Origin: an uncultured Dorea sp.
GTDB lineage: Bacteria > Bacillota > Clostridia > Lachnospirales > Lachnospiraceae
DNA length: 64,000 nt
Reading direction: 5' to 3'
Assembly (NCBI GenBank): GCA_910588745.1
Contig: CAJURK010000003.1
Span: forward strand, 11,660-75,659
Shown here: piece by piece, positions 1 through 64,000 of the stretch
Layout: every line of letters starts with the position of its first letter
How positions within the stretch are numbered: the stretch's first letter is position 1
Notes under the pieces: generated by a model
What the model was told of the DNA's origin: nothing
Seen by the model: only the letters and a program-made list of their open reading frames with translations
Databases searched by the model: none
Position numbers and translations under genes: made by a program

Positions 1-594
1 GATTCTGCCCAGAACCTTAATTCCCCTGTATTCCGTGCCTCTTGGAGCATTATCCGCCAAGATTCCCCGGATTGTATATCCCCACTGGGGATTCTGCAGG
101 ATACGGTCGGCGTACTGCTCTGCCGCCCTGCTGTATCCGATTAGGAGAATATGTTTCTGATTCAGTCCCCGGCTCCTGATTTTCCGAAGAAACATCCGGA
201 TCACATTGCGCATCAGAATTTCCAGAAATATATTGATGCAAAGAAACACAAACAGCATCCGCCTGGAAAAATTTGTCTGATGCCTTACATATAAAATCAG
301 AATAAACGCCATAAAACCAATGGTGTTCGCCTGAATCACATGCCATGCTTCCAGCCTTCGCCCCTGTACCCTCTTAGGCGTATATAGCTGAAACATATAA
401 TACAGAAGCAGATATCCCGGCACAATAAAAATAAGGGCAGACATATATACCCTTAGCGACAGATACCATGCGTCTATTGGGAAAATCCCCGATTTAAACC
501 GTAAAAACCAAGCCATGCCATAGGACGCAATGATTACCGCCGCATCCAAAATTACATGCACCCGATTTAGTATATGCTGATTATTCTTAATCAA
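1..594 (-). CDS. Initiating polyprenyl-phosphate glycosyl-1-phosphate transferase (WcaJ/CpsE/EpsE type). Only the N-terminal part is present; the gene runs off the window at position 1.
   Basis: Not in the ORF track (non-ATG start, truncated by the window edge). My own minus-strand translation is open from 633 to 1: (TTG)IKNNQHILNRVHVILDAAVIIASYGMAWFLRF...LIFIVPGYLLLYYMFQLYTPKR...IGFMAFILILYV...MLFVFLCINIFLEILMRNVIRMFLRKIRSRGLNQKHILLIGYSRAAEQYADRILQNPQWGYTIRGILADN. It shows four hydrophobic helices followed by the LLIG...GY..G Rossmann-like linker typical of the N-terminal half of bacterial sugar transferases. Start placed at TTG 592-594 (GGTGA 4 nt upstream); the start is uncertain. Confidence 0.7.
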   Translation of the reverse strand, partial: MIKNNQHILNRVHVILDAAVIIASYGMAWFLRFKSGIFPIDAWYLSLRVYMSALIFIVPGYLLLYYMFQLYTPKRVQGRRLEAWHVIQANTIGFMAFILILYVRHQTNFSRRMLFVFLCINIFLEILMRNVIRMFLRKIRSRGLNQKHILLIGYSRAAEQYADRILQNPQWGYTIRGILADNAPRGTEYRGIKVLGRI

Positions 595-749
595 AAAATC
601 ACCGTCTTTTGTTTTTACATTTTTAATATAATACTATATTTTCCGCCAAAGAGCAAGACGCAGACTCTTAATGTGAACTTAAGATTTACAGGTTATGGGG
701 CGCCTGAGCCTCTCATAAAGACCCGGACGCCCCATGTAACTGTAAAAAA

Positions 750-1703
750 CTACAGGAATCTGCGCACAAGGTTTATCCAAAGTTCCGCCTGTATCCGCAG
801 ATAATTCTTCAAATTCTTTCTTTCATACGCCACCTTACCGCTCTTGCCGCATAAGGCAAATCCGTCTCGAATACTTTTGACGTATACCATGCCCAGCCCT
901 TTCTTCCAGAAAAACAGCGCCTTTGCCAGAAATCCCGCCGTCAGAAACGGCATATTTAACACAATCTGCCAGGCCGGCATATTTTTATAAATCAAATAAA
1001 TATTATTTCTCGCAGAATATCTTGTCTTAAACTCATTGTATCTGGAACCGCTCGCGGCGCTTCCTACATGAATCACCTCTGCCTTTGGCTCATATAGATT
1101 AATATATCCATAAATTCCGGCTCGATACCCAATATCAATATCTTCTAAATATGCAAAATGCTTTTCATCAAAATAACCGATTCTCTCAAATACCTCTTTC
1201 CGGTAAATAGCAGCTCCGGCGCACGCGGCAAATGTCCTGCACCTCGCCGTATACTTCCTGGCAGACGCGTCCTTTCCTCTTGCAAAAGCCCATCCAAACG
1301 CATTGTAATACGTTCCGGCGCTGTCAATTAGGCTATGGTTGCCATACTGGAGCATCTTTGCTTCCACAGAAAATATCTTACGGTTCTTCTTAATTGTATG
1401 GAGAAGCCATTCTACAAATCCTTCTCTGACTTCCGTATCATTATTCAGCAGCAGTACATATTCGGTATCTGCCGCCCGGATTCCCTCGTTAACCGCCCGG
1501 CAGAACCCGTAATTTTTGTTCAGCATCCGGTATTTTGCCTGGGGAAACTGCTCCTTAGCGTCCGCAACGCTCCCATCCTCTGAACCATTATCCACCACAA
1601 TTACATCCAGTTCTACTGTGGCAGACTTATATAATGCTTTGAGACAGGGTATCAGATACTTCTGTCCGTTATAATTAGGTATCACAACAGTAACTTCACT
1701 CAT
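750..1703 (-). CDS. Family 2 glycosyltransferase (GT-A fold), rhamnosyltransferase-like
   Basis: 317 aa. N-terminal VVIPNYNGQKYLIPCL...VIVVDNGSEDGS...LLLNNDTEV, the classic GT2 signature. Lies 4 nt downstream of the preceding gene. Confidence 0.85.
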   Translation of the reverse strand: MSEVTVVIPNYNGQKYLIPCLKALYKSATVELDVIVVDNGSEDGSVADAKEQFPQAKYRMLNKNYGFCRAVNEGIRAADTEYVLLLNNDTEVREGFVEWLLHTIKKNRKIFSVEAKMLQYGNHSLIDSAGTYYNAFGWAFARGKDASARKYTARCRTFAACAGAAIYRKEVFERIGYFDEKHFAYLEDIDIGYRAGIYGYINLYEPKAEVIHVGSAASGSRYNEFKTRYSARNNIYLIYKNMPAWQIVLNMPFLTAGFLAKALFFWKKGLGMVYVKSIRDGFALCGKSGKVAYERKNLKNYLRIQAELWINLVRRFL

Positions 1704-1707
1704 ATAT

Positions 1708-3537
1708 TTATCCTTTTAGATTATTTTTCAAAGAATAATCCCATTTTGTCAAAGTCAGATTCGGATTATACATCGGGTCTCCCTCTTTGAGCAGCTTAAG
1801 CCAATGGCTCCGCATATACTCTATTTCATTCTGAAATCTGCGTATCTTCTCCTTAGAATCTTCCGTCCCTCTTGATTTTGACTCATAGTGATATAACTTC
1901 ACTTCCGGATTATACACCACCAGATACCCTTTGTCACGAGCCTTCAGACAAAAATCTACATCATTGAAGGCAACTTTCAGCTTTTCCTCCAGTCCGCCCA
2001 GCTCTTCGTATACCGAACGTTTCACCATCATGCAAGCCGCCGTTACCGCGCTTAAATTCTGCTGAATGGACGCCTTATGGAGATATCCGGAATAAACTCC
2101 CGGCAATCCGGTAAATACAGCTCCTGCAACTCCGCCGATCCCAATCACGATTCCCGCGTGCTGAATCGTATCGTCCGGATAAAAAAGTTTTGCGCCTACA
2201 ATCCCTACGTCTTCTCTCTGGCAGTTTGACAGCAGCCCTTCCAGCCAATCCTCAGTGATTACCTGAACATCATTATTCAGCAGCAGCAGATAATCCCCTT
2301 TTGCCTCAGACGCCCCAAAATTATTGATGGCGGAATAGTTAAACTCATCCGGCCAAAACACAATCCGAATCCTGTCTGACTGAATCTTCTCATAATAAGC
2401 AAAGGTTTCTTCTTTTTCACTATTGTTCTCAACAATAATAATCTCATAATTTTGATAACTGGAACGTTCTATAGACTCTAGACACTGGGCCAGGGTTTCT
2501 GACTCATCTTTATTGGGAATAATAATTGAGACGAGAGGACTGCCCTTTACGGGATATTTCACCTTATAAAATCCCAGATCTTTTGTATGGCTCACCGTCC
2601 CCGGCTCCATACACCGCTTAAGATGCGCCTCTATCGCACGTTTCCCCGCATCGAACGCGTACATCTTGCTCGCCGGATTATCCGCCGTTGACGCCTTATG
2701 AACCCGCCAGTGATAGAGAATCCTGGGGATATGTACAATCCCCTCCGCCTGCTCTGTACACCGCAAAATGAAATCATAATCCTGCGCGCCATTGTACGCG
2801 GCGTCAAATCCTCCCACACGATCCGCTAAATTCTTTGACGCTACAAAAAAATGGGTAATGTAATTATTCGATCTTAACAAATCTTTATTAAAATCCGGCT
2901 TCATATGAGGCTGAAAATGTTCCGATAAATCAGTAGTAACTTTATCTTCATCCGAATAAAGCGCCTCCGGCCTGCCCTGTTCATTTACCGCTTTCACCAC
3001 TTCAAACAGAGCGTCCGGAGTCAGTAGGTCATCATGGTCTAAGAGTCCCACGTATTCTCCCGCCGCAATTTTCAAAGCGGCATTCGTATTCTGGGCGATT
3101 CCCTCATTCTCCGGCACATCCGTAATCTTAATTCGCGGATCCTTTGACGCGGCGACAGCCAGTATCTCCGCCGTCCGCCTGTCGGCCGGATCTGCGTTGG
3201 CAACGCACAGTTCCCAATTTCCATACGTCTGCTTTCTTACGGACTGAATCATCTGCTTTAAAAATTCTTCCGGAGTATGGTACACCGGCACCAGAATACT
3301 AATCAGAGGCATATAGTCAAACGCCTGCTCCCGCTGTTCCTGATACTCTTCCATGGACGGCCTGTGGTTCCTGTACCACTCCTCATAATCCACATCATCC
3401 GTCTGAAAACGTTCCGTCAGGCGGATCCAGAATTCTTTCGGCCCAAAATGCTTTAAGTAAAGAAGTCCCTTTTTTATGTTGTACGGCGATAGTTTTTTTA
3501 TGATCTTCACCCAGCTAATCTTATAAGTATTCATCAT
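1708..3537 (-). CDS. Two-module family 2 glycosyltransferase
   Basis: 609 aa with two GT2 modules: ISILVPVYHTPEEFLKQMIQSVRKQTYGNWEL...GLLDHDD, and VSIIIPNKDESETLAQCLESI...LLLLNNDV. Paralog of 23129..24802. Confidence 0.85.
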   Translation of the reverse strand: MMNTYKISWVKIIKKLSPYNIKKGLLYLKHFGPKEFWIRLTERFQTDDVDYEEWYRNHRPSMEEYQEQREQAFDYMPLISILVPVYHTPEEFLKQMIQSVRKQTYGNWELCVANADPADRRTAEILAVAASKDPRIKITDVPENEGIAQNTNAALKIAAGEYVGLLDHDDLLTPDALFEVVKAVNEQGRPEALYSDEDKVTTDLSEHFQPHMKPDFNKDLLRSNNYITHFFVASKNLADRVGGFDAAYNGAQDYDFILRCTEQAEGIVHIPRILYHWRVHKASTADNPASKMYAFDAGKRAIEAHLKRCMEPGTVSHTKDLGFYKVKYPVKGSPLVSIIIPNKDESETLAQCLESIERSSYQNYEIIIVENNSEKEETFAYYEKIQSDRIRIVFWPDEFNYSAINNFGASEAKGDYLLLLNNDVQVITEDWLEGLLSNCQREDVGIVGAKLFYPDDTIQHAGIVIGIGGVAGAVFTGLPGVYSGYLHKASIQQNLSAVTAACMMVKRSVYEELGGLEEKLKVAFNDVDFCLKARDKGYLVVYNPEVKLYHYESKSRGTEDSKEKIRRFQNEIEYMRSHWLKLLKEGDPMYNPNLTLTKWDYSLKNNLKG

Positions 3538-3547
3538 TTCTCCTATA

Positions 3548-4156
3548 CTAAAACTTAAATGTATCGTTCCATCCGACCCATTTCTGATCTTTTTCGCTTA
3601 ATACAAGCGCTGTTCCGTCCTCAAGCCGATACCCTTCCGCCGATGCGCTTCCCGGATACTCTCCCACAACATTCGGCCACACGATCCCAATCTCCGGATC
3701 GTTCCAGGCAAGACCGCCTTCGTCTCCCGGGTGGTAAAAATCCGTACACTTATAACAGAACTCCGCCACATCGCTCAAGACCAGAAAACCGTGCGCAAAT
3801 CCTTCCGAAATATAAAACTGTTTCTTATTTTCTTCTGTCAGTTCAATGCCATACCATTTGCCGTAGGTTTTGCTGTCTTTTCTAAGGTCTACCGCCACAT
3901 CGAACACGGCTCCTTTAATGACCCTCACCAGCTTGCCCTGCGGAAATTCTTTCTGGAAATGTAGTCCGCGGAGAACTCCTTTCACAGAACAGGACTGATT
4001 GTCCTGTACAAATACCATATGAAGTCCTGCTTCTTCCATATCTCTCTGGTTATAACTCTCCATGAAATATCCCCTTGCATCGCCGTGAACCTCCGGTTCA
4101 ATTACACAGAGACCTTCTATTCCGCCTGCATTTTTTTCCACCTTAATCTGTCCCAT
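3548..4156 (-). CDS. rfbC: dTDP-4-dehydrorhamnose 3,5-epimerase
   Basis: 202 aa. Cupin motifs HGDARGYFMESY, VQDNQSCSVKGVLRGLHFQ, SEGFAHGF. GGGAGGA RBS upstream. Sits in the rfbABDC context. Confidence 0.9.
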   Translation of the reverse strand: MGQIKVEKNAGGIEGLCVIEPEVHGDARGYFMESYNQRDMEEAGLHMVFVQDNQSCSVKGVLRGLHFQKEFPQGKLVRVIKGAVFDVAVDLRKDSKTYGKWYGIELTEENKKQFYISEGFAHGFLVLSDVAEFCYKCTDFYHPGDEGGLAWNDPEIGIVWPNVVGEYPGSASAEGYRLEDGTALVLSEKDQKWVGWNDTFKF

Positions 4157-4219
4157 GTTTTCCGTCCTCCCAAATACGAATACGTTGTTGCAGGAATCTT
4201 GAGATTCGCCTTTTAGCCC

Positions 4220-4248
4220 AAAAGGGTATCAGACTAAGGCTGATACCC
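4220..4248 (-). terminator. Candidate intrinsic terminator or attenuating hairpin between rfbD and rfbC
   Basis: Minus strand reads GGGTATCAG-CCTTAGT-CTGATACCC (9 bp perfect stem, 7 nt loop) followed by TTTTGGG. A second weaker hairpin, GTAGTT...AACTAC, lies just upstream on the transcript. Confidence 0.5.
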
Positions 4249-4301
4249 TCCTGTGATGTAGTTCGGGCAATTTCCAAACTACATTTTATGCTTCTCATTC
4301 A

Positions 4302-5243
4302 TTAAAAATCAAGTTCCCTGATATAGCGCGCGACCGCATCCTGCCAGAGCGGCAGCGGCTGAAATCCATTCTCTTCCAGTTTACTCTTGTCCAAACGACT
4401 ATTAAACGGCCTTGCCGCCTTCGATAACCCGTACTCTTCTGTCGTCACCGGCACTACGCTTAACCGTTCTTCTGAATACTCCTTATGCCCCAAAGCTTCT
4501 GCCTGGCGGAATATCTCTTTTGTAAAATCATACCAGCTAATATATCCGCCTTCATTTGTGGCATGATAATAGCCGTACTTATCTGTCAGCAGCATATCAA
4601 CCAGCAGCCTAGCCAAATCAAGCGTATATGTCGGCGTACCGATCTGGTCGTTCACAACTGTAATTTTATCATGTGTTTTACCCACATTCAACATCGTTTT
4701 AATAAAATTACTTCCGTTCCTGCCAAATACCCACGCAATTCTGACAATAAAATACTTATCCAGCAGCCGGGAAACCGCAAGTTCTCCTTCCAGTTTTGTC
4801 TTTCCGTATACATTCAAAGGCGCATAATCCTTACAATCCGGCTTCCACGGTTCATTCCCCATGCCGTCAAACACATAATCCGTACTCAGATATACGATCT
4901 TACAGTCCAGCTCTTTGCACATCCTTGCAATATACTCCGTTCCCGTGGCATTGATCGCCCTTACAAGTTCTTTCTTATCTTCATCCTCAGCGGCGTCTAC
5001 CGCTGTCCAGGCCGCGCAGTGTACCATCACGTCAGGACGTACTTGATTCATTACTTTTTCTACGGATACCGCATCTGTAATATCCATCTGCACATATGGC
5101 ATCCCGGTAACGGCAGTCCCATCCTGAACGCCGCTGTATACCTCTTTGATATCAGAGCCAATTCCTTCATAGCCCCGGGCCGCAAGCTCATTCATAACAT
5201 CATGGCCGAGCTGTCCGCCCACGCCTGTCACCAACACTTTCAT
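4302..5243 (-). CDS. rfbD: dTDP-4-dehydrorhamnose reductase
   Basis: MKVLVTGVGGQLG Rossmann N-terminus and YGKTKLEGE (YxxxK). Start moved to the ATG at 5241-5243 because GGAGG lies 8 nt upstream; the track start at 5258 overlaps that RBS. Confidence 0.9.
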   Translation of the reverse strand: MKVLVTGVGGQLGHDVMNELAARGYEGIGSDIKEVYSGVQDGTAVTGMPYVQMDITDAVSVEKVMNQVRPDVMVHCAAWTAVDAAEDEDKKELVRAINATGTEYIARMCKELDCKIVYLSTDYVFDGMGNEPWKPDCKDYAPLNVYGKTKLEGELAVSRLLDKYFIVRIAWVFGRNGSNFIKTMLNVGKTHDKITVVNDQIGTPTYTLDLARLLVDMLLTDKYGYYHATNEGGYISWYDFTKEIFRQAEALGHKEYSEERLSVVPVTTEEYGLSKAARPFNSRLDKSKLEENGFQPLPLWQDAVARYIRELDF

Positions 5244-5315
5244 CTGTATAACCTCCATTCATAAACTAAACCCTTTTTTCATATCCTGCTTTAACCTGCT
5301 TTCCGCGCGGTCTGT

Positions 5316-6335
5316 TTAGCGGTTTCCGTACATTTCTTCGTAATAGTTCTGATATTCTCCGGAAATAATCGTCTCCCACCATTCTTTATGTTCCAGATAC
5401 CACTGGATCGTCTTCTTAATTCCGTCTTCAAATTTCGTCTCCGGAAGCCAGCCGAGTTCTCCGTGAATCTTAGACGGGTCAATGGCATAACGCATATCAT
5501 GTCCCTTGCGGTCTGTTACATAAGTAATCAGGCTCTCTGGTTTGCCCAGCTCTTTACAGATAATTTTAACAATATCAATATTCTTCATCTCATTATGGCC
5601 GCCGATGTTATACACCTCTCCTACGCGCCCTTTGTGGATAATCAGGTCGATTGCCTTACAGTGGTCTTCTACATAAAGCCAGTCTCTCACATTCTCACCC
5701 TTACCGTACACCGGAAGCCGCTTATCATTCAACGCATTCGCAATCATAAGGGGAATCAGCTTCTCCGGAAAATGATAGGGTCCGTAATTATTGGAACATC
5801 TGCTGATCGTCACCGGCAACCCGTAAGTCCTGTAGTATGCAAGCACCAAAAGGTCTGCCGCCGCCTTAGAAGAACTATAAGGGCTGCTGGTATGAATCGG
5901 CGTTTCCTCCGTAAAAAACAGATCCGGCCGATCTAACGGAAGATCGCCGTACACTTCGTCGGTAGATACCTGATGATACCTGGTAATGCCATACTTCCTG
6001 CAGGCATCCATCAGCACCGCAGTACCCTTAATATTGGTATCCAGAAATACCTCCGGATTCTCAATGGAGCGGTCCACATGGCTTTCCGCCGCAAAATTCA
6101 CGATCACATCCGGCTTTTCTTCTTCAAACAGCCGGTATACTGCCTCCCGGTCTGTGATACTTTCTTTTACAAAACGAAAATTGGGATTGTCCATGACCGG
6201 CGCAAGAGTTGAAAGATTTCCTGCATAAGTCAAGCAATCCAGACACACGATCCTATCATCCGGATAGCTGTCCAGCATATGAAATATAAAATTACTTCCG
6301 ATAAATCCGGCCCCACCGGTTACAATAATTGTCAT
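5316..6335 (-). CDS. rfbB: dTDP-glucose 4,6-dehydratase
   Basis: 339 aa. IIVTGGAGFIGSNF, STDEVYGD, YSSSKAAADLLV. Typical extended SDR of the RmlB type. Confidence 0.95.
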   Translation of the reverse strand: MTIIVTGGAGFIGSNFIFHMLDSYPDDRIVCLDCLTYAGNLSTLAPVMDNPNFRFVKESITDREAVYRLFEEEKPDVIVNFAAESHVDRSIENPEVFLDTNIKGTAVLMDACRKYGITRYHQVSTDEVYGDLPLDRPDLFFTEETPIHTSSPYSSSKAAADLLVLAYYRTYGLPVTISRCSNNYGPYHFPEKLIPLMIANALNDKRLPVYGKGENVRDWLYVEDHCKAIDLIIHKGRVGEVYNIGGHNEMKNIDIVKIICKELGKPESLITYVTDRKGHDMRYAIDPSKIHGELGWLPETKFEDGIKKTIQWYLEHKEWWETIISGEYQNYYEEMYGNR

Positions 6336-6403
6336 TTTAATTCTCCTTGTTCTTTATCATATTCTTTTTTATGCAGGAAATCCTGCATTTGCTGCAATAA
6401 TTC

Positions 6404-7300
6404 TTAGTACAGATTCTCCTGATACTTTCCATCTAATACGTCTTTCAAATACTGTCCATACTGATTCTTCTTAAGAAGTTCGTACTCCTTTAATACGTCG
6501 TCCTTTGTAATCCAGCCATTTAAGTATGCAATTTCTTCTAAGCAGGCAATTTTACGGTGCTGATGGGTTTCTACTGTTTTTACAAAGTTCGTAGCGTCCG
6601 CAAGACTTTCATGAGTTCCCGTATCCAGCCAGGTAAATCCCTGACCGAGAAGCTCCACATTCAGCTTCCCTTTTTCTAAATAAATCCGGTTTAGATCGGT
6701 AATCTCTAATTCTCCCCTGGCGCTTGGTTTCAAGTTTTTCGCATACTCGATTACTTTATTGTCATAAAAATACAGCCCCGTCACACAATAATTGCTCTTT
6801 GGATGCTCCGGCTTTTCCTCGATCGAAACAGCTTTCCCGTTATGGTCAAACTCTACAATGCCAAACCGTTCCGGATCATCCACGTAATATCCGAACACCG
6901 TCGCCCCATTGCCCGATTCCGCATTGCCTACCGCCGCCATCAGACGTTTCTTAAGTCCGTGTCCCGCAAATATATTATCTCCCAGTACCATAGCCGCAGT
7001 ATCGTTTCCCACAAATTTCTCACCGATTATAAACGCCTGAGCCAATCCTTCCGGACTTGGCTGTACCTCGTAAGATAAATTGACCCCGAACTGATGCCCT
7101 TCACCTAACAGCTCTTGAAATCTTGGCGTATCCTGCGGTGTAGAAATAATTAGTATATCCCGGATTCCCGCGTTCATCAGGACAGACATCGGATAATAGA
7201 TCATCGGCTTGTCATAAATCGGCAGCAACTGCTTCGATGTTACCCTGGTCAGCGGATATAGGCGCGTGCCGGAACCTCCCGCTAAAATAATTCCTTTCAT
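6404..7300 (-). CDS. rfbA: Glucose-1-phosphate thymidylyltransferase
   Basis: 298 aa. [18 protein letters not shown]...[15 protein letters not shown]...LGDNIF...EKP, the canonical RmlA signature. Confidence 0.95.
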
Positions 7301-7379
7301 TTGAAACCTCCATCATCTTCTTTTCTTTAGTATTTACACTTTTTTTCTATTCAACACAGCTTATAACAAACTATAGATA

Positions 7380-7406
7380 TTATAAAAGGTAACCTAAGGT
7401 CACCTT
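7380..7406 (-). terminator. Candidate terminator downstream of the RloB-like gene
   Basis: Minus strand reads AAGGTGACC-TTA-GGTTACCTT (9 bp stem with one G-T pair, 3 nt loop) running into TTTTATAAT. Lies about 40 nt after the stop at 7446. Confidence 0.45.
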
Positions 7407-7445
7407 CAAGTTCATTTAGAAAAAATTAAGAAATTTCTTTGATTT

Positions 7446-8213
7446 CTATGTACCCAGCATCCGATCCCAAAATTCTTTCTTAAAATATTCCAGCAAAAAC
7501 AAAGGAAAACCATTTATAATAGCTATTTTTTCATTTACTACAAACTTCTGAAGCTGATTCTCAAAAAGTCTTTTCTGCGGTTCTACCTTCAAATACTCTT
7601 CTCGTTCTGGCACAATATATCTGTTGTTAACAATACAATTCCATTTCTTTACAGCAGTCAGGCAAAACAGACTCCAGTCCTGAACACTATACTTTCTGGA
7701 ATCCTGATAATCTTTCATTTCATGTACGTTCTGCTTATAACGGCAGAGTTCTGCTATTTCCTGAACACATCTTCTGTAACAGCAGTCGTCTCTTGTAATA
7801 TCCCGAATACTTTCAGTCATTGGATAATTAATATATAATTTCCCCAAATTTGTTTCGTCAGAGAAGGTATCCAGCATTTCTTTCAATACCTCGTTTCCGT
7901 TTTCGCTTTTATTCAGATTTTGATTATGTCCGTCATAATCAAAAAACAGATATATCTCCATTAAATCATTTCTTTTAAAATTGCTCAGTATTTTCCGCGC
8001 AGATTCACTACTATCCCTTACAACCTCAATAACATCCGTTTCAAAGTCATCTTCTTTTAGCTGCTTCCAAAGCATGTAAATATTTTCCCCTGCCGGAAAC
8101 ATAATAGGAACTAATTCCGCATACCCCATAAAAAAACGTTTTGATAAATTACGCAATAACAGCTTTTCTGTTTTTTCTCCTTCATATATGATCGCTATAA
8201 CTTTTTTACTCAT
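7446..8213 (-). CDS. RloB-like / TOPRIM-like protein, partner of the AAA ATPase (AbiLii-like)
   Basis: N-terminal VIAIIYEGEKTEKLLLRNL resembles the RloB CEGEKTE motif. An acidic IYLFFDYDGH block and LYINYPMTES follow. Start placed at ATG 8211-8213 (GGGGG 6 nt upstream), which overlaps the upstream stop by 8 nt (ATGAGTAA). Confidence 0.6.
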   Translation of the reverse strand: MSKKVIAIIYEGEKTEKLLLRNLSKRFFMGYAELVPIMFPAGENIYMLWKQLKEDDFETDVIEVVRDSSESARKILSNFKRNDLMEIYLFFDYDGHNQNLNKSENGNEVLKEMLDTFSDETNLGKLYINYPMTESIRDITRDDCCYRRCVQEIAELCRYKQNVHEMKDYQDSRKYSVQDWSLFCLTAVKKWNCIVNNRYIVPEREEYLKVEPQKRLFENQLQKFVVNEKIAIINGFPLFLLEYFKKEFWDRMLGT

Positions 8214-9312
8214 CAAATGCCCCCGCATTGTACATCTTCTGAATATTATGCACCCTTCTTAATTCTTTCGGCGTAGAATCTGCAAAGGACTTAATTCCAT
8301 CATTGCGAATCTGAAGATAACAATCCGGACGCAATAAATCATTCGTCATGATATCTGTATTATGCGTTGTGAGAATTGCCTGTGTATGAGGCAGTTTCTT
8401 TAGTTCTTCTATCACTGCCACTGCAAGATTGTTATGATAAAAAGCATCAAATTCATCAATAAAAAACAACGATACTTCTTCTAACCGAATTAACCAATAA
8501 AAAAATAATGCCAGAGAACAGGTTCCCCTAGAAGCAATCCGAAAAAAATCCACCAAATTTTTACCGTATTGGCAAAATATCCTATATTCTCCCTCAACTT
8601 CTCTGGCTGCTAACTGATAAGAAATCCCCAGCCCTTTCAAAAAATTTTGAAACTCTTCTATTTTTCCTCTCTTGATTATACCTTCCCCAACATTTTCTCC
8701 GCCAACCCAATATCCCTGATATTCATTTTTCTCCAATGAACTAAACCACAGCATATGTTCTACATAATTATAAAATTTTTTTAAAAGCCTGTTTTCTACG
8801 TTATCCTCATTTAGAAGCGTATTATTATATACATATTTCAAAAATGATATATTTTTTTCGGATAAGTCTGTGTTTAATGTTTCTGTACCGCTAAGTTTTG
8901 TCATCCCTTTGTTTGTCCTATAATTATAAGACAAAATCTGATTATCATTAATCCAGAGTTCTTCTTCTAGAAGAACCTGGGGAGCATTCTTTGTATATTT
9001 ATACTTTACCTCCCCTTCTTCAAACGAAAATACATACAAAAAATCAACATATTCTTCTATTGACTTCAAATTTTTATACAATCTGTAATTTGTCAAATGC
9101 CGTTGTTTATCCGTAAGGTGTAAAATAATATCAAATAATGCGTATCCAAGATTCGTCTTTCCACTTCCATTATCACCATAAATAAGCGCCGTTTTCAAAA
9201 TACCATTCCTTATTGCATCTTCATTAAATGGATAATTATTTACTCTGGACAGATCCAGGCAAATTCTCTTTTGAAAATTTTTAAAATTGGACACTTCAAA
9301 TTTTTTCAGCAT
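8206..9312 (-). CDS. AAA-family ATPase (AAA_15/AAA_21, ABC/SMC-like), AbiLi-like
   Basis: 368 aa. Walker A is YGDNGSGKTN, Walker B is LFFIDEFDAFYH, followed by ILTTHNTDIM. GAGGGAG RBS. Very AT-rich coding sequence. Confidence 0.75.
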   Translation of the reverse strand: MLKKFEVSNFKNFQKRICLDLSRVNNYPFNEDAIRNGILKTALIYGDNGSGKTNLGYALFDIILHLTDKQRHLTNYRLYKNLKSIEEYVDFLYVFSFEEGEVKYKYTKNAPQVLLEEELWINDNQILSYNYRTNKGMTKLSGTETLNTDLSEKNISFLKYVYNNTLLNEDNVENRLLKKFYNYVEHMLWFSSLEKNEYQGYWVGGENVGEGIIKRGKIEEFQNFLKGLGISYQLAAREVEGEYRIFCQYGKNLVDFFRIASRGTCSLALFFYWLIRLEEVSLFFIDEFDAFYHNNLAVAVIEELKKLPHTQAILTTHNTDIMTNDLLRPDCYLQIRNDGIKSFADSTPKELRRVHNIQKMYNAGAFDE

Positions 9313-9341
9313 ATAAACTCCCTCTCATTTCATATACTGCT

Positions 9342-9370
9342 ATCATAGCTGATAAACCTATTTTTTTCAA
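9342..9370 (-). promoter_or_regulatory. Sigma-A-type promoter for the ATPase/RloB-like pair
   Basis: Minus strand shows TTGAAA (9365-9370), an exact 17 nt spacer, and TATGAT (9342-9347). This lies about 30 nt upstream of the ATG at 9312. Confidence 0.55.
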
Positions 9371-9480
9371 TATTTCCTGAGAAAAATACGTATTTATAGT
9401 ATCTCCTTTTACTGTTCGCTCCATTCACAGTAACCTTCCCAAATCCCCCTAAAATCCGCTTCTCGAATGGAATCTGCATA

Positions 9481-9514
9481 TACAAAAGGTTCGGACAACG
9501 CCGAACCTTTTGTA
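9481..9514 (-). terminator. Intrinsic terminator after the ChW-M23 gene
   Basis: Perfect 14 bp stem TACAAAAGGTTCGG / CCGAACCTTTTGTA with a 6 nt loop. The stem is U-rich at its 3' side in both orientations. Lies 46 nt downstream of the stop at 9560. Confidence 0.8.
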
Positions 9515-9559
9515 TATGTAATCACAAGAACATAATAAACTGTCTGACATCCAGAACTT

Positions 9560-11683
9560 CTACAGATACCATCTGGGATCCACTGGCACTTCGTTTACCC
9601 ACACTTCAAAATGCAAGTGTGGGCCTGAAGAAATTCCAGTGCTTCCTACTTCTGCTATCTTTGCTCCTACAAATACCGTATCTCCCTGCTTAACAACAAT
9701 TTTACTGCAGTGCTGGTATACTGTTGCAAGTCCGTTTCCATGATCTAAGATCACATAGTTCCCTCTTGCTCCGTTATAATCAACCTTCCTGACAGTTCCT
9801 GATGTTGCCGCAAGAATCGGCGTTCCGTAATACGCTGCATAATCGCGTCCTTTATGGTTTGTAGACGCGCCAGCTAACGGCGCGTCCCTGCCGCCGAATT
9901 CACTGCTGATATAGGAAGCGTCCGGACAGGGATTGGAAAGAATCCCGGCTCCTGATTCTCCAATATATGGACTTCCGTTTATATCAGGTCCTTTTTCCGT
10001 TTTGGCTACAATCTTTACCTGAATCGCTTTAACCGCCTTATCAGAATCCCTGGTTCCGGCAAAATTCCCATCCATGGTCCAGCCCAGCCAGCCGCGGCTT
10101 TCTATGTAAGTCCGATAATATACATTGTAAAATTTGCCGAGTGTATCCGTCAACTGAATCTGTATCGCTTCTAAGTACTTTCCTTCCTCCGGAAGACCCG
10201 CAAGCGCGCCCTGGCTTGTCCAGTCTGTCCAGTTGCCGCCTTCGCTGCTCGCCCGGTACTGAATTTCTCCCAAAGGAAGTTCCCTATTATTCGGATTCAA
10301 CGTGATTCCAAACGCAGACAATACCGGTTTATCCTCAGGGTTACCCAGAACTGCTCCGTTTCCTTCCGCCTGAATCTCTTTATCCGTATCGGTTCCCTGT
10401 GAACCGTCCCCTATACTTGTATTCTCCGAACTTCCGATCTGGGTTCTTCCATGCAGAATAAGATCCGAATCGGAAAACGGAACAAAATATGCCTGTCCCG
10501 ACATATCCGGCGCATCCAGCGCATTCTTATCCGCCAGCTTAATCTCAATTGCTTCCAGCCGTTTCGCAAATCCTTCCGTTCCGGCAGCTCCTCCATTTTT
10601 TGCCCAACCCATCCAGCCCATGGTCTGGCAATGTACCCGGTAATATACGTCGTAATGCTCTGCCAGCGGTCCTGTCAGACGGATGCGGATTGCTTCCAGA
10701 CGTTTCGCCTGGCCTGTGGTTCCGCTTACGGCTCCGTCTGCCGCCCACTCCTGCCAGCCGTAACTCTGTACATGGGTCTGGTACTCGATTCCGCCTTCGT
10801 AACCCAAATCGCTGGTATCATACAAATTAATCCGAATTCCTTCCAAGCGCTTTCCCTGTCCGGACGTTCCGCTTACAGCTCCATCTGATACCTGAGTCTG
10901 CCAGCCAAAACTTTGCACATGGGTCTGATATTGAATCTGGGGCGCATAATACGCCTTTTCCTGAGAACCTTCCGTACGCTCGGGCGGCGCCGCGCCTTTT
11001 TCTACCAAAACAATTACAATACTCTCCAGACGCTTGGCAAACGAAGCCGTTCCTGCTTTCTCCCCGTTGCATGCCCAGTCAAGCCACCCATAACTCTGGG
11101 CGTGTACCTGATAATAAATATCATAATGTTCTTTCAATTCTCCGGTTAGACGAATCTGTATTGCCTCCAGACGTTTCGCCTTAGCAGTAGTTCCGCTTAA
11201 GGCTCCATCCGCCGCCCACTCCTGCCAACCGTAACTCTGCACATGCGTTCTATACTCAATTCCGCCTTCGTACTCCGAATCGTCCACACTAAGCTCAATC
11301 GCCTCCAGGCGCTTCGCCTCTCCTGTAGTCCCGGAAGCCTCTCCGGCATGCTTCATCTCCTGCCAGCCGTGGGTCTGTACATGAACACGATAAGATAACT
11401 CCGGCGGCGTCTTTGCTTCTGTATCCCCCGCCTCATTCTCCCGGTTGATTTCTTCAGGAACTTCCTCTTCCTGAATTTCCGGAACTTCTTCTGCTTCGTC
11501 CGCCGGCGCTTCCTCCTCCGGCATTACGAATGTATCTTCCTCCGTATCCATGGTTCCTTCTGTTCCCGCAACACTTTCTTCTGTCCCGGCAGAAACCGCC
11601 GTCTCCTCTTCTGCCTTCACCGTCACCGGAGCGCCTGCAAGAAGCGCCGCCGCAAGAAAACATGCTAATACTCTTTTCTTCAT
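9560..11683 (-). CDS. Secreted ChW-repeat protein with a C-terminal M23 (LytM-type) metallopeptidase domain
   Basis: Signal peptide MKKRVLACFLAAALLAGAPVTVKA, then an acidic linker. About 8 ChW repeats follow (YR.HVQ..GWQ...G..AGT.G.AKRLEAI.I.L). C-terminus has HKGRDYAA...GSTGISSGPHLHFEV (HxxxD and HxH). Start chosen at ATG 11681-11683 (AGGAG upstream); the track start at 11722 is also possible. Confidence 0.85.
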   Translation of the reverse strand: MKKRVLACFLAAALLAGAPVTVKAEEETAVSAGTEESVAGTEGTMDTEEDTFVMPEEEAPADEAEEVPEIQEEEVPEEINRENEAGDTEAKTPPELSYRVHVQTHGWQEMKHAGEASGTTGEAKRLEAIELSVDDSEYEGGIEYRTHVQSYGWQEWAADGALSGTTAKAKRLEAIQIRLTGELKEHYDIYYQVHAQSYGWLDWACNGEKAGTASFAKRLESIVIVLVEKGAAPPERTEGSQEKAYYAPQIQYQTHVQSFGWQTQVSDGAVSGTSGQGKRLEGIRINLYDTSDLGYEGGIEYQTHVQSYGWQEWAADGAVSGTTGQAKRLEAIRIRLTGPLAEHYDVYYRVHCQTMGWMGWAKNGGAAGTEGFAKRLEAIEIKLADKNALDAPDMSGQAYFVPFSDSDLILHGRTQIGSSENTSIGDGSQGTDTDKEIQAEGNGAVLGNPEDKPVLSAFGITLNPNNRELPLGEIQYRASSEGGNWTDWTSQGALAGLPEEGKYLEAIQIQLTDTLGKFYNVYYRTYIESRGWLGWTMDGNFAGTRDSDKAVKAIQVKIVAKTEKGPDINGSPYIGESGAGILSNPCPDASYISSEFGGRDAPLAGASTNHKGRDYAAYYGTPILAATSGTVRKVDYNGARGNYVILDHGNGLATVYQHCSKIVVKQGDTVFVGAKIAEVGSTGISSGPHLHFEVWVNEVPVDPRWYL

Positions 11684-11811
11684 CTTTTTCAGTCTCCTAT
11701 AAAAATAATTACTTCTCCGCACAGTACGTTACACATCTGCCTCCTGCAGAACCCTCTGTCTTCGCAGACCGCGCGCCGCTGCACAAAGTGTTTATTACAT
11801 AGACCATATTA

Positions 11812-13008
11812 TTATAACATAGTTGTCCCTGCAACACAAACAAAAATCCCCGCTTCCTTTGTTATGCGCAGTCCTTCTTCTGTTTTCTTCTTTACAAAAT
11901 TCCGGAATTCACTATACCGGTTCAGAAGATATTGTCCTTGATTCCCGTGGCAGGACAACACATAGGCAATCAACGGTTCCGGATCAGTAACCAACAGCGA
12001 ATCCTCATACTGCCGCCAGCCGGTCTCGGAAAAATATGGATTGAGTATCTCCGCTCCGTTTTCCATCCCGAACCGTTCATACAAACGCTTCGCGGACAAC
12101 GCGATTTTCTCGTCAAAATTCTGAACAAGCCTGCTGATCTCCTTCATATGCCCCCTTCCGTAAGTCCCGCAGATAAAGCGTCCGCCGTTCTTTAATACTC
12201 TTCTTACCTCACCGCAGACTTTTCCGATATCTTCACAGTAAAATAGCATATGATTCGCCGTTACCAGATCAAACATACCGTCTTCAAAAGGAAGTTCATG
12301 ACAGTCAAGCGCCTGAAATTCAAACCGTTTATCCTGATTCCCGATCTTACGTCTGGCATCCCTTAGCATTCCTTCCGAAATGTCCGTCAGCGTAATACTG
12401 ACTTTTTCCGGAAGCAGCCGCAGGTTCTCTTTCCAAAGCTCTCCGTCCCCGCATCCAAGTTCTAACACCCTCATCCCGGAACAAAGTTCCATCTGTTCAT
12501 AAATCCAAGGAAACCATCCCTGTTTGTTCTGGGAATACAAGCTGTGGAGCTGGATTCTGGCAGAAATATTCGACGCATCCCGATACTGATTTTTTAAACT
12601 CTTCTCCATACCGGTCAGATGGATCAGGTTCAGCATACTGCTCCAGTCAATAATCTTCTCATTTTCAATTGTTTCCGCTGTATTTTGAATCGCCTGCTCC
12701 ACAAGCTGCATCTGTTCAATACGGTCTCTGACCAGTTTTAGCTGAATATGAAGCGAATCCAGCATAAAATGATAATCCACGTCGTCAATCGTCAGTTCCC
12801 TGATATCATCCAGTGAAAAGCCAAGATATTTCAGCAGCAAAATCTGCTGAAGCTTAGCAAAATCCTCCTCCGTATAAAACCGCGCCCCCGCTTCTGTTAC
12901 AAGCGAGGGCTTTAGAATATTTTGTTTGTCATAATATCGAATCGTCCGCAGCGTCACCCCCGCCATACGGGCAAACTCACCAGACGAATAATACCCTTTC
13001 TTTTTCAT
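11812..13008 (-). CDS. MerR-family HTH regulator fused to a class I SAM-dependent methyltransferase
   Basis: N-terminal YSSGEFARMAGVTLRTIRYYDKQNILKPS is a MerR HTH. The central VLELGCGDGELW is SAM motif I, followed by DLVTANHMLFY. The ATG overlaps the upstream stop (ATGA at 13005-13008). Confidence 0.8.
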   Translation of the reverse strand: MKKKGYYSSGEFARMAGVTLRTIRYYDKQNILKPSLVTEAGARFYTEEDFAKLQQILLLKYLGFSLDDIRELTIDDVDYHFMLDSLHIQLKLVRDRIEQMQLVEQAIQNTAETIENEKIIDWSSMLNLIHLTGMEKSLKNQYRDASNISARIQLHSLYSQNKQGWFPWIYEQMELCSGMRVLELGCGDGELWKENLRLLPEKVSITLTDISEGMLRDARRKIGNQDKRFEFQALDCHELPFEDGMFDLVTANHMLFYCEDIGKVCGEVRRVLKNGGRFICGTYGRGHMKEISRLVQNFDEKIALSAKRLYERFGMENGAEILNPYFSETGWRQYEDSLLVTDPEPLIAYVLSCHGNQGQYLLNRYSEFRNFVKKKTEEGLRITKEAGIFVCVAGTTML

Positions 13009-13967
13009 TTTAGGATTTCCCCTAACTTTCTGCTGAATGTTTCCGCCTGATCCTCGTACATATGTCCCTCATAATCCGAAAATCCGCCCACAGTTCTGTC
13101 AAATCCTTCTATTTCTATTTTGTCAAAATTGTAGTACGCAATCTCCTTATCTTCCAAATATTCACGAAAATAAGTGTCCGCTCCTTCAAAGTTATCCTTA
13201 TACTTTTCCCTGGTCTCATTCGGAACGGGGGTTGTAATCACGATCAATTCAATTCCCTTCTCCTCGCAGAGACTGACAAGCTTTTCAAAATACCGAACCG
13301 ATTTTTCCTTCAGTTCCTCTTCCTTCCACACCCCCGGAACTTCTTCACATTTTGGGCGTTCCAGCCTATGAATACTTACCGTACCGCCTTCTCCATAACT
13401 CTGCAATTCACTGTCATAAAAAGAATCTTCATGATTCAGATACGCCCTGTCAAATCTGGAACAGAACATTTCCGGCGCCTTCTTCATTCCCTGCCGGTAC
13501 ACATACCAGGGAAACAGCGCCGTCCGAAAATCCTCTTTCATCATCTTCGCCGCAAAATATTCCAGCTTCACCGGCGACCAGGGCAGTTCCTCATATACAG
13601 CCGCATAATCTGGTCCCGGAGAAACTTCCGTCACCCAGTATCCCGGATCCAGCTCATAGATCACCCTCTCCGGGCTTTTCTTTCTGCACAACTCTTTGAT
13701 GATAAAATAACTGTCTATGGGATACTCCCCTCCCAGGCACAGATTAATGCTCTTCCTTCCGGTTACCTTATCTACCGTATCCGGCCGGATCCCCGCCTTC
13801 CCGTGGGAGGTTCCGATAAATACATCCTCATAATGATCCTTTCTCATATGATACACATCATTCCGGAAAAAATTATGAGGTTTCAGCGCCAGCAAAAGAA
13901 CCTTGTTGATACAGATTACCAGCAGCCAAAATAAGATTATCCGGACAATTCGTCTAAAACTGCGCAT
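13005..13967 (-). CDS. Membrane-anchored extracytoplasmic protein, DltD-like / SGNH-like partner of the MBOAT (function tentative)
   Basis: 320 aa with an N-terminal signal anchor IVRIILFWLLVICINKVLLLAL. Candidate nucleophile block FIGTSHG and a C-terminal DYEGH. Positioned as DltD is in dlt operons and overlaps the MBOAT gene by 14 nt. Confidence 0.5.
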   Translation of the reverse strand: MRSFRRIVRIILFWLLVICINKVLLLALKPHNFFRNDVYHMRKDHYEDVFIGTSHGKAGIRPDTVDKVTGRKSINLCLGGEYPIDSYFIIKELCRKKSPERVIYELDPGYWVTEVSPGPDYAAVYEELPWSPVKLEYFAAKMMKEDFRTALFPWYVYRQGMKKAPEMFCSRFDRAYLNHEDSFYDSELQSYGEGGTVSIHRLERPKCEEVPGVWKEEELKEKSVRYFEKLVSLCEEKGIELIVITTPVPNETREKYKDNFEGADTYFREYLEDKEIAYYNFDKIEIEGFDRTVGGFSDYEGHMYEDQAETFSRKLGEILK

Positions 13968-15486
13968 AAATAAAACCTCCTGTCGAATCCGGCGGCTGTC
14001 CTAACATCGGAATGGAAAAAAGCAGCAAAAGATACACCGCCCACTTAAACATCCAAGGTCTCGCCGCAAGAGCATTCTGTATACTGATTCCCTTTTCCTG
14101 CACAAAACTGACCGCAAATACTACTCCGCAGCCGACAGCCAGAATCAAAAGCGCCAGTACCGTATAAGTGGTTCCGGCCGTTCCCACATGGACTTCCAAA
14201 AGCTCCCCCAAAGAAAAGCAGGTAACCGCATTCTTCATCATTGCCAACGCCTGTGGTATCGTATCTGCACGGTCAAAAAACCAACTGATATTTACCAGCA
14301 CAAATGTCCTGATAATCTGAAATATCTTCCATCCCTTCGATCTGTCGTTCACATGACAGACGCTCTTTAACTTCTGGTAATTCTTAGCCATCAAACCGCT
14401 GAACGCAATAATCAAACCGTTATACAGACCATATACAATAAATTTCCATGCGGGGCCATGCCAGATTCCTACTGCAAAGAACACCACAAGATTCGATACG
14501 CAAATCGGCATCACCCTGCCGTAGGTTCTTCCGAATACCTTCTTACAAAATCTTTTGAACCGCCCCATCGCCCGGGAAAGCGAAAGCGGATAAAAAAGAT
14601 AGTCTTTCATCCAGGTTCCCAGCGTAATATGCCACCGATGCCAAAAGTCCGTAATCGATACGGCAAAAAAAGGCCTTTTAAAATTCTCATCCAGTTCAAT
14701 GCCAAACAGGACGGAAACTCCGATAACCACGTCCATCCCGCCGGAGAAATCCCCATATAGCTGAGCCGTATAAGCCAGTACTCCAAATAATGCAATTCCC
14801 GGATAAGACTGATATTCATCAAAAGCCGCAGCCACAAAAACTGCAGCCGTCTCCGCAACTACCAACTTCTTAAAAAATCCCCAGAGAATCCGAAGCGCTC
14901 CCTTTTCTATTCGAGCAGAATCAAACCTGTGCGGTTCATAGAACTGACGCGCCAGCCGTGAATACCGTCCGATCGGTCCCTGCAGTATCTGCGGAAAAAA
15001 TGACACGAATAATGCGAACCGGAACAAATTGCGCTCCGGTTCGCACCGTTTCCAATAAACATCCATAATATACCCGGCAGATTGAAACGTATAGAACGAT
15101 ATTCCAAGAGGCAGCAGGAAATTCTGAAAACGAAACTCTGTGTGCAGCAGCAGATTCAGATTGCCAATTGCAAAATTGGTATACTTCAGAACTGCAAGCA
15201 GCCCAAAAACAAGGAGCAGCGCCAAAACCAGCGCCCTTCTCCTGCCTTTAGCACTCATTGATTTCACTTCGCCAGCCTGGCCTTCTCCCTGGCTAACCAG
15301 CAGCGCGGCTCCATAGGTCACCAGTGTTGTATACCCTATAAAAATAAGGTACACAAGACCTGAGGACGCATAATAAACATAGCTGACCCCCAGAAGCCAT
15401 ATCCACTGGTACCGACCGGGAATCAGATAATACACAGCCAGCGCCGCAAACACAAATATCAGAAATTCCATAGAAATCAGCGACAT
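13954..15486 (-). CDS. MBOAT-family membrane O-acyltransferase (DltB/AlgI-like)
   Basis: 510 aa, polytopic. Conserved FWHRWHITLGTWMKDYLFYPL and GIWHG histidine motifs. Confidence 0.85.
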   Translation of the reverse strand: MSLISMEFLIFVFAALAVYYLIPGRYQWIWLLGVSYVYYASSGLVYLIFIGYTTLVTYGAALLVSQGEGQAGEVKSMSAKGRRRALVLALLLVFGLLAVLKYTNFAIGNLNLLLHTEFRFQNFLLPLGISFYTFQSAGYIMDVYWKRCEPERNLFRFALFVSFFPQILQGPIGRYSRLARQFYEPHRFDSARIEKGALRILWGFFKKLVVAETAAVFVAAAFDEYQSYPGIALFGVLAYTAQLYGDFSGGMDVVIGVSVLFGIELDENFKRPFFAVSITDFWHRWHITLGTWMKDYLFYPLSLSRAMGRFKRFCKKVFGRTYGRVMPICVSNLVVFFAVGIWHGPAWKFIVYGLYNGLIIAFSGLMAKNYQKLKSVCHVNDRSKGWKIFQIIRTFVLVNISWFFDRADTIPQALAMMKNAVTCFSLGELLEVHVGTAGTTYTVLALLILAVGCGVVFAVSFVQEKGISIQNALAARPWMFKWAVYLLLLFSIPMLGQPPDSTGGFIYAQF

Positions 15487-15505
15487 GATCCTTCCGCCTC
15501 TTTTC

Positions 15506-15739
15506 CTAAGATTCGCTTTTTCGTAATCTCTGAATCATCTTCCACAATGCTTCCGCCGAATTAAAATTATCCGGAATAATCTCTGCCGGAGTCAGTCTAA
15601 CCCCAAACTCTTCTTCAATCTCTCCAACAATAGAAAGAATCGCAAAAGAATCCAAAATCTCATCATCAATCAGCGACTTGCAATTCTCAAAATCTGCGTC
15701 CGGAACAATCTCCTCAAGAATTTCCATTAACTTGTCCAT
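15506..15739 (-). CDS. Acyl/aminoacyl carrier protein (DltC-like)
   Basis: MDKLMEILEEIVPD...LDSFAILSIVGEIEEEFGV, with the phosphopantetheine serine in DSF. Start set at ATG 15737-15739 (GGGGGA 7 nt upstream); the longer track ORF lacks an RBS. Confidence 0.8.
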   Translation of the reverse strand: MDKLMEILEEIVPDADFENCKSLIDDEILDSFAILSIVGEIEEEFGVRLTPAEIIPDNFNSAEALWKMIQRLRKSES

Positions 15740-15770
15740 CTTTGTATCCCCCTTAACCTTAAATATTGTA

Positions 15771-15799
15771 ATTTTAACATCCATAACCCCTGCCGTCAA
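15771..15799 (-). promoter_or_regulatory. Candidate internal sigma-A-type promoter upstream of the carrier protein gene
   Basis: Minus strand shows TTGACG (15794-15799), a 17 nt spacer, and TAAAAT (15771-15776). It lies inside the 155 nt AT-rich gap between the decarboxylase and carrier protein genes. Confidence 0.35.
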
Positions 15800-15894
15800 A
15801 CAGGATCAAACCATTTACTATTATATCTATAATCTTCCAGAAAACAATTGTGCTTATAAAAACTTAATTTTTTCTTAACATCTTTTTAATAATT

Positions 15895-17130
15895 TTACTC
15901 TTGCTCCGCCTGGTTTATTATGCATGTTCTGCGCGCCCCTCTGATCGTCTGAATTCCTTCTTTCTCCGTATAGAAAAATATCTGCGGAAGGTCGCGGCTC
16001 AAAAACAAGCTCATTCCTTCCGTTACCGAATAGGCTCCCGTCCGTTCAAATACAAGAACATCTCCGATTTCCGGCGATACAACCGGAAGCTGTTTTACAA
16101 TAACATCGCTGACTGTACACAGCGAGCCGCAGATGTTCCAGCATTCTTGTTCCTTTTGGCCATCTCTGATCTCATCTGCTCTTCTGCATCTCTGTGCAGC
16201 CTCCCCGGATTCTCCCCTGCGGATTACTGTAACGCGGGGTATTTTCATGCCCATCATCTGCCCATAATAATTCAAATGGTGGATTCCTCCGTCTGCAATA
16301 CAATAATTCTGTCCGCAGTTTACCTTTTTATCAACAATTTCAGTCAGATAATATCCGCAGTACGCCGCTATATACCGTCCCATTTCCAGCGTAATTTCTC
16401 CCCGAAACCTCATCTGTCCCAGCGTCTCGGCAAACCAGTCCAAAAGCTCCTTGTCATTCTGTTCTCTGTCGCTTGTAAAATAAGGAACTGAAAAGCCGGG
16501 ACCATATTCAAGATGCCGAATCTGAATTCCCGTTTCTTTCGCAATTCTCAGAATCAGCTCGTCCAGCAGATCAATCTCCCGCTCTATCCTGTCGCGCTTC
16601 TTTTTCTGCGTCCCGGAATAATACTGCAGCCCCTGAAGCTCCACATGAGGATACTCTTTTCTGCGGGCAAACAATTCGAGTACTTCCTCTTGATCCACTC
16701 CGAACTGATTGCCGCTGCTCACCCGAACCAGCGCCCGGATAACCAAATTCTTTTCCGCCGCGCATTCTTCAAGAATTGTCAGATGCCGAATGGATTCAAT
16801 CGTGAATGTCCCCTTCCCGTCATAAGTCCCCAACGCATACCTGATATCCTCCCGCGCTTTATTCACGCCGGAAAGCACAATCTGTTCCATCGGGATCCCT
16901 GCTTTCTCACAGATAGAAAATTCCCCCGGTGAACAGACCTCGTAACAGTCGATTGTACCCAAAATCGGCCGGATCAGGAATGGATTCGCCTTCATCGCAT
17001 AACAAATGCTTACCCGTTTCCCCATATGTTTCTGAATCATCCGTATCCGTTCGCACAGCATATCTGCATCAAACACATACGCAGGCGTCGAATATTTCTC
17101 GGCGACTCCCTTTAATACTTCATAAGTCAT
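15895..17130 (-). CDS. Fold-type III PLP-dependent decarboxylase (Orn/DAP/Arg decarboxylase family 2)
   Basis: 411 aa. TPAYVFD...ICYAMKANPF (PLP-lysine motif), a HLEYGPG-type barrel, and C-terminal GAYSVTEGMSLFLS. The ATG overlaps the upstream stop (ATGA at 17127-17130). Confidence 0.8.
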   Translation of the reverse strand: MTYEVLKGVAEKYSTPAYVFDADMLCERIRMIQKHMGKRVSICYAMKANPFLIRPILGTIDCYEVCSPGEFSICEKAGIPMEQIVLSGVNKAREDIRYALGTYDGKGTFTIESIRHLTILEECAAEKNLVIRALVRVSSGNQFGVDQEEVLELFARRKEYPHVELQGLQYYSGTQKKKRDRIEREIDLLDELILRIAKETGIQIRHLEYGPGFSVPYFTSDREQNDKELLDWFAETLGQMRFRGEITLEMGRYIAAYCGYYLTEIVDKKVNCGQNYCIADGGIHHLNYYGQMMGMKIPRVTVIRRGESGEAAQRCRRADEIRDGQKEQECWNICGSLCTVSDVIVKQLPVVSPEIGDVLVFERTGAYSVTEGMSLFLSRDLPQIFFYTEKEGIQTIRGARRTCIINQAEQE

Positions 17131-18662
17131 TTACAATCCTCCAGACATTCTTCCGTTAACCTTCTGCGGTCAATCTTTCCGTTTTTTGTAAGCGGAAATT
17201 CCTCAACCCTGCAAAATTTATTCGGAATCATAAATCCCGGCAGAACCTGTCCCATCCTGCGGACTGCCTGCTTCTTGTCAATACCGCCCTTGTAGAAAGC
17301 GACAATCTTATTGCTGTCTTCATCGTATATGCAGCATGCCCGAATAATCTCTTTCATCCCCTCCATGACAGCTTCAATCTCTCCAAGTTCAATCCGATGA
17401 CCCATGTGCTTGATCTGAAAATCCTTCCTGGACGCAAAATACAGCTCTCCGTCATGCCCGTAATACGCCATATCTCCCGTTCGGTAAATCGGCTCTATCC
17501 AGCTTGTATTCAAAGGATTCTGAACAAATACCCCGGCCGTCTGTTCCGGATTCCGATAATATCCCAAAGACAACGCGGTTCCGGATACGCACAATTCCCC
17601 TTTTACCTCCGGTTCACAAATCTCCCGATTCTCCTCATCCAGAAGAAATACCTTTTCATTCGGAAACGGCCTGCCTATGGGAATACTTTCTCCCGGTCCA
17701 AATTCCCGGTTCACAATGTAATACGTACAGTTGCAGGTGATTTCCGTAGGCCCGTATACATTTACATATAAGGCGTCCGGAATATGACGCCTCCATATAT
17801 TCAGATGCTTTACCGGCATTACCTCGCCGCTGAAGATCACCCTTTTTATCTGCTTCGGAATTTTATAATCAAATCCGTTCAGCGTTGATATCATACATAA
17901 CGCCGACACGGCCCATATCAGAGTCGTTATGTTCTTCTCTTCCAAATAATCCAAAAGCTTAGATGGAAATGAAAACAGTTTCTTGGGAATGATCCGAACC
18001 GTCGCGCCTGTTTTTAAAGCGGAATATATATCCTTAACCGACACGTCAAAATCAAAAGGCGCCTGATTTCCAATCACATCCTCGCTGCAAATCCCAAACA
18101 TCTCTGTAAAATCCCCAATAAAATCAATGACAGATCTATGGCTCACCAGAACCCCCTTTGGTATTCCGGTAGATCCGGATGTAAAAATGGCATAGAGCGG
18201 ATGGGTATCCAAATGCCGCTTTCTGATACCGTCCAGCAGACGCCCTTGCTTTTCCCGGTCAGAACTTCTGCTTCCCTGCAGCGCTTCTCCAATCTGAATT
18301 ACTTCTCCTTGAAACTCCAACAACTTCAGACGTTTCTCATATGCAGAATCTGTGATGATTACCTTTGCGTCAAGCAGCGTTAAAACCTGTTTCAAACGCT
18401 CCGGCGGAAGCTTCGGCTCCAGCAGCGTATAAAAACATCCCGCATACACTGCGCCCATAAACGCGTATACCGCATTTACGCTTTTTTCCATAAAGACCGG
18501 AATCGGACTCTCCGGAACCACCCTCTCCGCCAGAAAAGCCCCGATTCTTCTGCTCCCATCCCGCAATTCGGAATATGTGCAGAAAGCTGTCTCATCTGCA
18601 AAGGCTATTTTATCCGGAAATTTTCCGGCAGACTCCTCCAAATACTCCAAAATGTTCCTCAT
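17127..18662 (-). CDS. DltA-like adenylating enzyme (amino acid--carrier protein ligase, ANL superfamily)
   Basis: 511 aa. AIFTSGSTGIPKGVLVSH, YGPTE, YRTGDMAYYGHDGELYFASRKDFQIKHMGHRIELGEIE, and a terminal K in LTKNGKIDRR. Length and N-terminus closely resemble DltA. Confidence 0.85.
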   Translation of the reverse strand: MRNILEYLEESAGKFPDKIAFADETAFCTYSELRDGSRRIGAFLAERVVPESPIPVFMEKSVNAVYAFMGAVYAGCFYTLLEPKLPPERLKQVLTLLDAKVIITDSAYEKRLKLLEFQGEVIQIGEALQGSRSSDREKQGRLLDGIRKRHLDTHPLYAIFTSGSTGIPKGVLVSHRSVIDFIGDFTEMFGICSEDVIGNQAPFDFDVSVKDIYSALKTGATVRIIPKKLFSFPSKLLDYLEEKNITTLIWAVSALCMISTLNGFDYKIPKQIKRVIFSGEVMPVKHLNIWRRHIPDALYVNVYGPTEITCNCTYYIVNREFGPGESIPIGRPFPNEKVFLLDEENREICEPEVKGELCVSGTALSLGYYRNPEQTAGVFVQNPLNTSWIEPIYRTGDMAYYGHDGELYFASRKDFQIKHMGHRIELGEIEAVMEGMKEIIRACCIYDEDSNKIVAFYKGGIDKKQAVRRMGQVLPGFMIPNKFCRVEEFPLTKNGKIDRRRLTEECLEDCK

Positions 18663-18701
18663 TCTTACTCCCCCATATCCATTTGCGCTTGTAACATCTT
18701 G

Positions 18702-19301
18702 CTATTTAAACAGCCTTGCCAGCCATTTCATAAATAATACAACATATAAGAGAAAACACAACGTTACAATAAATGTTTCCGCATCGAACCGGTGTGTAAC
18801 TGCGCGAAGAGCCAGCGTCCCTTCCGCAGCCTTCCCTTCCACCGACAGCGGCGCGGCTTCGCTCGCTCCGGGAACAGCGTACACCTGCACTCCTGCGTCT
18901 TCCCCGCATTTTTCCACGGTAAGCCGAAACGAATAGGTCTTTCCTTTACAGCCTTCCACCGAATCAAATTTCAACGGAAAGAATTTTCCTGGCTTTAGAT
19001 CATTCAGCGTCCTTGTCCCTTCTGCAGCTTTCCCACCGTCCTCGTCCGTCAGCACAAAGGAGATCTCCGCATCCCCAATATCTCCGGACGCGGACATCTT
19101 AACGTTCACACTGTCCAGCACGTCTTCTTCCGCCAAAAACTCCTGCTCCAGTACGTCTCCTTCTCCCAGGCTCACCATCGCACATGCTTCTTTATCAACC
19201 TTCTCATCGTAAACTGCATGATTCTTATCAATTACAGAATACACTCCTGCCAGAGCAGCCATAATACAAAAAAAGACCGCTCCTTTTACCCTACTTTTCA
19301 T
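18702..19301 (-). CDS. Hypothetical protein with N- and C-terminal hydrophobic helices
   Basis: 199 aa. N-terminal GAVFFCIMAALAGVYSVI and C-terminal FIVTLCFLLYVVLFMKWL flank a roughly 150 aa acidic, beta-rich segment. No motif recognised. Confidence 0.4.
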   Translation of the reverse strand: MKSRVKGAVFFCIMAALAGVYSVIDKNHAVYDEKVDKEACAMVSLGEGDVLEQEFLAEEDVLDSVNVKMSASGDIGDAEISFVLTDEDGGKAAEGTRTLNDLKPGKFFPLKFDSVEGCKGKTYSFRLTVEKCGEDAGVQVYAVPGASEAAPLSVEGKAAEGTLALRAVTHRFDAETFIVTLCFLLYVVLFMKWLARLFK

Positions 19302-19321
19302 CCTGACACCATGCTCCCATC

Positions 19322-20059
19322 TTAGTAAGAGGTCTTATAGATTTCCGTTACTTCCCCGGCTTCTCCAAACATTTTCATGTTCCCTTTTTCCAGCCACACG
19401 ATCTTGTTGCAAAGCTGGGCTACCTGATCAATACTGTGAGACACAAATAAAAGCGTAGTTCCCGCATCCAGCATCTCCTGGATCCGTCTCTGGCACTTCT
19501 CCTGAAACCGGAAATCTCCTACCGACAGCACCTCGTCGCAAATCAGAATATCCGGTATTCCCACCGTTGCGATAGCAAACGCAAGCCTCGAAACCATACC
19601 GGACGAGAAATTCTTTACCGGAACGTCAATAAATTCCCGAAGCTCTGAAAATTCTACAATATCTTCATAACTTCGTTCCATTTCCTCATGGGAACGTCCC
19701 ATCAACGCTCCGTTCAGAAAAATATTTTCACCTGCCGTCAGATCAAAATCAAAACCCGCTCCAAGTTCAATCAGAGGCGCTACCTCCCCCCGCACGGCAA
19801 CCGAGCCTTTCGTAGGCTTTAACACCCCGGCAATAATTTTCAACATGGTACTTTTACCGCTGCCGTTTAGTCCGATCAGCCCCAGCGCATCCCCTTTCCT
19901 AACATGAAAAGAAACATCTTTCAGAGCCCAGAACTCATTCGTCGATATCTGACTCTTAATTGTCTTAATAAAATACTCTTTCAGGCTGTCTACCCGCTCC
20001 GACGCCAGCCTGAACTTCATCGACACCTGATCTACGCTGATAATATCTGTATTTTCCAT
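19322..20059 (-). CDS. Polysaccharide/teichoic-acid export ABC transporter, ATP-binding subunit (Wzt/TagH-like, short form)
   Basis: 245 aa. Walker A is GLNGSGKST, the signature is FSSGMVSRLAFA, and Walker B is ILICDEVLSVGD. Confidence 0.9.
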   Translation of the reverse strand: MENTDIISVDQVSMKFRLASERVDSLKEYFIKTIKSQISTNEFWALKDVSFHVRKGDALGLIGLNGSGKSTMLKIIAGVLKPTKGSVAVRGEVAPLIELGAGFDFDLTAGENIFLNGALMGRSHEEMERSYEDIVEFSELREFIDVPVKNFSSGMVSRLAFAIATVGIPDILICDEVLSVGDFRFQEKCQRRIQEMLDAGTTLLFVSHSIDQVAQLCNKIVWLEKGNMKMFGEAGEVTEIYKTSY

Positions 20060-20071
20060 CTCGTTCTGCTC

Positions 20072-20914
20072 CTATATATCCAGAATAAAGGTATCCTGTC
20101 TTTTATAAAACACATACAACCCCAGAGCCATAACCGCCGCAACCTCCACGAATGCCAGAAGCAGCGAACCAACGCCCGGAATCCGGTTATTCAGCATAAT
20201 ATCCCGGAACATCATCAGGATATTCGTAATTGGATTGATTAATACGATCGGCTCCAGCCACTCCGGCAATATGGACATAGGGTAAATGACCGGCGTCAGA
20301 TACATCAGCGCCGTTACAAATACCGAATACAGATGTTCAATATCCCGGAACTTTACTGTAACTGCCGATAGGATCAACCCAGTCCCCAATGAAAAAAACA
20401 CAATACAAAGCAGCGGTATCGGAGCGAGCAGTACTGTATAATGCAGTTCCACCCTCATCGCAAGCATCACAAAAATCAACGCTGTAAAAGACGCAAGCAG
20501 ATTAATCGAACTGGAAAATACCCGGGAAAGAACAAACATGTATTTCGGAACATAAATCTTCTTAATCAGCGGCCCGTTCATAATGATCGCCCCCATCGCG
20601 TTTGTAGTCGATTCCGAGAAAAAATTAAAAATCAACTGTCCGCTTAATAAGTAGACCGGAAAGTATTCAATGTCGAATTTAAACAGGTTTGAGAATACAA
20701 CCGATAATACAATCATCATAAACAGCGGATTCAGAATCGTCCAGAATACTCCAAGAATTGATTTTCTATATTTTGTTTTAATATCTCTTGTAATAAGCTC
20801 GTTCAGTAACGGTCTGAATTTCTTAAAATTTGCAATATACGCCGACACCGTTCTTCCTCCATCTGGAATTCTAATTTGGTACAGTATAACATCATTGACA
20901 AATTTTGACAACAA
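20072..20914 (-). CDS. ABC-2 type polysaccharide export permease (Wzm/TagG-like)
   Basis: 280 aa. LITRDIKTKYRKSILGVFWTILNPL is the ABC-2 N-terminal signature, followed by six hydrophobic segments. Confidence 0.85.
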   Translation of the reverse strand: MLSKFVNDVILYQIRIPDGGRTVSAYIANFKKFRPLLNELITRDIKTKYRKSILGVFWTILNPLFMMIVLSVVFSNLFKFDIEYFPVYLLSGQLIFNFFSESTTNAMGAIIMNGPLIKKIYVPKYMFVLSRVFSSSINLLASFTALIFVMLAMRVELHYTVLLAPIPLLCIVFFSLGTGLILSAVTVKFRDIEHLYSVFVTALMYLTPVIYPMSILPEWLEPIVLINPITNILMMFRDIMLNNRIPGVGSLLLAFVEVAAVMALGLYVFYKRQDTFILDI

Positions 20915-20938
20915 ACAGGTATGCCGTATTTTGACGAA

Positions 20939-23119
20939 TTAAACCTGATATAGGCCGATAATGTCCTCCCGTATCCGATTCCAGTTTCTTTCTTCTGCAG
21001 TTTTTCTTCCGTTCTCATATAGTTTATCCTGCAAGTCTTCATCCTTACAGATTCTTTCGATTTGTTCTACCGCCTTCCGGATATCCCCGGCAGGATACAG
21101 CAGACAGTTCCATTCATCCCGCAGATACTCGGAATTTCCTCCATTGGGCGCCGCCGTCACATAGCCGCCTGACGCCATCATTTCTAACGGCGGGTAGGAG
21201 AAGCTCTCCAACAAGCTGGTTTTTAACAAAATGTCGCATGCGTCATACACCTGCGGTACCTCCCCGTATGGAACCTTATGGAGAAATCTGTCCACGCGAT
21301 ACCACTCTTTCGGCTCTGCATGATACGACATATACCAGACCTCATACCTGCCAGAATCCAGGCCGTTTACAATCCGAAACGCCTCGTCCACATTCTTATA
21401 CTCCACTCCGCAGTCTCCTTCGATCAGGATCCTGACCTTATCCCCTAATTTTCTTTTACGGCATGTAAATCTCTCTGTTTCCAAACCATTCGGAGCATAC
21501 AGAGACTCTTGCCCATAGTATTCCTTAAGCCAGCTCTGGCACCACCTTGATATAGTTAGAAATTCTACCCGGCTATGGGGCATATAAGTCTGATTGGCTT
21601 CTATACGAAGCGGATCGCCTTCTCCGTAAAAATCCGTCTCATAATTCTGAACCAGATAACATTTTCTCGAAATATTAGCATAATTCTCAACAAAAGACAG
21701 TGTTGTCCACATCGTCGCAATCCCGCATCCGATATTTCCTCTCATATCTGTATGCTTGATACTCAGTACCGGAAATCTCCTGCCCTCATATTCCATCCAC
21801 CTGGTCTGGTTATCCAGCGTAAAAAGAACCACGTCCCTTCCTTCTTCCTGGAGCAGCGCGGCATGTTTCAACGCAACTTTCATGCCGCCGCTGATTTCCA
21901 GTCCCGGAAGAACAAAGCCATAGTTCGGAGGGATTTTTCCTGCAAGGAACCGTGCAAATTCCATCCCTGTCCTTACGGTTGTACAGCATTCGAGACAGTA
22001 CCTGTTTGCCTGTTCCGCCAGCCGTTTCCGATACGCGCCGTCCACGACCAAACGTTCCAGCCCATCCTTCCACTCGTCCAAATTCCTGCAAAGAATTCCC
22101 GTCTTCCCATGTTCCATGCATTCATGGAACGCGCCCACGTCGCTTGCAATTGTAACTACTTTTACCAGGGCGGCCTCCACCCATTTATTTTCGGATTTTG
22201 CACGGTTAAAAACCGTATCCTCCAGCGGCGCCAGATTAATATCAACCCCAGCGATCATCCCTGGAAGCATCTTCCAATCTGCAAAAGGCGTTTGAATAAC
22301 CCGAGAGCGATATGCTTCCAGTTCTTTGGGAAGCTCCACTTCTCCGGCAAGGTGCAGCTCCGTCTCCTTGTATTTTTCCAAGATTCCTGTCAATACCGGA
22401 AGTATCATCTCAATATCCGCGTTATGCGTAATGCTTCCGCTAAAATATCCCATTTTAACAACTGACCTGTCTCGGTCTTTTTCTGACTGCAGCGTTTCCT
22501 TCGATAGCCGCGCCATCTCTTCCGACGCCCTGTTCCGGTTGATATATACTTCCGGCACATAGTTCTTCAATTCTTCCGCCAAGGTATCCGTCGTCGTAAC
22601 CGCCAGGCCGCAAAGCTTCAGCAAGCGCTGCATATTCCGTACATTTTCATCGTACGCCTGCTTGTCTTCCGGCGCCATGCTCTGGACGTAGGGAATCTGA
22701 TCCGTATATTTTGTGTCGATCACCAGATCGTCAATATCATAAATAACTTTCTTATTCAGCTTTTTTGCCAGGACTGCAAATTTTCCGGTCAGTTCCGTAT
22801 ACGGGCATCGAAAAAAAACAAACGCCCGATAATACCGGAGCTGGTTCAAGGACAAATCCCGATAATAAACCTCCCCGGTTGTAATATTGCAGGACTCTAA
22901 CTGCTCCCTTTGATGCGCCACCCGGTATCTTCTAGGATGCGGCAGCTCGTCCATGCAGCCGCTGATAAATAAAATGTCCTTATACACCGGCTTCGCATTT
23001 ATTCGCGTCTGAATTTGCTTTTTCACAAATTTCCCCGTCCGGACTGCACAGCCGGATATCCCTTCTTCTGTTACGGACTTTACTACCTTCCCTATCAAAT
23101 TAAGCTTTTCGCCATTCAT
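20939..23119 (-). CDS. Two-module GT-B (GT4/GT1-like) glycosyltransferase
   Basis: 726 aa. The N-terminal module (KKVIYDIDDLVID...GYFSGSITHNADI...NLAPLEDTVFNRAKSENKWVEAALV) is paralogous to the C-terminal module of 24971..28387. The C-terminal module has LKTSLLESFSYPPLEMMASGG, a GT4-like E motif. Confidence 0.7.
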   Translation of the reverse strand: MNGEKLNLIGKVVKSVTEEGISGCAVRTGKFVKKQIQTRINAKPVYKDILFISGCMDELPHPRRYRVAHQREQLESCNITTGEVYYRDLSLNQLRYYRAFVFFRCPYTELTGKFAVLAKKLNKKVIYDIDDLVIDTKYTDQIPYVQSMAPEDKQAYDENVRNMQRLLKLCGLAVTTTDTLAEELKNYVPEVYINRNRASEEMARLSKETLQSEKDRDRSVVKMGYFSGSITHNADIEMILPVLTGILEKYKETELHLAGEVELPKELEAYRSRVIQTPFADWKMLPGMIAGVDINLAPLEDTVFNRAKSENKWVEAALVKVVTIASDVGAFHECMEHGKTGILCRNLDEWKDGLERLVVDGAYRKRLAEQANRYCLECCTTVRTGMEFARFLAGKIPPNYGFVLPGLEISGGMKVALKHAALLQEEGRDVVLFTLDNQTRWMEYEGRRFPVLSIKHTDMRGNIGCGIATMWTTLSFVENYANISRKCYLVQNYETDFYGEGDPLRIEANQTYMPHSRVEFLTISRWCQSWLKEYYGQESLYAPNGLETERFTCRKRKLGDKVRILIEGDCGVEYKNVDEAFRIVNGLDSGRYEVWYMSYHAEPKEWYRVDRFLHKVPYGEVPQVYDACDILLKTSLLESFSYPPLEMMASGGYVTAAPNGGNSEYLRDEWNCLLYPAGDIRKAVEQIERICKDEDLQDKLYENGRKTAEERNWNRIREDIIGLYQV

Positions 23120-23128
23120 AAGAATCTC

Positions 23129-24802
23129 CTACATCCACTTTAACTTCTTTAGAAGAGGATGATAGTATTCATCCCCTTTTTCCAGTTCCTGCTCCCATCG
23201 CTTTTTTAACTCTGCGCATTCTGTCCACAGATTTTCCGCTCCGGAATACGTTACGCTGCAAAAGCATGTCCATACGTTCTTCTTTCCATGCCGTATACTT
23301 CTGATACAGAAATCCGCATCCTTACATGCTCCCAATTCCTCATCAAAACCGTCCAGTTTCTCGAATACATTATTAGAAACCATCATACAAAGCATTGTGA
23401 GTACCGTTGTATTCCTGACATGCTTCATATTCGCTTCATATCCCTGTTCTTCCGCATCCAGGCCATGATTAATCACATGGATCCCGGATGGGCTTTCATA
23501 ATCCAGCACGGCTCCGGCAAAATAGGTCCGCCCGTTCCGGTCAGTCATATGCGGACCTACAACTCCTACATCCTTTCGCTGCGCATACATCAGCAGTTCT
23601 TCCACCCACGAGGTATTTACCGGCATACACGCTTCATTCAGATACAGCAGATAGTCTCCGCCTGGTTTGAGAGAAATCTGAACAAATGGTTCCTGAACGT
23701 AAAAATCCTTCTTAATCCCGCTGTTTTCGCATGGAAGCACAATTTCCAGCGGACGGTAAGACGTTTTTGCCAGCAGCCCGCGGATGTAATCCTCCAACTC
23801 ACGTCCCCTTAAATTTCCCCACAGGATAACAGATACCACCGGATGCTCCTCCAGTCGGTAGGCCAGTCTGTAAATCGTCTCATATGGATAATTGCATTCT
23901 ACAGTTCCTGGTTCCCGTTCTCTCTTTAATTGAGCTGCAATCGCACGTTTTGCCGCGTCAACCGCATACTGTTTGCCCGACAGATTCATAGAAACCGACC
24001 CCTCATGCACACGCCAATAATACAAAATTTGGGGAATATGGACGATATGCTCCGCCTGTTCTGTAAGCCGCAGCGTCATATCATAATCCTGACTGCCCTC
24101 GCACTCTTTCCGGTACAGCGCGTCCTCTCCCTCCAGAAGGGATCTTTGAAATACCACAAAATGACAGATATAGTTATGGGAACGAAGTTCATCTTTTCCA
24201 AATCCGTTTTTGCACACAATATCTGTGGAACATTCTATAGAATCCCGAAATTTCATCTCATCCGTATAGATAAAATCAGCGCCTTTGCCAATCGCCTCCA
24301 CAACTTTATACAACGCGGACGGATGCAGCAAATCGTCATGATCTAACAATCCGCAGTAGGATCCGGACGCCAATTCGATACACCGATTTGTATTTCCTAC
24401 AATCCCTTCATTTTTTTCCAGCTTTTTATAAATGATACGGGAATCCGATCTTGCATAACCGGTGCAAATCTCTTCTACTGCCGTATACTCTCTATCGCTT
24501 CCGTCCGCCAAACACAGTTCCCAATTCCCGTAGGTCTGGCTTTGTACTGACTCCAGCAGTTGCCTCAAGAATTCCTCCGGCGTATTATACAGAGGAGTAA
24601 TAATGCTGATCAGAGGAGAATATTCCGGTTCTGTATTCCTTTGTCTTTCCAATTCTTTTTCCGGCGTCAAATGATACGCCTGAATAATCCTCAGAACTCT
24701 CTCCTGTTCCTTCTTTCGGTTCAAATAATACTTTACCGAATCCTGAAATCCCTGTTTCCGAACTTTACTGCAGAAATTTCTGCACTTATGATATAATCTC
24801 AT
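23129..24802 (-). CDS. Two-module family 2 glycosyltransferase
   Basis: 557 aa. ISIITPLYNTPEEFLRQLLESVQSQTYGNWEL...GLLDHDD, plus a second GT-A-like half. Paralog of 1708..3537. Confidence 0.85.
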   Translation of the reverse strand: MRLYHKCRNFCSKVRKQGFQDSVKYYLNRKKEQERVLRIIQAYHLTPEKELERQRNTEPEYSPLISIITPLYNTPEEFLRQLLESVQSQTYGNWELCLADGSDREYTAVEEICTGYARSDSRIIYKKLEKNEGIVGNTNRCIELASGSYCGLLDHDDLLHPSALYKVVEAIGKGADFIYTDEMKFRDSIECSTDIVCKNGFGKDELRSHNYICHFVVFQRSLLEGEDALYRKECEGSQDYDMTLRLTEQAEHIVHIPQILYYWRVHEGSVSMNLSGKQYAVDAAKRAIAAQLKREREPGTVECNYPYETIYRLAYRLEEHPVVSVILWGNLRGRELEDYIRGLLAKTSYRPLEIVLPCENSGIKKDFYVQEPFVQISLKPGGDYLLYLNEACMPVNTSWVEELLMYAQRKDVGVVGPHMTDRNGRTYFAGAVLDYESPSGIHVINHGLDAEEQGYEANMKHVRNTTVLTMLCMMVSNNVFEKLDGFDEELGACKDADFCIRSIRHGKKNVWTCFCSVTYSGAENLWTECAELKKRWEQELEKGDEYYHPLLKKLKWM

Positions 24803-24970
24803 AGGTTTCTCACATTCTAGAACGATTTTCTTCCTGAAAACTTTCGCTGCATAACACAGATTTACTTTTCAACATTTTCACCGGTTCCAACACATATCTA
24901 TGTTACCATGTTCTCATTTTGTCACCAGTGTATCTACTTTACCAGTGTTTTCACTGTGCCTGCTACACAT

Positions 24971-27900
24971 CTACTTAATCAGCGCCTTCAATACATCCTG
25001 CTCCATCTGAAATGTGGTATAAGACTTACAAACTTTTTCATACGCCGCGTCTGCAATCTTCTTCCGCAATTTTTGATCGTCAATCAGTTTCTGCAGATTC
25101 GCTCTCCAGTCTGCATCTGTCTTGCAGAGATATCCGTTGATACCGTCTGAAATCACGCGCTCCATTTCTTCATTCCATGCTGCGACTGTCGGCGCGCCGA
25201 CCAGCGCCGCCTCCATCCATTTATTCTCCGATTTACAGCTATGGAACGTTGTATGCTCTAACGGCATCAGATTGATATCCGCCTTTGCAATCAGCCGGGG
25301 GAGATTCCTCCACACAACAAACTTAAACCGCTCGATCCTGGTCTTTACCTCATCAAATTCTTCCGGTAACTGGATTTGTCCGCCAATCAGAAGATAAACC
25401 TGCTCATTCTTTCTCATAATCTGCAAGATAACGTCCTTGATGCTTTCAAAGTCCTCATTATGAGTCTTGGTTCCGCTGAAATATCCCAGATATATTCTTT
25501 CCTTGTTCTGGACTTTCCGCTCTTCTTTTCCATGGCCTATTGAGCAAATAAACATAGCCATACTGGCCACATTCCGGTTCACATATACAGGCTTTCCGGG
25601 AAAACTCATCTTCGCTTCTTTCTTCAGCGTTTCTGTCGATACAAGATAGCCGTCGCAAAGGGACATTGCCTTCTTTATATCTCCCGAATACCTTTCAAAA
25701 TTCCGATAATCCTTCCCTTGAAGAAAAGAAAGATTCCTGATTTTATCATATTCAAATATAAAATCATCTATATCATAATAAACCGGTTTCCCTAATCTGC
25801 GGGCTCGTTTCACCAGCTTCTGAATCAATTTTACTCTGGCTCCCCGATATAGTACGACGCTGTCAAAATCCCTCAGTTCACATTTGGGCGCCTGGCTGAT
25901 CATGATGCGTTCGGACGCTATCCCCTGCAGCAAGAGCTGCTCTCTCAAATGCTCCACTCGGTATCTGGATGCAAACGTGTTCTCTTCTGCGATAAACAGA
26001 ACCTTCTTATCTTTTCTTTCCAGCCTCTGACAGTCTGAAATCATATCCCGGTTTTTTATTTCATTCAAGATCGCGCCGGCTGTCATCTCCGGTATGATAA
26101 TCCCTCTCCGATACTCGGAAACCCGTTCCGCCGGAGCGCCGATATCAAAGCACATAACCGGCATCCCCATCTTCATAACCTCTTCCGCCGTATAGGAGAA
26201 TGTCTCCGGCCATATCGAAGGAATTAGGAAAATATCCACATCCTCTTTTAAAGTCAGATAAGGAATACTATCCCTGGTATATTTGCCGGTTTCTGAAAAA
26301 ACAGGACTCTCAATCTTCTCTGCCGAAGTACCAATTAATTTGATTCTAATATTCAGCCCTTCTTTTTCAATCTCAGCAGCCAGCTCCTTAATAATCTCCG
26401 CGCCTTTATGCTTCGTCAGCACTCCTAAAAGACCTATCGTAAAAGCATTCGACATTTTATACTTCTTTTGGATGTTCGGCATATAGCCAATCTGGTGAGG
26501 AATCAGTTCCACACTCGGCAGCCTTCCATAGACCTGCTCTAAGATCTTCCGGGAATCCTTTGAAAACACGACCACAGAACTGCATGCCTCTAAGAATTCC
26601 TTCCATTTTGAACGCCAAACATCCATAGACGTATACTCTTCGTTCAAATCCGGATTGCATGTTTCAAAACACTCTCTGCAAATCCCATGCTCCGGAATCC
26701 TACAGTATTGTTTTTTTGCATCCAGCAGATTAATTGTGGGACAAACAGCAAAATAATCATGCAGCAGCATTTTTAACACGATAGAACTTCCTGCTGCAAA
26801 CTCCCGAATTCGATCCATAAACTCATAAATCCTTGGATATGTCACCAGTTCGTTCACCCAGAGTTCATCCGGCTTCAGGAATTCCAGCGCTTTTATAATA
26901 TCCATCTGTTCTTTTACAAAAAGTTTGGTTTTCTCCTTCCCATAATAGAACACAACCGGATAGTAATTCTGAATAAAATTATACCGGATTATAACAAACG
27001 CATGTCCCTGATCCACGGACAAATTTCTCTTTTGGGCTAGATAGGAAGACGCTCCTCCCCCTAAATCATGATCAATTGCTGCGAATATTTTTTCCGGTCT
27101 GCCCTTAACTGTCAGGAGAAATTTCACCAGTCTGCGGATATCCTTATTTTCATCAATCGCAAAAAATCTGGCGACCTGCTTCGGATAATCAGGATGCTTT
27201 CTTTCAAGTATTTCTGCATGCTCCCTCATATACCGTTTCTTCTCTTCGCTGTGAAAACTTCCTCCATGTTTATGATACACAAAGAGATTCTCCACATGAA
27301 CATTCCGGTATCCCTTTCCAATTGCACGCTGACACCAGTCGTTCTCTTCACCATACCCCATGCCGAAGCTTTCCGCGTCCAATTCTCCCACTTCATCGAT
27401 TGCCTTTCTGTTCATCGCCATACAAAAGCCAACCCCCGTAGGCATCTCCAGATATTTGGGAACAATTTTCTGAAACTCTTCGTCAATCTCATCCACTGAC
27501 AACCCAAAAGGCAGTTCATTATCTTGTCCGATTTCCGGAAAGCTTGTGATGATTCCGCAGTTGGTATAGGGTGTTGCGGAAGCCACGGAAAAATCCTCCA
27601 GAATTGGCAGCATCAACCGCTCCAGCCACAGAGCCGGAAGCTCCACATCTGAATTCACAAGCGCCACATGTCCCTTGGCAAACTTCAGCCCCTTATTTAC
27701 ATTTCTAACAAATCCCTGATTCTTCTCATTTTCAATCAGCCGCACATTCTCTCTGCTATCCGCATATTCGTGCAGCAGCGGAGAGATTCGTTCATCCGGA
27801 CTGCAGTCGTTGATCAGAATCAGATTATATTGCATTTTTGTCCGTTCTATCGTCTCAAACAAACGGTTAAGAAATTGATATCCATTGTAAATAGGAACAA

Positions 27901-28387
27901 TAATATCTATTTTCTGCTGGTAATACTCTTCTTTAAACTCCCAATTTATTTTATAATTATGAATCAGGGCGGCAAAATCAATCTCCTGCTCCTTCGTATC
28001 GAGCCTCTCTACTTTGACCGGAGCCTGTCCGTCAATTTTGGAATCGGCAGTAAAATTCCCCAACCCGTATTTACAGCTAATTCCATTCACAGTAAATACA
28101 AGCTCCGCCTCAAATTCCTTCAAATTCTCTATCACGATTTTCCCAAAAAAACCCGATTTCTTTGCGTTCTCCGCCTGGGTCTCCTGGTAGACGTCCGTGC
28201 GCTTGATTCCTGATGTAAGTTTCATGGAATATGCCTGATCTTTTGATTTCACAATCACGTTTAGACCTTCGACCGAATGTTTATAAGAAAACAGCCAGCC
28301 CTTTATGCGCAGTATATTATTTTCATATTCGCAGAAGTCTATTGCGTATTCTATTTTCAGTAACCGCCTTTTCACTTTAAAAACCAT
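24971..28387 (-). CDS. Giant multi-domain glycosyltransferase (N-terminal unknown domain, GT2 module, two GT-B modules)
   Basis: The GT2 module is IDIIVPIYNGYQFLNRLFETI...LILINDCSPDE...LVNSDVE. The middle GT-B module is IPSIWPETFSYTAEEVMKMGMPV. The C-terminal GT-B module is KPVYYDIDDFIFE...GYFSGTKTHNEDF...NLMPLEHTTFHSCKSENKWMEAALV. Start moved to ATG 28385-28387 (AGGAG 7 nt upstream, just after the upstream stop); the track start at 28465 would overlap the previous gene by 68 nt. Confidence 0.75.
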   Translation of the reverse strand: MVFKVKRRLLKIEYAIDFCEYENNILRIKGWLFSYKHSVEGLNVIVKSKDQAYSMKLTSGIKRTDVYQETQAENAKKSGFFGKIVIENLKEFEAELVFTVNGISCKYGLGNFTADSKIDGQAPVKVERLDTKEQEIDFAALIHNYKINWEFKEEYYQQKIDIIVPIYNGYQFLNRLFETIERTKMQYNLILINDCSPDERISPLLHEYADSRENVRLIENEKNQGFVRNVNKGLKFAKGHVALVNSDVELPALWLERLMLPILEDFSVASATPYTNCGIITSFPEIGQDNELPFGLSVDEIDEEFQKIVPKYLEMPTGVGFCMAMNRKAIDEVGELDAESFGMGYGEENDWCQRAIGKGYRNVHVENLFVYHKHGGSFHSEEKKRYMREHAEILERKHPDYPKQVARFFAIDENKDIRRLVKFLLTVKGRPEKIFAAIDHDLGGGASSYLAQKRNLSVDQGHAFVIIRYNFIQNYYPVVFYYGKEKTKLFVKEQMDIIKALEFLKPDELWVNELVTYPRIYEFMDRIREFAAGSSIVLKMLLHDYFAVCPTINLLDAKKQYCRIPEHGICRECFETCNPDLNEEYTSMDVWRSKWKEFLEACSSVVVFSKDSRKILEQVYGRLPSVELIPHQIGYMPNIQKKYKMSNAFTIGLLGVLTKHKGAEIIKELAAEIEKEGLNIRIKLIGTSAEKIESPVFSETGKYTRDSIPYLTLKEDVDIFLIPSIWPETFSYTAEEVMKMGMPVMCFDIGAPAERVSEYRRGIIIPEMTAGAILNEIKNRDMISDCQRLERKDKKVLFIAEENTFASRYRVEHLREQLLLQGIASERIMISQAPKCELRDFDSVVLYRGARVKLIQKLVKRARRLGKPVYYDIDDFIFEYDKIRNLSFLQGKDYRNFERYSGDIKKAMSLCDGYLVSTETLKKEAKMSFPGKPVYVNRNVASMAMFICSIGHGKEERKVQNKERIYLGYFSGTKTHNEDFESIKDVILQIMRKNEQVYLLIGGQIQLPEEFDEVKTRIERFKFVVWRNLPRLIAKADINLMPLEHTTFHSCKSENKWMEAALVGAPTVAAWNEEMERVISDGINGYLCKTDADWRANLQKLIDDQKLRKKIADAAYEKVCKSYTTFQMEQDVLKALIK

Positions 28388-28397
28388 ACATACACTC

Positions 28398-29489
28398 CTA
28401 TTTTTTCCTTCCAAATTGAAATATTTTCTCATAATCCGGCGCTTCAAATGTAATGGTAGACACATAACCGATAACTGTACAAATAGTTATCAGCACAAGG
28501 GACGCCGCCCAAAAATTTCTGGAAACCGCAGCAATCCACGAACTTCCCTGCAGCAGATTTGCTGCAATCACAAAATGCCACAGATAAATACCATACTGAT
28601 ATTTTGCAATAAACAAAATCGGTTTCATAACCAATGTATCTTCACGCAATCTAACGTTAGAAACTCCCCACATAACAAATCCCAGCAGTACAACCAGAAC
28701 GCTGTGCCATACATATCCCATCCAAGTATCCGTATATTTACCTGCCGGTTCCGGTATTAAAATCCAGGCGATTACCAAAACCATTCCTACAACAATACTG
28801 GTGTTCCGCCAAAAGAACTTCCCATCTTTTGCGGGCAGCGCCGCCAAAAACATTCCACCCATAAAATTATCCAGAGCAGAAAATAACTGTCTGCCATAAA
28901 TAAAATAATAAGAGGATTCCATTTGGATCTTTGGAAAAATGAAATGATATATTACCACTTTACACGCTACCGTAAAAATAACGGAACCTAAAAACGCCGC
29001 GGCTGCATTCTTCTTGACCAATCTGTACAGCAGCACAGAAACCAGATAAAATTGAGCAATCACCCCCATCGTCCACAAAACAGTACTGATGGAGCCGCAT
29101 GTAGACGGAAAAAAATTATGAATTAAAAACATATGTGTAAAAATATGAAATAATCCCCGGTTACTCAACATCGTTACCTGAGACGTTAAAAACATGATGA
29201 TAAGCAATGACATATAATACTGCGGAAGTATTCTAATAAACCGCTTTTTGTAAAACGGAAACAACTCAAAACTATTCGTATTCATTTTATAATCAATTGA
29301 TAAATAAATACCATATCCGCTAATCATAAAAAAGAGCGTTACCCCAACTTCGCCTCCGGCTGAAATCAAATCATGCAGCGCCGGATGTGAAACTGCATAT
29401 CCCTCGCCCATTAATACATAAAAGTGATAAACCAGAACAGATAGAATTGCCAGCGTTCTAAAAATATCAATTCCTCTATTTCTTCTCAT
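28398..29489 (-). CDS. Acyltransferase family 3 membrane protein (polysaccharide O-acetyltransferase-like)
   Basis: MRRNRGIDIFRTLAILSVLVYHF, then about 10 hydrophobic segments, typical of Acyl_transf_3. Start at ATG 29487-29489 (GGAGG 7 nt upstream). Confidence 0.85.
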   Translation of the reverse strand: MRRNRGIDIFRTLAILSVLVYHFYVLMGEGYAVSHPALHDLISAGGEVGVTLFFMISGYGIYLSIDYKMNTNSFELFPFYKKRFIRILPQYYMSLLIIMFLTSQVTMLSNRGLFHIFTHMFLIHNFFPSTCGSISTVLWTMGVIAQFYLVSVLLYRLVKKNAAAAFLGSVIFTVACKVVIYHFIFPKIQMESSYYFIYGRQLFSALDNFMGGMFLAALPAKDGKFFWRNTSIVVGMVLVIAWILIPEPAGKYTDTWMGYVWHSVLVVLLGFVMWGVSNVRLREDTLVMKPILFIAKYQYGIYLWHFVIAANLLQGSSWIAAVSRNFWAASLVLITICTVIGYVSTITFEAPDYEKIFQFGRKK

Positions 29490-29571
29490 AATTACACCTC
29501 CGCGCATTCCCTTTCTACTTTATGAGTAGTGACGAATCGCGATTTCCCACTCATCTACAAACGGCTTATCC

Positions 29572-30960
29572 CTATAAAATCCAATACCTCTGTATTAGCA
29601 AACACATAATATAAATATATATTCCCGCCTCCAAAATTACAAACGCCGTCCTGACTACTTTTTCGCCAGCATATAATTTTTGTGGTACCGCCAAAAATAA
29701 TAAACTGATAAATGGTAAATAATACCTTCCCTGCACCCCTCCTATATATGGTATCTGATACATTGCTTCTCTTATCTCATACGTACCTTCTACATACTCA
29801 CTCCCAAAAAGTGTTACCATAATCGTGTGATTCACCATGGACAAAGTAACAAATATACATAATAGCAGCATCGTACCTAATAGGATAAACACATCCCATT
29901 TTTTTAATTTTCGATGTTTATCAACATCATCCCTCTTCAACGCAAAAATGAATAGACAAACATAAACCAGTAGAACAGATGAAAAAGACATTGGACTATC
30001 AAGCCATCCCAAATTGCCCACTGTGGAAATCATTAAAAATTCTGTCCATGTACGTCCCGTTTCTCCAAGCAGATATAATCCCCTTCTCCATTCTACAATA
30101 AACCCATATACATTCTGGATATGCGTATTTCCCCTGAACAAATAAGCCATAACCAACCCTAATATAAGAATAATACAACCGGCTGGTACTCTTATTTTCT
30201 TTATACAGTTTTCATTTATCCTTATAAATCCCAGATTAATATCTATTTTTTCCAAAGGGATTATAAGCATAAGCAAAATAAGAAATACATACGGAACTTT
30301 GATATATGTTATGATCAGCCATGTAGAAAACAACACCGCAATATCCTTAAGACCCACAACATCTTTCTCATATTTCAGATAAAACACAAACGCCGTCAAA
30401 AAAAAGCACAGCGGAAGCAAAACCGAATCATATCCTATACTCCCAGCCTGATGTACAGACATGGGAAACAGCATGATGACTGCCATAACTTCTTTTTTTA
30501 ACGGCATAATTTTTAGGGAATAATAACATATGATTGTATAAAAAAGTAAACAACACAATTCCCCTAACTGCAAAGCAAAATATGACGGAACTCCCAGCAA
30601 TACGCCAAGAAGAATCCCTATAACAGCGGGAAAATGCTTAATTACAGAAGGATAAATCATATGCGGAAGCATATCCATCCTCTTATAATCAGGTTTTCTA
30701 AACAACATATTTTTGTATTCACCCAAATCTACTTTTTCGTCATAATTGTGTTCTATTCTGCCGTGAGGAATACCTATACTTTCATAAATATTCTCCGCAA
30801 AATCTTCTCTGCCTAAGGACGCCCCTATCATTCTAAGATGCGTATATTCGTCCGGTGTCTGCCATACAGGAACAGCAACCGATATCAAAATCCCAACGAT
30901 AAAAATATAAAGCGCAATTATTTTTTCCTTTTGCTTCAAGTCTATTTTCATAACGAACAA
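29572..30960 (-). CDS. Polytopic membrane protein, DUF2142-like (candidate GT-C type extracytoplasmic glycosyltransferase)
   Basis: 462 aa. VWQTPDEYTHLRMIG after the first helix matches the PDE..H motif I associate with DUF2142. More than 10 hydrophobic segments. Lies downstream of a GtrB-like GT2. Confidence 0.55.
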   Translation of the reverse strand: MFVMKIDLKQKEKIIALYIFIVGILISVAVPVWQTPDEYTHLRMIGASLGREDFAENIYESIGIPHGRIEHNYDEKVDLGEYKNMLFRKPDYKRMDMLPHMIYPSVIKHFPAVIGILLGVLLGVPSYFALQLGELCCLLFYTIICYYSLKIMPLKKEVMAVIMLFPMSVHQAGSIGYDSVLLPLCFFLTAFVFYLKYEKDVVGLKDIAVLFSTWLIITYIKVPYVFLILLMLIIPLEKIDINLGFIRINENCIKKIRVPAGCIILILGLVMAYLFRGNTHIQNVYGFIVEWRRGLYLLGETGRTWTEFLMISTVGNLGWLDSPMSFSSVLLVYVCLFIFALKRDDVDKHRKLKKWDVFILLGTMLLLCIFVTLSMVNHTIMVTLFGSEYVEGTYEIREAMYQIPYIGGVQGRYYLPFISLLFLAVPQKLYAGEKVVRTAFVILEAGIYIYIMCLLIQRYWIL

Positions 30961-30986
30961 TCCTTCTAACTAATATCCTATCTTTT

Positions 30987-31334
30987 TTACTTCTTATCCG
31001 CATTCTCTTTCTCGTGCAGGGCAAGTTCCTGCGCCAGCTGTTTTATCCGGATAGACATACGCGATACCGCTACCGTTAAAACAAAAATAATCACCAGCGA
31101 AAAACAAAATCCAAAAAAGAACAGCATGTTAACCGGACTCGCAATTCCAATTTTCCGTGCCATCCAGGCCATCAGTCCCGGAAAACAATCCAGCACCAGA
31201 ATCCCTACGCCCACAATCAGCCATGCCAGTGCATACCGCAGTTCCAGGTTCTTTGCCCGGATCATATTTATTATTACACAAATCGCTGTAACCACAATAA
31301 CTGCTATAATAACCTGAATCTTAATATTCATCAT
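30987..31334 (-). CDS. Small four-helix membrane protein, DUF2304-like
   Basis: MMNIKIQVIIAVIVVTAICVIINMIRAKNLELRYALAWLIVGVGILVLD. Typical partner of polyprenyl-phosphate GT2 enzymes. Start at ATG 31332-31334 (AGGTGG 5 nt upstream). Confidence 0.6.
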   Translation of the reverse strand: MMNIKIQVIIAVIVVTAICVIINMIRAKNLELRYALAWLIVGVGILVLDCFPGLMAWMARKIGIASPVNMLFFFGFCFSLVIIFVLTVAVSRMSIRIKQLAQELALHEKENADKK

Positions 31335-31343
31335 TTCAACCAC

Positions 31344-32036
31344 CTAATACTTTCTGATGCGTTCAATCATAATTGCCAGGGTAACCTTAATCATATAATA
31401 CACAGATTTCTTCATAGAAATCGAGGAAACCCCACCCTCCCTCTCTCTCATAATCACCGGAATTTCTTTCACTTTCATTTTTCTCCGCAGCACAGCCACA
31501 ACGCTCTCCGGTTCAGGATAATCCCTTGGATAGTCAACTGCAAAAAGCGCCATTGCATTCCGCCCTATCATACGGAGTCCAGACGTCGGATCCGTAATCC
31601 TGGTTCCTGTTAGTAAGTAAATCAAATAAGAAAAAAATACAATCCCGACCCTTCTAAGTCTGGAAGACTGAAATCCCTCTTTTTCTATGAACCTGGAACC
31701 AATGACCATATCCAGTCCGTGTTCCATCAGATGTTCCGCCATTATATTCAAAAACTCCGGATCATGTTGTCCGTCGCCATCAACCTGGACAGCTACATCA
31801 TACCCATGCTCCAGCGCATATCGGTATCCCGTCTGTACAGCTCCCCCGATTCCCAAATTAATCGGAAGGTTAATTACATTATACCCTTTACCCTCGCAGA
31901 TCTGCCTTGTATGATCCCCAGAACAGTCGTTGATGATAACATATTCAAAGCCAGCGGCATTTTCCTGGATAGACGTCACTGTTTTCTCAATATTGCTCTC
32001 TTCATTAAATGCCGGAATAATAATTAGTTTTCTCAT
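31344..32036 (-). CDS. Polyprenyl-phosphate glycosyltransferase (GT2, GtrB/CsbB/DPM1-like)
   Basis: MRKLIIIPAFNEESNIEKTV...VIINDCSGDHT...AVQVDGDGQHDPEF, with a C-terminal hydrophobic tail. Start at ATG 32034-32036 chosen by alignment logic; the track start at 32063 is possible. Confidence 0.8.
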   Translation of the reverse strand: MRKLIIIPAFNEESNIEKTVTSIQENAAGFEYVIINDCSGDHTRQICEGKGYNVINLPINLGIGGAVQTGYRYALEHGYDVAVQVDGDGQHDPEFLNIMAEHLMEHGLDMVIGSRFIEKEGFQSSRLRRVGIVFFSYLIYLLTGTRITDPTSGLRMIGRNAMALFAVDYPRDYPEPESVVAVLRRKMKVKEIPVIMREREGGVSSISMKKSVYYMIKVTLAIMIERIRKY

Positions 32037-32859
32037 TGCCTTGTCTCTTCTTTGCAGTTTCATCCAACTGATTAGACTGCTGCCCTTTCGAATACTGTTT
32101 TGTTAACGCCCGCGCAAACCATTTCGGCCAGAACTTACAGAACATTTCCAATTCCTCGTCGGTGCGTTTGTGTCCGCCTATCGCGGCTGTCGTCTCTGAA
32201 TCTGCATGAATTCTATGTCCCATGATCAGTTTCGGGATATATACAAATTCTCCCTTTAACCGGGACAACTTCTCCCATGCCTCCCAGTCCTCACAGGCGC
32301 GGTATCGGTTCTCGAATATCACGTCAGGCAGATTATTGGCGGCATAAGTCACCGACGGACAGCAAATCGGCGAACCAAATGAAAGTATCCTTCTTCGAAT
32401 CCACCGGCTGCCCCAGAGCGCCTGAATACGCAGCGGCATCAGCATCAATCTTTTAATGCACAAAAGCTTATTATTTCTTACACGTTTCCCATTCCTGATC
32501 TCATAATAATCGCCAAATATAATCAGCGGACGCTCCATCCCTTTTATAGACTGGAAAACCGCCGCAAGGTATCCCTTCTCATAGATATCATCCTGATGTG
32601 CTATTGTAATATAATCGCCATGGTACTTTTCCCTTGCACACCAATACCCAAAATTCCAGTCTTGTGTAATTCCGCCTTGTCCTTCATTGACTAAATATGG
32701 CAGATTGTATTTTTCTGCCATATTCTTAATATAAAGATTCGGGGTCGATGTAACGATAATAACCTTACTTTTTACAGTCTGATTTGTTAAAGAAACAATA
32801 CAATCCTCTAAATATGGACTTTCTTTATATGCACAGACTACAAATGTATGCTTATACAT
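32005..32859 (-). CDS. Glycosyltransferase (GT-A-like)
   Basis: 284 aa. HTFVVCAYKESPYLEDCIVSLTNQT...ITIAHQDD. The family assignment is weaker than for the other GT2 genes. Confidence 0.6.
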   Translation of the reverse strand: MYKHTFVVCAYKESPYLEDCIVSLTNQTVKSKVIIVTSTPNLYIKNMAEKYNLPYLVNEGQGGITQDWNFGYWCAREKYHGDYITIAHQDDIYEKGYLAAVFQSIKGMERPLIIFGDYYEIRNGKRVRNNKLLCIKRLMLMPLRIQALWGSRWIRRRILSFGSPICCPSVTYAANNLPDVIFENRYRACEDWEAWEKLSRLKGEFVYIPKLIMGHRIHADSETTAAIGGHKRTDEELEMFCKFWPKWFARALTKQYSKGQQSNQLDETAKKRQGNEKTNYYSGI

Positions 32860-32871
32860 ATCTCATTCCAC

Positions 32872-33864
32872 CTATCTATTCTCTTCTTTTAGCTTCCCTG
32901 CACGCCATCTTAAAAAGAAAGGGATCAATTGATTAATAATTTGATATCGAAACATCGGAAATGGACGCATCACAAAATTGAACAGTCCCCAACACACATA
33001 ATAAAACTCCCATCCTTCTTCCATGGCTTCCCTTCTCCACGGCGTTTTATGCAAATATTTATTATAACATGAACGGAACTTATGTCTATTTCCTTTTCTC
33101 CAAGGACGCTCTTCCCCCAGGTAATGAATAATCACCGGACTCTCAGTGGCCTTTTTGACGGTTGATTCACTATAGTAGTAATTGCTTTTCATTAATTTTT
33201 TTAAAACTTTATACGGATAAAGCCAATAAATATTATAAAAATTATACTGTGGTTCTAGATAATAGATCTGATCTTTCAGAGTCCCATTAATAGCGTCCTG
33301 ATCCGTCGCAGACAATTTTCCTTCATTATTTTTACAAAATTCTAAAATTTTCTTTCCTATTTCATTTTTTCTCCACAAACTCAGATTAATTAGAAGTACT
33401 CCTGAATTCACATATGGAATATCTTTCATCCCCAATAAGTTTTTACGATTTTTGTCAACTGTTGCTTCAATACAGGCTCCGACAATTTTTCCTTTCATAT
33501 CAGTTTCCCACAATTTTTCCAACGATCCTACATTGATTGTATCGCCATCAAGATAGATAACTCGTTCCACTTCTTCCGGAAGTAATTTGTCTATAAAAAG
33601 ACGTGCGAGAATAATGGAATTCCATCCTCCAGTATTACACTTAAAATCAAGATAGGTTTGTACACTGTCAATCGAAATTACTTCTATTTTTCGGTTATAT
33701 TTTAAACCTAATTTCTTATAGCCTTCAATACTCTTTCTAGACAAATTCTGACCGATAATATATATTGTAATCCGTTCCATATCCATATTATTCTCAAAAA
33801 CAGAACAAATTCCGGCTGCAACCTTCCCAGTGAACGCTTCATTCGTTGTATATACAATATTCAT
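32872..33864 (-). CDS. Family 8 glycosyltransferase (retaining, LgtC/RfaJ-like)
   Basis: 330 aa. NIVYTTNEAF...RVIYLDGDTI...NSGVLLINL...DQDAING, the GT8 motif series. Confidence 0.8.
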   Translation of the reverse strand: MNIVYTTNEAFTGKVAAGICSVFENNMDMERITIYIIGQNLSRKSIEGYKKLGLKYNRKIEVISIDSVQTYLDFKCNTGGWNSIILARLFIDKLLPEEVERVIYLDGDTINVGSLEKLWETDMKGKIVGACIEATVDKNRKNLLGMKDIPYVNSGVLLINLSLWRKNEIGKKILEFCKNNEGKLSATDQDAINGTLKDQIYYLEPQYNFYNIYWLYPYKVLKKLMKSNYYYSESTVKKATESPVIIHYLGEERPWRKGNRHKFRSCYNKYLHKTPWRREAMEEGWEFYYVCWGLFNFVMRPFPMFRYQIINQLIPFFLRWRAGKLKEENR

Positions 33865-33879
33865 CCCTCTTGTCTCCTT

Positions 33880-34749
33880 TTATTTGTTCGGCCTTTTATA
33901 TATTACTCCTTGTCCAAAATCTATATATCGAGGAGTGTGAGTTTTCCTTTGCTCAACCGGTGGTAATTCCAAATAATTTCCAAACTGCGACTTCAGGTAT
34001 TTATCTGCATCATTCAACATATTTATTTGTACGTCCTCAAACTGCATTTTCCTAAGTGGAAAAATCATTTTATGAGTACACATTATTTTCTCAGGATCAA
34101 AATACGAAAAATCTATATACAATTCTTCCTCGGTATTCTGATACCGTGTTGCCGCCTTTAAATACTGCCTATAAAAAAAGTCTTTTCTTAGATGCAGAAT
34201 CCGCAATACATAATGGATTCCTATACAGACAATCTTTGCCGCTTTTAAAAGTATACCATTTAAATTGCTCGGAAATTGTGGATGCTTGTATTTGCTAAGC
34301 ACACACAATCTTGCCCATATCCAGGTATCACGTATCTGCTTTTTCCTCTTTTTCGGGTCAGATGTCGTCTTATCATACGCAAATAAATCTAAAAAAATAC
34401 CAGTCGGCACGCGTGTATCAAATTCCCCATCTTCAATGATATAAGTATTTCTTTTACACATTTTAGAAAAAACCAGAACATATCCGTCTACCGTCCTGTT
34501 ATCATAAACCTCATATTTATCACTCAATTCTTTTCTAATAAAGTGAATAGCCTTATGATAATCACGCCTCAAAAGACAAATATCAATATCATCATCCCAC
34601 GGAATAAATCCGTTATGTCGAATCGTTCCAATTGCCGTCCCGCCCGAAGCAAAGTAAGGTATGTTATGTCTATCGCAAAGCGCCTGAAAATCTTTTAATA
34701 TTTCTAATTGAGTTTTCTGAAGTAGTTTTGTTGCTTCTTCATTATTCAT
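33880..34749 (-). CDS. LicD-family phosphotransferase
   Basis: 289 aa. LEILKDFQALCDRHNIPYFASGGTAIGTIRHNGFIPWDDDIDI is the diagnostic LicD block. Confidence 0.85.
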   Translation of the reverse strand: MNNEEATKLLQKTQLEILKDFQALCDRHNIPYFASGGTAIGTIRHNGFIPWDDDIDICLLRRDYHKAIHFIRKELSDKYEVYDNRTVDGYVLVFSKMCKRNTYIIEDGEFDTRVPTGIFLDLFAYDKTTSDPKKRKKQIRDTWIWARLCVLSKYKHPQFPSNLNGILLKAAKIVCIGIHYVLRILHLRKDFFYRQYLKAATRYQNTEEELYIDFSYFDPEKIMCTHKMIFPLRKMQFEDVQINMLNDADKYLKSQFGNYLELPPVEQRKTHTPRYIDFGQGVIYKRPNK

Positions 34750-34759
34750 ATTTTTCCCC

Positions 34760-35785
34760 TTAATTGTTGATTATTTTCTGCTTTAATTTAATTGCGGCAT
34801 ATGGAACCATATAGAGTTTATAATAAAACATCGTCCACAAAACAATAAAAAACAATCCTTCTTTTTTAATGCTCTGATAATTGTTTCTAAGTTTAAACGC
34901 ATTATGTTGTCTAAATCTTTTTAATACTGCTCTCTTTTCTCTCCATTTCAGTTTATCCTTTGCTAAAATTAAATAATCATAGATCGAATATATATACGTT
35001 TTCGCCAACCGCGAATGATATTTCCCATTTTGGCATGATATAAGACCATAGATTTTAGCTAATTTTATTTCCTCGTTCAGACATTTTTTCATAGATTCAA
35101 TATAATTCATATTAAACTTTCCAGTAGTGCTATGTTCCATTCGATTTTTCCATACATAATACACTTTGGGGTTCAGAACCATTGTATGAAATGACTGATA
35201 AGCCTTTAGATTAAACATCGTATCTTCATGCCCATATCTAATAAATTCATCAAACTGTATCTGGTAAGCTTGTATAAAGCTGCGTTTATACAAACCCGTC
35301 CATATACCGTTTCCCGTATTAGTAATCTCTGACTCATATTCCGGAAATTGACTCTTCTCAATAACCAGAAATGGAAATTCGTCCATCACTGAATCACGTA
35401 TAATCCTTCCATCTTTTGTTACAATCCTTCGCCTGCAATAACGCACAATATCTGCATCATACTTTTTCGCTAAAGCATAATTATCTTCAACCAAATTTTC
35501 CAAATACTCATCATCGTTATCGCAGAACCCAATATATTCACCGACAGCAAACTTGAGTCCCGTATTTCTCGCTGCCGATATTCCCCTATTTTCCTGATGA
35601 ATAACCATTACCCTGTTATCCATTGAAGCAATTTTATCGCACACTTTACCAGAAGCATCCTCTGAACCGTCGTTGACTAAGATCACCTGAATATCTTTCT
35701 CACTCTGATTCAAAATTGAACTTACTGCGCGTTCTACATATTTCTCTGAATTATATACTGGTACAATAATACTCACTAAAGGCAT
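34760..35785 (-). CDS. Family 2 glycosyltransferase
   Basis: MPLVSIIVPVYNSEKYVERAVSSILNQS...VILVNDGSEDAS...GFCDNDD. Start at ATG 35783-35785; the track start at 35866 would overlap the upstream gene by 58 nt. Confidence 0.85.
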   Translation of the reverse strand: MPLVSIIVPVYNSEKYVERAVSSILNQSEKDIQVILVNDGSEDASGKVCDKIASMDNRVMVIHQENRGISAARNTGLKFAVGEYIGFCDNDDEYLENLVEDNYALAKKYDADIVRYCRRRIVTKDGRIIRDSVMDEFPFLVIEKSQFPEYESEITNTGNGIWTGLYKRSFIQAYQIQFDEFIRYGHEDTMFNLKAYQSFHTMVLNPKVYYVWKNRMEHSTTGKFNMNYIESMKKCLNEEIKLAKIYGLISCQNGKYHSRLAKTYIYSIYDYLILAKDKLKWREKRAVLKRFRQHNAFKLRNNYQSIKKEGLFFIVLWTMFYYKLYMVPYAAIKLKQKIINN

Positions 35786-35808
35786 TTTATCACATCGCAA
35801 TCTTATTA

Positions 35809-36849
35809 TTAAAATTTGTTCAACATCTCTGTCACACCCTGATTCAAATCGTACTTTGGCTTCCAACCCAAACTACGCAATTTTTTATCACTAAGCAAAG
35901 AATTTTTAATCATTGAATAACCCTTACTTTCTATCTCTGCTGGAATATCAAATACAACTTCAACTCCTCCGCATTTAGCAAGCGCTTCTGCATACTCGCG
36001 TACGGAAGCTTCAGACTCGCTATTCGCAATATTATATGCCTGTCCCGCGCTTCCTTTCATTAAAACATAAATCATTGCGCTCACAGCATCCGCAACATAA
36101 CAATACGACCTTTTCTGCAGGCCTTCACTCTTCATTACAATATTACTTTTTCCAATTACATTACGTAAAAATTGCGCGTCGGCTCGGCTATTTTCGTCTG
36201 TAATCTGAGCGCCATAAATATATCCCGGTCGGACAATCTTAATATCCAGATCCTTTTCCTGCCCATAACATATGCACACTGTCTCTGCGCATCTTTTACT
36301 TTCTGAATAACAGGATCTTGAAACCAGAGTATTGATGCTGCCATACTCTGTCTCTACAAATCTTTCATTTGCAGTATCTGCATTTTTATCTCCATATATT
36401 TCTGATGTAGAAACATACACAATCTTTTTTACATTCGCTTTAACAGCGTATTCTAATATTTTCATAGTCCCTATTACATTGGTTTTTATCGTTTCTATAG
36501 GCTTTGTAGAATATGCCAGCGGATGGGCGTTGCTAGCTGTATGAAAAATATAATCGCACGGCTGGTCAAGCTCAAAATCGCAAACATCCTGACAGCAAAT
36601 ACTAAACTCATCGCTTCCCACATAATCTACAAATCTTTTTTCTGCTTTTTCCCTATTCCTGCATACAGCCTCTATATGATTATGAGTATCGTATTTCTTA
36701 TTAAAATGCATAAAAGCATCTACCAAATTTGATGCAACAAGCCCATTTGCTCCGGTAATTAGTATTCTACTGTTTACCGGCATAAATCCTCTTACATCCG
36801 TCCATATTTTATCAAATTCTCCTAATCCGTCGTTTTTCATTTTATCCAC
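35809..36849 (-). CDS. Extended SDR (NAD-dependent epimerase/dehydratase family, UXS-like). Candidate reductase partner of the cytidylyltransferase.
   Basis: 346 aa. ILITGANGLVASNL, TNVIGTMKILEYA, STSEIYGD, YSESKRCAE (YxxxK). Overlaps the upstream cytidylyltransferase gene by 13 nt. Confidence 0.7.
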   Translation of the reverse strand: MDKMKNDGLGEFDKIWTDVRGFMPVNSRILITGANGLVASNLVDAFMHFNKKYDTHNHIEAVCRNREKAEKRFVDYVGSDEFSICCQDVCDFELDQPCDYIFHTASNAHPLAYSTKPIETIKTNVIGTMKILEYAVKANVKKIVYVSTSEIYGDKNADTANERFVETEYGSINTLVSRSCYSESKRCAETVCICYGQEKDLDIKIVRPGYIYGAQITDENSRADAQFLRNVIGKSNIVMKSEGLQKRSYCYVADAVSAMIYVLMKGSAGQAYNIANSESEASVREYAEALAKCGGVEVVFDIPAEIESKGYSMIKNSLLSDKKLRSLGWKPKYDLNQGVTEMLNKF

Positions 36850-37550
36850 TCGTCTTTCCTAGTCTTTAACATTGATTTAAACATTGTTAAGTCATCTACT
36901 GTCGTAATTTTAAAGTTTTCTTCTGATCCGCGGGAAAAAAACACTTTTTCCCCCAATTGATACATCAAATCACAAGATGCCCCCGTATTAAAAATTTTCC
37001 TTTGCTCTGCTTCATTATGAGCCCATAACAGTTTCTCTAATGAATAAACGTGCGGCGTCTGTGTGCGAAACAATTTTTCTCTTGGAACAGAATCACCGGC
37101 GATAATACCGTCTTCACTATAAAAGACTACTTCAACGCATGGGATTGCTGCAACAGAACTCCCATAGTGCTTATATGTTGCCAGCGCATCTGAAATAATT
37201 TCTGTAGAAACCAGAGGTCTGTTCCCATCATGTACGATAACCGTATTATTCTCTACCCCATACTCTTCTTCTATGGCTTTCAGGCCATTATATATGGATT
37301 CCTGTCCTGTCTCCCCTCCGTCAACAACAAGCGCGAGTTTCGAAATATCAAACTGTTTTGCATAAGCATATAGGACTTCTTTCCATGAAGTCAATGTAAC
37401 TACAACAATAGCGTCTATACTAGGGTGCTTCTCAAATGCCTCCATAGTATATGCAATCACTGGTTTATTATCTACATGTATAAACTGCTTCGGTATATCC
37501 TGGTGCATACGCGATCCCATTCCGGCGGCCGTTAAAATCACTATGTTCAT
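36837..37550 (-). CDS. IspD/TarI-family cytidylyltransferase (CDP-alditol synthesis)
   Basis: MNIVILTAAGMGSRMHQDIPKQFIHVDNKPVIAYT...VVHDGNRP. Start at ATG 37548-37550 (GAGGTGA upstream). Confidence 0.85.
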   Translation of the reverse strand: MNIVILTAAGMGSRMHQDIPKQFIHVDNKPVIAYTMEAFEKHPSIDAIVVVTLTSWKEVLYAYAKQFDISKLALVVDGGETGQESIYNGLKAIEEEYGVENNTVIVHDGNRPLVSTEIISDALATYKHYGSSVAAIPCVEVVFYSEDGIIAGDSVPREKLFRTQTPHVYSLEKLLWAHNEAEQRKIFNTGASCDLMYQLGEKVFFSRGSEENFKITTVDDLTMFKSMLKTRKDEWIK

Positions 37551-37656
37551 TTTTTCACCTCTTTTTTCCAAATTATCTATATTATACCATTTTTATATCT
37601 TTCTATCAATATTCGCATAATGCAGCAAACAAGCCGTATCAAAACATTGTTTTTAC

Positions 37657-38652
37657 TTATGGTACAAATAAAAAAATCAAATCCCCCAGCATTGTCCCCA
37701 AACTTTTTTTACAATAACGTTTATAATCTCCATGTTTCCAACAACTCATAATTATCCGAATGCTTTTTATTCTCTTCCTGTTTGACAGCGCTTTCATTTT
37801 TCTGCCAAATACAACCACTTCCTTTAGCTGCTTCTTCTTTTCTTTGTCCAGATTTTCTCCACATCTATGCATCAATTCAATGTATCTTTTATACATAAAA
37901 TCATGGCCCTCTTTTTGTACCGCAGCTCCTTTTTTTATTATTTCCTTCTTCTTTTTAATCTGTGCCCTTAAAGTTCGGTTTGAATCCGCACCGATTTGGT
38001 TTTTACCATGCTGACGATATTTGATCAGCTTAAAAGGCTCCTCCTCAATTTCGCCAAATACAGACGCATATACAGCCAACCAGCCATCATGCTGCCATAT
38101 ATCAGAAAATGGATAGGCTTTATCAAACAATTCCCGCCTTACAGCCATTGCTGCGCCGGTAACATAATATCCACCCAAAAACAATTCCCACCAAGAAGCC
38201 GCTTCTATTTTTTTCTTGTTATAGTACACAGCCTCCCACAACGACAGTGGTAACTCAGCTAATGTTTCGTCTACTAAATATCCGTCTGAAAACACCAAAA
38301 GGCATTTCGAATTACTCTCAAAATGCCGCAGCATAACATCAACTTTATTTTCAAGCCAAACATCATCCTGATCGCATAAAAAAATAATATTTCCTCTTGT
38401 ATTTAAAATCACATTTTCAAAATTTTTACGATATCCAAGATTTTTTTCATTCTTAATAATTTTATAGCTGATATTCCCTGCGCTTAATATCTTTTCAGCC
38501 TTTATTATTGTTCCGTCTTCTGAACCGTCGTCTCCAATTACGATCTCATCAACCGGAACTGTCTGATGCAGAATACTATTTAACTGTTCTTCTATATATA
38601 ATTCACCATTATACGTACATACCGCTACCGAAACAAAGTCTTTTTTCATCAA
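37657..38652 (-). CDS. Family 2 glycosyltransferase
   Basis: 331 aa. VSVAVCTYNGELYIEEQLNSILHQT...IVIGDDGSEDGT...FLCDQDD. Overlaps the upstream gene by 4 nt. Confidence 0.85.
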   Translation of the reverse strand: MMKKDFVSVAVCTYNGELYIEEQLNSILHQTVPVDEIVIGDDGSEDGTIIKAEKILSAGNISYKIIKNEKNLGYRKNFENVILNTRGNIIFLCDQDDVWLENKVDVMLRHFESNSKCLLVFSDGYLVDETLAELPLSLWEAVYYNKKKIEAASWWELFLGGYYVTGAAMAVRRELFDKAYPFSDIWQHDGWLAVYASVFGEIEEEPFKLIKYRQHGKNQIGADSNRTLRAQIKKKKEIIKKGAAVQKEGHDFMYKRYIELMHRCGENLDKEKKKQLKEVVVFGRKMKALSNRKRIKSIRIIMSCWKHGDYKRYCKKSLGTMLGDLIFLFVP

Positions 38653-39563
38653 CTTCTCCTAAACAAAAAACCCGTAATTACTTTTTGATATACAAAATAA
38701 GACGCTTTATATATCTTAAGCTTCGCCAAAATATATCTAAAAAACATGTTCCTTTTTTTTCCATTTTGATATGCTTTCTTAAAGTAAGGCGCACCATTAT
38801 AACCAGAATCCTCCGCTAAAATAGCAGCCCTGCCATAAAACCCACTGGCCGCCTCTTTATTATTACAAAATTCCGAAGCATATTTTTTTTCAAATATTTT
38901 TAAAGCTTTCATCGCTTTTACAGCGTCTTTTGTAATACTGTCTTCTAAAACTACACATTCTACCAAAGGCTCGTCAATATAAAAAATTTGAAATCCTTGC
39001 GCCAAAACCTGAACCGCAAAATCCCAATCTTGAAATCTAGGGAATCTTTGATCAAATCTCACCTTTTCCAACACTTTTCTTTTGACCACTATCGTCTGCG
39101 TACTTACGCAATTTGATATTAGTATCCTGGTAAATTTGTCCTGTTCCTCATTCAGATTATAAGCCGGAACAATTCTTCCCTCGCTGCCGTACTGATTTTC
39201 TCCTCTTCTATACACGGCAGAAAACACCATGTCCGCATGTTCCTTTTCTAAATAATACAACGATTTTTCTAACTTGTTGCTATACCACAAATCATCGCTA
39301 TCATGAAATGCAATTATATCTCCTTTTGCTGCTTCAATCCCCAAATTTCTAGCTTTACATGCTCCTCCGTTAGTTTCACACAAAATCAATTTCACTCTAC
39401 CGTCTGTAATATTTTTAACTACTTCAACGCTGCCATCTGCTGAACAATCGTCTACCACTATGATTTCAAAATTCTGATAAGTTTGCTTTAGCACGCTTTC
39501 TATTGAAGCTTTTATCGTCTGTTCTCTATTATAAACAGGTATTATAACCGATACCAATCCCAC
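38649..39563 (-). CDS. Family 2 glycosyltransferase
   Basis: 304 aa. VSVIIPVYNREQTIKASIESVLKQT...IIVVDDCSADGS...AFHDSDD. Confidence 0.85.
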   Translation of the reverse strand: MGLVSVIIPVYNREQTIKASIESVLKQTYQNFEIIVVDDCSADGSVEVVKNITDGRVKLILCETNGGACKARNLGIEAAKGDIIAFHDSDDLWYSNKLEKSLYYLEKEHADMVFSAVYRRGENQYGSEGRIVPAYNLNEEQDKFTRILISNCVSTQTIVVKRKVLEKVRFDQRFPRFQDWDFAVQVLAQGFQIFYIDEPLVECVVLEDSITKDAVKAMKALKIFEKKYASEFCNNKEAASGFYGRAAILAEDSGYNGAPYFKKAYQNGKKRNMFFRYILAKLKIYKASYFVYQKVITGFLFRRS

Positions 39564-39565
39564 TA

Positions 39566-40468
39566 TTATTCTCCCTTCCTAATCACATTGATTAATATCT
39601 CTAAAGAGGCTATCTGATTCTGCAGCCAGAACATAATTCTTTTCCTCCTCCCTCGCTTTATTGAATTTGTAGCAGCGTCTTCAAGATGCTTGATTTTCAA
39701 TTCCGGGTTATATACGACTTTTAAATTCTTTTCCTGGCAACGTAAGAATAATAATTCTTCTTCTTTATATAAAAAGGTTTTCGAATTGAACGCATCTGTA
39801 TACTTCCCTATATACTGTGGAGAAAATACGATACAACATCCATGCAGAATAACATTCTCTCTCCGTTTATCAAGATCCGTGGTTAATTGATATTTTGCAT
39901 GCCTGCTTACAGTCTTTTTCCCAGCCAATTGATATAGTTTATTCCTCAACAGTTTAAATGCAACAATCGGATAATTTAGAAACCATTTCATCTGCCAATA
40001 ATCACGTTTATGAATTCTTAACTCTTCTTCAAAAAATTTCAAATCTGGGAACAAGTAATAAACCGGATTGATCTGACCGTTTTTCAATATAATTTGGGGT
40101 CCCATAATACCAAAGCAGCTTTTCTCATATTCTTTTTTAATAATGTCGAAAAAATTCTTCTGTTCTACTAACGTATCGTTATTTAGAATGCATATAAAAT
40201 CACTGCTTAATTTCTCCACAGCATACCGATAACCTATATTATTTCCCTTTGCAAAACCCAAATTTTCACTATTTAAAATTACATATATTCTTTCGCTTCC
40301 TTTATATCGCTCTTTTAATAATCTTCCGCTATGATTAGGAGATGAATTATCAACAACGATAATCTGATAATTTTCACCTTCAAGCGCCTTTTTTATTGAC
40401 TCAATACAGTCAACAGTTTCCTTGATTACATTAAAGTGTAAAATAACAAAACTAATTCGTTTATCCAT
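39566..40468 (-). CDS. Family 2 glycosyltransferase (rhamnosyltransferase-like)
   Basis: 300 aa. ISFVILHFNVIKETVDCIESI...IIVVDNSSPN...ICILNNDT. Confidence 0.8.
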   Translation of the reverse strand: MDKRISFVILHFNVIKETVDCIESIKKALEGENYQIIVVDNSSPNHSGRLLKERYKGSERIYVILNSENLGFAKGNNIGYRYAVEKLSSDFICILNNDTLVEQKNFFDIIKKEYEKSCFGIMGPQIILKNGQINPVYYLFPDLKFFEEELRIHKRDYWQMKWFLNYPIVAFKLLRNKLYQLAGKKTVSRHAKYQLTTDLDKRRENVILHGCCIVFSPQYIGKYTDAFNSKTFLYKEEELLFLRCQEKNLKVVYNPELKIKHLEDAATNSIKRGRRKRIMFWLQNQIASLEILINVIRKGE

Positions 40469-40515
40469 GTCTATTTTCCTGTCAATTTTCTTTTTCTACA
40501 ATATTTCTTGTAAAA

Positions 40516-41859
40516 CTAGTACTGTATTATACGTTCTTCTAATAATTCGTTTCCATTCGGATCATCATATACAGATATTTTTATTTCCCCGGTATCTCCC
40601 TCTTTTCCATAAAAGAGTTTCTCTTCTTCTAAAGGTTCCAATTCCTGTATCAGCTTTTCTTCTCTGCCGACTTTTTCAAGCGTAACATATAGTACCCTTT
40701 CTTCAGAAAATGCCGGTTTAATATGAATCTCCGATTCTGTATCTTTCTGTATCACAGAAACATCTATGCAAGATACTCGGAATTCCTCTAAAACAGGCAG
40801 ATATCTCTCAACTGTTTCTAAAACGAATATATCCGGATTGTATTCAGATATATACCTCTGTTTAAAATATTCACTACGTATAAATACGCTATTCTCAAAC
40901 TGGGTCGCGATACATGGCGCCATTGCAGTCGAAAAAGAGTCTCTCTTAACAAATAAATCCCTCTGATCCGCTCCTTTTGTATAAAAAAGATATCCTGCAC
41001 TTGTTTCTTCTTTCGTTGTATGATATTCGCTCAGATAATCAATATTATAATCTATTTCCCCTTCTTCCTCAGGAATATTAAGCATATTAGCAAGATCACC
41101 TTTCAACGGACAAACCTGCGAAAACGAAACCTCATCAATCCCCGGCATTGTAACTCCTAATTCTTCCGCAAGGCTAACTGCGCCAATATATGCGCCTGCT
41201 TTATTCCAGTGCGTATCCGTCTTCCTGTATAAAATTAAATCCGGGCGATCCTCTTTCGCTTTTATTAATTCCTTATAAGGATATACGATTCTTATGTCTG
41301 TATTTTCTCTTAAATACTTTATCAACTGCTCCGTACTGCTCTCCTCATCCTGAAACTCATAATAATCCGGAAGTTTTTCGGGATAAATAGTTTCTTTATT
41401 GGGGGCGATAAAAAGTACGAATTCTATTCCCCGGCGTTCAAGCGCTCTTTTCGTTACAATTAAATTATCCGTTATCGCCTTTAATTGTTCCTCCGTATAT
41501 TTCCAATACCCCAACGACTGTTCAAGAGGATTATAATCGCTTTTACTGCTGTAAAACAGCCAGCCGTCCTTTCCTATTACTACTTTATCGCTGGAAGACT
41601 GCTTAAATCCAAAATAATCTATGGAATTATTTAACATTACCAACTGGTTGCGGTAAGGTAAATTATCATTGTAATATTTCTCAAATTCTTCTGGAAATGT
41701 ATCAAAATTTCCAAAAGACAGCTTTGGTCTTTCTATTTTATTTCTATTTTCATAATTTTCCGCATCCACATAATCTTTCAATAAAACAAATGAAGCAGAG
41801 GGAGCCATAATCACAATTATAAACATGATAATCCATAAAACGGACCTTCTTTTTGCCAT
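40516..41859 (-). CDS. DHHW-motif / AlgJ-AlgX-like extracytoplasmic O-acyltransferase partner of the MBOAT
   Basis: 447 aa with signal anchor VLWIIMFIIVIMAPSASFVLL. Contains YRKTDTHWNKAGAYIG (D.HW motif). Lies immediately downstream of the MBOAT gene (8 nt gap; the stop TAG sits directly next to the RBS). Confidence 0.7.
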   Translation of the reverse strand: MAKRRSVLWIIMFIIVIMAPSASFVLLKDYVDAENYENRNKIERPKLSFGNFDTFPEEFEKYYNDNLPYRNQLVMLNNSIDYFGFKQSSSDKVVIGKDGWLFYSSKSDYNPLEQSLGYWKYTEEQLKAITDNLIVTKRALERRGIEFVLFIAPNKETIYPEKLPDYYEFQDEESSTEQLIKYLRENTDIRIVYPYKELIKAKEDRPDLILYRKTDTHWNKAGAYIGAVSLAEELGVTMPGIDEVSFSQVCPLKGDLANMLNIPEEEGEIDYNIDYLSEYHTTKEETSAGYLFYTKGADQRDLFVKRDSFSTAMAPCIATQFENSVFIRSEYFKQRYISEYNPDIFVLETVERYLPVLEEFRVSCIDVSVIQKDTESEIHIKPAFSEERVLYVTLEKVGREEKLIQELEPLEEEKLFYGKEGDTGEIKISVYDDPNGNELLEERIIQY

Positions 41860-41867
41860 AATTCCTC

Positions 41868-43265
41868 CTAAAACCTAAAGTATATAAACGGATTATATGT
41901 GTTGCTTGCCAACGCTGCAATGCACAATAGGAATACAGCCATACAGTATAACGCCTCAATCCCGGAACCCTTCATTCTTTCGGCAATCTTCTTATGCCTG
42001 AACAGCCATTGGAACACTCCGCATCCTAAAACTGATAACGCTGCAATTGCAATCGTTTTATTCCCCACCAGCATGGGAAACCTAAAAACGGAATCCGTAT
42101 ACTTCCATGGCGCCAGCATTCTTTTCGCAAATACTCCCGCCTGATGCAGGCTTTCTGCCCGAAATAATACCCAGCCAAAATTTACTACCATAAAAGTATA
42201 TACCCATGCCAAAAACTTCTGTTTTTTTAATACTTCTTTCCATCCTAGCCTCTCTATGATCTGGAAAAATCCGTGGTACATTCCCCATAATACAAAATTA
42301 ATGCTTGCGCCGTGCCAAAGACCAGTAGCGAAAAACACAATTACCAGATTCATATATGTCCTTATTTTCCCTTTGCGGTTTCCTCCTAATGGAATATAAA
42401 GATATTCCTTAAACCAGGTACTTAGCGAAATATGCCATCTTCGCCAGAATTCCTGAATCGAAACAGATAGGTACGGATATGCGAAATTTTCCTGAAATTC
42501 AAACCCAAACATTTTCCCCAGCCCTATAGCCATATCTGAATAACCGGAAAAATCATAATATATCTGCATCATATACAAAACGGCCGCCGTCCAGGCAAAT
42601 AATCCCGTCAAGTTTTCATAATCCAATGCATAGATCCTATCTACACTTTGGGCAAGCACGTTGGAAATAAGAACCTTTTTCCCAAATCCATAGCCAAATC
42701 TCCGGATACCCTCTGCTATTTTTTCAGCAGTACATATCCTGTTGTTTAACTGTTTTTCTATATCCCTATATTTAACAATAGGCCCTGCGATAAGCTGCGG
42801 AAAAAAAGAAATATATAAAGCGAGGTTAAGAATGTTCTTCTGTGCTTTATACTCTCCTTTATACAAATCAATCATATACGACATGATTTGAAACGTAAAA
42901 AATGAAATTCCTATTGGCAAAGGTATTTTCTTAAAATCTATCTGTATTCCTACTAACTTATTAATGATTTCAATAAAAAAATCTAAATATTTAAAATATC
43001 CCAGCAGGCCAATATTAAGCAAAATATCGAATACAATCAAATGTTTTTTCAACCTGTCAGTCTTTTCTATGCAAATACCTATGCCCCAGTTCATTAGTAT
43101 TGAAAAAAACATTAAAAGTATATAGACTGGTTCTCCCCAGGCATAAAATAGCAGACTACAAATCAACAGAAAGACATTTCTATACTGTATATCTGAAAAA
43201 ATATAATATCCGATAAAAACGATCGGTAAAAAAATCCAGATAAACAACAGAGATGAAAAAACCAT
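41868..43265 (-). CDS. MBOAT-family membrane O-acyltransferase (AlgI-like)
   Basis: 465 aa. FWRRWHISLSTWFKEYLYIPLGG, GLWHG, and C-terminal NTYNPFIYFRF. Confidence 0.85.
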   Translation of the reverse strand: MVFSSLLFIWIFLPIVFIGYYIFSDIQYRNVFLLICSLLFYAWGEPVYILLMFFSILMNWGIGICIEKTDRLKKHLIVFDILLNIGLLGYFKYLDFFIEIINKLVGIQIDFKKIPLPIGISFFTFQIMSYMIDLYKGEYKAQKNILNLALYISFFPQLIAGPIVKYRDIEKQLNNRICTAEKIAEGIRRFGYGFGKKVLISNVLAQSVDRIYALDYENLTGLFAWTAAVLYMMQIYYDFSGYSDMAIGLGKMFGFEFQENFAYPYLSVSIQEFWRRWHISLSTWFKEYLYIPLGGNRKGKIRTYMNLVIVFFATGLWHGASINFVLWGMYHGFFQIIERLGWKEVLKKQKFLAWVYTFMVVNFGWVLFRAESLHQAGVFAKRMLAPWKYTDSVFRFPMLVGNKTIAIAALSVLGCGVFQWLFRHKKIAERMKGSGIEALYCMAVFLLCIAALASNTYNPFIYFRF

Positions 43266-43380
43266 AAATTTTCTTCCTCCAAATAATCTGCAATAACATT
43301 CAAAATTTTATATATTTATAACCAATCATATTTTAATTGCAACACAGATCATATTATTTATGCTGCATATTCCTAACAGT

Positions 43381-44589
43381 TCATAATCTTTTTATATAAA
43401 ACCGAAACAATTCTTTCTTCGCATTTGCTGTAGTTGAAAATTCTTTATCAATATACAGCGGCACTTCCCTCTTGCTATTTTTGTTCCTTGCAAAGTATAC
43501 CGGAACATACCAAATTAATTTTAGCAATCTCCTAACATGCTGTTTTAAACCTATCGGTTCAAAATTCATGTTCTGATCCTCTAAATATTTTTTTACATTC
43601 TGGTTGTAATCTACAATAAACGGTCCAGCCGGCCCTACCGCCTTAAGAGAAATATGCGCATCAATATTAACCACTTTTAAATTTCTAATTGCATTCACAT
43701 CAACCTGTCTGTAATTTGGCTTATTCGTCTTACGAATAATACAGAGTTCCGTTCCATCTTCTGCAAACATCATATTATGCGGCAGTGTTCCTGACAGACA
43801 TGCCGCTTTTCTGCTCTCCCGGATCATCATAATCTGTTCTGTCAAAGAATACTTCTCAGGCGCCACAACCAGATACCCATTCTTTCGGAACAAATCCTCA
43901 ATCTCTTTTTCTCCAATTTCCATCGGAATTCTATTTCCCAGTTGTCTTCGTGTAAAATAAATACACTCTCCTTTATATTTTCCCGGTTCGTCCGCTTTTG
44001 CCAAAACCTGCTCCGCCGCCTTGTCAAAAATCTCTTTATATTTCACGCTACAAAAAATTCCGGGTTTATGGGCGCATTCCGGGATAATGACCTGATTAAA
44101 AACGGTTGGAATTTCAATCCTGATCAGCTGTTCCCTTCTAATGCCCAGCAATTCCAAAAATTCTAAATAAATACCGGAAATTTCTACTGTCGAATCATAT
44201 ACGATTCCCAACGGCTCTTTATTCTCCAAAACATACCATAACCGGGAAACCATATCCATTAAGAAATGTCCCCAATGTTTCCAAAATCTTCCAAAATAAA
44301 TTACTTTTTCCTCTCTTCTGGAAACCGGCTCTTCTATTTCATAAGAACCTCCCCATGCATCAACCGGCGACAACGCCTCAAATCCTGACAGTTCGACAAA
44401 ACTGCCTCTGTTATCCACAACACCGGCTCTCTTTTCCCCATTAACAATCTTATAAGGTAAAATAAGGCCGTATTCAACCTTTCTTACCTCCAAGCGTCTC
44501 CCTGCATCCTCGCAAACAGATAATTGATCCATTTCTTTATAATGGGTTAAAAATAAATTATCCATATACTTATATTCTGCAATATCCAT
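43381..44589 (-). CDS. GT61 / DUF563-like glycosyltransferase
   Basis: 402 aa. YFGRFWKHWGHFLMDMVSRLWY resembles the DUF563 (GT61) N-terminal motif, with a later SGTLPHNMMF block. Confidence 0.6.
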   Translation of the reverse strand: MDIAEYKYMDNLFLTHYKEMDQLSVCEDAGRRLEVRKVEYGLILPYKIVNGEKRAGVVDNRGSFVELSGFEALSPVDAWGGSYEIEEPVSRREEKVIYFGRFWKHWGHFLMDMVSRLWYVLENKEPLGIVYDSTVEISGIYLEFLELLGIRREQLIRIEIPTVFNQVIIPECAHKPGIFCSVKYKEIFDKAAEQVLAKADEPGKYKGECIYFTRRQLGNRIPMEIGEKEIEDLFRKNGYLVVAPEKYSLTEQIMMIRESRKAACLSGTLPHNMMFAEDGTELCIIRKTNKPNYRQVDVNAIRNLKVVNIDAHISLKAVGPAGPFIVDYNQNVKKYLEDQNMNFEPIGLKQHVRRLLKLIWYVPVYFARNKNSKREVPLYIDKEFSTTANAKKELFRFYIKRL

Positions 44590-44637
44590 TTTTCCACCCT
44601 ACTATTCTCAACTGTTTTCCAATAAATGGACTCTCTC

Positions 44638-45822
44638 TTAATCTCTGTAAAATACGTCTCTTGTATACACTTTTTCTTTTACATCGTCCAGCAATCTGTC
44701 ATACCGGTTCGCAATAATCACATCCGCCCTCTCTTTAAACTGGTTTAAATCCCCGATAACCTCCGATTTAAAATATTCTGCTTCTTTTAGCGCAGGCTCA
44801 TAAACGATAACCTCTACCCCCTCTCCCTTTATCCGCTTCATCACACCCTGAATGGAAGATTGCCTGAAATTGTCTGAATTAAACTTCATTGCCAGACGAT
44901 ACACTCCCACAACTCCCGGCTTCCTCTTTAGAACCTGGGACGCCACAAAATCTTTTCTGGTACGATTTGCTTCTACGATCGCCCCCATAATTTCATTGGG
45001 AACATCTTGATAATTAGCCAGAAGCTGCTTGGTATCCTTCGGCAGACAGTATCCGCCATAGCCAAAAGAAGGATTGTTATAGTGGGTACCAATACGCGGA
45101 TCCAGACCAATTCCTTCTATGATCTGTCTCGTATCCAACCCTTTCATCTCTGCATAAGTATCCAATTCATTAAAATACGCCACACGAAGCGCAAGGTACG
45201 TGTTCGCAAATAACTTAATTGCCTCCGCTTCTGTTGCATCTGTTAGAAGGACGGCAATATCCTCCTTTATCGCGCCGTTTTTCAGCAGCCCCGCAAACTC
45301 TGCCGCCTTCTCATGAAGATAGAGATCTCCTTTCGGCGCTCCCACCACAATTCTGGAAGGATAAAGATTGTCGTACAGAGCCCGTCCTTCCCTTAAAAAT
45401 TCCGGCGAAAAAAGGAAATAGCAGTTCGGATATTTTCTAACTAAACTTTCTGTATATCCGACAGGAACCGTAGATTTAATTACAATTACCGCATTGGGAT
45501 TCGTACAATCCACCTGCTCGACCACACTTTCCACAGACGACGTATCAAAGTGATTCTTCTCTGGGTCATAATTTGTCGGCGTAGCGACCACCACAAAATC
45601 TGCCTCTGCAAGTTCCAATTCTAATTCAGTCCCACAACGCAGGCTCAAATCCTTCTGCGCAAGATATTCTTCTATCTCTTTATCTATGATCGGGGATTTC
45701 CGCGCATTTACCATATCTGCACGCGCCTGCACAATATCATATGCATATACGTCATGGAACTGCGACAGTAAAACTGCGTTCGATAACCCAACGTATCCCA
45801 TTCCTGCAATAATAACCCTCAT
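44638..45822 (-). CDS. ugd: UDP-glucose 6-dehydrogenase
   Basis: 394 aa. [19 protein letters not shown] and [15 protein letters not shown] (catalytic Cys). Typical length. Confidence 0.9.
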
Positions 45823-45856
45823 CCTAAATCTACCTCTTCTTCTCTATAATTCAATA

Positions 45857-47311
45857 CTATCTTTTCAAACGTTTCAAAACCTGTCCTGCAACCTCATTTA
45901 AATATGGGTCTTTGATTAACATCAGTATCACAAAGTATCCCACGGCACATATCATTACCGTTCCTCCCAGAACAACTGCTATACCGTTATAAACCCGGTC
46001 CATCATACTGCGGACTGCAAAAAACCATACACTGGCCGCCAGATAGACCAATCCCCTTGTATAGAGTACACGCGTCGCAAAAAAACGGCTGGAATAGTAT
46101 GTCAGCACCAAAAATACAACGCTTTCTGAAAACAGCGTCGCAACGGACGCCCCCGCTGCTCCAAACCGAGGAATCAGCACCCCGTTGGCAAATAAGTTAA
46201 ACACCGCGCCGCAGACTGTGGAAATCAGAACCTCTTTATCTCTCTTATAAGGAATACAGATCTGGTATGCCAAAATCCGGTTCACCGCGCTAACGACGAC
46301 TTTTGCAGATAATACCTTCGCTGCAAAACTCCCCGCAAGAAACTCTTCACCACTGAACACCAGAATCAAAATGTCGCTGGTACATATCATGCCGATAGCC
46401 ATCGGCATCGAAATCATCAGAAGCATATCCACGGATGTCTTCATAAGTTTTTCATATTCCTTCTTTAAACCATTCCCGATATAGTAAGATACCCGCGGCA
46501 GAATCGTAGACGAAATCGTTCCGATCAGCGTACTGACTACCAGATTAATCTTAACCGCCGCCGTGTATACCCCAGTAACCTGATCTCCCTGCAGAGCGCC
46601 GAGCATCGTTGTATCCATCGTCATATAGATGCTGCTGGCCACGCTTGTCCCGAAAATCAGAAGAATCGGTTTCAAATGTTTCCGGTATTCCAGGAAACTA
46701 TTCTGCCTCCAATTTACAAATCTCCTAGAATGCCACAGATTCAGGGTTGCCGAACCACCAGACGATATTATGGTAAGCGCCGCATACCAATGATAATCCT
46801 CCCTGCTTCTCACCAGCAAAAACAGCATCGCCAGCGAGACAAACTGAAAAAGAACCGCCCTCTTTGTAATATAGGCATATTCTTCCTGAATGATAAAAAG
46901 CCATTCCATCCCAATCGTTGCAAAAACAATGCTGGCGCTGCTGATTATCAAAAGCCTTTTATACCCCCCAAGAATCGGCAGCTGCAGAAAAATAGCCAGC
47001 GCCCCATAAGATATCAGCGTTGTGCATAGATTAATATTTATCATTTCCTTTGCAAACTTACTGAACTTCTCCCTGTCGTCCCGGATCCGCGCCCCTTCCC
47101 TTACCGCATATGTGCTGATTCCCAATGCGGCAAACATAGAAAAATACGATACGATCGAACTGGCATAATTTACCTTCCCAATTCCTGACGCCCCAAGCAC
47201 CCTGGATGCATAAGGGAAGGTAATCAGAGGAAACAGGACGGTCATAAGCGTCTTAATACCGTTCGCAAACAGGTTAGCTCCCATTGATTTCTGCTGTCTA
47301 TTATTATTCAT
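45857..47311 (-). CDS. wzx: Wzx-type polysaccharide flippase (MOP superfamily)
   Basis: 484 aa with about 12-14 hydrophobic segments. N-terminal NLFANGIKTLMTVLFPLITFPYASRVLGASGIGKVNYASSIV is typical of polysaccharide biosynthesis flippases. Confidence 0.8.
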   Translation of the reverse strand: MNNNRQQKSMGANLFANGIKTLMTVLFPLITFPYASRVLGASGIGKVNYASSIVSYFSMFAALGISTYAVREGARIRDDREKFSKFAKEMININLCTTLISYGALAIFLQLPILGGYKRLLIISSASIVFATIGMEWLFIIQEEYAYITKRAVLFQFVSLAMLFLLVRSREDYHWYAALTIISSGGSATLNLWHSRRFVNWRQNSFLEYRKHLKPILLIFGTSVASSIYMTMDTTMLGALQGDQVTGVYTAAVKINLVVSTLIGTISSTILPRVSYYIGNGLKKEYEKLMKTSVDMLLMISMPMAIGMICTSDILILVFSGEEFLAGSFAAKVLSAKVVVSAVNRILAYQICIPYKRDKEVLISTVCGAVFNLFANGVLIPRFGAAGASVATLFSESVVFLVLTYYSSRFFATRVLYTRGLVYLAASVWFFAVRSMMDRVYNGIAVVLGGTVMICAVGYFVILMLIKDPYLNEVAGQVLKRLKR

Positions 47312-47388
47312 ATAACCTCTTTAAAAATATGCGTCTCATACTCCATAATCTGCCATAGACAATTTATGGCAAATAACTACTATCGGCT

Positions 47389-47417
47389 ATTATAGCATTA
47401 TTAGAACCTACATGCAA
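47389..47417 (-). promoter_or_regulatory. Strong sigma-A-type promoter upstream of wzx
   Basis: Minus strand shows TTGCAT (47412-47417), an exact 17 nt spacer, and TATAAT (47389-47394). It lies about 78 nt upstream of the wzx ATG. A 7 bp hairpin, TGCCATA-N7-TATGGCA (47351-47371), lies in the leader. Confidence 0.65.
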
Positions 47418-47480
47418 CTTTTATCCCTTGCAATCTGTCCGTCAATCCTCCTCCCCAGACGCATTATGTTATTTTTTTGC

Positions 47481-47514
47481 ACAAAAAAGGACCTGTCTGA
47501 TAACAAGTCCTTTT
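47481..47514 (-). terminator. Intrinsic terminator after the GH78-ChW gene
   Basis: Minus strand reads AAAAGGAC-14 nt loop-GTCCTTTT followed by TTTTGTGC. Lies 46 nt downstream of the stop at 47560. Confidence 0.65.
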
Positions 47515-47559
47515 AACTTATGAAAACTCAAAACTCTATGATCACTCTTTTCTCTGCGC

Positions 47560-50500
47560 TCACTGCGCCTCTACAAAAGCATTCCCCATATCTTCCGGTC
47601 CGCTTTTTCCTTTTTCTACCAGCACAATTTCAATTGCCTCCAGACGCTTGGCAAGTCCCTCGGTTCCGGCCGATTCACCGTTCACAGCCCAGCCAAGCCA
47701 CCCATAGGTCTGTGCGTGGACACGATAATATATATCGTATTTCTTCTCCATATCGCCCGTCAGACGAATCTGAATCGCTTCCAGTCTCTTAGCCTGGCCG
47801 CTGGTTCCCGACACGGCTCCGTCGCTTCTCCAGTCGTCCTCCCAGCCATAGGTCTGCACATGGGTACGGTACTGAACGCTGCCGGAAATTTCTTCGTCCT
47901 TCTTCTGAATCTGAATGGCTTCCAACCTCTTAGCCTGACCGCTGGTTCCCGATACGGCCCCGTCAAATACATAAGCCTGCCAGCCGTAGCTCTGCACATG
48001 TGTCCGATAGCTAAGCGCTGCTTTTCTAAAGGTATCTCCGGTCTCTCCCGGCGCGGAATTTCCCTTGGGAACCAATTTGATCTGAATCGCTTCCAGACGC
48101 TTCGCATATCCTTCGCTTCCGGATGAAGCCCCGTTCTTTGCCCATCCAAGCCAGCCAAATGTCTGTACATGAACACGGTAATAGACGTCATACTCCTGTT
48201 CCAACTCGCCGGTCAGCTTAATCTGGATTGCTTCCAGACGCTTGGCCTCCCCGCTGGTTCCCGCCATAGCGCCGTCAGACTTCCATCCCTGCCAACCGTA
48301 GCTCTGTACATGAGTACGGTAAGTAATTCCTCCTGAAACACCGGTATTCTTTACGGATATCTGAATGGCTTCCAGGCGCTTGCCCTCTCCGCTGGTTCCT
48401 GAAATTTCGCCGTCTCCCTTCTCGCCCTGCCAGCCGTAAGTCTGCACGTGGGTTCTGTATGACAGCATCTTCTCGTTTGATTTATAAGGAATAGCCATGC
48501 TTCCAGGCGCCTCTTCTCCTTTTTTCACCAGCTTAACCTGGATCATCCGAAGCTCTTTCGCATATCCGGAAGTTCCGGCCGCCTCGCCGTTTTCCGCCCA
48601 GTCCATCCATCCGATTCCGTCAACATACGCGCGATAATATACGTTATACGCATGTTTCAGCTCTCCGGTCAGCCGAACCTTAAATGCCTCCGTACGCTTC
48701 CCGGCGCCCGGCATCCCGGCGGTTCCGTTCACGCCGCTCCAGTCCTGCCAGCCATAACTCTGCATATAGACGGCATATTCAATACTGCCCGCGGTTCTTT
48801 GATTTCTCAATCCGATTTTGATAGCTTCTACCCGATTTCCCGTGGCTCGTCCTGAGTCAAACCCATTGGTTACTTCTCCGGACCATCCGCCATTTGCAAA
48901 GGTACTATATACAGCGTCTTCTTTCAGCCATTCGGATTCATCCGGAAGTATCCCGTTGTTTGCCGTAAACGTATAGGTTCCTCCTTTTAACCGGCAGGTC
49001 AGATATCCGTTCTCCGTCTCTGTTTTCTGCGCCGCTCCTCCGACCATGATCGTTTTGTTTCCGTTCTTCACCGGCAGACACAGTTCCGCCTCTGAATTAG
49101 AGGGAACGGTAATAGTTCCTGAAATACTTCCGTTTCCGTCCAGCGAATAAGCCGCTTCAATATTCCCCTTCATCGTGGGAACCTTGATCGAGGCGGTTTT
49201 CACACCTCCCGGCTGCAGTTTCACCTGAAAAGTATCAAACCCGGCGCTGGTAGGCTGTATACCAAACATTCCCCGAACCAACATACTTCCCGGAGACGAC
49301 CCCCATGGGTGGCAAAAGCTCATATTGGCTTTCAGCGCGCTGCTCCACGCCTCTGTTGTAACGGTTGCCCCAAGCCCGTACATCATATATCCCCAGCTAC
49401 GAACTCCCAGCAGCTTCTCCGGATTACTCATAATCTTCCTTGCAAGATCTCCGTGATTGCTCCGATATAATCCCTGCAAAAGAAAATACGCGCTGTACAC
49501 GCTCATCTTAATTTCTTCGTCATCCTCAATCGAAGCATAAATCTTATCCGCCATCGCCTGATTTGTATACACCCCAAATGCCAGGGCGTATGCCGCCCCA
49601 TGCTGCGAGGAATGCATAACAACATTCCCCCGGCTGTCCAGTCCGTCATAAAACTCTCCGCTTTCCGGATTGTAGAGCTTCTCGATCAGATTTTTCTTAA
49701 TGGTATCCGACAAATCTTGGTAACGTCTGCTCTCATCCTCATGCCCCAGCGCTTTAGCTATCTTCGCCATATCTCCATAGCCTCCGACGCATACTGCGTT
49801 GAACACCGTATTATAATATGCGCTGGTCAATTTATATCCGTCCAGCTCTGAAGTAGGCCAGTCCACCATGATCCTCTGACCGGATACGCTTCCGCCCGCA
49901 ACATTCTTCATCAATCCCATAGATGCATCATAATAATTCTCTAGAGATTTATCCTTAAGCAGTTGGTAAGAAACCTCCAGATCCCTGGCGTCTCCGGTAT
50001 ACATATAATTCTCGTATACCAGCATAATATTATAGAGGGAATACTCTGCCGGCCAGGTAGTATGACTTAACAGATATTCTGCTGAAAGCTTTGCGGACGG
50101 CGAAGCTTCCGAAAAGCTGTAGCTTGTCATTGCAGTAATCAAGGCATCCCCCTCATACGGTCTTCTCTCCCTGTTCTGGGTATCTACATAGACGTCCTGG
50201 TTAGTTACTTTGCTCGTATGTTTTACCAGTCCGTATAAATCATTCAACACTTTATTGGATGAATCAAACCCTGACGCATCTTCGTCAAATTCCTGCCGGA
50301 GAGATAAACCTTTTATATTGTCCGCACCCAATCCGAAACTCAATCCGCTAATCATTACATATCGGAATGTTTTCATCCCAATTCCAGAAAGAATCTGGCT
50401 TCCGCTCTTCAAAGACCACCTTTCCTGATAAACATTTCCGGTATTCATTGCATATTTCACATTTCCCGACGCATCTAGCTCTTCCCCATATTCTAACGTA

Positions 50501-51882
50501 ATAGTTCCGCCGCTGCTGTTTGCGTTTAAACGTATGGAGCCGACAATCTCTTTTCCAAAATCAATCAGATACCGTCCGTTTCCCAAAGCCTTCACCGACT
50601 GAGGCGCAACCTCATAACGCTTCATATTATTAATCTGCGCTGGTTTCAGCGACATGCCGTTCAGTCCTCCGCTTCCGGAAGGCGCTCTCCATCCCTCCTC
50701 ATGATATCCTGCAGCTTGCCATCCTTCCGGATACTGGGAGGCATTGACATTATCTTTCCTTGCAGTATAATAAGTCGTCCCAATTGAATCCTTATCTGAA
50801 CCTATATAAATACCCTCTGCATTCAGGACTTTCCATGCGGCGCTGTCACGCCCACTGTTGGTTACAATCTCCTGTCTGCCGTCTAAATAATAATATGTAA
50901 GCTGGCATAAAAACGCCTGTCCTGCTTCTGCATAATTCACTGCCCCTATGACGTTTTCCCCATCTTTTAATAAATCGGAGATATCATAAGTATTGTAATA
51001 CAGCGTTCCTCCGTCCTGCCGCGGCGGACCTGCCCCTACTTCTTTCCCATTCACATATAAGTTATATACATACTGACATGTCTGCTCCGTTGACGCAGCG
51101 GTAATGCTCAGCACTGCTTTTTCTACATCGGAAGGCTTCTGAACCTGATGTCTAAGCATCACCACTTTTTGCCCTGGAGTTCCCCATATTCCAGAAGTAC
51201 TCGCCCATTTTCCTCCTACGGCTGTGGTAAATGCCTGCGGCTCAGAGAGAGAACTTTCTTTCCCCTGTCCGTTCCTAATCTGAACCTGCCAATAGTACAG
51301 TTCATTGTCCTCCAGGACAGACGATAGATCATGCAAAACAGATGTGTTATCTGCGCTCTGTATCCACTGAGTATCGTGCAGATAATTTCCCTTTCCCACA
51401 TCCTCCAAGCGTTTGGACAGAACGATACGGTAAGCGCTCTGAGTCTGCATATCATTTACCGATGCGTCCATCCACGAAAAGGACAACTTCTCTTTTGTCA
51501 CGCCATAAGGCTTTGACAGCAGGTTAATCTTCATCCCATAAGGAGCGTCATCCCCGGCTCTTCCAAATACTAATTCTTCCAGACCGGTATCCTCCGTGAG
51601 TTCCTCCTCGCGTATCACCGTATCTTCCGATTCAGAATCCTCTTCTGGTTCTGAGCCTCCCTCCCCGAAGTCTTCCGGTATCTCTTCGTCTGGACTGTAC
51701 GTATCTTCGGAAGCGCCAGATTCCTCTCCCGGTTCTCCCGTATCGTCCCCGGTTTCCTCCCCTGGTTCATCCTGAGAAGGTTCCGCTGGCAGTTCTTCTG
51801 CTGAAACATATTTTCCATCCAGCAATGTCGCGCAGATAACAGCTATGATTAATAAAACGACTCTAATTCTCTTAATTCCCAA
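47560..51882 (-). CDS. Secreted alpha-L-rhamnosidase (GH78-like) with C-terminal ChW repeats
   Basis: 1440 aa, TTG start. Signal peptide IRVVLLIIAVICATLL...SAEE, then an acidic linker. GH78-like blocks: FSWMDAS...QSAYRIVL, ELYYWQVQIRNGQGKES...AFTT, DTQNRERRPYEGDA, FCHPWGSSPGSMLVRGMFGIQPTSAGFDTFQVKLQPGG. About 8 ChW repeats occupy the last roughly 470 aa. Confidence 0.75.
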   Translation of the reverse strand: MGIKRIRVVLLIIAVICATLLDGKYVSAEELPAEPSQDEPGEETGDDTGEPGEESGASEDTYSPDEEIPEDFGEGGSEPEEDSESEDTVIREEELTEDTGLEELVFGRAGDDAPYGMKINLLSKPYGVTKEKLSFSWMDASVNDMQTQSAYRIVLSKRLEDVGKGNYLHDTQWIQSADNTSVLHDLSSVLEDNELYYWQVQIRNGQGKESSLSEPQAFTTAVGGKWASTSGIWGTPGQKVVMLRHQVQKPSDVEKAVLSITAASTEQTCQYVYNLYVNGKEVGAGPPRQDGGTLYYNTYDISDLLKDGENVIGAVNYAEAGQAFLCQLTYYYLDGRQEIVTNSGRDSAAWKVLNAEGIYIGSDKDSIGTTYYTARKDNVNASQYPEGWQAAGYHEEGWRAPSGSGGLNGMSLKPAQINNMKRYEVAPQSVKALGNGRYLIDFGKEIVGSIRLNANSSGGTITLEYGEELDASGNVKYAMNTGNVYQERWSLKSGSQILSGIGMKTFRYVMISGLSFGLGADNIKGLSLRQEFDEDASGFDSSNKVLNDLYGLVKHTSKVTNQDVYVDTQNRERRPYEGDALITAMTSYSFSEASPSAKLSAEYLLSHTTWPAEYSLYNIMLVYENYMYTGDARDLEVSYQLLKDKSLENYYDASMGLMKNVAGGSVSGQRIMVDWPTSELDGYKLTSAYYNTVFNAVCVGGYGDMAKIAKALGHEDESRRYQDLSDTIKKNLIEKLYNPESGEFYDGLDSRGNVVMHSSQHGAAYALAFGVYTNQAMADKIYASIEDDEEIKMSVYSAYFLLQGLYRSNHGDLARKIMSNPEKLLGVRSWGYMMYGLGATVTTEAWSSALKANMSFCHPWGSSPGSMLVRGMFGIQPTSAGFDTFQVKLQPGGVKTASIKVPTMKGNIEAAYSLDGNGSISGTITVPSNSEAELCLPVKNGNKTIMVGGAAQKTETENGYLTCRLKGGTYTFTANNGILPDESEWLKEDAVYSTFANGGWSGEVTNGFDSGRATGNRVEAIKIGLRNQRTAGSIEYAVYMQSYGWQDWSGVNGTAGMPGAGKRTEAFKVRLTGELKHAYNVYYRAYVDGIGWMDWAENGEAAGTSGYAKELRMIQVKLVKKGEEAPGSMAIPYKSNEKMLSYRTHVQTYGWQGEKGDGEISGTSGEGKRLEAIQISVKNTGVSGGITYRTHVQSYGWQGWKSDGAMAGTSGEAKRLEAIQIKLTGELEQEYDVYYRVHVQTFGWLGWAKNGASSGSEGYAKRLEAIQIKLVPKGNSAPGETGDTFRKAALSYRTHVQSYGWQAYVFDGAVSGTSGQAKRLEAIQIQKKDEEISGSVQYRTHVQTYGWEDDWRSDGAVSGTSGQAKRLEAIQIRLTGDMEKKYDIYYRVHAQTYGWLGWAVNGESAGTEGLAKRLEAIEIVLVEKGKSGPEDMGNAFVEAQ

Positions 51883-51969
51883 TTTTCTCCGTCCTTACAC
51901 AAGTTTTTAATTTCATCTGAAATAAAATGTTTTAATTCCGTGTTTATTATACACTACCTCTTCGTTTTT

Positions 51970-51998
51970 GAAAAGCATGATACGCTGGAAGTATCAGC
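51970..51998 (-). terminator. Candidate terminator after the LtaS-like gene
   Basis: Minus strand reads GCTGATAC-TTCCAGC-GTATCATGC (8 bp stem with one bulge) followed by TTTTCAAAAAC. Begins 9 nt after the stop. Confidence 0.45.
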
Positions 51999-52006
51999 CA
52001 TCTGCC

Positions 52007-53851
52007 TTATTTCACAATCCCTATTGTTTTTCCTACAAAGTACTGTTCTCCGTCTTCATCTACTACATAAGCATGAATCTGGTACTCCCCCTCTTTATAT
52101 CCAAAATTCGGAACGCTAATTTCCGCGCAGTAACGCTCGTCTTCCTGCCCCATACTGCTCATTTGGATCCACTGCATGTCGCTCTGGTCTTCTTTGGTCC
52201 ACACTGCCAGCAGCATAGAATTGATCCTCTTATCTAGATTCTTAAAATTGTGGACTTCCACCGCCATAATACCCGTACTGTAATCATACGTCCCTGCCGT
52301 CACTGCCGCTGTCACCAGTTTCCCAGCGTCATTAAGCATTGCGTCTTCCTCAAGTTCTAGGCTCGCCATATCCTCCAGGAATCGTGATCTTTTCCCTAAT
52401 TCTTCCTGTTCATTCTCCAGCCCAATTTCTTCTGCCAGGGTCGGCCTTCCGGAAAACAGATTCGTTCCCAGCCCCAGTCTGTCCCCTTCAATCCTTACTC
52501 CCATAGCTGCAAGAGTCGTCGGGAAATTATCAAATGTTGTATAAACTCTTTTCTTGTCACTCTTACATTCAGCCGCAGAATTGATATATGCCGCATACGT
52601 TTTTCTCTGGTATTCCTTATCAATATCCTCGCAGAAATCCTTGTCCATAGTAGGATGGTCGCCGCAAATTACTACCGTTGTGTTTTCATAGAAATCCTGC
52701 CTCTTTATCCAATCTAAAAATTTTGTAACCTGGGCGCTGGAACATGCCATGACATTTGCATACTGGTCATTCTCATATATATCCGGGCAAATATCACATA
52801 CATAACCATCCTCAAAATGCGTATCTACAGTCAGCATTGTAAAATTAAAAGGCTCCTCTTTACCTGCCAATTCAAGAAGCTTTCGTTTAGCAAACTCAAA
52901 CAGTTTCTTATCTTCATACCCCCACCATACTCGGTATTCCTCCGGTATCCACTCCTCCTCTGCCGCACGAACATAATCTATTATTTCATAATTCCCATGC
53001 TCCGTAAAATACAAACGTCTTCCCCCAAAAGTCGCATCTGAACCGACAAGCAACGTCTGCGAATATCCTGCCTGCCGCAGGATATCGCCAATCGTAATTG
53101 CCCCTGGAAAAAATGTTTCCTGCATATTCATATTATTCCCATCTACCGCTATATTTAAAGGAAGCCCTGCCGTCTGTCCAAACATCGCTCCCATTGTCCA
53201 GGTCGTCCCTACCAGTGAATATCCGCCATTCAGTTCTATGCCGTTCCCTGAAAAATCTTCGTTTTCCTGAGCGATTCTTGTCAGCTCTGGAATCACATTT
53301 TCATCGAAAGCGCCTCCGTTCTCACTATCCGCATAAGTCGTTTCCATAGATTCAAGGAATATGTATATCAGATTTCTTTTCTTCTCCGGAAAAGTAAGGG
53401 AAACATCCGCCGGACTAACATAATAGTCTTCTACAAAAGTCGAGTCAATGCCCTGGGATTTTACATAATTCCCTGCATCCAGCTCATTCCATGCCGTCCT
53501 GACATTTGAATAGGACGCGGTGACTGAAACTGCAATTCCAGCCGCCATCACAATATAATATCTCTTCTTCCCCCTCAGTCCCCAGAACACAAACATACAT
53601 GCCAGAAACAATACGATTGCGGGCGCTACGCATGTCCCCAGATATTCCATAATCATATCCGTACTGGTTCCGTCCAGCGAAGTAGAGAGATGATACACCA
53701 ATTCATCCATAGACAGATTGCTCCATGTATCAAACATCCACTGAATACTAAAATACAGCGCCGCTGCGCCAAACATCAGACACAGCGTCGCAGCTGTTCC
53801 TATGATTGTTAATACTTTCCCAACTACTTTCATTACTTTCTTGATTCTCAT
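52007..53851 (-). CDS. LtaS/MdoB-family (sulfatase-fold) phosphoglycerol transferase-like membrane protein with a C-terminal Bsp-like repeat
   Basis: 614 aa with N-terminal helices. Sulfatase-fold blocks are LIYIFLESMETTY, TWTMGAMFGQTAGLPL and VVICGDHP. The C-terminal LLAVWTKEDQSDMQWIQM...GEYQIHAYVVDEDGEQYFVG resembles the GBS Bsp-like repeat. Confidence 0.7.
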   Translation of the reverse strand: MRIKKVMKVVGKVLTIIGTAATLCLMFGAAALYFSIQWMFDTWSNLSMDELVYHLSTSLDGTSTDMIMEYLGTCVAPAIVLFLACMFVFWGLRGKKRYYIVMAAGIAVSVTASYSNVRTAWNELDAGNYVKSQGIDSTFVEDYYVSPADVSLTFPEKKRNLIYIFLESMETTYADSENGGAFDENVIPELTRIAQENEDFSGNGIELNGGYSLVGTTWTMGAMFGQTAGLPLNIAVDGNNMNMQETFFPGAITIGDILRQAGYSQTLLVGSDATFGGRRLYFTEHGNYEIIDYVRAAEEEWIPEEYRVWWGYEDKKLFEFAKRKLLELAGKEEPFNFTMLTVDTHFEDGYVCDICPDIYENDQYANVMACSSAQVTKFLDWIKRQDFYENTTVVICGDHPTMDKDFCEDIDKEYQRKTYAAYINSAAECKSDKKRVYTTFDNFPTTLAAMGVRIEGDRLGLGTNLFSGRPTLAEEIGLENEQEELGKRSRFLEDMASLELEEDAMLNDAGKLVTAAVTAGTYDYSTGIMAVEVHNFKNLDKRINSMLLAVWTKEDQSDMQWIQMSSMGQEDERYCAEISVPNFGYKEGEYQIHAYVVDEDGEQYFVGKTIGIVK

Positions 53852-54061
53852 ACCGTTATTTCCATTCTTGATTCATTGTCTATGTCACTTCTGTTCCTGC
53901 CCTAACCTTTCAGCATTGCTGATAATAAAAATCTTCTTTCATCTGCGCTGCATGTAATTAAATGCGGAATTCCGGAAAAAGCTATGACGCCCGATCCGGA
54001 TGTACAACACAAGAACCTTGACAGAAATTATTCTGCCAGGGTTCCTATGCCGTCTGTATCT

Positions 54062-56233
54062 TTAATTGTAAACTACTACGGTCGTTCCTGCCGGAATATT
54101 ATCATATATCCATTTGGCGTTATCCATCTCCAGTCTTACACACCCATGGGACAGCGCCATTCCGACTCTTCCATCCGCAATTGCGCCGTTGGGCCAGCAG
54201 GTTACGGAATGGAACAGATAATCCCCGTAAAACTGCGTGAACCAGAAACATCTGTATGCGCCGGAGTTAAAATAATACCCTCTAATTCCGACGCTGAACA
54301 CACCGGTCACCGTCGGAGTACCCGGCGCGCCGTCGGCGCACTGCCAGTAATGGACGTTGCTCCAGAATCCTCTGCCGCCCTGATAAACCCCGACCGTATG
54401 GGCGCTTCTGTCTACCATGACAATATATCTTGTAGGACTGCTGTGCATGTTCGCCAGCGCGATCATTCCCGGATCCGGCCCTGGGTTTACTCTAGTTTCG
54501 GTATAATATCTGTCATTGGCTCCCGGAGCCGCCGCATCCTTAGACACCAGCCTGATCTGCAGCGCTTCCATACGATATCCGATCTTACTGGTTCCCGCTG
54601 CCTGCCCGTTCTTTGCCCATCCGAGCCAGCCGTACTTCTGCACATGGGCGCTGTAGTAAATATCATAGTAATTGGCGATATCGCCGTCAAGCCGGATCTT
54701 CACTGCTTCCATGCCTTTAGAACCGTCTGCGGAACCACAAAACGTTCCCTGATCTACCCAGTCAGTCCAGCCTGTAGAAGACAGATGCACAGCATACTGA
54801 ATGGAGCCTGAAGGAATATTCTCATTCGCCTCATCCCTGTTTAAATACAAGGTGATTCCTTCCAACCGCTTACTTTGGCCTAGCGTACCGACGGTGCCGC
54901 CCTGCGCAATATTTTCAGTGGTTCCGATTTCCTGGACTGCTCCCGTATAATAAAAATCACCGCTGTCATATCCCTGGATAAACGTTCTGCCCTCCGTCGG
55001 CACTCCCGGATCTTCTCCTTTTTTCACCAGTTTGATTTTAACAGCTTCCACTCTCTTGCTTAAATTAGCAGAGCCTGCAAGCGCAGCCGTATGGTCCGTC
55101 GCATCATTGCCAATCGTATAATCCGTCCAGCCGATCTTAGCCATATGCAGACTATAATATACGTCGTAATGCTGCGCTATTTCGCCGGTAAGCGCAATCT
55201 GCAGTGCTTCCACACGTTTTGCCTGGCCGGATGTGCCTATCAGTTCTCCATCCTGTTTCCAGTCCTGCCATCCGATTCCCTGCACATGGGCCCGATACTT
55301 GATTCCGCCGCTGTAACCGGTAGTTCCCACCGGATCGGGAAGGCTGATCTTTAACGCCTCCATACGCTTACTCTGCCCCGTCACGCCGCCCTCTGCATCG
55401 TCAAATGCATTTGGCCTCCAGCCATAAGACTGCACATGAGCCTGATAGCTTACCAGCGGACATCTGTAATAATCCGTCACGTTCTCCGGCCGGCTCGCAT
55501 CGTCGTCCTTCTTTACCAGCTTGATCTCAACGGCTTCCATTCTCTTGGCAAACTGCGCGCTTCCAGCCCTTGCTCCGTCCTTCGCCCAATCAAGCCATCC
55601 GAAAGTCTGCACATGCGTTCTGTAATAGACGCTGTAATCCTCCGCAATCGGTCCTTCCAGCCTGACAGAAATCGCTTCCAGCCGCTTGGCTTCGCCAGTG
55701 GTTCCCGCGTCCGCCCAGTCAGCCGACTCCTCTCTCCATCCGTAGGTCTGCACATGCACCGCATACCGAATGCTGCTTCCCTCATACTTTTCCGGAAGGC
55801 CGGCAAGTCTGAGTCTGATTGCCTCAACTCGTTTCGCCTGACTTTCGGTTCCCCCGATCGCGCCGTCCTTCACCGGATCCAGCCAGCCGTAACTCTGCAC
55901 ATGGGCCTGATATTCCACGCTGACCGGCTCTTCCGGCTCCTGCGCTTTCGGTTCCGCAGTTTCCGGACTTTCCTGATTACTCTCAAGCTGCTCTTCTGAA
56001 ATCTCCCCTTCGTATAAACCTGTCCCCTCGTTATCCGAAGTGTCCTGATCTGATTCGTTAAACATATCTTCTTCCTTCGGTACAGACTCTGCCGTGGTAT
56101 CTCTCTGCTCCCCTGTCTCGTCTGCGGCGGTAACTTCTTCCGCCTCAGCCCTCATACCCGGCAGTACGCTGGTTCCCATCAATGCAAAACAAAGAAGGAA
56201 TGCCAGCCATGATTTTTGAACATGTAGTTTCAT
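54062..56233 (-). CDS. Secreted ChW-repeat protein with a C-terminal L,D-transpeptidase (YkuD) domain
   Basis: Signal peptide MKLHVQKSWLAFLLCFALMGTSVLPGMRAEA, then about 8-9 ChW repeats. C-terminus has YIVMVDRSAHTVGVY...FHSV...ALSHGCVRLEMDNAKWIY (the SHGC catalytic motif). Start at ATG 56231-56233 (GGGAGGA upstream). Confidence 0.85.
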   Translation of the reverse strand: MKLHVQKSWLAFLLCFALMGTSVLPGMRAEAEEVTAADETGEQRDTTAESVPKEEDMFNESDQDTSDNEGTGLYEGEISEEQLESNQESPETAEPKAQEPEEPVSVEYQAHVQSYGWLDPVKDGAIGGTESQAKRVEAIRLRLAGLPEKYEGSSIRYAVHVQTYGWREESADWADAGTTGEAKRLEAISVRLEGPIAEDYSVYYRTHVQTFGWLDWAKDGARAGSAQFAKRMEAVEIKLVKKDDDASRPENVTDYYRCPLVSYQAHVQSYGWRPNAFDDAEGGVTGQSKRMEALKISLPDPVGTTGYSGGIKYRAHVQGIGWQDWKQDGELIGTSGQAKRVEALQIALTGEIAQHYDVYYSLHMAKIGWTDYTIGNDATDHTAALAGSANLSKRVEAVKIKLVKKGEDPGVPTEGRTFIQGYDSGDFYYTGAVQEIGTTENIAQGGTVGTLGQSKRLEGITLYLNRDEANENIPSGSIQYAVHLSSTGWTDWVDQGTFCGSADGSKGMEAVKIRLDGDIANYYDIYYSAHVQKYGWLGWAKNGQAAGTSKIGYRMEALQIRLVSKDAAAPGANDRYYTETRVNPGPDPGMIALANMHSSPTRYIVMVDRSAHTVGVYQGGRGFWSNVHYWQCADGAPGTPTVTGVFSVGIRGYYFNSGAYRCFWFTQFYGDYLFHSVTCWPNGAIADGRVGMALSHGCVRLEMDNAKWIYDNIPAGTTVVVYN

Positions 56234-56355
56234 CTCATGCGTCCTCCCAAATATCTTATCGGCATACTTATAAACTCTTACCGACTTGTATATAATATTA
56301 CCATTTTTCAACTATATTCGTCAAGTAACAAGAAACGCAGCGCCGCACTTATTCT

Positions 56356-56925
56356 CTACCATTCTCCCAGACAGCCTTCCGATTCATGCGCCGGTTCCGA
56401 ATAGGCGGGCTGAGAATATTGCTGATTTGCCGCCGCTGTCTGTTCTGCTGCCGCCTGCGCCTCTGCTGCCGCCTGCGCTTCTGCCGCTGCCTGCGCCTCT
56501 GCTGCTGCCTGTGCTTCTGCCGCTGCCTGTGCCTCTGCTGCTGCCTGCGCTTCTGCCGCCGCCTGTGCCTCTGCCTGCTCTTTTGCTTCCTTTATTCCAA
56601 TCTCCTGTTCTTTTGTGCTGATTTTTTCTCCGCTGTCCACGCTTTCATATTCTATAAAAGCCACCCCGTCTTCTATCTTCAATTCACAGGCTTCCATATC
56701 ATCAAAAGGAAAATTGGTGAGCTGATAAGTACTTCCATCTTCCAGAGTCACCTGTACGTCCCAGCTATCCCTTACCAGCAAATCTCTGTCATCATTTTCT
56801 TCTGTATCTTCCGCGCCGCGGTCCTCCTCCATGCTTTCTTCCGCTTTCGTATTCTCTCCCGCGTCTCCCTCTTGCGCCGCTTTATCGGAACTCTTCTCTG
56901 CGTTAGGCTTATAGCAGAACTTCAC
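56356..56925 (-). CDS. Acidic protein with EAQAAA tandem repeats. Has no signal peptide of its own and is probably the in-frame continuation of the lipoprotein ORF upstream.
   Basis: 189 aa from a GTG at 56923-56925. It is in the same frame as 56929..57213 and separated from it only by TAA plus one codon. Contains seven EAQAAA units. Confidence 0.45.
   Translation of the reverse strand: MKFCYKPNAEKSSDKAAQEGDAGENTKAEESMEEDRGAEDTEENDDRDLLVRDSWDVQVTLEDGSTYQLTNFPFDDMEACELKIEDGVAFIEYESVDSGEKISTKEQEIGIKEAKEQAEAQAAAEAQAAAEAQAAAEAQAAAEAQAAAEAQAAAEAQAAAEQTAAANQQYSQPAYSEPAHESEGCLGEW
56445..56570 (-). repeat. 18 bp tandem repeat, 7 copies, coding (AEAQAA)n
   Basis: Plus-strand units read ctgctgccgcctgcgcct / ctgctgccgcctgcgctt / ctgccgctgcctgcgcct and so on. 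They differ only at C/T (plus-strand) positions, leaving the peptide unit invariant. Confidence 0.9.
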
Positions 56926-56928
56926 TTC

Positions 56929-57213
56929 TTACTTATCTTCCATTACTTCCCCGCCGGCCAATATATTTTCCGGCCATTCGTCCGTGCCTGACGCTTTAAC
57001 TGAAAGTCCTGTCAATTTCTGTCCGGATGCATTCGTAAACTGAATTACGTATGCGTTATCGCCCTCCGTTCCAATAACCCGAAGCTTTTCTTCTGGTTCT
57101 TCCTGTACTTCTTTGACTTTCGGTTCTTCTTTCTCCTTATCTCCGCATCCTGTAATACCAATGCCCACGCACAACGCCAACCCAAACATTCTAATTAATT
57201 TTCGCTTCATCAC
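56929..57213 (-). CDS. Lipoprotein (N-terminal portion if the TAA at 56929-56931 is a lesion)
   Basis: MMKRKLIRMFGLALCVGIGITGCGDKEKEE, with lipobox GITGC. The ATG overlaps the stop of the upstream DHHW gene (ATGA, 57210-57213). Confidence 0.6.
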   Translation of the reverse strand: MMKRKLIRMFGLALCVGIGITGCGDKEKEEPKVKEVQEEPEEKLRVIGTEGDNAYVIQFTNASGQKLTGLSVKASGTDEWPENILAGGEVMEDK

Positions 57214-58637
57214 TTTTCTCCTCCATATTGTACTGTAATTTTTTTATTTGCAACTGTATGGCTGCCGTTCTCATCGACAGTCATAAGCTGTACCTCATAT
57301 GCATCTGATTCCTCCAGCGTCTGCTCATACAAATATAGCCGGTATCCATTATCACAATATTCTCCGTTCTCCTTTTCCGTCAGCATTCCAAACGCTTCAT
57401 AGAACTGTGTTCCACCTGCTCCGGACGGAACGATACTCACATAAATTTTCGCATGGTCTCCCAGATATTCTGGATCAATCTCTCCTGATATCACATAATA
57501 AGAACCTGACTTTTCCATCTGCACCGTTGACTGTGTTTCGCTTTCTTCCCCTTTCTCTACGACCGCTGCCGGCCCCTGCATAATCGGCGGTTTTTCAATC
57601 ACAGAAGCAATCCTTCTTTCCACTCTTTCTACTACCACATAATCCGGGCGGTAACGAAATACCTGATTTAAGCTGTACGGCTCCAGCTTCGTAAAATATG
57701 TCTCCGCAAATTCGTTCGCTATAAACGGAAATAATGTATTTCCGAAAGAATCCCGATACATCAGTATACGATCCTGTCCTTCTTCATTAGCGGCAATCGT
57801 CCAGTCGCCCTCTACGTTATCTGCATCCGCTGCAAGCTGATAATTCTGTATAACCTGATAATATTGATTCTGTTCCGGCTCGGCTTTCACCGAGTACAGC
57901 ATGCGGTTCAAATCTCCAATATAATCCTGCCTTATTTCATAAGGAATCTCCTGATATGTCTCATGCTCTTTCCCCATTGCGTTCAGCAGACTATGATATG
58001 CTAATACCGCGCCTTTATTGTTCCAGTGGGAATCTCTTTTCAAATAAAGAATTTCATCCCGCATTTGAAAAGCATTTACTAAATCAACATAATGAACGCC
58101 TTCCGAGTCCAGATAAGGTCTTAACTTTTCCAAATTACTTACGCTTCCGGCTTTACAATAGTAAGGCATATGTTCGCCATACAATGTATTCTTATTTGGC
58201 GCTACTGTATAAAAAAATTTTGCTCCAGACGATTCTACCAGCCCCTGCATTAGTGATAAATTATGAGCAATCATATACAGCGCCCGATCCGACAGTATAT
58301 TTACGCCCTGATAATCGTCCAGTGTTCCCTTAAAATACAGCCATCCGTCTGTTCCGACAACAATCTGTTCCGTTGCGGAAGTCAAAAATATCCTGCTGCG
58401 GGCCACTGCATTCGCCCCTACCATTTCCGGACGGAATGCAAAATGATCCTCGAAATATTTCCCAATCCCTATCAGAAATTGTTCATTTAATCTATTCTTC
58501 TTCAGCAATTTCGGAAATTCTGCCATCTCCCTATTTTCTGTCGTTTCCGTCGTAGGATTTACCAGCATTCCAATCAATGGCGTCCACAATATCATCATAA
58601 TGATGCCTATATATAAATAACTCTATTTTTTCTTCAT
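57210..58637 (-). pseudogene. Second DHHW/AlgJ-like gene carrying an in-frame TAG at codon 5
   Basis: An RBS-served ATG at 58635-58637 (TAGGAGT-AAAAAA-ATG) gives MKKK-TAG-SYLYIGIIMMILWTPLIGML. The stop is at 58623-58625. The track ORF restarts at ATG 58598 and so loses the charged N-terminus and half of the signal anchor. The body has the YLKRDSHWNNKGAV D.HW motif. Confidence 0.55.
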
Positions 58638-58647
58638 TTTTTTACTC

Positions 58648-59079
58648 CTAAAACCGAAAATATATAAATGGATTATAAGTTCCCCCCGCCAGCGACATCA
58701 TACTGGCAAGCAAAACTACTATACTCCCCGCATAAGAAAATACCGCCAGTACAAACTCTGCATATTGATAATCCTTTGCTTTTTCCGTAATCTTACCGAT
58801 GACTGGAAACATTCCAATAATACCTGCCGTTACTGTAAAAAGAAACAACGGAGTCAATTGGTTCCGCACAAGAGCCATACCTGTTTCCATTCCTTTTAAA
58901 CCCATAAACATTGTTTTAATAATCCCCGCCGCCTGACAAACAGAATCTGCACGAAAGATCACAAACCCTACGCAAACCGCTGTTAGCGTATAGACGCGTC
59001 TTAGTATCATCGGAAGTTTTTCTATCGGCAGATATTCTTCCACGAAAAGAAGTCCCCCATGAAACAACCCCCCTTCCAA
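58648..59079 (-). pseudogene. 3' remnant of an MBOAT gene (C-terminal ~140 aa only)
   Basis: (TTG)EGGLFHGGLLFVEE...VIFRADSVCQAAG...GGTYNPFIYFRF aligns with the last third of the intact MBOAT at 41868..43265 (LWGMYHGFFQIIER...VLFRAESLHQAG...NTYNPFIYFRF). The W.RWH histidine block is absent. Homology begins 3 codons after the stop of the upstream ChW gene. Confidence 0.7.
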
Positions 59080-59088
59080 ATTATTGTT

Positions 59089-61086
59089 TTATCTCATGTA
59101 ATTTAACGGAGCCGATGCATAAGTCAGCATATACAAACCATAATGATGTTCGTAATCCTGTTCCGGATCGCAAACATACGTAGTTCCGTCTATTCTGACT
59201 TCAACCCATCCATGTCTGCTTACTTTTCCGCTTCTCAGCTTAACAGTTCCTTCAATGAATTCCGCATCATAACCAAGACGTTTTGCCGCTCCTGCAAATG
59301 CCGCCGCAAAACAGTAGCAGTTTCCTCTCCGGTTCTCTACTCCATAAATTGTATAACCTTCTTCTCTGGAAAATCCCTCCGGCGGCGCCATCGGATCCGG
59401 AAGTTTCTCATAGCTAAGATGGTTCACTACCCAGTTGTAACATCCGCTTAATGTAGCGCCTCCGCCTGATATCACTGAATCAACTGCTCTTTCATAACGC
59501 TCTTTGTATCTTTCCGTTTTTAAATATCCGGATGTACTTCCGGGAGCCGCCGCGCCTTTGGGAACAATCTTAACCTGCAAAGCTTCCATTCGGTAACCGA
59601 TTCCCTGCGTACCTGCAGCCTGTCCGTTTGCCGCCCAGTCCAGCCAGCCATATTTTTGCACATGCGCCCTATAATATATATCGCAATATTGTTCCAGTTC
59701 TCCCAGCAGCTTTATTTCAATGGCTTCCAGACGCTTTCCGTTCCCGGATATTCCGACTTCTGAACCTCCCAGGCTGTTCCCCGTCCAGCCTTCGCTTTGC
59801 AGATGAGTCCGGTATTGAAGCATTCCGCTATACTTGTCTGTAATATTCCCTTCGATCCCCGCATCAACGGAAGCTCTGAACGCCTCTATCGTTTTCCCCT
59901 CTCCAGTGGTGCCGGCAGCGTCTCCGTTTCCGGCCTCCGACTTCCATCCGTCTCCAACTATGCTTACAGCAAACTTCAGCGCACCGATATTTTCCGAAGA
60001 CAGCGACGCCCTTCTTGTCTGCTCCGGCTCGCCTCCGCTTCCCTTTCTGATCACCTTTATCTGAATAGATTCAATGGCTCTGTAATAGTCAATGGTTCCG
60101 GCAGTCTCCCCGTTTTTCGCCCAGCCTAATGTTCCCCATTTGGATGCATGTACCTGATAATAAATATCATATTGTTTACTCACTTCGCCTGTTAGACGAA
60201 TCTGAACAGCCTCCAGACGCTTTCCTTTTCCGACAGTTCCGGCCTCTTGTCCGTCCTTTACCCAATCAAGCCAGCCGTAACTCTGACACATAGCGCGGTA
60301 TTCTACAGATCCTTCTATTTCCTTGCCGTCTGCATCTACCGGGTTTTTAAGATAGAGCTTAAGAGCTTCCATTCGTTTGCTCTGCCCCTCTGTTCCGGAT
60401 TTGGAGCCGTCCGCAACCGAATCCAGCCAGCCATAACTTTGTACATGTGAAGAATATGTAATCGTTCCCTTCTCGGTAGGCGATACAAAGGAAGTTCCTG
60501 AGAGTACGGGAGCCTCCGCACTCCCCTTTTTCACTAACCGAATCTCAAACGCCTCCATACGTTTGCCATAGCCGGCGCTTCCCGTCGGCGCGTCATTCTT
60601 TGCCCAGCCCAGCCAGCCGTAGCTTTGGATGTGCGTACGATAATAAATATCATACTCCTCGGCAAGCTTACCGGTAAGACGAATTTTCATTGCCTCTATC
60701 CGCTTCGACCGTCCCTCTGTCCCTGCCGCCTCACCTTCCGGCACATAATCCTGCCAGCCCACAGACTGTACATGGGCGTTGTAGTAAACCGATGTAATAT
60801 CTGAACTTTCTTCCAGGCTTTCATCATTGCCCTGCGCTGTATTTTCCCCGGTATTATCCGTAATTGTTTGGGGAACCTCATCCGAAACATCCTCTTTATC
60901 TTCTTCAAGATTTAATGCCGCTTCCGATTCCTCATCTAATCCGGGCGGTTCAACAGCGTCTTCATCTTCACTGTCTGCCTGGTTTTCCTGAATCTCCGTA
61001 CCTAAATCTCCAGCAAAAGCAGTCATACTGCCTGACGCAGTTAACGCTGCTGTCAGAATCAAAACCAATATTCTGTTTTTCATCAA
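59089..61086 (-). CDS. Secreted ChW-repeat protein with a C-terminal transglutaminase-like cysteine peptidase core
   Basis: 665 aa. Signal peptide MMKNRILVLILTAALTASGSMTAFA, then about 8 ChW repeats. C-terminus has RRGNCYCFAAAFAGAAKRLGY...RHGWVEVRIDGTTYVCDPE (Cys-His-Asp arrangement). Confidence 0.75.
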   Translation of the reverse strand: MMKNRILVLILTAALTASGSMTAFAGDLGTEIQENQADSEDEDAVEPPGLDEESEAALNLEEDKEDVSDEVPQTITDNTGENTAQGNDESLEESSDITSVYYNAHVQSVGWQDYVPEGEAAGTEGRSKRIEAMKIRLTGKLAEEYDIYYRTHIQSYGWLGWAKNDAPTGSAGYGKRMEAFEIRLVKKGSAEAPVLSGTSFVSPTEKGTITYSSHVQSYGWLDSVADGSKSGTEGQSKRMEALKLYLKNPVDADGKEIEGSVEYRAMCQSYGWLDWVKDGQEAGTVGKGKRLEAVQIRLTGEVSKQYDIYYQVHASKWGTLGWAKNGETAGTIDYYRAIESIQIKVIRKGSGGEPEQTRRASLSSENIGALKFAVSIVGDGWKSEAGNGDAAGTTGEGKTIEAFRASVDAGIEGNITDKYSGMLQYRTHLQSEGWTGNSLGGSEVGISGNGKRLEAIEIKLLGELEQYCDIYYRAHVQKYGWLDWAANGQAAGTQGIGYRMEALQVKIVPKGAAAPGSTSGYLKTERYKERYERAVDSVISGGGATLSGCYNWVVNHLSYEKLPDPMAPPEGFSREEGYTIYGVENRRGNCYCFAAAFAGAAKRLGYDAEFIEGTVKLRSGKVSRHGWVEVRIDGTTYVCDPEQDYEHHYGLYMLTYASAPLNYMR

Positions 61087-61198
61087 ATACCCTTCCTTTC
61101 AATATATTTTATCTCAACTCATTATACCCCCCGGGTATATTTCAATAGCTTTTGAAAGGAATATAAAAAGAATAATACCGGTTCGCGGGATAACTACG

Positions 61199-61234
61199 AA
61201 AAAGAGGAGACGCACGAAAGCATCTCCTCTTTTT
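61199..61234 (-). terminator. Intrinsic terminator after the GH25-ChW gene
   Basis: AAAAAGAGGAGA-12 nt loop-TCTCCTCTTTTT. The 12 bp stem has U-runs on both sides. Begins 11 nt after the stop at 61245. Confidence 0.8.
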
Positions 61235-61244
61235 CTCAAATACT

Positions 61245-63671
61245 CTATTTTACAAAAGGCCGATCGGTCTTTCCGGGCGCTGCCCCGCCCTTTTCAACCA
61301 ATACAATTTCAATTGCCTCCAATCGCTTCGCCAGTCCTTCTGTTCCGGCGTTTTCACCGTTTTTCGCCCAGTCAAGCCAGTCATATGTCTGCGCATGAAC
61401 GCGGTAATATATATCGTACTTCGCTTCCATCTCGCCGGTAAGCTTGATTTGAATCGCCTCCAGACGTTTCGCCTGGCCTTCCGTTCCGCTGACACTGCCG
61501 CCCGTTACCCAGTCCTGCCAGCCATACGTCTGTACATGAGTCTTATACTGCAGAAACTGATTTTTGGAACTGTCAGCCAGATTAATCCGGATTCCTTCCA
61601 GACGCTTTGCCTGACCGGTGGTTCCGCTGGCTCCTCCATCATAAACATAACCGCCCCATCCATAGGTCTGCACATGGGTAGTATATTGAATCTTTGCCTG
61701 CCTGCAGGCGCCGGATACGTCCCCGGGAGCTGCTCCCCCCTTTGCTACAAGCTTAATTTCAACGGCTTCCAGACGTTTTGCATAATCCATCGTACCTGCC
61801 GTCTCCCCGTTCTTTGCCCAGCCGAGCCAGCCGAAAGTCTGGCAGTAAGTCCGGTAATAAATATCGTATTTCTGGGCAAGCTCCCCGGTCAGCTTCATCT
61901 GAACCGCTTCTAAACGTTTGCCGCTGCCGGCAAGCCCAGCCGCTTCCATATCCTGCTTCTCTCCGGTCCAGCCATAACTCTGCATATAAGTGTTATACAC
62001 AACATCTCCGGAATAATCCGCGTCCGTAATATCTACCTTCAGACCCTCCAAAAGTCTTGCCTGATTCATAGTTCCGCTGGATGCCCCGTCTGTTACCGCC
62101 GAAAGCCAGCCGATTCCATTTGCATAAGTCTGGTATGTCACAGCCATCGGCTTCTTTACAAATGGTTTATCTGTCTTTCCAGGCGCTGCCGCCGATTTCG
62201 GCAGCACCGCGATCTGAATTGCCTCCAGACGTTTCGCGTATCCCTGGGTACCCGCCGCCTGGCCGTTCTTTGCCCAATCCAGCCAGCCATAGGTCTGGCT
62301 GTGAACTCGGTAATAGATATCATACTTCGAGGCTTCTGAACCGGTCAGTTCAATTTTAAGCGCCTCCACCCGCTTGCTTTCCCCGGTAGTTCCCGCAAGC
62401 TGCCCGGAAGTTACATAGTCCATCCAGCCGTGAGACTGAACATGCGCCGAATACCGCACGCCCAAATCCCCATATCCCTGGCCTACATTAATTTTAAAAG
62501 CTTCCATTCGTTTGGCATATCCGGTCACGCCGGTCTGGTAGCCGTTCGGCACTACATCCTGCCAACCAAAAGTCTGCATATGAGAAGTGTAACTAATGAT
62601 ACCCGAATCCTGCACCTGCACCGGCTCCACATCGTCGGTCTTTACCATCCAGAAATTCAAATCAACGTCTCCTGATATGCCGTTCACCCTTCCTTTACTT
62701 GTGCATTGCCACATATCATATTTTCCATTGTAAGTACACTTGTTATTCCACTGCGCTATCCATTTTGACCAGGAACTATTTTGGAATACCGAACCCGTCA
62801 GGTAATTATTCCACCAGCTCAGACTGGAATAAATACCTACGCGGTACCCTGCCGCCGCAACCTTATCGCAGAATACCTGCGTCATCTTTGCAATCATATC
62901 TACGCCGGCGTCAAAAACATCGTCATCCTCCAAATCATAGTATACCGGAAGCGACGGATAATGTCCTTTGAGCAAACGCAGCACATGGTCTGCCTCGCTC
63001 TGCGCATAACTGATACTGTCCGCATAGGAATACAGATACACACCGTAAGGAATCCCCAGCCGCTCGCATTCCGATACATTATATTGCCAGTACTTATCAT
63101 CATATTTCGTCTTATCACTTCCGTATCCGCACCGGATAATTGCAAATTCAATGCCGTCTGCCTTTGCCTTCGCCCAGTCGATCTTTCCGTTCCACTCGCT
63201 AACGTCCATTCCCTTCTTCTCAGCCCCAATAATGACCGAGCCATCGCTGCTGATATAACGGCCGTTTACTTTCTGCCACGCATTAGCCACGGCCCGTGAA
63301 TATGCGCGCTGCGTAGTTACCGCAGGTTCTCCGTCCATATAACGGAAACTATTAGCTTTCAGCTCTTTTTCCTCTTCCGGTTCTTTTTCTTTTGATACTT
63401 CCTCTGGCGAATCTGACGGTTCTGTCTGCGCATATGACGCTCCCGGCATCCCTTCCGTTTCTCCGGCGGTTTCTTCCCTCACATCCTGTCCTTCTTCCAC
63501 TGTCTCTTCCGGCGTTTGGCCTTCATCGCCTGTCGCAATCTCTTCCTGCACAATCTCTTCCGCTTCTTCAATCTCCGCGGCCAAACTCACCGATGCATCT
63601 GCAAAGCTACCGCAAAGAATCAGAGCAATTGCAAGGAATCCTGCCCCATAACGCTTCATTTTTTTAATCAT
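61245..63671 (-). CDS. Secreted GH25 muramidase (lysozyme) with C-terminal ChW repeats
   Basis: 808 aa. Signal peptide MIKKMKRYGAGFLAIALILCGSFADA. The GH25 block is GMDVSEWNGKIDWAKAKADGIEFAIIRCGYG...GIPYGVYLYSYA...GDVDLNFW. About 9 ChW repeats follow. Confidence 0.85.
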   Translation of the reverse strand: MIKKMKRYGAGFLAIALILCGSFADASVSLAAEIEEAEEIVQEEIATGDEGQTPEETVEEGQDVREETAGETEGMPGASYAQTEPSDSPEEVSKEKEPEEEKELKANSFRYMDGEPAVTTQRAYSRAVANAWQKVNGRYISSDGSVIIGAEKKGMDVSEWNGKIDWAKAKADGIEFAIIRCGYGSDKTKYDDKYWQYNVSECERLGIPYGVYLYSYADSISYAQSEADHVLRLLKGHYPSLPVYYDLEDDDVFDAGVDMIAKMTQVFCDKVAAAGYRVGIYSSLSWWNNYLTGSVFQNSSWSKWIAQWNNKCTYNGKYDMWQCTSKGRVNGISGDVDLNFWMVKTDDVEPVQVQDSGIISYTSHMQTFGWQDVVPNGYQTGVTGYAKRMEAFKINVGQGYGDLGVRYSAHVQSHGWMDYVTSGQLAGTTGESKRVEALKIELTGSEASKYDIYYRVHSQTYGWLDWAKNGQAAGTQGYAKRLEAIQIAVLPKSAAAPGKTDKPFVKKPMAVTYQTYANGIGWLSAVTDGASSGTMNQARLLEGLKVDITDADYSGDVVYNTYMQSYGWTGEKQDMEAAGLAGSGKRLEAVQMKLTGELAQKYDIYYRTYCQTFGWLGWAKNGETAGTMDYAKRLEAVEIKLVAKGGAAPGDVSGACRQAKIQYTTHVQTYGWGGYVYDGGASGTTGQAKRLEGIRINLADSSKNQFLQYKTHVQTYGWQDWVTGGSVSGTEGQAKRLEAIQIKLTGEMEAKYDIYYRVHAQTYDWLDWAKNGENAGTEGLAKRLEAIEIVLVEKGGAAPGKTDRPFVK

Positions 63672-63710
63672 ATTATTCCCCTTATCTATATTATTTTAAG
63701 ATCCACATTC

Positions 63711-64000
63711 TTATTTTTTCAGGTGTTCTTCTGTTCCTCCCGGAGCCTCTCCTCCTTTGTCAACCAGCACGATCTGAATCGCCTCCAGGCGCTTATTTAA
63801 CCCTTCTGTACCTGCAGCCTCACCGTTCTTTGCCCAGTCAAGCCATCCATAAGTCTGGCAGTAAGCCCGGTAATAAACATCGTAATACTTTTCCATCTGG
63901 CCGGAAAGCTGAATCTGAATTGCCTCTATCGCCTTCTTCTGTCCGGTAGTCCCAGCCGTCGCCCCGTTATTTACAAAATTGCGCCAGCCTTCTCCCTGTA
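63711..64000 (-). CDS. C-terminal end of a further ChW-repeat protein (5' part lies outside the window)
   Basis: The frame is open to the window edge. It reads ...EKYYDVYYRAYCQTYGWLDWAKNGEAAGTEGLNKRLEAIQIVLVDKGGEAPG, and upstream codons continue the ChW pattern. Confidence 0.75.
   Translation of the reverse strand, partial: QGEGWRNFVNNGATAGTTGQKKAIEAIQIQLSGQMEKYYDVYYRAYCQTYGWLDWAKNGEAAGTEGLNKRLEAIQIVLVDKGGEAPGGTEEHLKK

Follow-up and report, generated by a model that had tools for sequence, protein, structure and literature searches.

A five-gene cassette of gut Lachnospiraceae with a BtrK-like decarboxylase: a candidate system for carrier-dependent acylation of a cell-envelope polymer

Results

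Gene content of the locus

The window, meaning the whole 64,000-nucleotide stretch of DNA analyzed here, carries five tightly packed open reading frames on its minus strand at 13005-18662. An ORF check placed all five where an earlier reading made without database searches (the sequence-only reading) had put them, and the motifs it quoted (YAMKANP, LDSFAIL, FIGTSHG, and DYEGH) were all found in the cassette proteins. The decarboxylase ATG overlaps the ligase stop codon as ATGA, the MBOAT and fifth genes overlap by 14 nt (13954-13967, from the coordinates), and the carrier start ATG is preceded by the Shine-Dalgarno sequence AAGGGGGA. The polysaccharide-locus setting described earlier is also real, with rmlABCD (3548-7300), an ABC-2 transporter (19322-20914), and many glycosyltransferases in the window. 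The features are as follows.

17127-18662, minus strand: ligase, NRPS-type stand-alone adenylating enzyme, 511 aa (Pfam AMP-binding, TIGR01733)
18033-18047, minus strand: A4 motif DVSVK of the ligase
15895-17130, minus strand: decarboxylase, fold-type III PLP enzyme (Orn/DAP/Arg family) of BtrK type, 411 aa
16990-16992, minus strand: codon of the PLP lysine Lys47 of the decarboxylase
15771-15799, minus strand: promoter-like site TTGACG-17-TAAAAT, extended TG (consensus scan, 10/12 matches)
15506-15739, minus strand: stand-alone aminoacyl carrier protein, 77 aa (PP-binding)
15647-15649, minus strand: carrier Ser31, phosphopantetheine attachment site in LDSF
13954-15486, minus strand: MBOAT, 510 aa (Pfam MBOAT)
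14458-14460, minus strand: catalytic His343 of the MBOAT (IWHGP)
13957-13974, minus strand: FXYXXF acyl-shuttle motif (F-I-Y-A-Q-F), the very C-terminal end of the MBOAT
13005-13967, minus strand: fifth protein, N-terminally membrane-anchored, predicted DltD-like SGNH fold, 320 aa (AlphaFold and Foldseek)
13806-13808 and 13062-13076, minus strand: putative triad of the fifth protein, Ser54 (GTSHG) and Asp298 with His302 (DYEGH), respectively
52007-53851, minus strand: LtaS/OpgB-like, phosphoglycerol-transferase-like protein with a GBS_Bsp repeat (Pfam Sulfatase and GBS_Bsp-like); a possible accessory, no proven part of the cassette

The promoter-like site falls in the 155 nt separating the decarboxylase gene from the carrier gene and is a weak hint that the cassette may have an internal promoter; the regional number of such sites in the consensus scan is close to the shuffled expectation. 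Profile searches recovered the domain families expected from the sequence-only reading (AMP-binding, Orn_Arg_deC_N/Orn_DAP_Arg_deC, PP-binding, and MBOAT), and the fifth protein had no match in Pfam or NCBIfam searches.

The ligase and the carrier protein

The ligase matched Pfam AMP-binding (E = 3e-64) and passed the cutoff of TIGR01733 AA-adenyl-dom (337 bits, cutoff 317), but scored only 286-289 bits against the DltA equivalogs (cutoffs 476 and 560). It was most similar to TycA (324 bits), followed by PheA (293 bits), DltA (282-286 bits), and the beta-aminoacyl-ACP synthetases (218-243 bits), and by overall similarity it appears to be a generic NRPS-type A domain outside the VinN-type clade. 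Because of this placement, the activation of a side-chain carboxyl gains no specific support from the ligase; the retained Asp235 is also compatible with ordinary alpha-carboxyl activation.

The specificity code of the ligase (PheA numbering) was D235, V236, K239, I278, I299, S301, V322, C330, N331, and K517, in which the D, V, K, S, C, and N positions are invariant in 78 orthologs. Compared by hand with Stachelhaus codes, it was nearest to Ser (6/10) or Glu (4/10), neither convincing. In DltA, the D-alanine methyl cavity consists of Leu197, Met200, and Cys268, and the reference pocket reads D-L-M / C / T-V-A in PDB alignments (PMC8972799). These three cavity residues, the enantiomer-selecting Cys among them, are changed to Val, Lys, and Ser in the cassette ligase and are invariant among the 78 orthologs; judged from the aligned residues, the D-alanine pocket of DltA is absent. 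Moreover, the invariant pocket Lys239 suggests that the loaded substrate is still anionic and, therefore, that loading would precede decarboxylation.

The carrier matched PP-binding (24.2 bits, cutoff 20.8) and reached only 27.6 bits against the DltC model (cutoff 68). Its best PDB matches were type II PCPs, with DltC at ~24 bits. S31, P56, N58, F59, N60, and S61 were invariant in 72/72 sequences, including the C-terminal motif P-x-N-F-N-S.

The PLP-dependent decarboxylase

Both decarboxylase domains were detected by Pfam (Orn_Arg_deC_N and Orn_DAP_Arg_deC, 72.5 and 42.1 bits), together with Ala_racemase_N (41.8 bits). The C-terminal beta-domain typical of decarboxylases is present, and all close PDB relatives are decarboxylases. 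The closest solved structure was BtrK, a carrier-protein-dependent glutamyl decarboxylase, both by single sequence (106.6 vs. 88.2 bits for the best LysA) and by family profile (162.5 vs. 130.9 bits). The NCBIfam lysA model gave 169 bits, under its cutoff of 298, and the best NCBIfam match was TIGR03099 (198 bits).

Residue comparison agreed with these scores. As in BtrK and unlike LysA, Tyr171 takes the place of the PLP-stacking His, Cys338-Thr339 stands where LysA has Cys-Glu, and a DGGxHH motif is found instead of DAGMNDL. The DAP-recognition residues of LysA are not kept, and the invariant positions (A1) include K47, Y171, G210-P211-G212, E249, R252, C338, T339, and G365-A366-Y367. By these alignments, the active site is BtrK-like and the enzyme does not appear to be a LysA.

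The MBOAT with a fused shuttle motif and the DltD-like protein

The MBOAT matched Pfam MBOAT (E = 4.7e-17). DltB was its only sequence match in the PDB (92 bits, catalytic His aligned) and the top Foldseek match of its AF2 model (pLDDT 77.5; E = 8e-12, TM-score 0.73 normalized to the target). However, the earlier label "DltB-like" was not supported: the protein has an AlgI/PatA architecture with a fused FXYXXF motif, and a second, acetyl-type MBOAT in the window (41868-43265), which belongs to a separate MBOAT/AlgX pair, matches the DltB model too. The cassette MBOAT is closer to this acetyl-type enzyme (31% identity, 203 bits) than to DltB. The argument for a carrier, and not acyl-CoA, as its acyl donor comes from synteny only.

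The C-terminal extension comprises two extra TM helices (442-464 and 478-495), and the model places helices at 442-464, 469-474, and 478-495. H343 and Y507 were invariant in 72 orthologs, and each of these 72 MBOATs has x-Y-x-x-[F/Y] as its last residues (GGFIYAQF 38 times, AKLIYAGF 11 times, and others). The FXYXXF acyl-shuttle motif and its function have been defined previously; in Dlt systems DltX carries the motif, in PatA it lies on two extra C-terminal helices, and the fused form has been described only in acetyl-CoA-using MBOATs without a carrier protein (PMC12148441). Its fusion to the MBOAT of a cassette that also encodes a carrier protein is new and had gone unremarked in the sequence-only reading, and Tyr507 is predicted to be the acyl-Tyr carrier.

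The AF2/AlphaFold model of the fifth protein (pLDDT 92.7, pTM 0.90) had DltD structures as its top Foldseek matches (6o93, 6pfx, 7dxm, and 3bma; E = 3e-5 to 9e-5, TM-score 0.47-0.52 normalized to the query), followed by GDSL hydrolases and PatB. The modeled protein is thus predicted to adopt a DltD-like SGNH fold, best matched by DltD. S54, D298, and H302 were invariant in 42 sequences, and in divergent lineages the corresponding partner proteins are remotely homologous, with G-D-S in the column of Ser54. Identity to DltD is only 10-15%, and the spacing is D-x-x-x-H, whereas DltD has D-x-x-H.

Conservation and genomic context

The five-gene cassette is found in many gut Lachnospiraceae and is so far uncharacterized; no description of it was found in the searchable literature. 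Relatives of the decarboxylase are encoded in at least 584 species genomes, and Lachnospiraceae and Merdibacter conserve the cassette in five gene orders, one of them interleaved (decarboxylase, fifth gene, carrier, MBOAT). At 72 loci the decarboxylase gene is flanked by those of the ligase and the carrier, mostly overlapping the former; ligase and decarboxylase genes are adjacent at 77 loci, with a median spacing of -4 nt. The MBOAT occurs in the same cluster at 72 of 83 independent loci, with a median spacing of -14 nt to the fifth gene. This co-occurrence and the ligase-decarboxylase spacing indicate an association far beyond chance. The ligase was absent at three loci, and six Lachnospira loci carry the ligase-decarboxylase-carrier trio without a nearby MBOAT (none within 8 kb on either side in four; the other two are cut ~1 kb downstream). 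The cassette also stands alone in unrelated contexts, and no condensation, transacylase, or thioesterase gene, as an alternative user of the acyl carrier, was found beside these stand-alone cassettes. It appears to form one functional unit and is a portable module.

The survey confirmed the conserved gene order but not the proposed tracking of polysaccharide loci, as only ~10 of the 83 loci have a polysaccharide-type neighbor. Since the cassette is portable and seldom near such genes, its adjacency to the rhamnose genes is no evidence for a rhamnose polymer target, and the rhamnose-containing wall polysaccharide suggested as acceptor is unsupported. The protein at 52007-53851 scored 160-170 bits against NCBIfam phosphoglycerol-transferase models, under cutoff. 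Its orthologs (57-62% identity) adjoin the cassette in five related genomes, within ~3.5 kb at loci L007, L008, L009, and L014; at L013 the ligase gene has the ortholog directly upstream. A glycerol-phosphate-bearing polymer, and not the rhamnan itself, may be the acceptor.

Discussion

We propose, with a probability of roughly 60%, that the cassette directs a self-contained, carrier-dependent acylation of a cell-envelope polymer, in which Asp or Glu would be loaded, decarboxylated on the carrier, exported, and esterified. First, the ligase would activate an amino acid with a second carboxylate, most likely L-aspartate through its side-chain carboxyl with glutamate as the main alternative, and load it onto the 77-aa holo-carrier. 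The BtrK-type enzyme would then strip the free alpha-carboxyl from the tethered residue, giving beta-alanyl-S-carrier, or 4-aminobutyryl-S-carrier in the case of glutamate. At the cytoplasmic face, the MBOAT would take the acyl group from the carrier, and His343 would move it to the enzyme's own Tyr507 at the outer face. Finally, the DltD-like SGNH protein would receive the group on Ser54 and form an ester on a hydroxyl of a surface glycopolymer. If true, this pathway would place on a surface polymer a cationic ester chemically distinct from D-alanine.

The attached group is probably positively charged and other than D-alanine, and most likely beta-alanine. The butirosin pathway caps 4-aminobutyryl-S-carrier with a gamma-glutamyl group, and the cassette is without any gene able to add such a cap. 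An unprotected 4-aminobutyryl thioester can cyclize to a five-membered lactam, whereas the beta-alanyl one does not readily do so. On these grounds of general chemistry, a beta-alanyl group is favored. Better precedents than the butirosin enzymes cited in the sequence-only reading, yielding beta-aminoacyl-S-carriers from Asp-type substrates, are VinN/VinL/VinO, FlvN/L/O, and CtaD/E/F (PMC11284099, PMC11350588, PMC7183216); of the same-family thiotemplated decarboxylases, VinO and FlvO work with AMP-forming ligases (PMC11284099, PMC11350588) and CtaF refuses free Asp (PMC7183216).

As far as computation goes, the mechanistic core of the sequence-only reading stands: a carboxylate-bearing amino acid loaded, decarboxylated on the carrier, and exported in a process distinct from D-alanylation. 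The BtrK relationship and residues, the Val/Lys/Ser cavity, the conserved gene set, and the Vin/Flv/Cta precedents all support it, although its rhamnose acceptor and DltB-like label were not supported. As far as a 64-kb window allows, the three checks that could have refuted it did not: the decarboxylase is unlike LysA, the ligase is without the DltA pocket, and the gene order is conserved.

It is unlikely that the decarboxylase is instead a supply enzyme with a free amino acid as substrate, for example converting meso-DAP into lysine or a D-amino acid into an amine acid, and that the ligase then loads its product, with the rest working as in Dlt. Membership of the DAP-decarboxylase clade, the retained catalytic K47, E-x-G-R motif, Cys338, and G-A-Y motif, and the match to the lysA model speak for this role, which tight coupling to the ligase gene would suit equally well. 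However, the lysA match is below cutoff, BtrK-type residues stand in for both the PLP-stacking His and the LysA Glu beside the active-site Cys, and BtrK outscores every LysA. Moreover, Lys239 suggests a still-acidic ligase substrate, direct loading of lysine would leave the decarboxylase redundant, and CtaF rejects the free acid (PMC7183216).

More doubtful is a reading as two independent, co-travelling modules, with the MBOAT/SGNH pair using acetyl-CoA to O-acetylate a polymer (PatA/PatB- or AlgI/AlgJ-like) and the trio feeding another product. Consistent with this are the fused shuttle, an architecture reported to date for acyl-CoA users only (PMC12148441), the greater similarity of the MBOAT to the acetyl-type enzyme than to DltB, and the Lachnospira trios. 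Against it are the MBOAT's presence at 72/83 loci in five gene orders, one interleaved, the stand-alone cassettes with no other outlet gene, the resemblance of the SGNH partner to DltD rather than to AlgX or PatB, and the separate acetyl-type pair already in the window.

An ordinary dlt operon whose PLP enzyme would supply D-alanine as an alanine racemase, the role implied by the NCBI automatic name, is improbable. Ala_racemase_N does match, "alanine racemase" is the name of several database entries, and the best NCBIfam matches include DltA and DltB models, but both decarboxylase domains score higher, the beta-domain and close PDB relatives are those of decarboxylases, all three D-Ala cavity residues are changed, and the scores fall far short of the DltA, DltB, and DltC equivalog cutoffs. 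A housekeeping LysA placed by chance in a dlt-like operon is very improbable, since, despite the Orn/DAP/Arg family and some entries named diaminopimelate decarboxylase, the gene recurs between ligase and carrier at 72 loci, usually overlapping the former, misses the lysA cutoff, and does not conserve the DAP-recognition residues.

Comparison with known systems

The preferred reading, on-carrier decarboxylation followed by export, combines elements of several systems. The XrtA/PEP-CTERM pair TIGR03098 and TIGR03099 likewise joins an AMP-forming ligase and a fold-III PLP decarboxylase in association with exopolysaccharide, but the cassette scores are far below the cutoffs (198 vs. 478 for TIGR03099 and 190 vs. 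592 for TIGR03098), and taxonomic range and partner genes differ. To our knowledge, that pair is uncharacterized and offers no functional transfer.

With the PatA/PatB, AlgI/AlgJ/AlgX, and WssH type, the cassette shares an MBOAT of ~470-510 aa that ends in FXYXXF after two additional C-terminal TM helices, and an extracytoplasmic SGNH-type transferase partner. These acetyl-CoA-dependent systems are described as carrier-free acyl-CoA users (PMC12148441), whereas the cassette adds a ligase, carrier, and decarboxylase, and its partner is DltD-like rather than AlgX- or PatB-like.

Dlt (DltX-DltA-DltB-DltC-DltD) has in common a stand-alone ligase, a small carrier, an MBOAT with a catalytic His, an anchored SGNH transferase, an FXYXXF acyl-Tyr shuttle, and a tight operon. 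In contrast, the cassette has a PLP decarboxylase between ligase and carrier, Val/Lys/Ser for the Leu/Met/Cys pocket of DltA, and no DltX microprotein, its shuttle forming part of the MBOAT, on two additional helices; its proteins miss all Dlt equivalog models by wide margins.

Finally, co-encoded loader, carrier, and decarboxylase are also found in BtrI/BtrJ/BtrK (butirosin), CtaD/CtaE/CtaF (closthioamide), and VinN/VinL/VinO and FlvN/FlvL/FlvO (macrolactams). Among solved structures, BtrK is the closest to the cassette decarboxylase, which shares the BtrK-specific active-site substitutions. BtrJ and CtaD are ATP-grasp enzymes, whereas VinN and FlvN are AMP-forming loaders as in the cassette, although the cassette ligase lies outside the VinN-type beta-amino-acid clade by overall similarity. 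These thiotemplated pathways hand their product to a PKS, an NRPS, or an aminoglycoside acyltransferase, whereas the cassette apparently hands it to a membrane MBOAT/SGNH exporter.

Organisation and conservation of the five-gene cassette

The five packed ORFs that the sequence-only reading had proposed at 13005-18662 were all found on the minus strand. The ATGA overlap of the ligase stop and the decarboxylase start was also present, as was the 14-nt overlap between the MBOAT gene and the fifth gene.

Genes of the cassette in the window
17127-18662, minus strand: ligase, 511 aa
15895-17130, minus strand: decarboxylase, 411 aa
15506-15739, minus strand: carrier, 77 aa
13954-15486, minus strand: MBOAT, 510 aa
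13005-13967, minus strand: fifth protein, 320 aa

A good Shine-Dalgarno sequence precedes the carrier gene, and the 155-nt gap upstream of that gene holds a promoter-like site. Four of the cassette proteins carry Pfam domains (AMP-binding; Orn_Arg_deC_N with Orn_DAP_Arg_deC; PP-binding; MBOAT), and the fifth protein has no Pfam or NCBIfam match, DltD models included. The surrounding window is an envelope-polymer region with rmlABCD, an ABC-2 exporter, large GT1/GT2 enzymes and an acyltransferase-3, together with LicD, a Wzx-type cluster and many ChW-repeat wall proteins.

A genome scan recovered relatives of the decarboxylase from at least 584 species genomes. The best 80 of these belong to Merdibacter (Erysipelotrichaceae) and to the Lachnospiraceae, the latter represented by Blautia, Dorea, Faecalicatena, Sporofaciens, Lacrimispora, Enterocloster, Hungatella, Anaerocolumna, Butyrivibrio and Lachnospira. 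The cassette is widespread in dominant gut commensals. Gene orders were counted in 83 non-redundant loci, and the ligase-decarboxylase-carrier-MBOAT order proved to be conserved (36 + 12 loci).

Gene orders among the 83 loci
36 loci: ligase-decarboxylase-carrier-MBOAT-fifth
12 loci: ligase-decarboxylase-carrier-MBOAT, the fifth being a remote homolog or none detected
9 loci: MBOAT-fifth-ligase-decarboxylase-carrier
5 loci: MBOAT-ligase-decarboxylase-carrier
4 loci: ligase-decarboxylase-fifth-carrier-MBOAT (interleaved)
3 loci: without ligase
6 loci: Lachnospira, trio with no MBOAT detected (flanks of about 8 kb on each side in four)
8 loci: minor variants or contig-truncated

The flanks of the cassette vary widely; Ruminococcus gauvreauii and Anaerosacchariphilus, for example, carry the five genes by themselves in an unrelated gene context. 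When the flanks were probed with 31 envelope proteins of the window, a polysaccharide-type neighbour was found in only about 10 of the 83 loci, so the proposal that the cassette tracks polysaccharide loci was rejected. Because the flanks differ and polysaccharide-type neighbours are few, the cassette is an autonomous, portable module. Therefore, its position in the rhamnose locus of the window says little on the acceptor.

Two variants were observed among the homologous loci (L-numbers, each with its own coordinates). The Lachnospira loci L049:6455-10428, L053:6323-10427 and L061:6467-10421, as well as L058, L065 and L070, contain the trio without an MBOAT; where both flanks are complete, as in four of these loci, none lies within 8 kb of the trio. 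In L049, L053 and L061 the trio is followed by a Ser/Gly-rich protein of ~250 aa ending in LYNQFT, TYNKYL or IYNRFL, which in L049 has a weak FliD_C match. The loci L030, L038 and L042 (decarboxylase at 8001 in each) have the order decarboxylase-carrier-MBOAT-fifth gene with no ligase anywhere in 17 kb per locus, and the loader is therefore encoded elsewhere or of another type.

Two neighbouring genes were rejected as parts of the cassette. The 199-aa protein encoded upstream (18702-19301) is absent from all related loci. Downstream, a 398-aa protein (11812-13008, minus strand) joins a MerR-type HTH to a class I SAM methyltransferase, and its start overlaps the fifth-gene stop by 4 nt; it adjoins the cassette in one other locus only (L072) and therefore probably lies outside it.

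The decarboxylase resembles BtrK

The top PDB match of the decarboxylase was BtrK (106.6 bits vs. 88.2 for the best LysA), which is the L-glutamyl-[BtrI carrier protein] decarboxylase and the nearest solved relative. A 20-sequence family profile widened this margin (BtrK 162.5, 6knh 142.1, best LysA 130.9). In the alignments, the general catalytic residues were retained, namely the PLP Lys47, the E-x-G-R motif, Cys338 and the G-A-Y motif. Moreover, three sites, all invariant in the family, are common to BtrK and differ from LysA.

Sites at which the decarboxylase follows BtrK
PLP-stacking His: LysA CHIGSQ; BtrK VYTGTQ; decarboxylase YYSGTQ (Tyr171)
Residue after the active-site Cys: LysA Cys-Glu; BtrK Cys-Thr; decarboxylase Cys338-Thr339
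Segment after the D-x-G motif: LysA DAGMNDL; BtrK DGGMHHH; decarboxylase DGGIHHL

Three other identities were considered. The best NCBIfam match was the exosortase-A-associated TIGR03099, far below its cutoff (198.1 vs. 478.45), and the ligase likewise missed the other member of the XrtA-associated pair (190 vs. 592.35 for TIGR03098). A housekeeping LysA was rejected, as the protein falls below the lysA equivalog TIGR01048 (169.3 bits vs. a cutoff of 297.9), its DAP-type residues are replaced and BtrK is its top PDB match. The label 'alanine racemase', which NCBI gives to several family members, stems from a weaker, overlapping domain match (Ala_racemase_N 41.8 bits, vs. 72.5 for Orn_Arg_deC_N and 42.1 for the decarboxylase C-terminal domain), and no racemase occurs among the PDB matches of either the single sequence or the family profile. 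Judged by its sequence, the enzyme is therefore of the BtrK type and distinct from LysA: a fold-III PLP decarboxylase of the Orn/DAP/Arg family whose gene accompanies those of a stand-alone carrier and a loading enzyme (adjacent in 72-77 loci).

Orn/DAP/Arg-family decarboxylases restricted to carrier-tethered amino acids are established (PMC11350588, PMC7183216, PMC11284099). BtrK converts Glu to 4-aminobutyryl on its carrier (PMC11350588, PMC7183216, PMC11284099), and CtaF, from a Clostridium-group organism, makes beta-alanyl from Asp and refuses free aspartate (PMC7183216). VinO and FlvO partner with the AMP-forming loaders VinN and FlvN, which attach 3-methyl-Asp or Asp via the side-chain carboxyl (PMC11284099, PMC11350588). 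The products of BtrK, CtaF, VinO and FlvO all feed natural-product assembly lines (PMC11350588, PMC7183216, PMC11284099). By analogy with the BtrK/CtaF/VinO type, the cassette decarboxylase is predicted to act on a carrier-tethered amino acid.

The ligase pocket differs from that of DltA

The ligase scored 337 bits with the generic amino-acid-adenylation model, above its cutoff of 317, and fell below both DltA equivalogs (285.8 vs. 559.85 for TIGR01734; 288.7 vs. 476 for NF003417). Its family profile scored 324 bits against TycA, 293 against PheA, 282-286 against DltA and 218-243 against beta-aminoacyl-ACP synthetases, in keeping with a generic NRPS-type A domain. A placement in the VinN-type beta-amino-acid clade was tried by profile search and dropped, as no special affinity emerged; VinN itself was not among the 60 matches listed.

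The ten specificity positions, placed by motif (A4 FDxS, GGE-type, YGPTE and the A10 Lys), gave the code D-V-K-I-I-S-V-C-N-K. Across 78 orthologs (52-72% identity) the code was D-V-K-[I/V]-[L/I/M]-S-[L/V/I]-C-N-K, with D, V, K, S, C and N invariant. The reference pocket of DltA, obtained from PDB alignments of five DltA structures, has D-L-M at 235/236/239, Cys at 301 and T, V and A at 322/330/331 (PheA numbering). In DltA, the methyl group of D-Ala occupies a cavity made up of Leu197, Met200 and Cys268, the last of which selects the enantiomer (PMC8972799). In the comparison with DltA proposed in the sequence-only reading, Val207, Lys210 and Ser278 replace these three residues and are invariant in the 78 orthologs, which marks the ligase, at the level of its pocket residues, as distinct from DltA. 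Because of the conserved Lys, the substrate may well bear an extra anionic group. The main weakness of the proposed scheme lies in the ligase, which retains Asp235 and has no special similarity to the VinN clade, so that activation of a side-chain carboxyl is conjectural.

The carrier was described as DltC-like. It does have a PP-binding fold (PF00550, 24.2 bits, cutoff 20.8) with the phosphopantetheine site Ser31 invariant in 72/72 sequences, but it missed the DltC equivalog (27.6 vs. 68). Near the C-terminus, residues 56-62 form a P-x-N-F-N-S-A motif whose P, N, F, N and S are invariant in 72/72, and which is not known from DltC. Either the decarboxylase or the MBOAT could dock on this motif.

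A fused shuttle motif and an apparently DltD-like partner

The FXYXXF acyl-shuttle motif carries the Tyr that passes the acyl group from an MBOAT to its SGNH protein; it resides on the microprotein DltX in Dlt systems, and in acetyl-CoA systems (PatA, AlgI and others), which 'lack a similar carrier protein', the MBOAT itself bears it as a fusion, on two additional TM helices (PMC12148441). The cassette MBOAT is ~100 aa longer than DltB and has the C-terminus GGFIYAQF. All 72 orthologs of 72 end exactly in x-Y-x-x-F/Y, and Tyr507 and the catalytic His343 are invariant. The AlphaFold model (pLDDT 77.5) contains helices 442-464, 469-474 and 478-495 followed by a flexible tail, and these modelled extra C-terminal helices fit the description of PatA. 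No small cassette ORF ends in FXYXXF as a separate DltX-type microprotein would; in the window, this ending was found in two MBOATs, an MBOAT remnant and a chance 28-aa ORF inside the MBOAT gene, with no others.

The second MBOAT and its partner are the following.

Second MBOAT/SGNH pair in the window
41868-43265, minus strand: second MBOAT, 465 aa, ends in NPFIYFRF
40516-41859, minus strand: adjoining AlgX-type SGNH protein

No carrier is encoded nearby, and the pair, which lies in the Wzx-type polysaccharide cluster, looks like a classical acetyl-CoA-type O-acetylation pair. Two different MBOAT/SGNH systems are therefore present in the window. The second MBOAT, 31% identical to that of the cassette, also matches the DltB model (143 bits vs. 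170 for the cassette MBOAT) and scores 79 bits to DltB in the PDB, where DltB is the sole bacterial MBOAT, vs. 92 for the cassette MBOAT. The cassette MBOAT itself lies below the LTA_dltB equivalog TIGR04091 (169.9 bits vs. a cutoff of 375), though His343 is aligned. Of the earlier designation 'DltB/AlgI-like', the architecture is thus AlgI/PatA-like, but the DltB-like label is unspecific, because an acetyl-type MBOAT also matches DltB. In contrast to the PatA/PatB type, with an acyl-CoA donor and no carrier, the cassette MBOAT has a carrier and a ligase in the same conserved cluster, and it is this synteny alone that points to the carrier as acyl donor.

In the fifth protein, Ser54 (GTSHG), Asp298 and His302 (DYEGH) are invariant in a 42-sequence alignment and constitute a putative triad. 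The AlphaFold model (pLDDT 92.7, pTM 0.90) has a TM helix at the N-terminus, and Foldseek ranked four DltD structures best (E 3e-5 to 9e-5, query-normalised TM-score 0.47-0.52), followed by generic GDSL/SGNH hydrolases and PatB, so the modelled fold appears DltD-like. The MBOAT partners of divergent lineages are remotely homologous to the fifth protein (hhalign probability 98.4% and 97.8%) and have a classical G-D-S block that aligns with Ser54. PF27429 is present on some homologs, and DUF1574 gave a sub-threshold match on one.

Proposed mechanism, product and acceptor

We propose that the ligase would load aspartate or glutamate on the carrier, that the amino acid would be decarboxylated while carrier-bound, that the MBOAT would move the acyl group to its own Tyr507, from which it would pass to Ser54 of the SGNH protein, and that an ester would finally be formed with a surface polymer. 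A probability of about 0.6 is assigned to this overall mechanism. Three points lead us to infer that loading precedes decarboxylation: the active site is of the BtrK type, the ligase pocket is cationic, and CtaF and VinO set a precedent by their behaviour. The earlier proposal of carrier-bound decarboxylation coupled to MBOAT/DltD-like export is therefore plausible and strengthened, but its acceptor, a rhamnose-containing polysaccharide, is unsupported given the scarcity of polysaccharide-type neighbours.

On general chemical grounds, an unprotected 4-aminobutyryl thioester or ester would be expected to cyclise to a five-membered lactam, and the cassette contains no enzyme for protecting 4-aminobutyryl-S-carrier. 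In the butirosin pathway, a gamma-glutamyl group caps this intermediate (PMC11350588, PMC7183216, PMC11284099). For these reasons the conversion of aspartate to beta-alanyl is favoured over that of glutamate to 4-aminobutyryl, and a specifically beta-alanyl product is put forward tentatively, at somewhat less than even odds. The broader reading, namely that an envelope glycopolymer of gut Lachnospiraceae (Blautia, Dorea, Faecalicatena, Enterocloster, Lacrimispora and others) is esterified with beta-alanyl or 4-aminobutyryl groups that arise from Asp or Glu by on-carrier decarboxylation, falls just short of an even chance.

Three kinds of neighbour bear on the acceptor. In the window, 33 kb separate the cassette from the gene of a phosphoglycerol-transferase-like protein (52007-53851, minus strand) that is LtaS/OpgB-like and has a GBS_Bsp repeat, and orthologs of it (57-62% identity) adjoin the cassette in five related genomes, in L013 directly upstream of the ligase. 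A nucleotidyltransferase of ~300 aa with generic family matches only (galU 36 bits) stands directly beside the cassette in six loci and has no counterpart in the window. In Merdibacter loci, a TarI-like cytidylyltransferase is encoded nearby.

Neighbours of the cassette in related loci
Orthologs of 52007-53851: L007:13069-14904, L008:15420-17243, L009:12950-14782, L013:4626-6470, L014:13160-14992
Nucleotidyltransferase: L004:13981-14913, L006:5313-6224, L007:12027-12950, L008:13978-14913, L009:12022-12924, L014:12084-12992

The recurrence of the LtaS/OpgB-like protein beside the cassette in the closest relatives of the window is a possible clue to an acceptor with glycerol phosphate, and the three neighbours together provide a lead, and only that, to an acceptor bearing polyol phosphate.

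Other features of the window

Four further features were observed, the first between rmlA and the gene of the ChW-M23 peptidase.

Additional features
8206-9312, minus strand: PDC-M12 A, AbiL-like ATPase, 475 bits
7446-8228, minus strand: PDC-M12 B, 241 bits
9560-11722, 47560-51882, 54062-56311, 59089-61086 and 61245-63671, minus strand: ChW-repeat proteins
58648-59079, minus strand: 143-aa ORF
57210-58598, minus strand: AlgX/DHHW protein

The PDC-M12 genes form a two-gene candidate anti-phage system (7446-9312) of low G+C (0.36 vs. about 0.45-0.5 nearby). The five large secreted proteins each fuse 7-9 ChW repeats to a different wall-active domain (M23 peptidase, alpha-L-rhamnosidase, YkuD L,D-transpeptidase, transglutaminase-like or GH25 muramidase); notably, a rhamnosidase anchored via ChW repeats adjoins a rhamnose-polymer locus. 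The 143-aa ORF, just upstream of another AlgX/DHHW protein, has the NPFIYFRF tail of the second MBOAT; it has the appearance of a C-terminal fragment left over from a third MBOAT/SGNH pair that has decayed (57210-59079). Finally, the block of glycosyltransferase, LicD, IspD-like and second-MBOAT genes at 28000-44000 has a G+C of 0.34-0.40 vs. 0.43-0.53 on the flanks, and this drop suggests that the polysaccharide cluster was acquired separately.

Significance and comparison with known systems

In Gram-positives, the surface charge depends on D-alanylation of teichoic acids, which likewise determines how autolysins are controlled, how the host immune system is signalled to and how well cationic peptides and antibiotics are resisted; it is a drug target as well. 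If the proposed reading is correct, the cassette would represent a previously unrecognised surface-charge modification parallel to D-alanylation, and some very abundant human gut commensals would use unrecognised chemistry, another amino-acyl ester, for the same purpose, with bearing on colonisation, resistance to host peptides and immune recognition of wall polymers. The MBOAT would be the first with a fused Tyr shuttle to be fed by a carrier protein rather than acyl-CoA; donor type and shuttle architecture would then be independent modules, linking two MBOAT systems so far held distinct. Furthermore, thiotemplated decarboxylation, so far from antibiotic pathways, would enter primary envelope biology. 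All steps are open to direct test with five small proteins, soluble or membrane.

No description of such a cassette was found in the literature covered, which was incomplete. The cassette resembles Dlt at its membrane end and BtrIJK, CtaDEF and VinNLO at its cytoplasmic end, and its MBOAT has the fused-shuttle architecture of the acetylation systems. Its proteins fall outside DltA, DltB, DltC, DltX, LysA and the XrtA-associated pair. We regard the cassette as a new combination of known parts, with a product that is probably new.

Follow-up and report, generated by a model that had tools for sequence, protein, structure and literature searches.

ChW-repeat wall enzymes embedded in a cell-wall polysaccharide super-locus of an uncultured gut Dorea, with the locus polysaccharide as a candidate ChW ligand

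Introduction

Anchor-polymer pairs known from bacterial walls include CWB2 with PSII in C. difficile, SLH with pyruvylated SCWP and choline-binding repeats with teichoic acid. ChW repeats were first described in 2001. As summarized in PMC5817068, Sullivan (2007) reported repeats of ~46-50 aa with a conserved GW dipeptide and proposed that they act in triplets; a 2018 review records ChW outside Clostridia as well and enters its ligand as not determined.

The experimentally established case of an autolysin that binds the polymer of its own locus is AtlE/EpaU of E. faecalis, a GH25 enzyme encoded in the epa variable region that needs and binds the EPA decorations, which are teichoic-acid-like, and not the rhamnan (PMC12208459, PMC13343894, PMC9510096). 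That a protein can recognise a polyrhamnose backbone has a precedent in PlyC, which is reported to bind the Group A carbohydrate backbone (bioRxiv 10.1101/2021.03.19.436156). Among Lachnospiraceae, the glucorhamnan of R. gnavus is peptidoglycan-linked, and its cluster (RUMGNA_03512-03534) contains four rml genes, glycosyltransferases, two LCP genes and an LtaS homologue, with phosphoglycerol NMR signals in the polymer and one 'carbohydrate binding domain' protein of no assigned role at the cluster edge (PMC6601261).

Domains that resemble ChW have been described in lysins and phages. The C-terminal domain of the CL1 lysin is reported to bind peptidoglycan, better after removal of wall polymers with TCA, and to be similar to the binding domain of Lc-Lys (PMC10610939), which is specific for the amidated D-Asp (D-Asn) cross-bridge (Regulski 2013, as cited in PMC10610939). 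The lysozyme/mutanolysin wall fraction did not contain the ChW-like lactococcal phage anchor cAM12, for which another attachment was suggested.

Gene content of the locus

The stretch of DNA analysed here in full (the window, 64 kb) comes from an uncultured gut Dorea species and covers the greater part of a super-locus (>65 kb) for a cell-wall polysaccharide. All its open reading frames of interest are encoded on the minus strand, and those related to polymer synthesis and modification are the following:

750..3537, minus strand: two GT2 glycosyltransferase genes (Pfam)
3548..7300, minus strand: dTDP-L-rhamnose pathway, with rmlC (3548-4156), rmlD (4302-5258), rmlB (5316-6335) and rmlA (6404-7300)
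13005..18662, minus strand: Dlt-like aminoacylation cassette (Pfam and NCBIfam) of an amino-acid adenylation enzyme, a PLP-dependent decarboxylase, a 78-aa carrier protein (15506-15742), a DltB-like MBOAT and a 320-aa protein occupying the DltD position
18702..30960, minus strand: ABC-transporter-dependent glycan part (Pfam) with a DUF2142 membrane protein, Acyl_transf_3, a 1164-aa GT2+GT4+GT4 protein, GT2, a double GT4, ABC-2 permease, ABC ATPase and a 199-aa protein of no assigned family
31344..47311, minus strand: Wzx-dependent 'decoration' region (Pfam) with Wzx, UDP-glucose dehydrogenase, GT61, MBOAT+AlgX, six GT2, a TarI-like cytidylyltransferase, an epimerase/reductase, LicD and GT8
52007..53851, minus strand: LtaS/OpgB-family phosphoglycerol transferase with a GBS_Bsp-like repeat, candidate glycerol-phosphate decoration enzyme
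57210..58598, minus strand: AlgX/DHHW-type SGNH protein among the ChW genes, candidate partner for glycan O-acyl transfer

The rmlABCD set is complete (Pfam E 7e-78, 8e-87, 3e-88 and 1e-71 for rmlA, rmlB, rmlD and rmlC, respectively), and the window rmlA product is named RfbA at NCBI. Contigs of the same species (loci L001-L004) show that a Bac_transf initiating transferase, an LCP ligase (LytR_cpsA_psr) and another GT2 lie beyond window position 1; this ligase, just outside the window, would join the polymer to peptidoglycan. In the Dlt-like cassette the NCBIfam models matched are AA-adenyl-dom (337 bits, over its cut-off), DltB (9e-50) and DltC-like (2e-6). The product of 52007..53851 matches Pfam Sulfatase (6e-16) and GBS_Bsp-like (3e-15) together with the NCBIfam phosphoglycerol transferase model (6e-50, under its cut-off), and that of 57210..58598 matches ALGX (3e-17) and DHHW (2e-8), its gene keeping the same place in locus L093.

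With rmlABCD, an ABC-2 exporter accompanied by glycosyltransferases, a separate Wzx region and LCP, the locus appears by its gene content to fit the Epa / Rgp-Gac / lactococcal cwps type of locus. The initiator of Epa and Gac is of the WecA/TagO type and not Bac_transf. Pfam assigns glycosyltransferase domains to 14 genes of the window (families GT2, GT4/GT1, GT8 and GT61), whose sugar specificity is not readable from sequence, and the rhamnose content of the polymer is predicted from the genes.

ChW enzymes of the locus

Five complete genes and one partial gene encode ChW proteins, each with its own catalytic head:

9560..11683, minus strand: ChW x8 detected with C-terminal Peptidase_M23, between the polymer-modification genes and rmlA (Pfam ChW E 3e-113)
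47560..51882, minus strand: GH78 alpha-L-rhamnosidase with five GH78 domains and three C-terminal ChW triplets (ChW 8e-125)
54062..56233, minus strand: ChW x9 (three triplets) with C-terminal YkuD L,D-transpeptidase (Pfam ChW 1e-107, YkuD 1e-15)
59089..61086, minus strand: ChW x8 with C-terminal Transglut_core, cysteine peptidase-like (Pfam ChW 6e-102, Transglut_core 1e-7)
61245..63671, minus strand: GH25 muramidase with three C-terminal ChW triplets, ChW x9 (Pfam Glyco_hydro_25 3e-25, ChW 1e-131)
63711..64000, minus strand: last two ChW repeats, from the C-terminal end of a glucosaminidase-ChW gene truncated at the window edge (Pfam ChW 6e-31)

These genes, their heads and their position on one strand inside or flanking the glycopolymer genes had been proposed in an initial annotation made from the sequence, and all were confirmed, with Pfam ChW E values of 1e-102 to 1e-131 for the complete genes and polysaccharide genes both between and beside them. 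The proposal that the products are secreted, with 8-9 repeats each, likewise held: judged directly from the translations, all five complete proteins have a signal-peptide-like N-terminus, and Pfam finds 8-9 ChW stretches in each complete protein. The ChW scores over whole proteins range from 106 to 429 bits, where the cut-off is 22. For the GH78-ChW protein the count is 8 by Pfam and 9 by a purpose-built repeat HMM.

In the five complete proteins the signal peptide is followed by an acidic linker of 70-120 aa (pI about 4). The ChW blocks themselves are near-neutral to acidic (pI 5.0-8.4), which makes a charge-only attraction to an anionic polymer unlikely. In the GH25-ChW gene, GH25 spans about 62676-63209 and the ChW block about 61266-62603. 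The product of 54062..56233 has an exact database match named L,D-transpeptidase family protein, from Dorea sp. Identical copies of the M23-ChW protein occur on at least 24 contigs with unchanged neighbours (the index places the copy in 41 collection blocks), and the Transglut_core-ChW architecture is also present in locus L024, where it adjoins rmlC. Some ChW enzymes additionally carry SH3_3 or PG_binding_1 modules.

The full-length counterpart of the truncated gene, found in locus L093, encodes a Glucosaminidase+ChW protein of 1014 aa, and upstream of it are three more, NlpC/P60-ChW, M6-like-ChW and a 1194-aa protein. The ChW block thus runs past the window end, bringing the locus to at least nine ChW genes. 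Inside and beside the polymer genes at least nine secreted enzymes are encoded, with glucosaminidase, GH25, NlpC/P60, M23, L,D-transpeptidase, transglutaminase-like, M6-like and GH78 heads, which the ChW domains would hold in the wall non-covalently and multivalently.

Fold and distribution of ChW triplets

The repeats of the window proteins measure 46 aa and follow an A-B-C triplet pattern in which every C repeat is succeeded by a ~12-aa linker; in repeat length, triplet arrangement and occurrence in secreted proteins they agree with the description of the ChW family (PF07538). Most ChW proteins have three triplets (modal count 9 repeats among 120 homologues), and distant homologues have 6, 9 or 12 repeats. 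Lone triplets form the C-terminal domains of phage endolysins. Structure prediction for the third triplet of the GH25-ChW protein (61245..63671) gave a compact single domain (pLDDT 97.4, pTM 0.91), in line with the idea that a triplet can be modelled as a structural unit, and a Foldseek comparison of this model with the PDB returned no structural neighbour (best E 0.41). According to the model, ChW repeats fold by threes into a compact domain of ~140 aa, and the usual enzyme carries three of these domains with short Pro/Gly/Ala linkers between them.

A single ChW query retrieved 7194 matches at E 1e-10 or better; gut Lachnospiraceae, along with some Bacilli, have thousands of secreted enzymes with such repeats. 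Close homologues of the triplet, at 58-71% identity, occur in Neobacillus, Niallia, Robertmurraya, Trichococcus, Enterococcus, Faecalicoccus and Coprobacillaceae, so that the initial view of ChW as restricted to Clostridia has to be abandoned in favour of a distribution that includes Bacilli and Erysipelotrichia, in agreement with the 2018 review. The heads fused to ChW are mostly peptidoglycan hydrolases (GH25, amidase_3, YkuD, M23, glucosaminidase, CHAP, VanY and NlpC/P60). Between species the ChW block is conserved as much as the catalytic head, or more, with catalytic/ChW identities of 52/63% and 48/54% in GH78 examples and 74/72% in a GH25 example. This conservation indicates a conserved ligand, either a polysaccharide backbone or peptidoglycan.

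Genomic neighbourhoods of ChW genes

The neighbourhoods of 79 ChW loci of other species, chosen by triplet similarity alone and 44 of them full-length, were inspected over 10 kb. At least one core polysaccharide gene was present within this span in 31/79 loci and at least two in 26/79 (18/44 among the full-length loci), and polysaccharide neighbours were found in 13/16 loci of Bacilli and Erysipelotrichia. No core polysaccharide gene lay within 10 kb in 48/79 loci, and several genomes hold multiple ChW loci, none with polysaccharide neighbours. Among about 920 non-ChW neighbours we counted 35 GT2, 12 LCP and 10 Bac_transf genes against 20 ABC ATPases, a several-fold enrichment of wall-polysaccharide genes near ChW genes in the 79 loci when calibrated on the number of ABC ATPases and on how abundant these families generally are, rather than on matched control loci. 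A separate Pfam scan, covering 150 neighbours drawn at random, gave the same picture, with Glycos_transf_2 (6) and Bac_transf (5) outranking ABC_tran (3) and no peptidoglycan-synthesis family in the top 25. True rml genes (E below 1e-50) occurred within 10 kb in 8/79 loci, including those of Trichococcus, Niallia circulans, Bacillus sp. J14TS2 and Faecalicoccus (Poisson P about 5e-5, given an assumed 1.6% chance per random locus). Physical linkage of ChW genes with genes for wall polysaccharides is seen in several bacterial classes; the positional association anticipated for ChW recurs in independent lineages, with about 55-60% of the sampled loci free of polysaccharide genes within 10 kb.

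Linkage of this kind might have no functional content and descend from tandem duplication in the wall-gene neighbourhood of one ancestor, followed by inherited synteny and chance. ChW genes are indeed often tandem (30/79 loci with two or more), and many positive loci come from Lachnospiraceae related to the window. Set against this, Bacilli and Erysipelotrichia show the association again, but with other gene orders and other catalytic heads, the enrichment is far from chance under any reasonable background, and within Lachnospiraceae the linkage persists while the adjoining polysaccharide genes are replaced; we regard this explanation as very improbable.

The replacement of neighbours is best seen with the GH78-ChW gene, which in the window forms the junction of the ChW block and the Wzx gene. 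The GH78+ChW fusion is kept in 26 orthologue clusters, at identities down to 45%, and orthologues down to 48% always lie where the ChW-hydrolase block meets polysaccharide genes (loci L087-L089). At 60% identity the block abuts Wzx/TarI/LicD genes, at 52% MerR-methyltransferase, rmlABDC and LCP, and at 48% GDP-sugar genes, GT4 and an ABC-2 permease, supporting the view that ChW linkage within Lachnospiraceae outlasts turnover of the adjoining polysaccharide genes.

Candidate ligands of ChW

The most likely ChW ligand, we infer, would be the backbone or another conserved portion of the rhamnose-containing, peptidoglycan-linked polysaccharide encoded in the same locus, in parallel with AtlE/EpaU and EPA. 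The initial annotation had put forward the polymer of the locus as the ChW anchoring partner; recurrent linkage and the AtlE/EpaU precedent speak for this putative binding, and the conservation of ChW disfavours a variable decoration. If the polymer is the ligand, that conservation leads us to expect recognition of a conserved part, e.g. the backbone, and not of a strain-variable decoration. The peptidoglycan hydrolases would then remodel the wall wherever the polymer occurs, and GH78-ChW would act on the polymer itself, trimming or turning over terminal rhamnose. A wall-polysaccharide super-locus whose embedded enzymes are anchored via ChW to the locus's own polymer would account jointly for these observations, and we give it about an even chance of being correct. 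The locus polysaccharide is thus a testable, unproven candidate ligand.

Clustering of hydrolase and wall-polymer genes could also reflect co-regulation without binding. ChW triplets would in that case bind peptidoglycan itself (glycan strand or stem peptide), and the polysaccharide might even mask the ligand, a reading that we consider rather unlikely. It draws on the CL1/Lc-Lys-type domain, the one relative with reported biochemistry. Comparison of the CL1 domain with the ChW triplet profile (hhalign 94.9%, E 4e-8, 25% identity over 107 columns, in register) indicates remote homology only, and the CL1 lysin has no match to Pfam ChW. This domain is reported to bind better once TCA strips the surface polymers and to resemble the cross-bridge-specific Lc-Lys domain, so the earlier statement that the ChW partner is not established, although consistent with the 2018 review, needs to be qualified by a reported peptidoglycan ligand in a remote relative. 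Furthermore, most ChW heads act on peptidoglycan, which would suit a peptidoglycan-binding module just as well, more than half of the ChW loci are not beside polysaccharide genes, and ChW identity between Clostridia and Bacilli (58-71%), with conservation like that of the heads, is as expected for an invariant ligand. Yet the CL1 domain shares just 25% identity with ChW. In other wall-binding folds ligands differ within one fold. A peptidoglycan ligand also leaves unexplained why Bac_transf, LCP, GT2 and rml genes are the neighbours, rather than genes of peptidoglycan synthesis, and why a ChW block was retained on a rhamnosidase at the polysaccharide junction despite long divergence; the SH3_3 or PG_binding_1 modules of some ChW proteins would, moreover, be redundant. 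Taxa that share near-identical ChW triplets differ in peptidoglycan cross-bridge chemotype, which argues against recognition of the cross-bridge, although not of the glycan strand.

The interleaving of the ChW block with the phosphoglycerol transferase and AlgX/DHHW genes, and its contact with the Wzx/TarI/LicD region, raise the further prospect that ChW binds another envelope component, such as a (lipo)teichoic-acid-like polymer, ribitol/glycerol-phosphate decorations or a membrane glycolipid. AtlE/EpaU binds teichoic-acid-like decorations and not the rhamnan, the cAM12 anchor was suggested to be attached outside the peptidoglycan fraction, and triplets within one protein are just 41-70% identical to one another, so that they may differ in ligand. 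We judge this quite improbable, since ChW diverges no faster than the heads between species with different decoration genes, compared with 47-48% for the AtlE domain, and neutral-to-acidic ChW blocks are poorly suited to charge binding of polyanionic phosphate polymers.

Returning to the locus polysaccharide as ligand, a bolder version, which we advance tentatively as possible, is that the ChW triplet constitutes a new lectin-like fold for the conserved backbone of rhamnose-containing wall polysaccharides in Clostridia, Bacilli and Erysipelotrichia. It would give Gram-positive walls a fourth major anchor-polymer pair, with GH78-ChW as a 'polysaccharide autolysin' trimming its own rhamnan.

The locus names a concrete candidate ChW ligand, backed by a cross-lineage genomic association and by the AtlE/EpaU precedent. 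If the polysaccharide is the ligand, this would account for the positioning of autolysins in dominant gut commensals and for the release of wall fragments with immunologically active rhamnans, e.g. the R. gnavus glucorhamnan, and would provide a new module for surface display and cell targeting. If peptidoglycan is the ligand, the embedded hydrolase toolkit still indicates coupled polymer attachment and wall remodelling.

Comparison with known systems

Among characterised polymers the glucorhamnan of R. gnavus comes nearest, and its cluster resembles the window as a Lachnospiraceae rhamnose-polymer locus with rml, LCP and an LtaS-type gene; it is, however, far smaller (23 genes), and ChW enzymes or a rhamnosidase are not described for it. 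The Lc-Lys/CL1 domain, like ChW, has three ChW-like repeats and serves as a C-terminal wall-targeting domain on a peptidoglycan hydrolase. It is a single triplet with peptidoglycan and not a secondary polymer as its reported ligand, whereas the window enzymes usually have three triplets. The CWB2, SLH and choline-binding anchors have folds unrelated to the ChW triplet but are likewise repeat modules displaying varied enzymes, with genes often near polymer genes.

A close parallel is offered by epa. The AtlE binding domain is only 47-48% identical between two strains of the same species and follows their decorations, in contrast to ChW blocks, which are conserved like the heads. AtlE repeats are of about 75 aa and of DUF5776 or GW type, whereas the window proteins have ChW only, and epa holds one enzyme, without a rhamnosidase, where the Dorea locus has at least nine ChW genes and a GH78 rhamnosidase. 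Both loci have a hydrolase gene inside the decoration region of a rhamnose locus, with a conserved rhamnan part and a variable part of Wzx/TarI/LicD type, and AtlE/EpaU and the window GH25-ChW protein are both secreted GH25 muramidases in which the N-terminal region is disordered and the wall-binding repeats are at the C-terminus.

Organization of the ChW genes

Pfam matched all six ChW genes recognized in the initial annotation, the five complete ones with their catalytic heads. They lie on the minus strand, which carries all the substantial ORFs of the window:

9560-11683, minus: ChW and Peptidase_M23
47560-51882, minus: GH78 rhamnosidase (five GH78-specific domains) and ChW
54062-56233, minus: ChW and YkuD
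59089-61086, minus: ChW and Transglut_core
61245-63671, minus: GH25 and ChW
63711-64000, minus: C-terminal ChW fragment

The ChW E-values at the whole-protein level ranged from 1e-102 to 1e-131. The translations of all five complete proteins begin with a signal-peptide-like segment, and in every window ChW enzyme an acidic low-complexity linker of 70-120 residues (residues ~25-150, pI ~4, net charge -21 to -32) lies between this segment and the first folded domain. Same-species contigs that reach further show the ChW block running on upstream past the window end: the interrupted gene encodes a 1014-residue glucosaminidase-ChW protein, and in front of it lie genes for a ChW-NlpC/P60 protein, an M6-like-ChW protein and a 1194-residue protein without a Pfam match. 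This continuation brings the ChW genes of the locus to at least nine. A scan of 45-64 kb for promoters and terminators gave counts no higher than those of shuffled sequence. In some enzymes ChW is accompanied by an SH3_3 or PG_binding_1 module (L052:9899-12934, L067:9188-12442, L093:4435-6885), which places two different types of wall-binding module within one protein.

The surrounding polysaccharide locus

Judged by their predicted products, the remaining genes of the window are one very large wall-polysaccharide locus, which in transcription order (minus strand) comprises:

ChW block, minus, first in transcription order: ChW genes with an interleaved AlgX/DHHW SGNH protein (Pfam)
52007-53851, minus, amid the ChW genes: LtaS/OpgB-family phosphoglycerol transferase fused to a GBS_Bsp-like repeat
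Wzx flippase region, minus: UDP-glucose dehydrogenase, GT61, MBOAT and AlgX, six GT2, TarI-like cytidylyltransferase, epimerase, LicD, GT8
After the Wzx region, minus: DUF2142 membrane protein and acyltransferase
Next, minus: 1164-residue triple glycosyltransferase, more GT2/GT4 genes, ABC-2 permease and ATPase
13005-18662, minus: Dlt-like cassette (NCBIfam, Pfam)
11812-13008, minus: MerR-methyltransferase fusion
Next, minus: M23-ChW gene, then rmlA, rmlB, rmlD and rmlC, then two GT2 genes
Just beyond window position 1 (same-species contigs): Bac_transf initiating transferase, LCP ligase, another GT2

The Dlt-like cassette encodes an amino-acid adenylation enzyme whose score exceeds the NCBIfam cut-off, a diaminopimelate/ornithine-type PLP-dependent decarboxylase, a 78-residue carrier protein (15506-15742), a DltB-like MBOAT protein and, where DltD would be expected, a 320-residue protein. 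The type of decarboxylase suggests that something other than plain D-alanine is transferred. The Bsp-like repeat of the phosphoglycerol transferase constitutes a second, different putative wall-binding repeat within the ChW block. The fusion of a MerR DNA-binding domain to a SAM methyltransferase, a candidate regulator of the polysaccharide locus, is encoded a short distance upstream of the rml genes in the window and also, at L088:14373-15590, in a relative whose GH78 enzyme is 52% identical. Between the M23-ChW gene and rmlA lie genes for an AAA_21 ATPase and an RloB-like protein (7446-9312, minus), which match parts A and B of the PADLOC candidate defence system PDC-M12 (E 4e-143 and 4e-72) and have a low GC content (0.36). 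Its absence from the same-species contig L004 makes this pair look like a mobile element inserted into the polysaccharide locus.

Association of ChW and polysaccharide genes across lineages

A ChW triplet profile built from 8 closer triplets was scanned over one genome per species, giving 79 loci picked by triplet similarity alone (58-71% identity). Most are from Lachnospiraceae, and the others include Neobacillus, Niallia, Robertmurraya, Bacillus, Trichococcus, Enterococcus, Faecalicoccus, other Erysipelotrichales, Proteiniclasticum and Butyricicoccaceae. The presence of triplets in Bacilli and Erysipelotrichia, together with a 2018 surfaceome review that noted ChW beyond Clostridia, contradicts the earlier view of ChW as a Clostridia-restricted repeat. 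Some ChW loci came from contigs of MAGs named Parabacteroides, Bacteroides, Alistipes, Bacteroidaceae and Coriobacteriaceae (L007, L032, L056, L057, L065, L066, L074, L078), with triplets 61-70% identical to those of Dorea; such contigs probably represent wrongly binned Firmicutes DNA, in which case ChW would not truly occur in those taxa.

The flanks were searched with the polysaccharide proteins of the window and the Bac_transf and LCP proteins of L004. At least one core polysaccharide gene was present within 10 kb in 31 of the 79 loci and at least two in 26; among the 44 loci with full flanks, 18 had at least two and 14 at least three. Some 920 non-ChW neighbour genes included 35 GT2, 12 LCP, 10 Bac_transf and 20 ABC ATPase genes, the last, at 2.2% of neighbours and near their usual genomic share, serving as calibrator in place of matched control neighbourhoods. 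LCP and Bac_transf usually amount to a few genes per genome, so that both are about ten-fold over-represented near ChW genes if this general background is taken as reference. A Pfam scan of 150 random neighbours likewise returned Glycos_transf_2 (6) and Bac_transf (5) ahead of ABC_tran, MFS_1 and BPD_transp_1 (3 each), with two each of RmlD, LCP and IspD, and none of its top 25 families belonged to peptidoglycan synthesis.

Bona fide rml genes (E below 1e-50) lay within 10 kb of a ChW gene in 8 of the 79 loci (Poisson P ~5e-5 under an assumed background of 1.6% per locus), directly adjoining it in L050 (a locus from another genome), Bacillus sp. J14TS2 and Trichococcus, and elsewhere in Niallia circulans and Faecalicoccus acidiformans, among others. 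This count is an underestimate, because the GH25-ChW gene of the window itself is ~54 kb from rmlA. Bacilli and Erysipelotrichia contributed 16 loci, 13 of them with polysaccharide neighbours, and the ChW proteins there comprise glucosaminidases, amidases, an L,D-transpeptidase, an M4 protease and an S8 protease. The Enterococcus locus L077, considered as an EpaU-like case, was rejected: its ChW gene, which encodes a beta-lactamase-like protein, has PTS and peptidase genes around it.

The positional association predicted in the initial annotation is thus present across lineages. ChW genes are also scattered: in several MAGs, three or four ChW loci lack polysaccharide neighbours. That the two sets of genes have no functional link at all is the least probable of the readings weighed here, and very improbable.

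The GH78-ChW rhamnosidase

Orthologues of the GH78 catalytic region form 26 clusters reaching down to 45% identity, and every cluster retains the ChW block, which is missing from more distant homologues. The solved relatives of the region are distant. In three ChW-bearing orthologues on long contigs the gene ends a ChW-hydrolase block and adjoins polysaccharide genes, which differ from one contig to another: Wzx, three GT2, TarI-like, epimerase and LicD genes (60% identity); MerR-methyltransferase, rmlA/B/D/C, GT2 and LCP genes (52%); and GT2, GDP-sugar pathway, GT4 and ABC-2 permease genes (48%). Of the ChW-less homologues, one belongs to a rhamnose catabolic operon (RhaA, RhaM, kinase, aldolase, AraC, MFS) and a second has a miscellaneous gene context. 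Another (L091:10001-12712), 44% identical to the window enzyme, directly follows a MurJ/Wzx-type flippase in an unrelated polysaccharide locus, and hence the recruitment of GH78 to such loci is not tied to ChW. Taken together, these contexts indicate a family repeatedly recruited to polysaccharide loci, which would fit a GH78-ChW enzyme that trims the cell's own polymer. In two of the relatives, cdaA (diadenylate cyclase), a YbbR/CdaR regulator and an HPr gene directly precede the ChW-hydrolase block (L087:3849-6271, L088:3611-6016).

The ChW triplet and its candidate ligands

A repeat HMM derived from the ChW proteins of the window resolved 46-residue repeats arranged in A-B-C triplets, with a ~12-residue linker rich in Pro, Gly and Ala behind each C repeat, and three triplets in most ChW proteins. 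In the GH25 enzyme the three-triplet block spans 61266-62603 and one triplet 61266-61697 (minus strand). The modal number of repeats in the 120 best homologues is nine, and distant homologues have 6, 9 or 12. The AlphaFold model of a single triplet, based on an alignment of 58 diverse triplets, is confident (mean pLDDT 97.4, pTM 0.91) and shows the triplet as one compact, mostly beta domain. Residues W14, W60, W107, W110, Y5, Y51 and Y98, along with Gly positions, are invariant or nearly so in this alignment, and the polar residues H8, Q10, K31, R32 and E34 are conserved among close triplets. The blocks are aromatic-rich and neutral to mildly acidic (pI 5.0-8.4), and on this ground charge-driven binding to anionic polymers was judged unlikely.

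Foldseek searches of the PDB with the model found no solved likeness (best E 0.41, TM below 0.45), so that structure gives no inference about the ligand, and the triplet sequence gave a chance-level PDB match only. A viral predicted-structure library yielded five endolysin-like phage proteins of 303-527 residues with one triplet each (TM 0.74-0.80), four of them annotated (lysin, lysozyme, endolysin or cytoplasmic protein) and one unnamed; the named ones come from uncultured Siphoviridae. A lone triplet can thus act as a wall-targeting unit. Among isolated phage genomes, tblastn with the triplet matched only 2 uncultured gut phage records.

The 2018 review gives the ChW ligand as not determined, and our literature search found no connection between ChW and rhamnose. 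Experimental work on ChW-like phage domains comes from two studies. For the endolysin of the lactococcal phage AM12, the C-terminal part was aligned to ChW by hand; it serves to display proteins on L. lactis, but it was not recovered with the lysozyme/mutanolysin wall fraction. The binding domain of the Lacticaseibacillus phage CL1 lysin was called ChW via HHpred, and its binding improved once walls had been extracted with TCA, a result its authors took to mean that it binds peptidoglycan (PMC10610939). It is also reported to resemble the Lc-Lys binding domain, whose specificity is for the amidated D-Asp cross-bridge (Regulski 2013, as cited in PMC10610939). Pfam detects Amidase_2 alone in the CL1 lysin, with no ChW, and profile comparison aligns it with the ChW triplet at 94.9% probability (E 4e-8), with the repeats in register. 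The CL1 domain is thus a probable remote relative of the ChW triplet whose reported ligand is peptidoglycan, and it is the main evidence for peptidoglycan as the ligand of ChW itself, a serious alternative that we regard as possible.

The initial observation of clustered ChW and polysaccharide genes is confirmed and extended, and anchoring of ChW to the locus polymer remains a partly supported candidate function, favored by the predicted association across lineages and by an experimental analogue, AtlE/EpaU, with peptidoglycan weighing against it. We would give about an even chance to a conserved part of the locus-encoded polysaccharide being the ligand.

Comparison with known systems

In AtlE/EpaU of E. 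faecalis, a GH25 muramidase, the N-terminal region is disordered and the C-terminal part consists of repeats (PMC12208459, PMC13343894, PMC9510096). Its gene lies inside the epa decoration region in every E. faecalis strain, its activity requires strain-specific EPA decorations, and its wall-binding domain binds EPA via teichoic-acid-like decorations; the 2026 EpaU paper connects loss of this locus-encoded autolysin with raised c-di-AMP. The AtlE repeats are DUF5776 or GW repeats of ~75 residues, whereas those of the window enzymes are ChW, which excludes the latter from the AtlE family while the working principle would be the same.

Between two strains the AtlE binding domain shows 47-48% identity, varying along with the decorations. 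In GH78 and GH25 orthologues, by contrast, the ChW blocks are conserved as much as the catalytic domains or more (catalytic/ChW identities of 52/63% and 48/54% for GH78 and 74/72% for GH25), and triplets of Clostridia and Bacilli are 58-71% identical. If the polymer is the ligand, the epitope should accordingly be conserved, for example the backbone. Peptidoglycan would offer a conserved epitope as well; other envelope polymers or decorations are an improbable ligand.

The window locus resembles E. faecalis epa and the R. gnavus glucorhamnan cluster in its two-module design, in which an ABC-dependent part beside the rml genes is joined by a Wzx-dependent decoration part with ribitol/LicD-type genes. 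The R. gnavus glucorhamnan is linked to peptidoglycan and carries phosphoglycerol, and its cluster encodes two LCP proteins as well as an LtaS homologue (PMC6601261); the phosphoglycerol transferase of the window recalls this homologue and the phosphoglycerol signals. The window locus would belong to the class of wall-polymer loci with polymer-targeted wall enzymes, within which it is unusual for the size of its enzyme set and for its conserved ChW-fused rhamnosidase.
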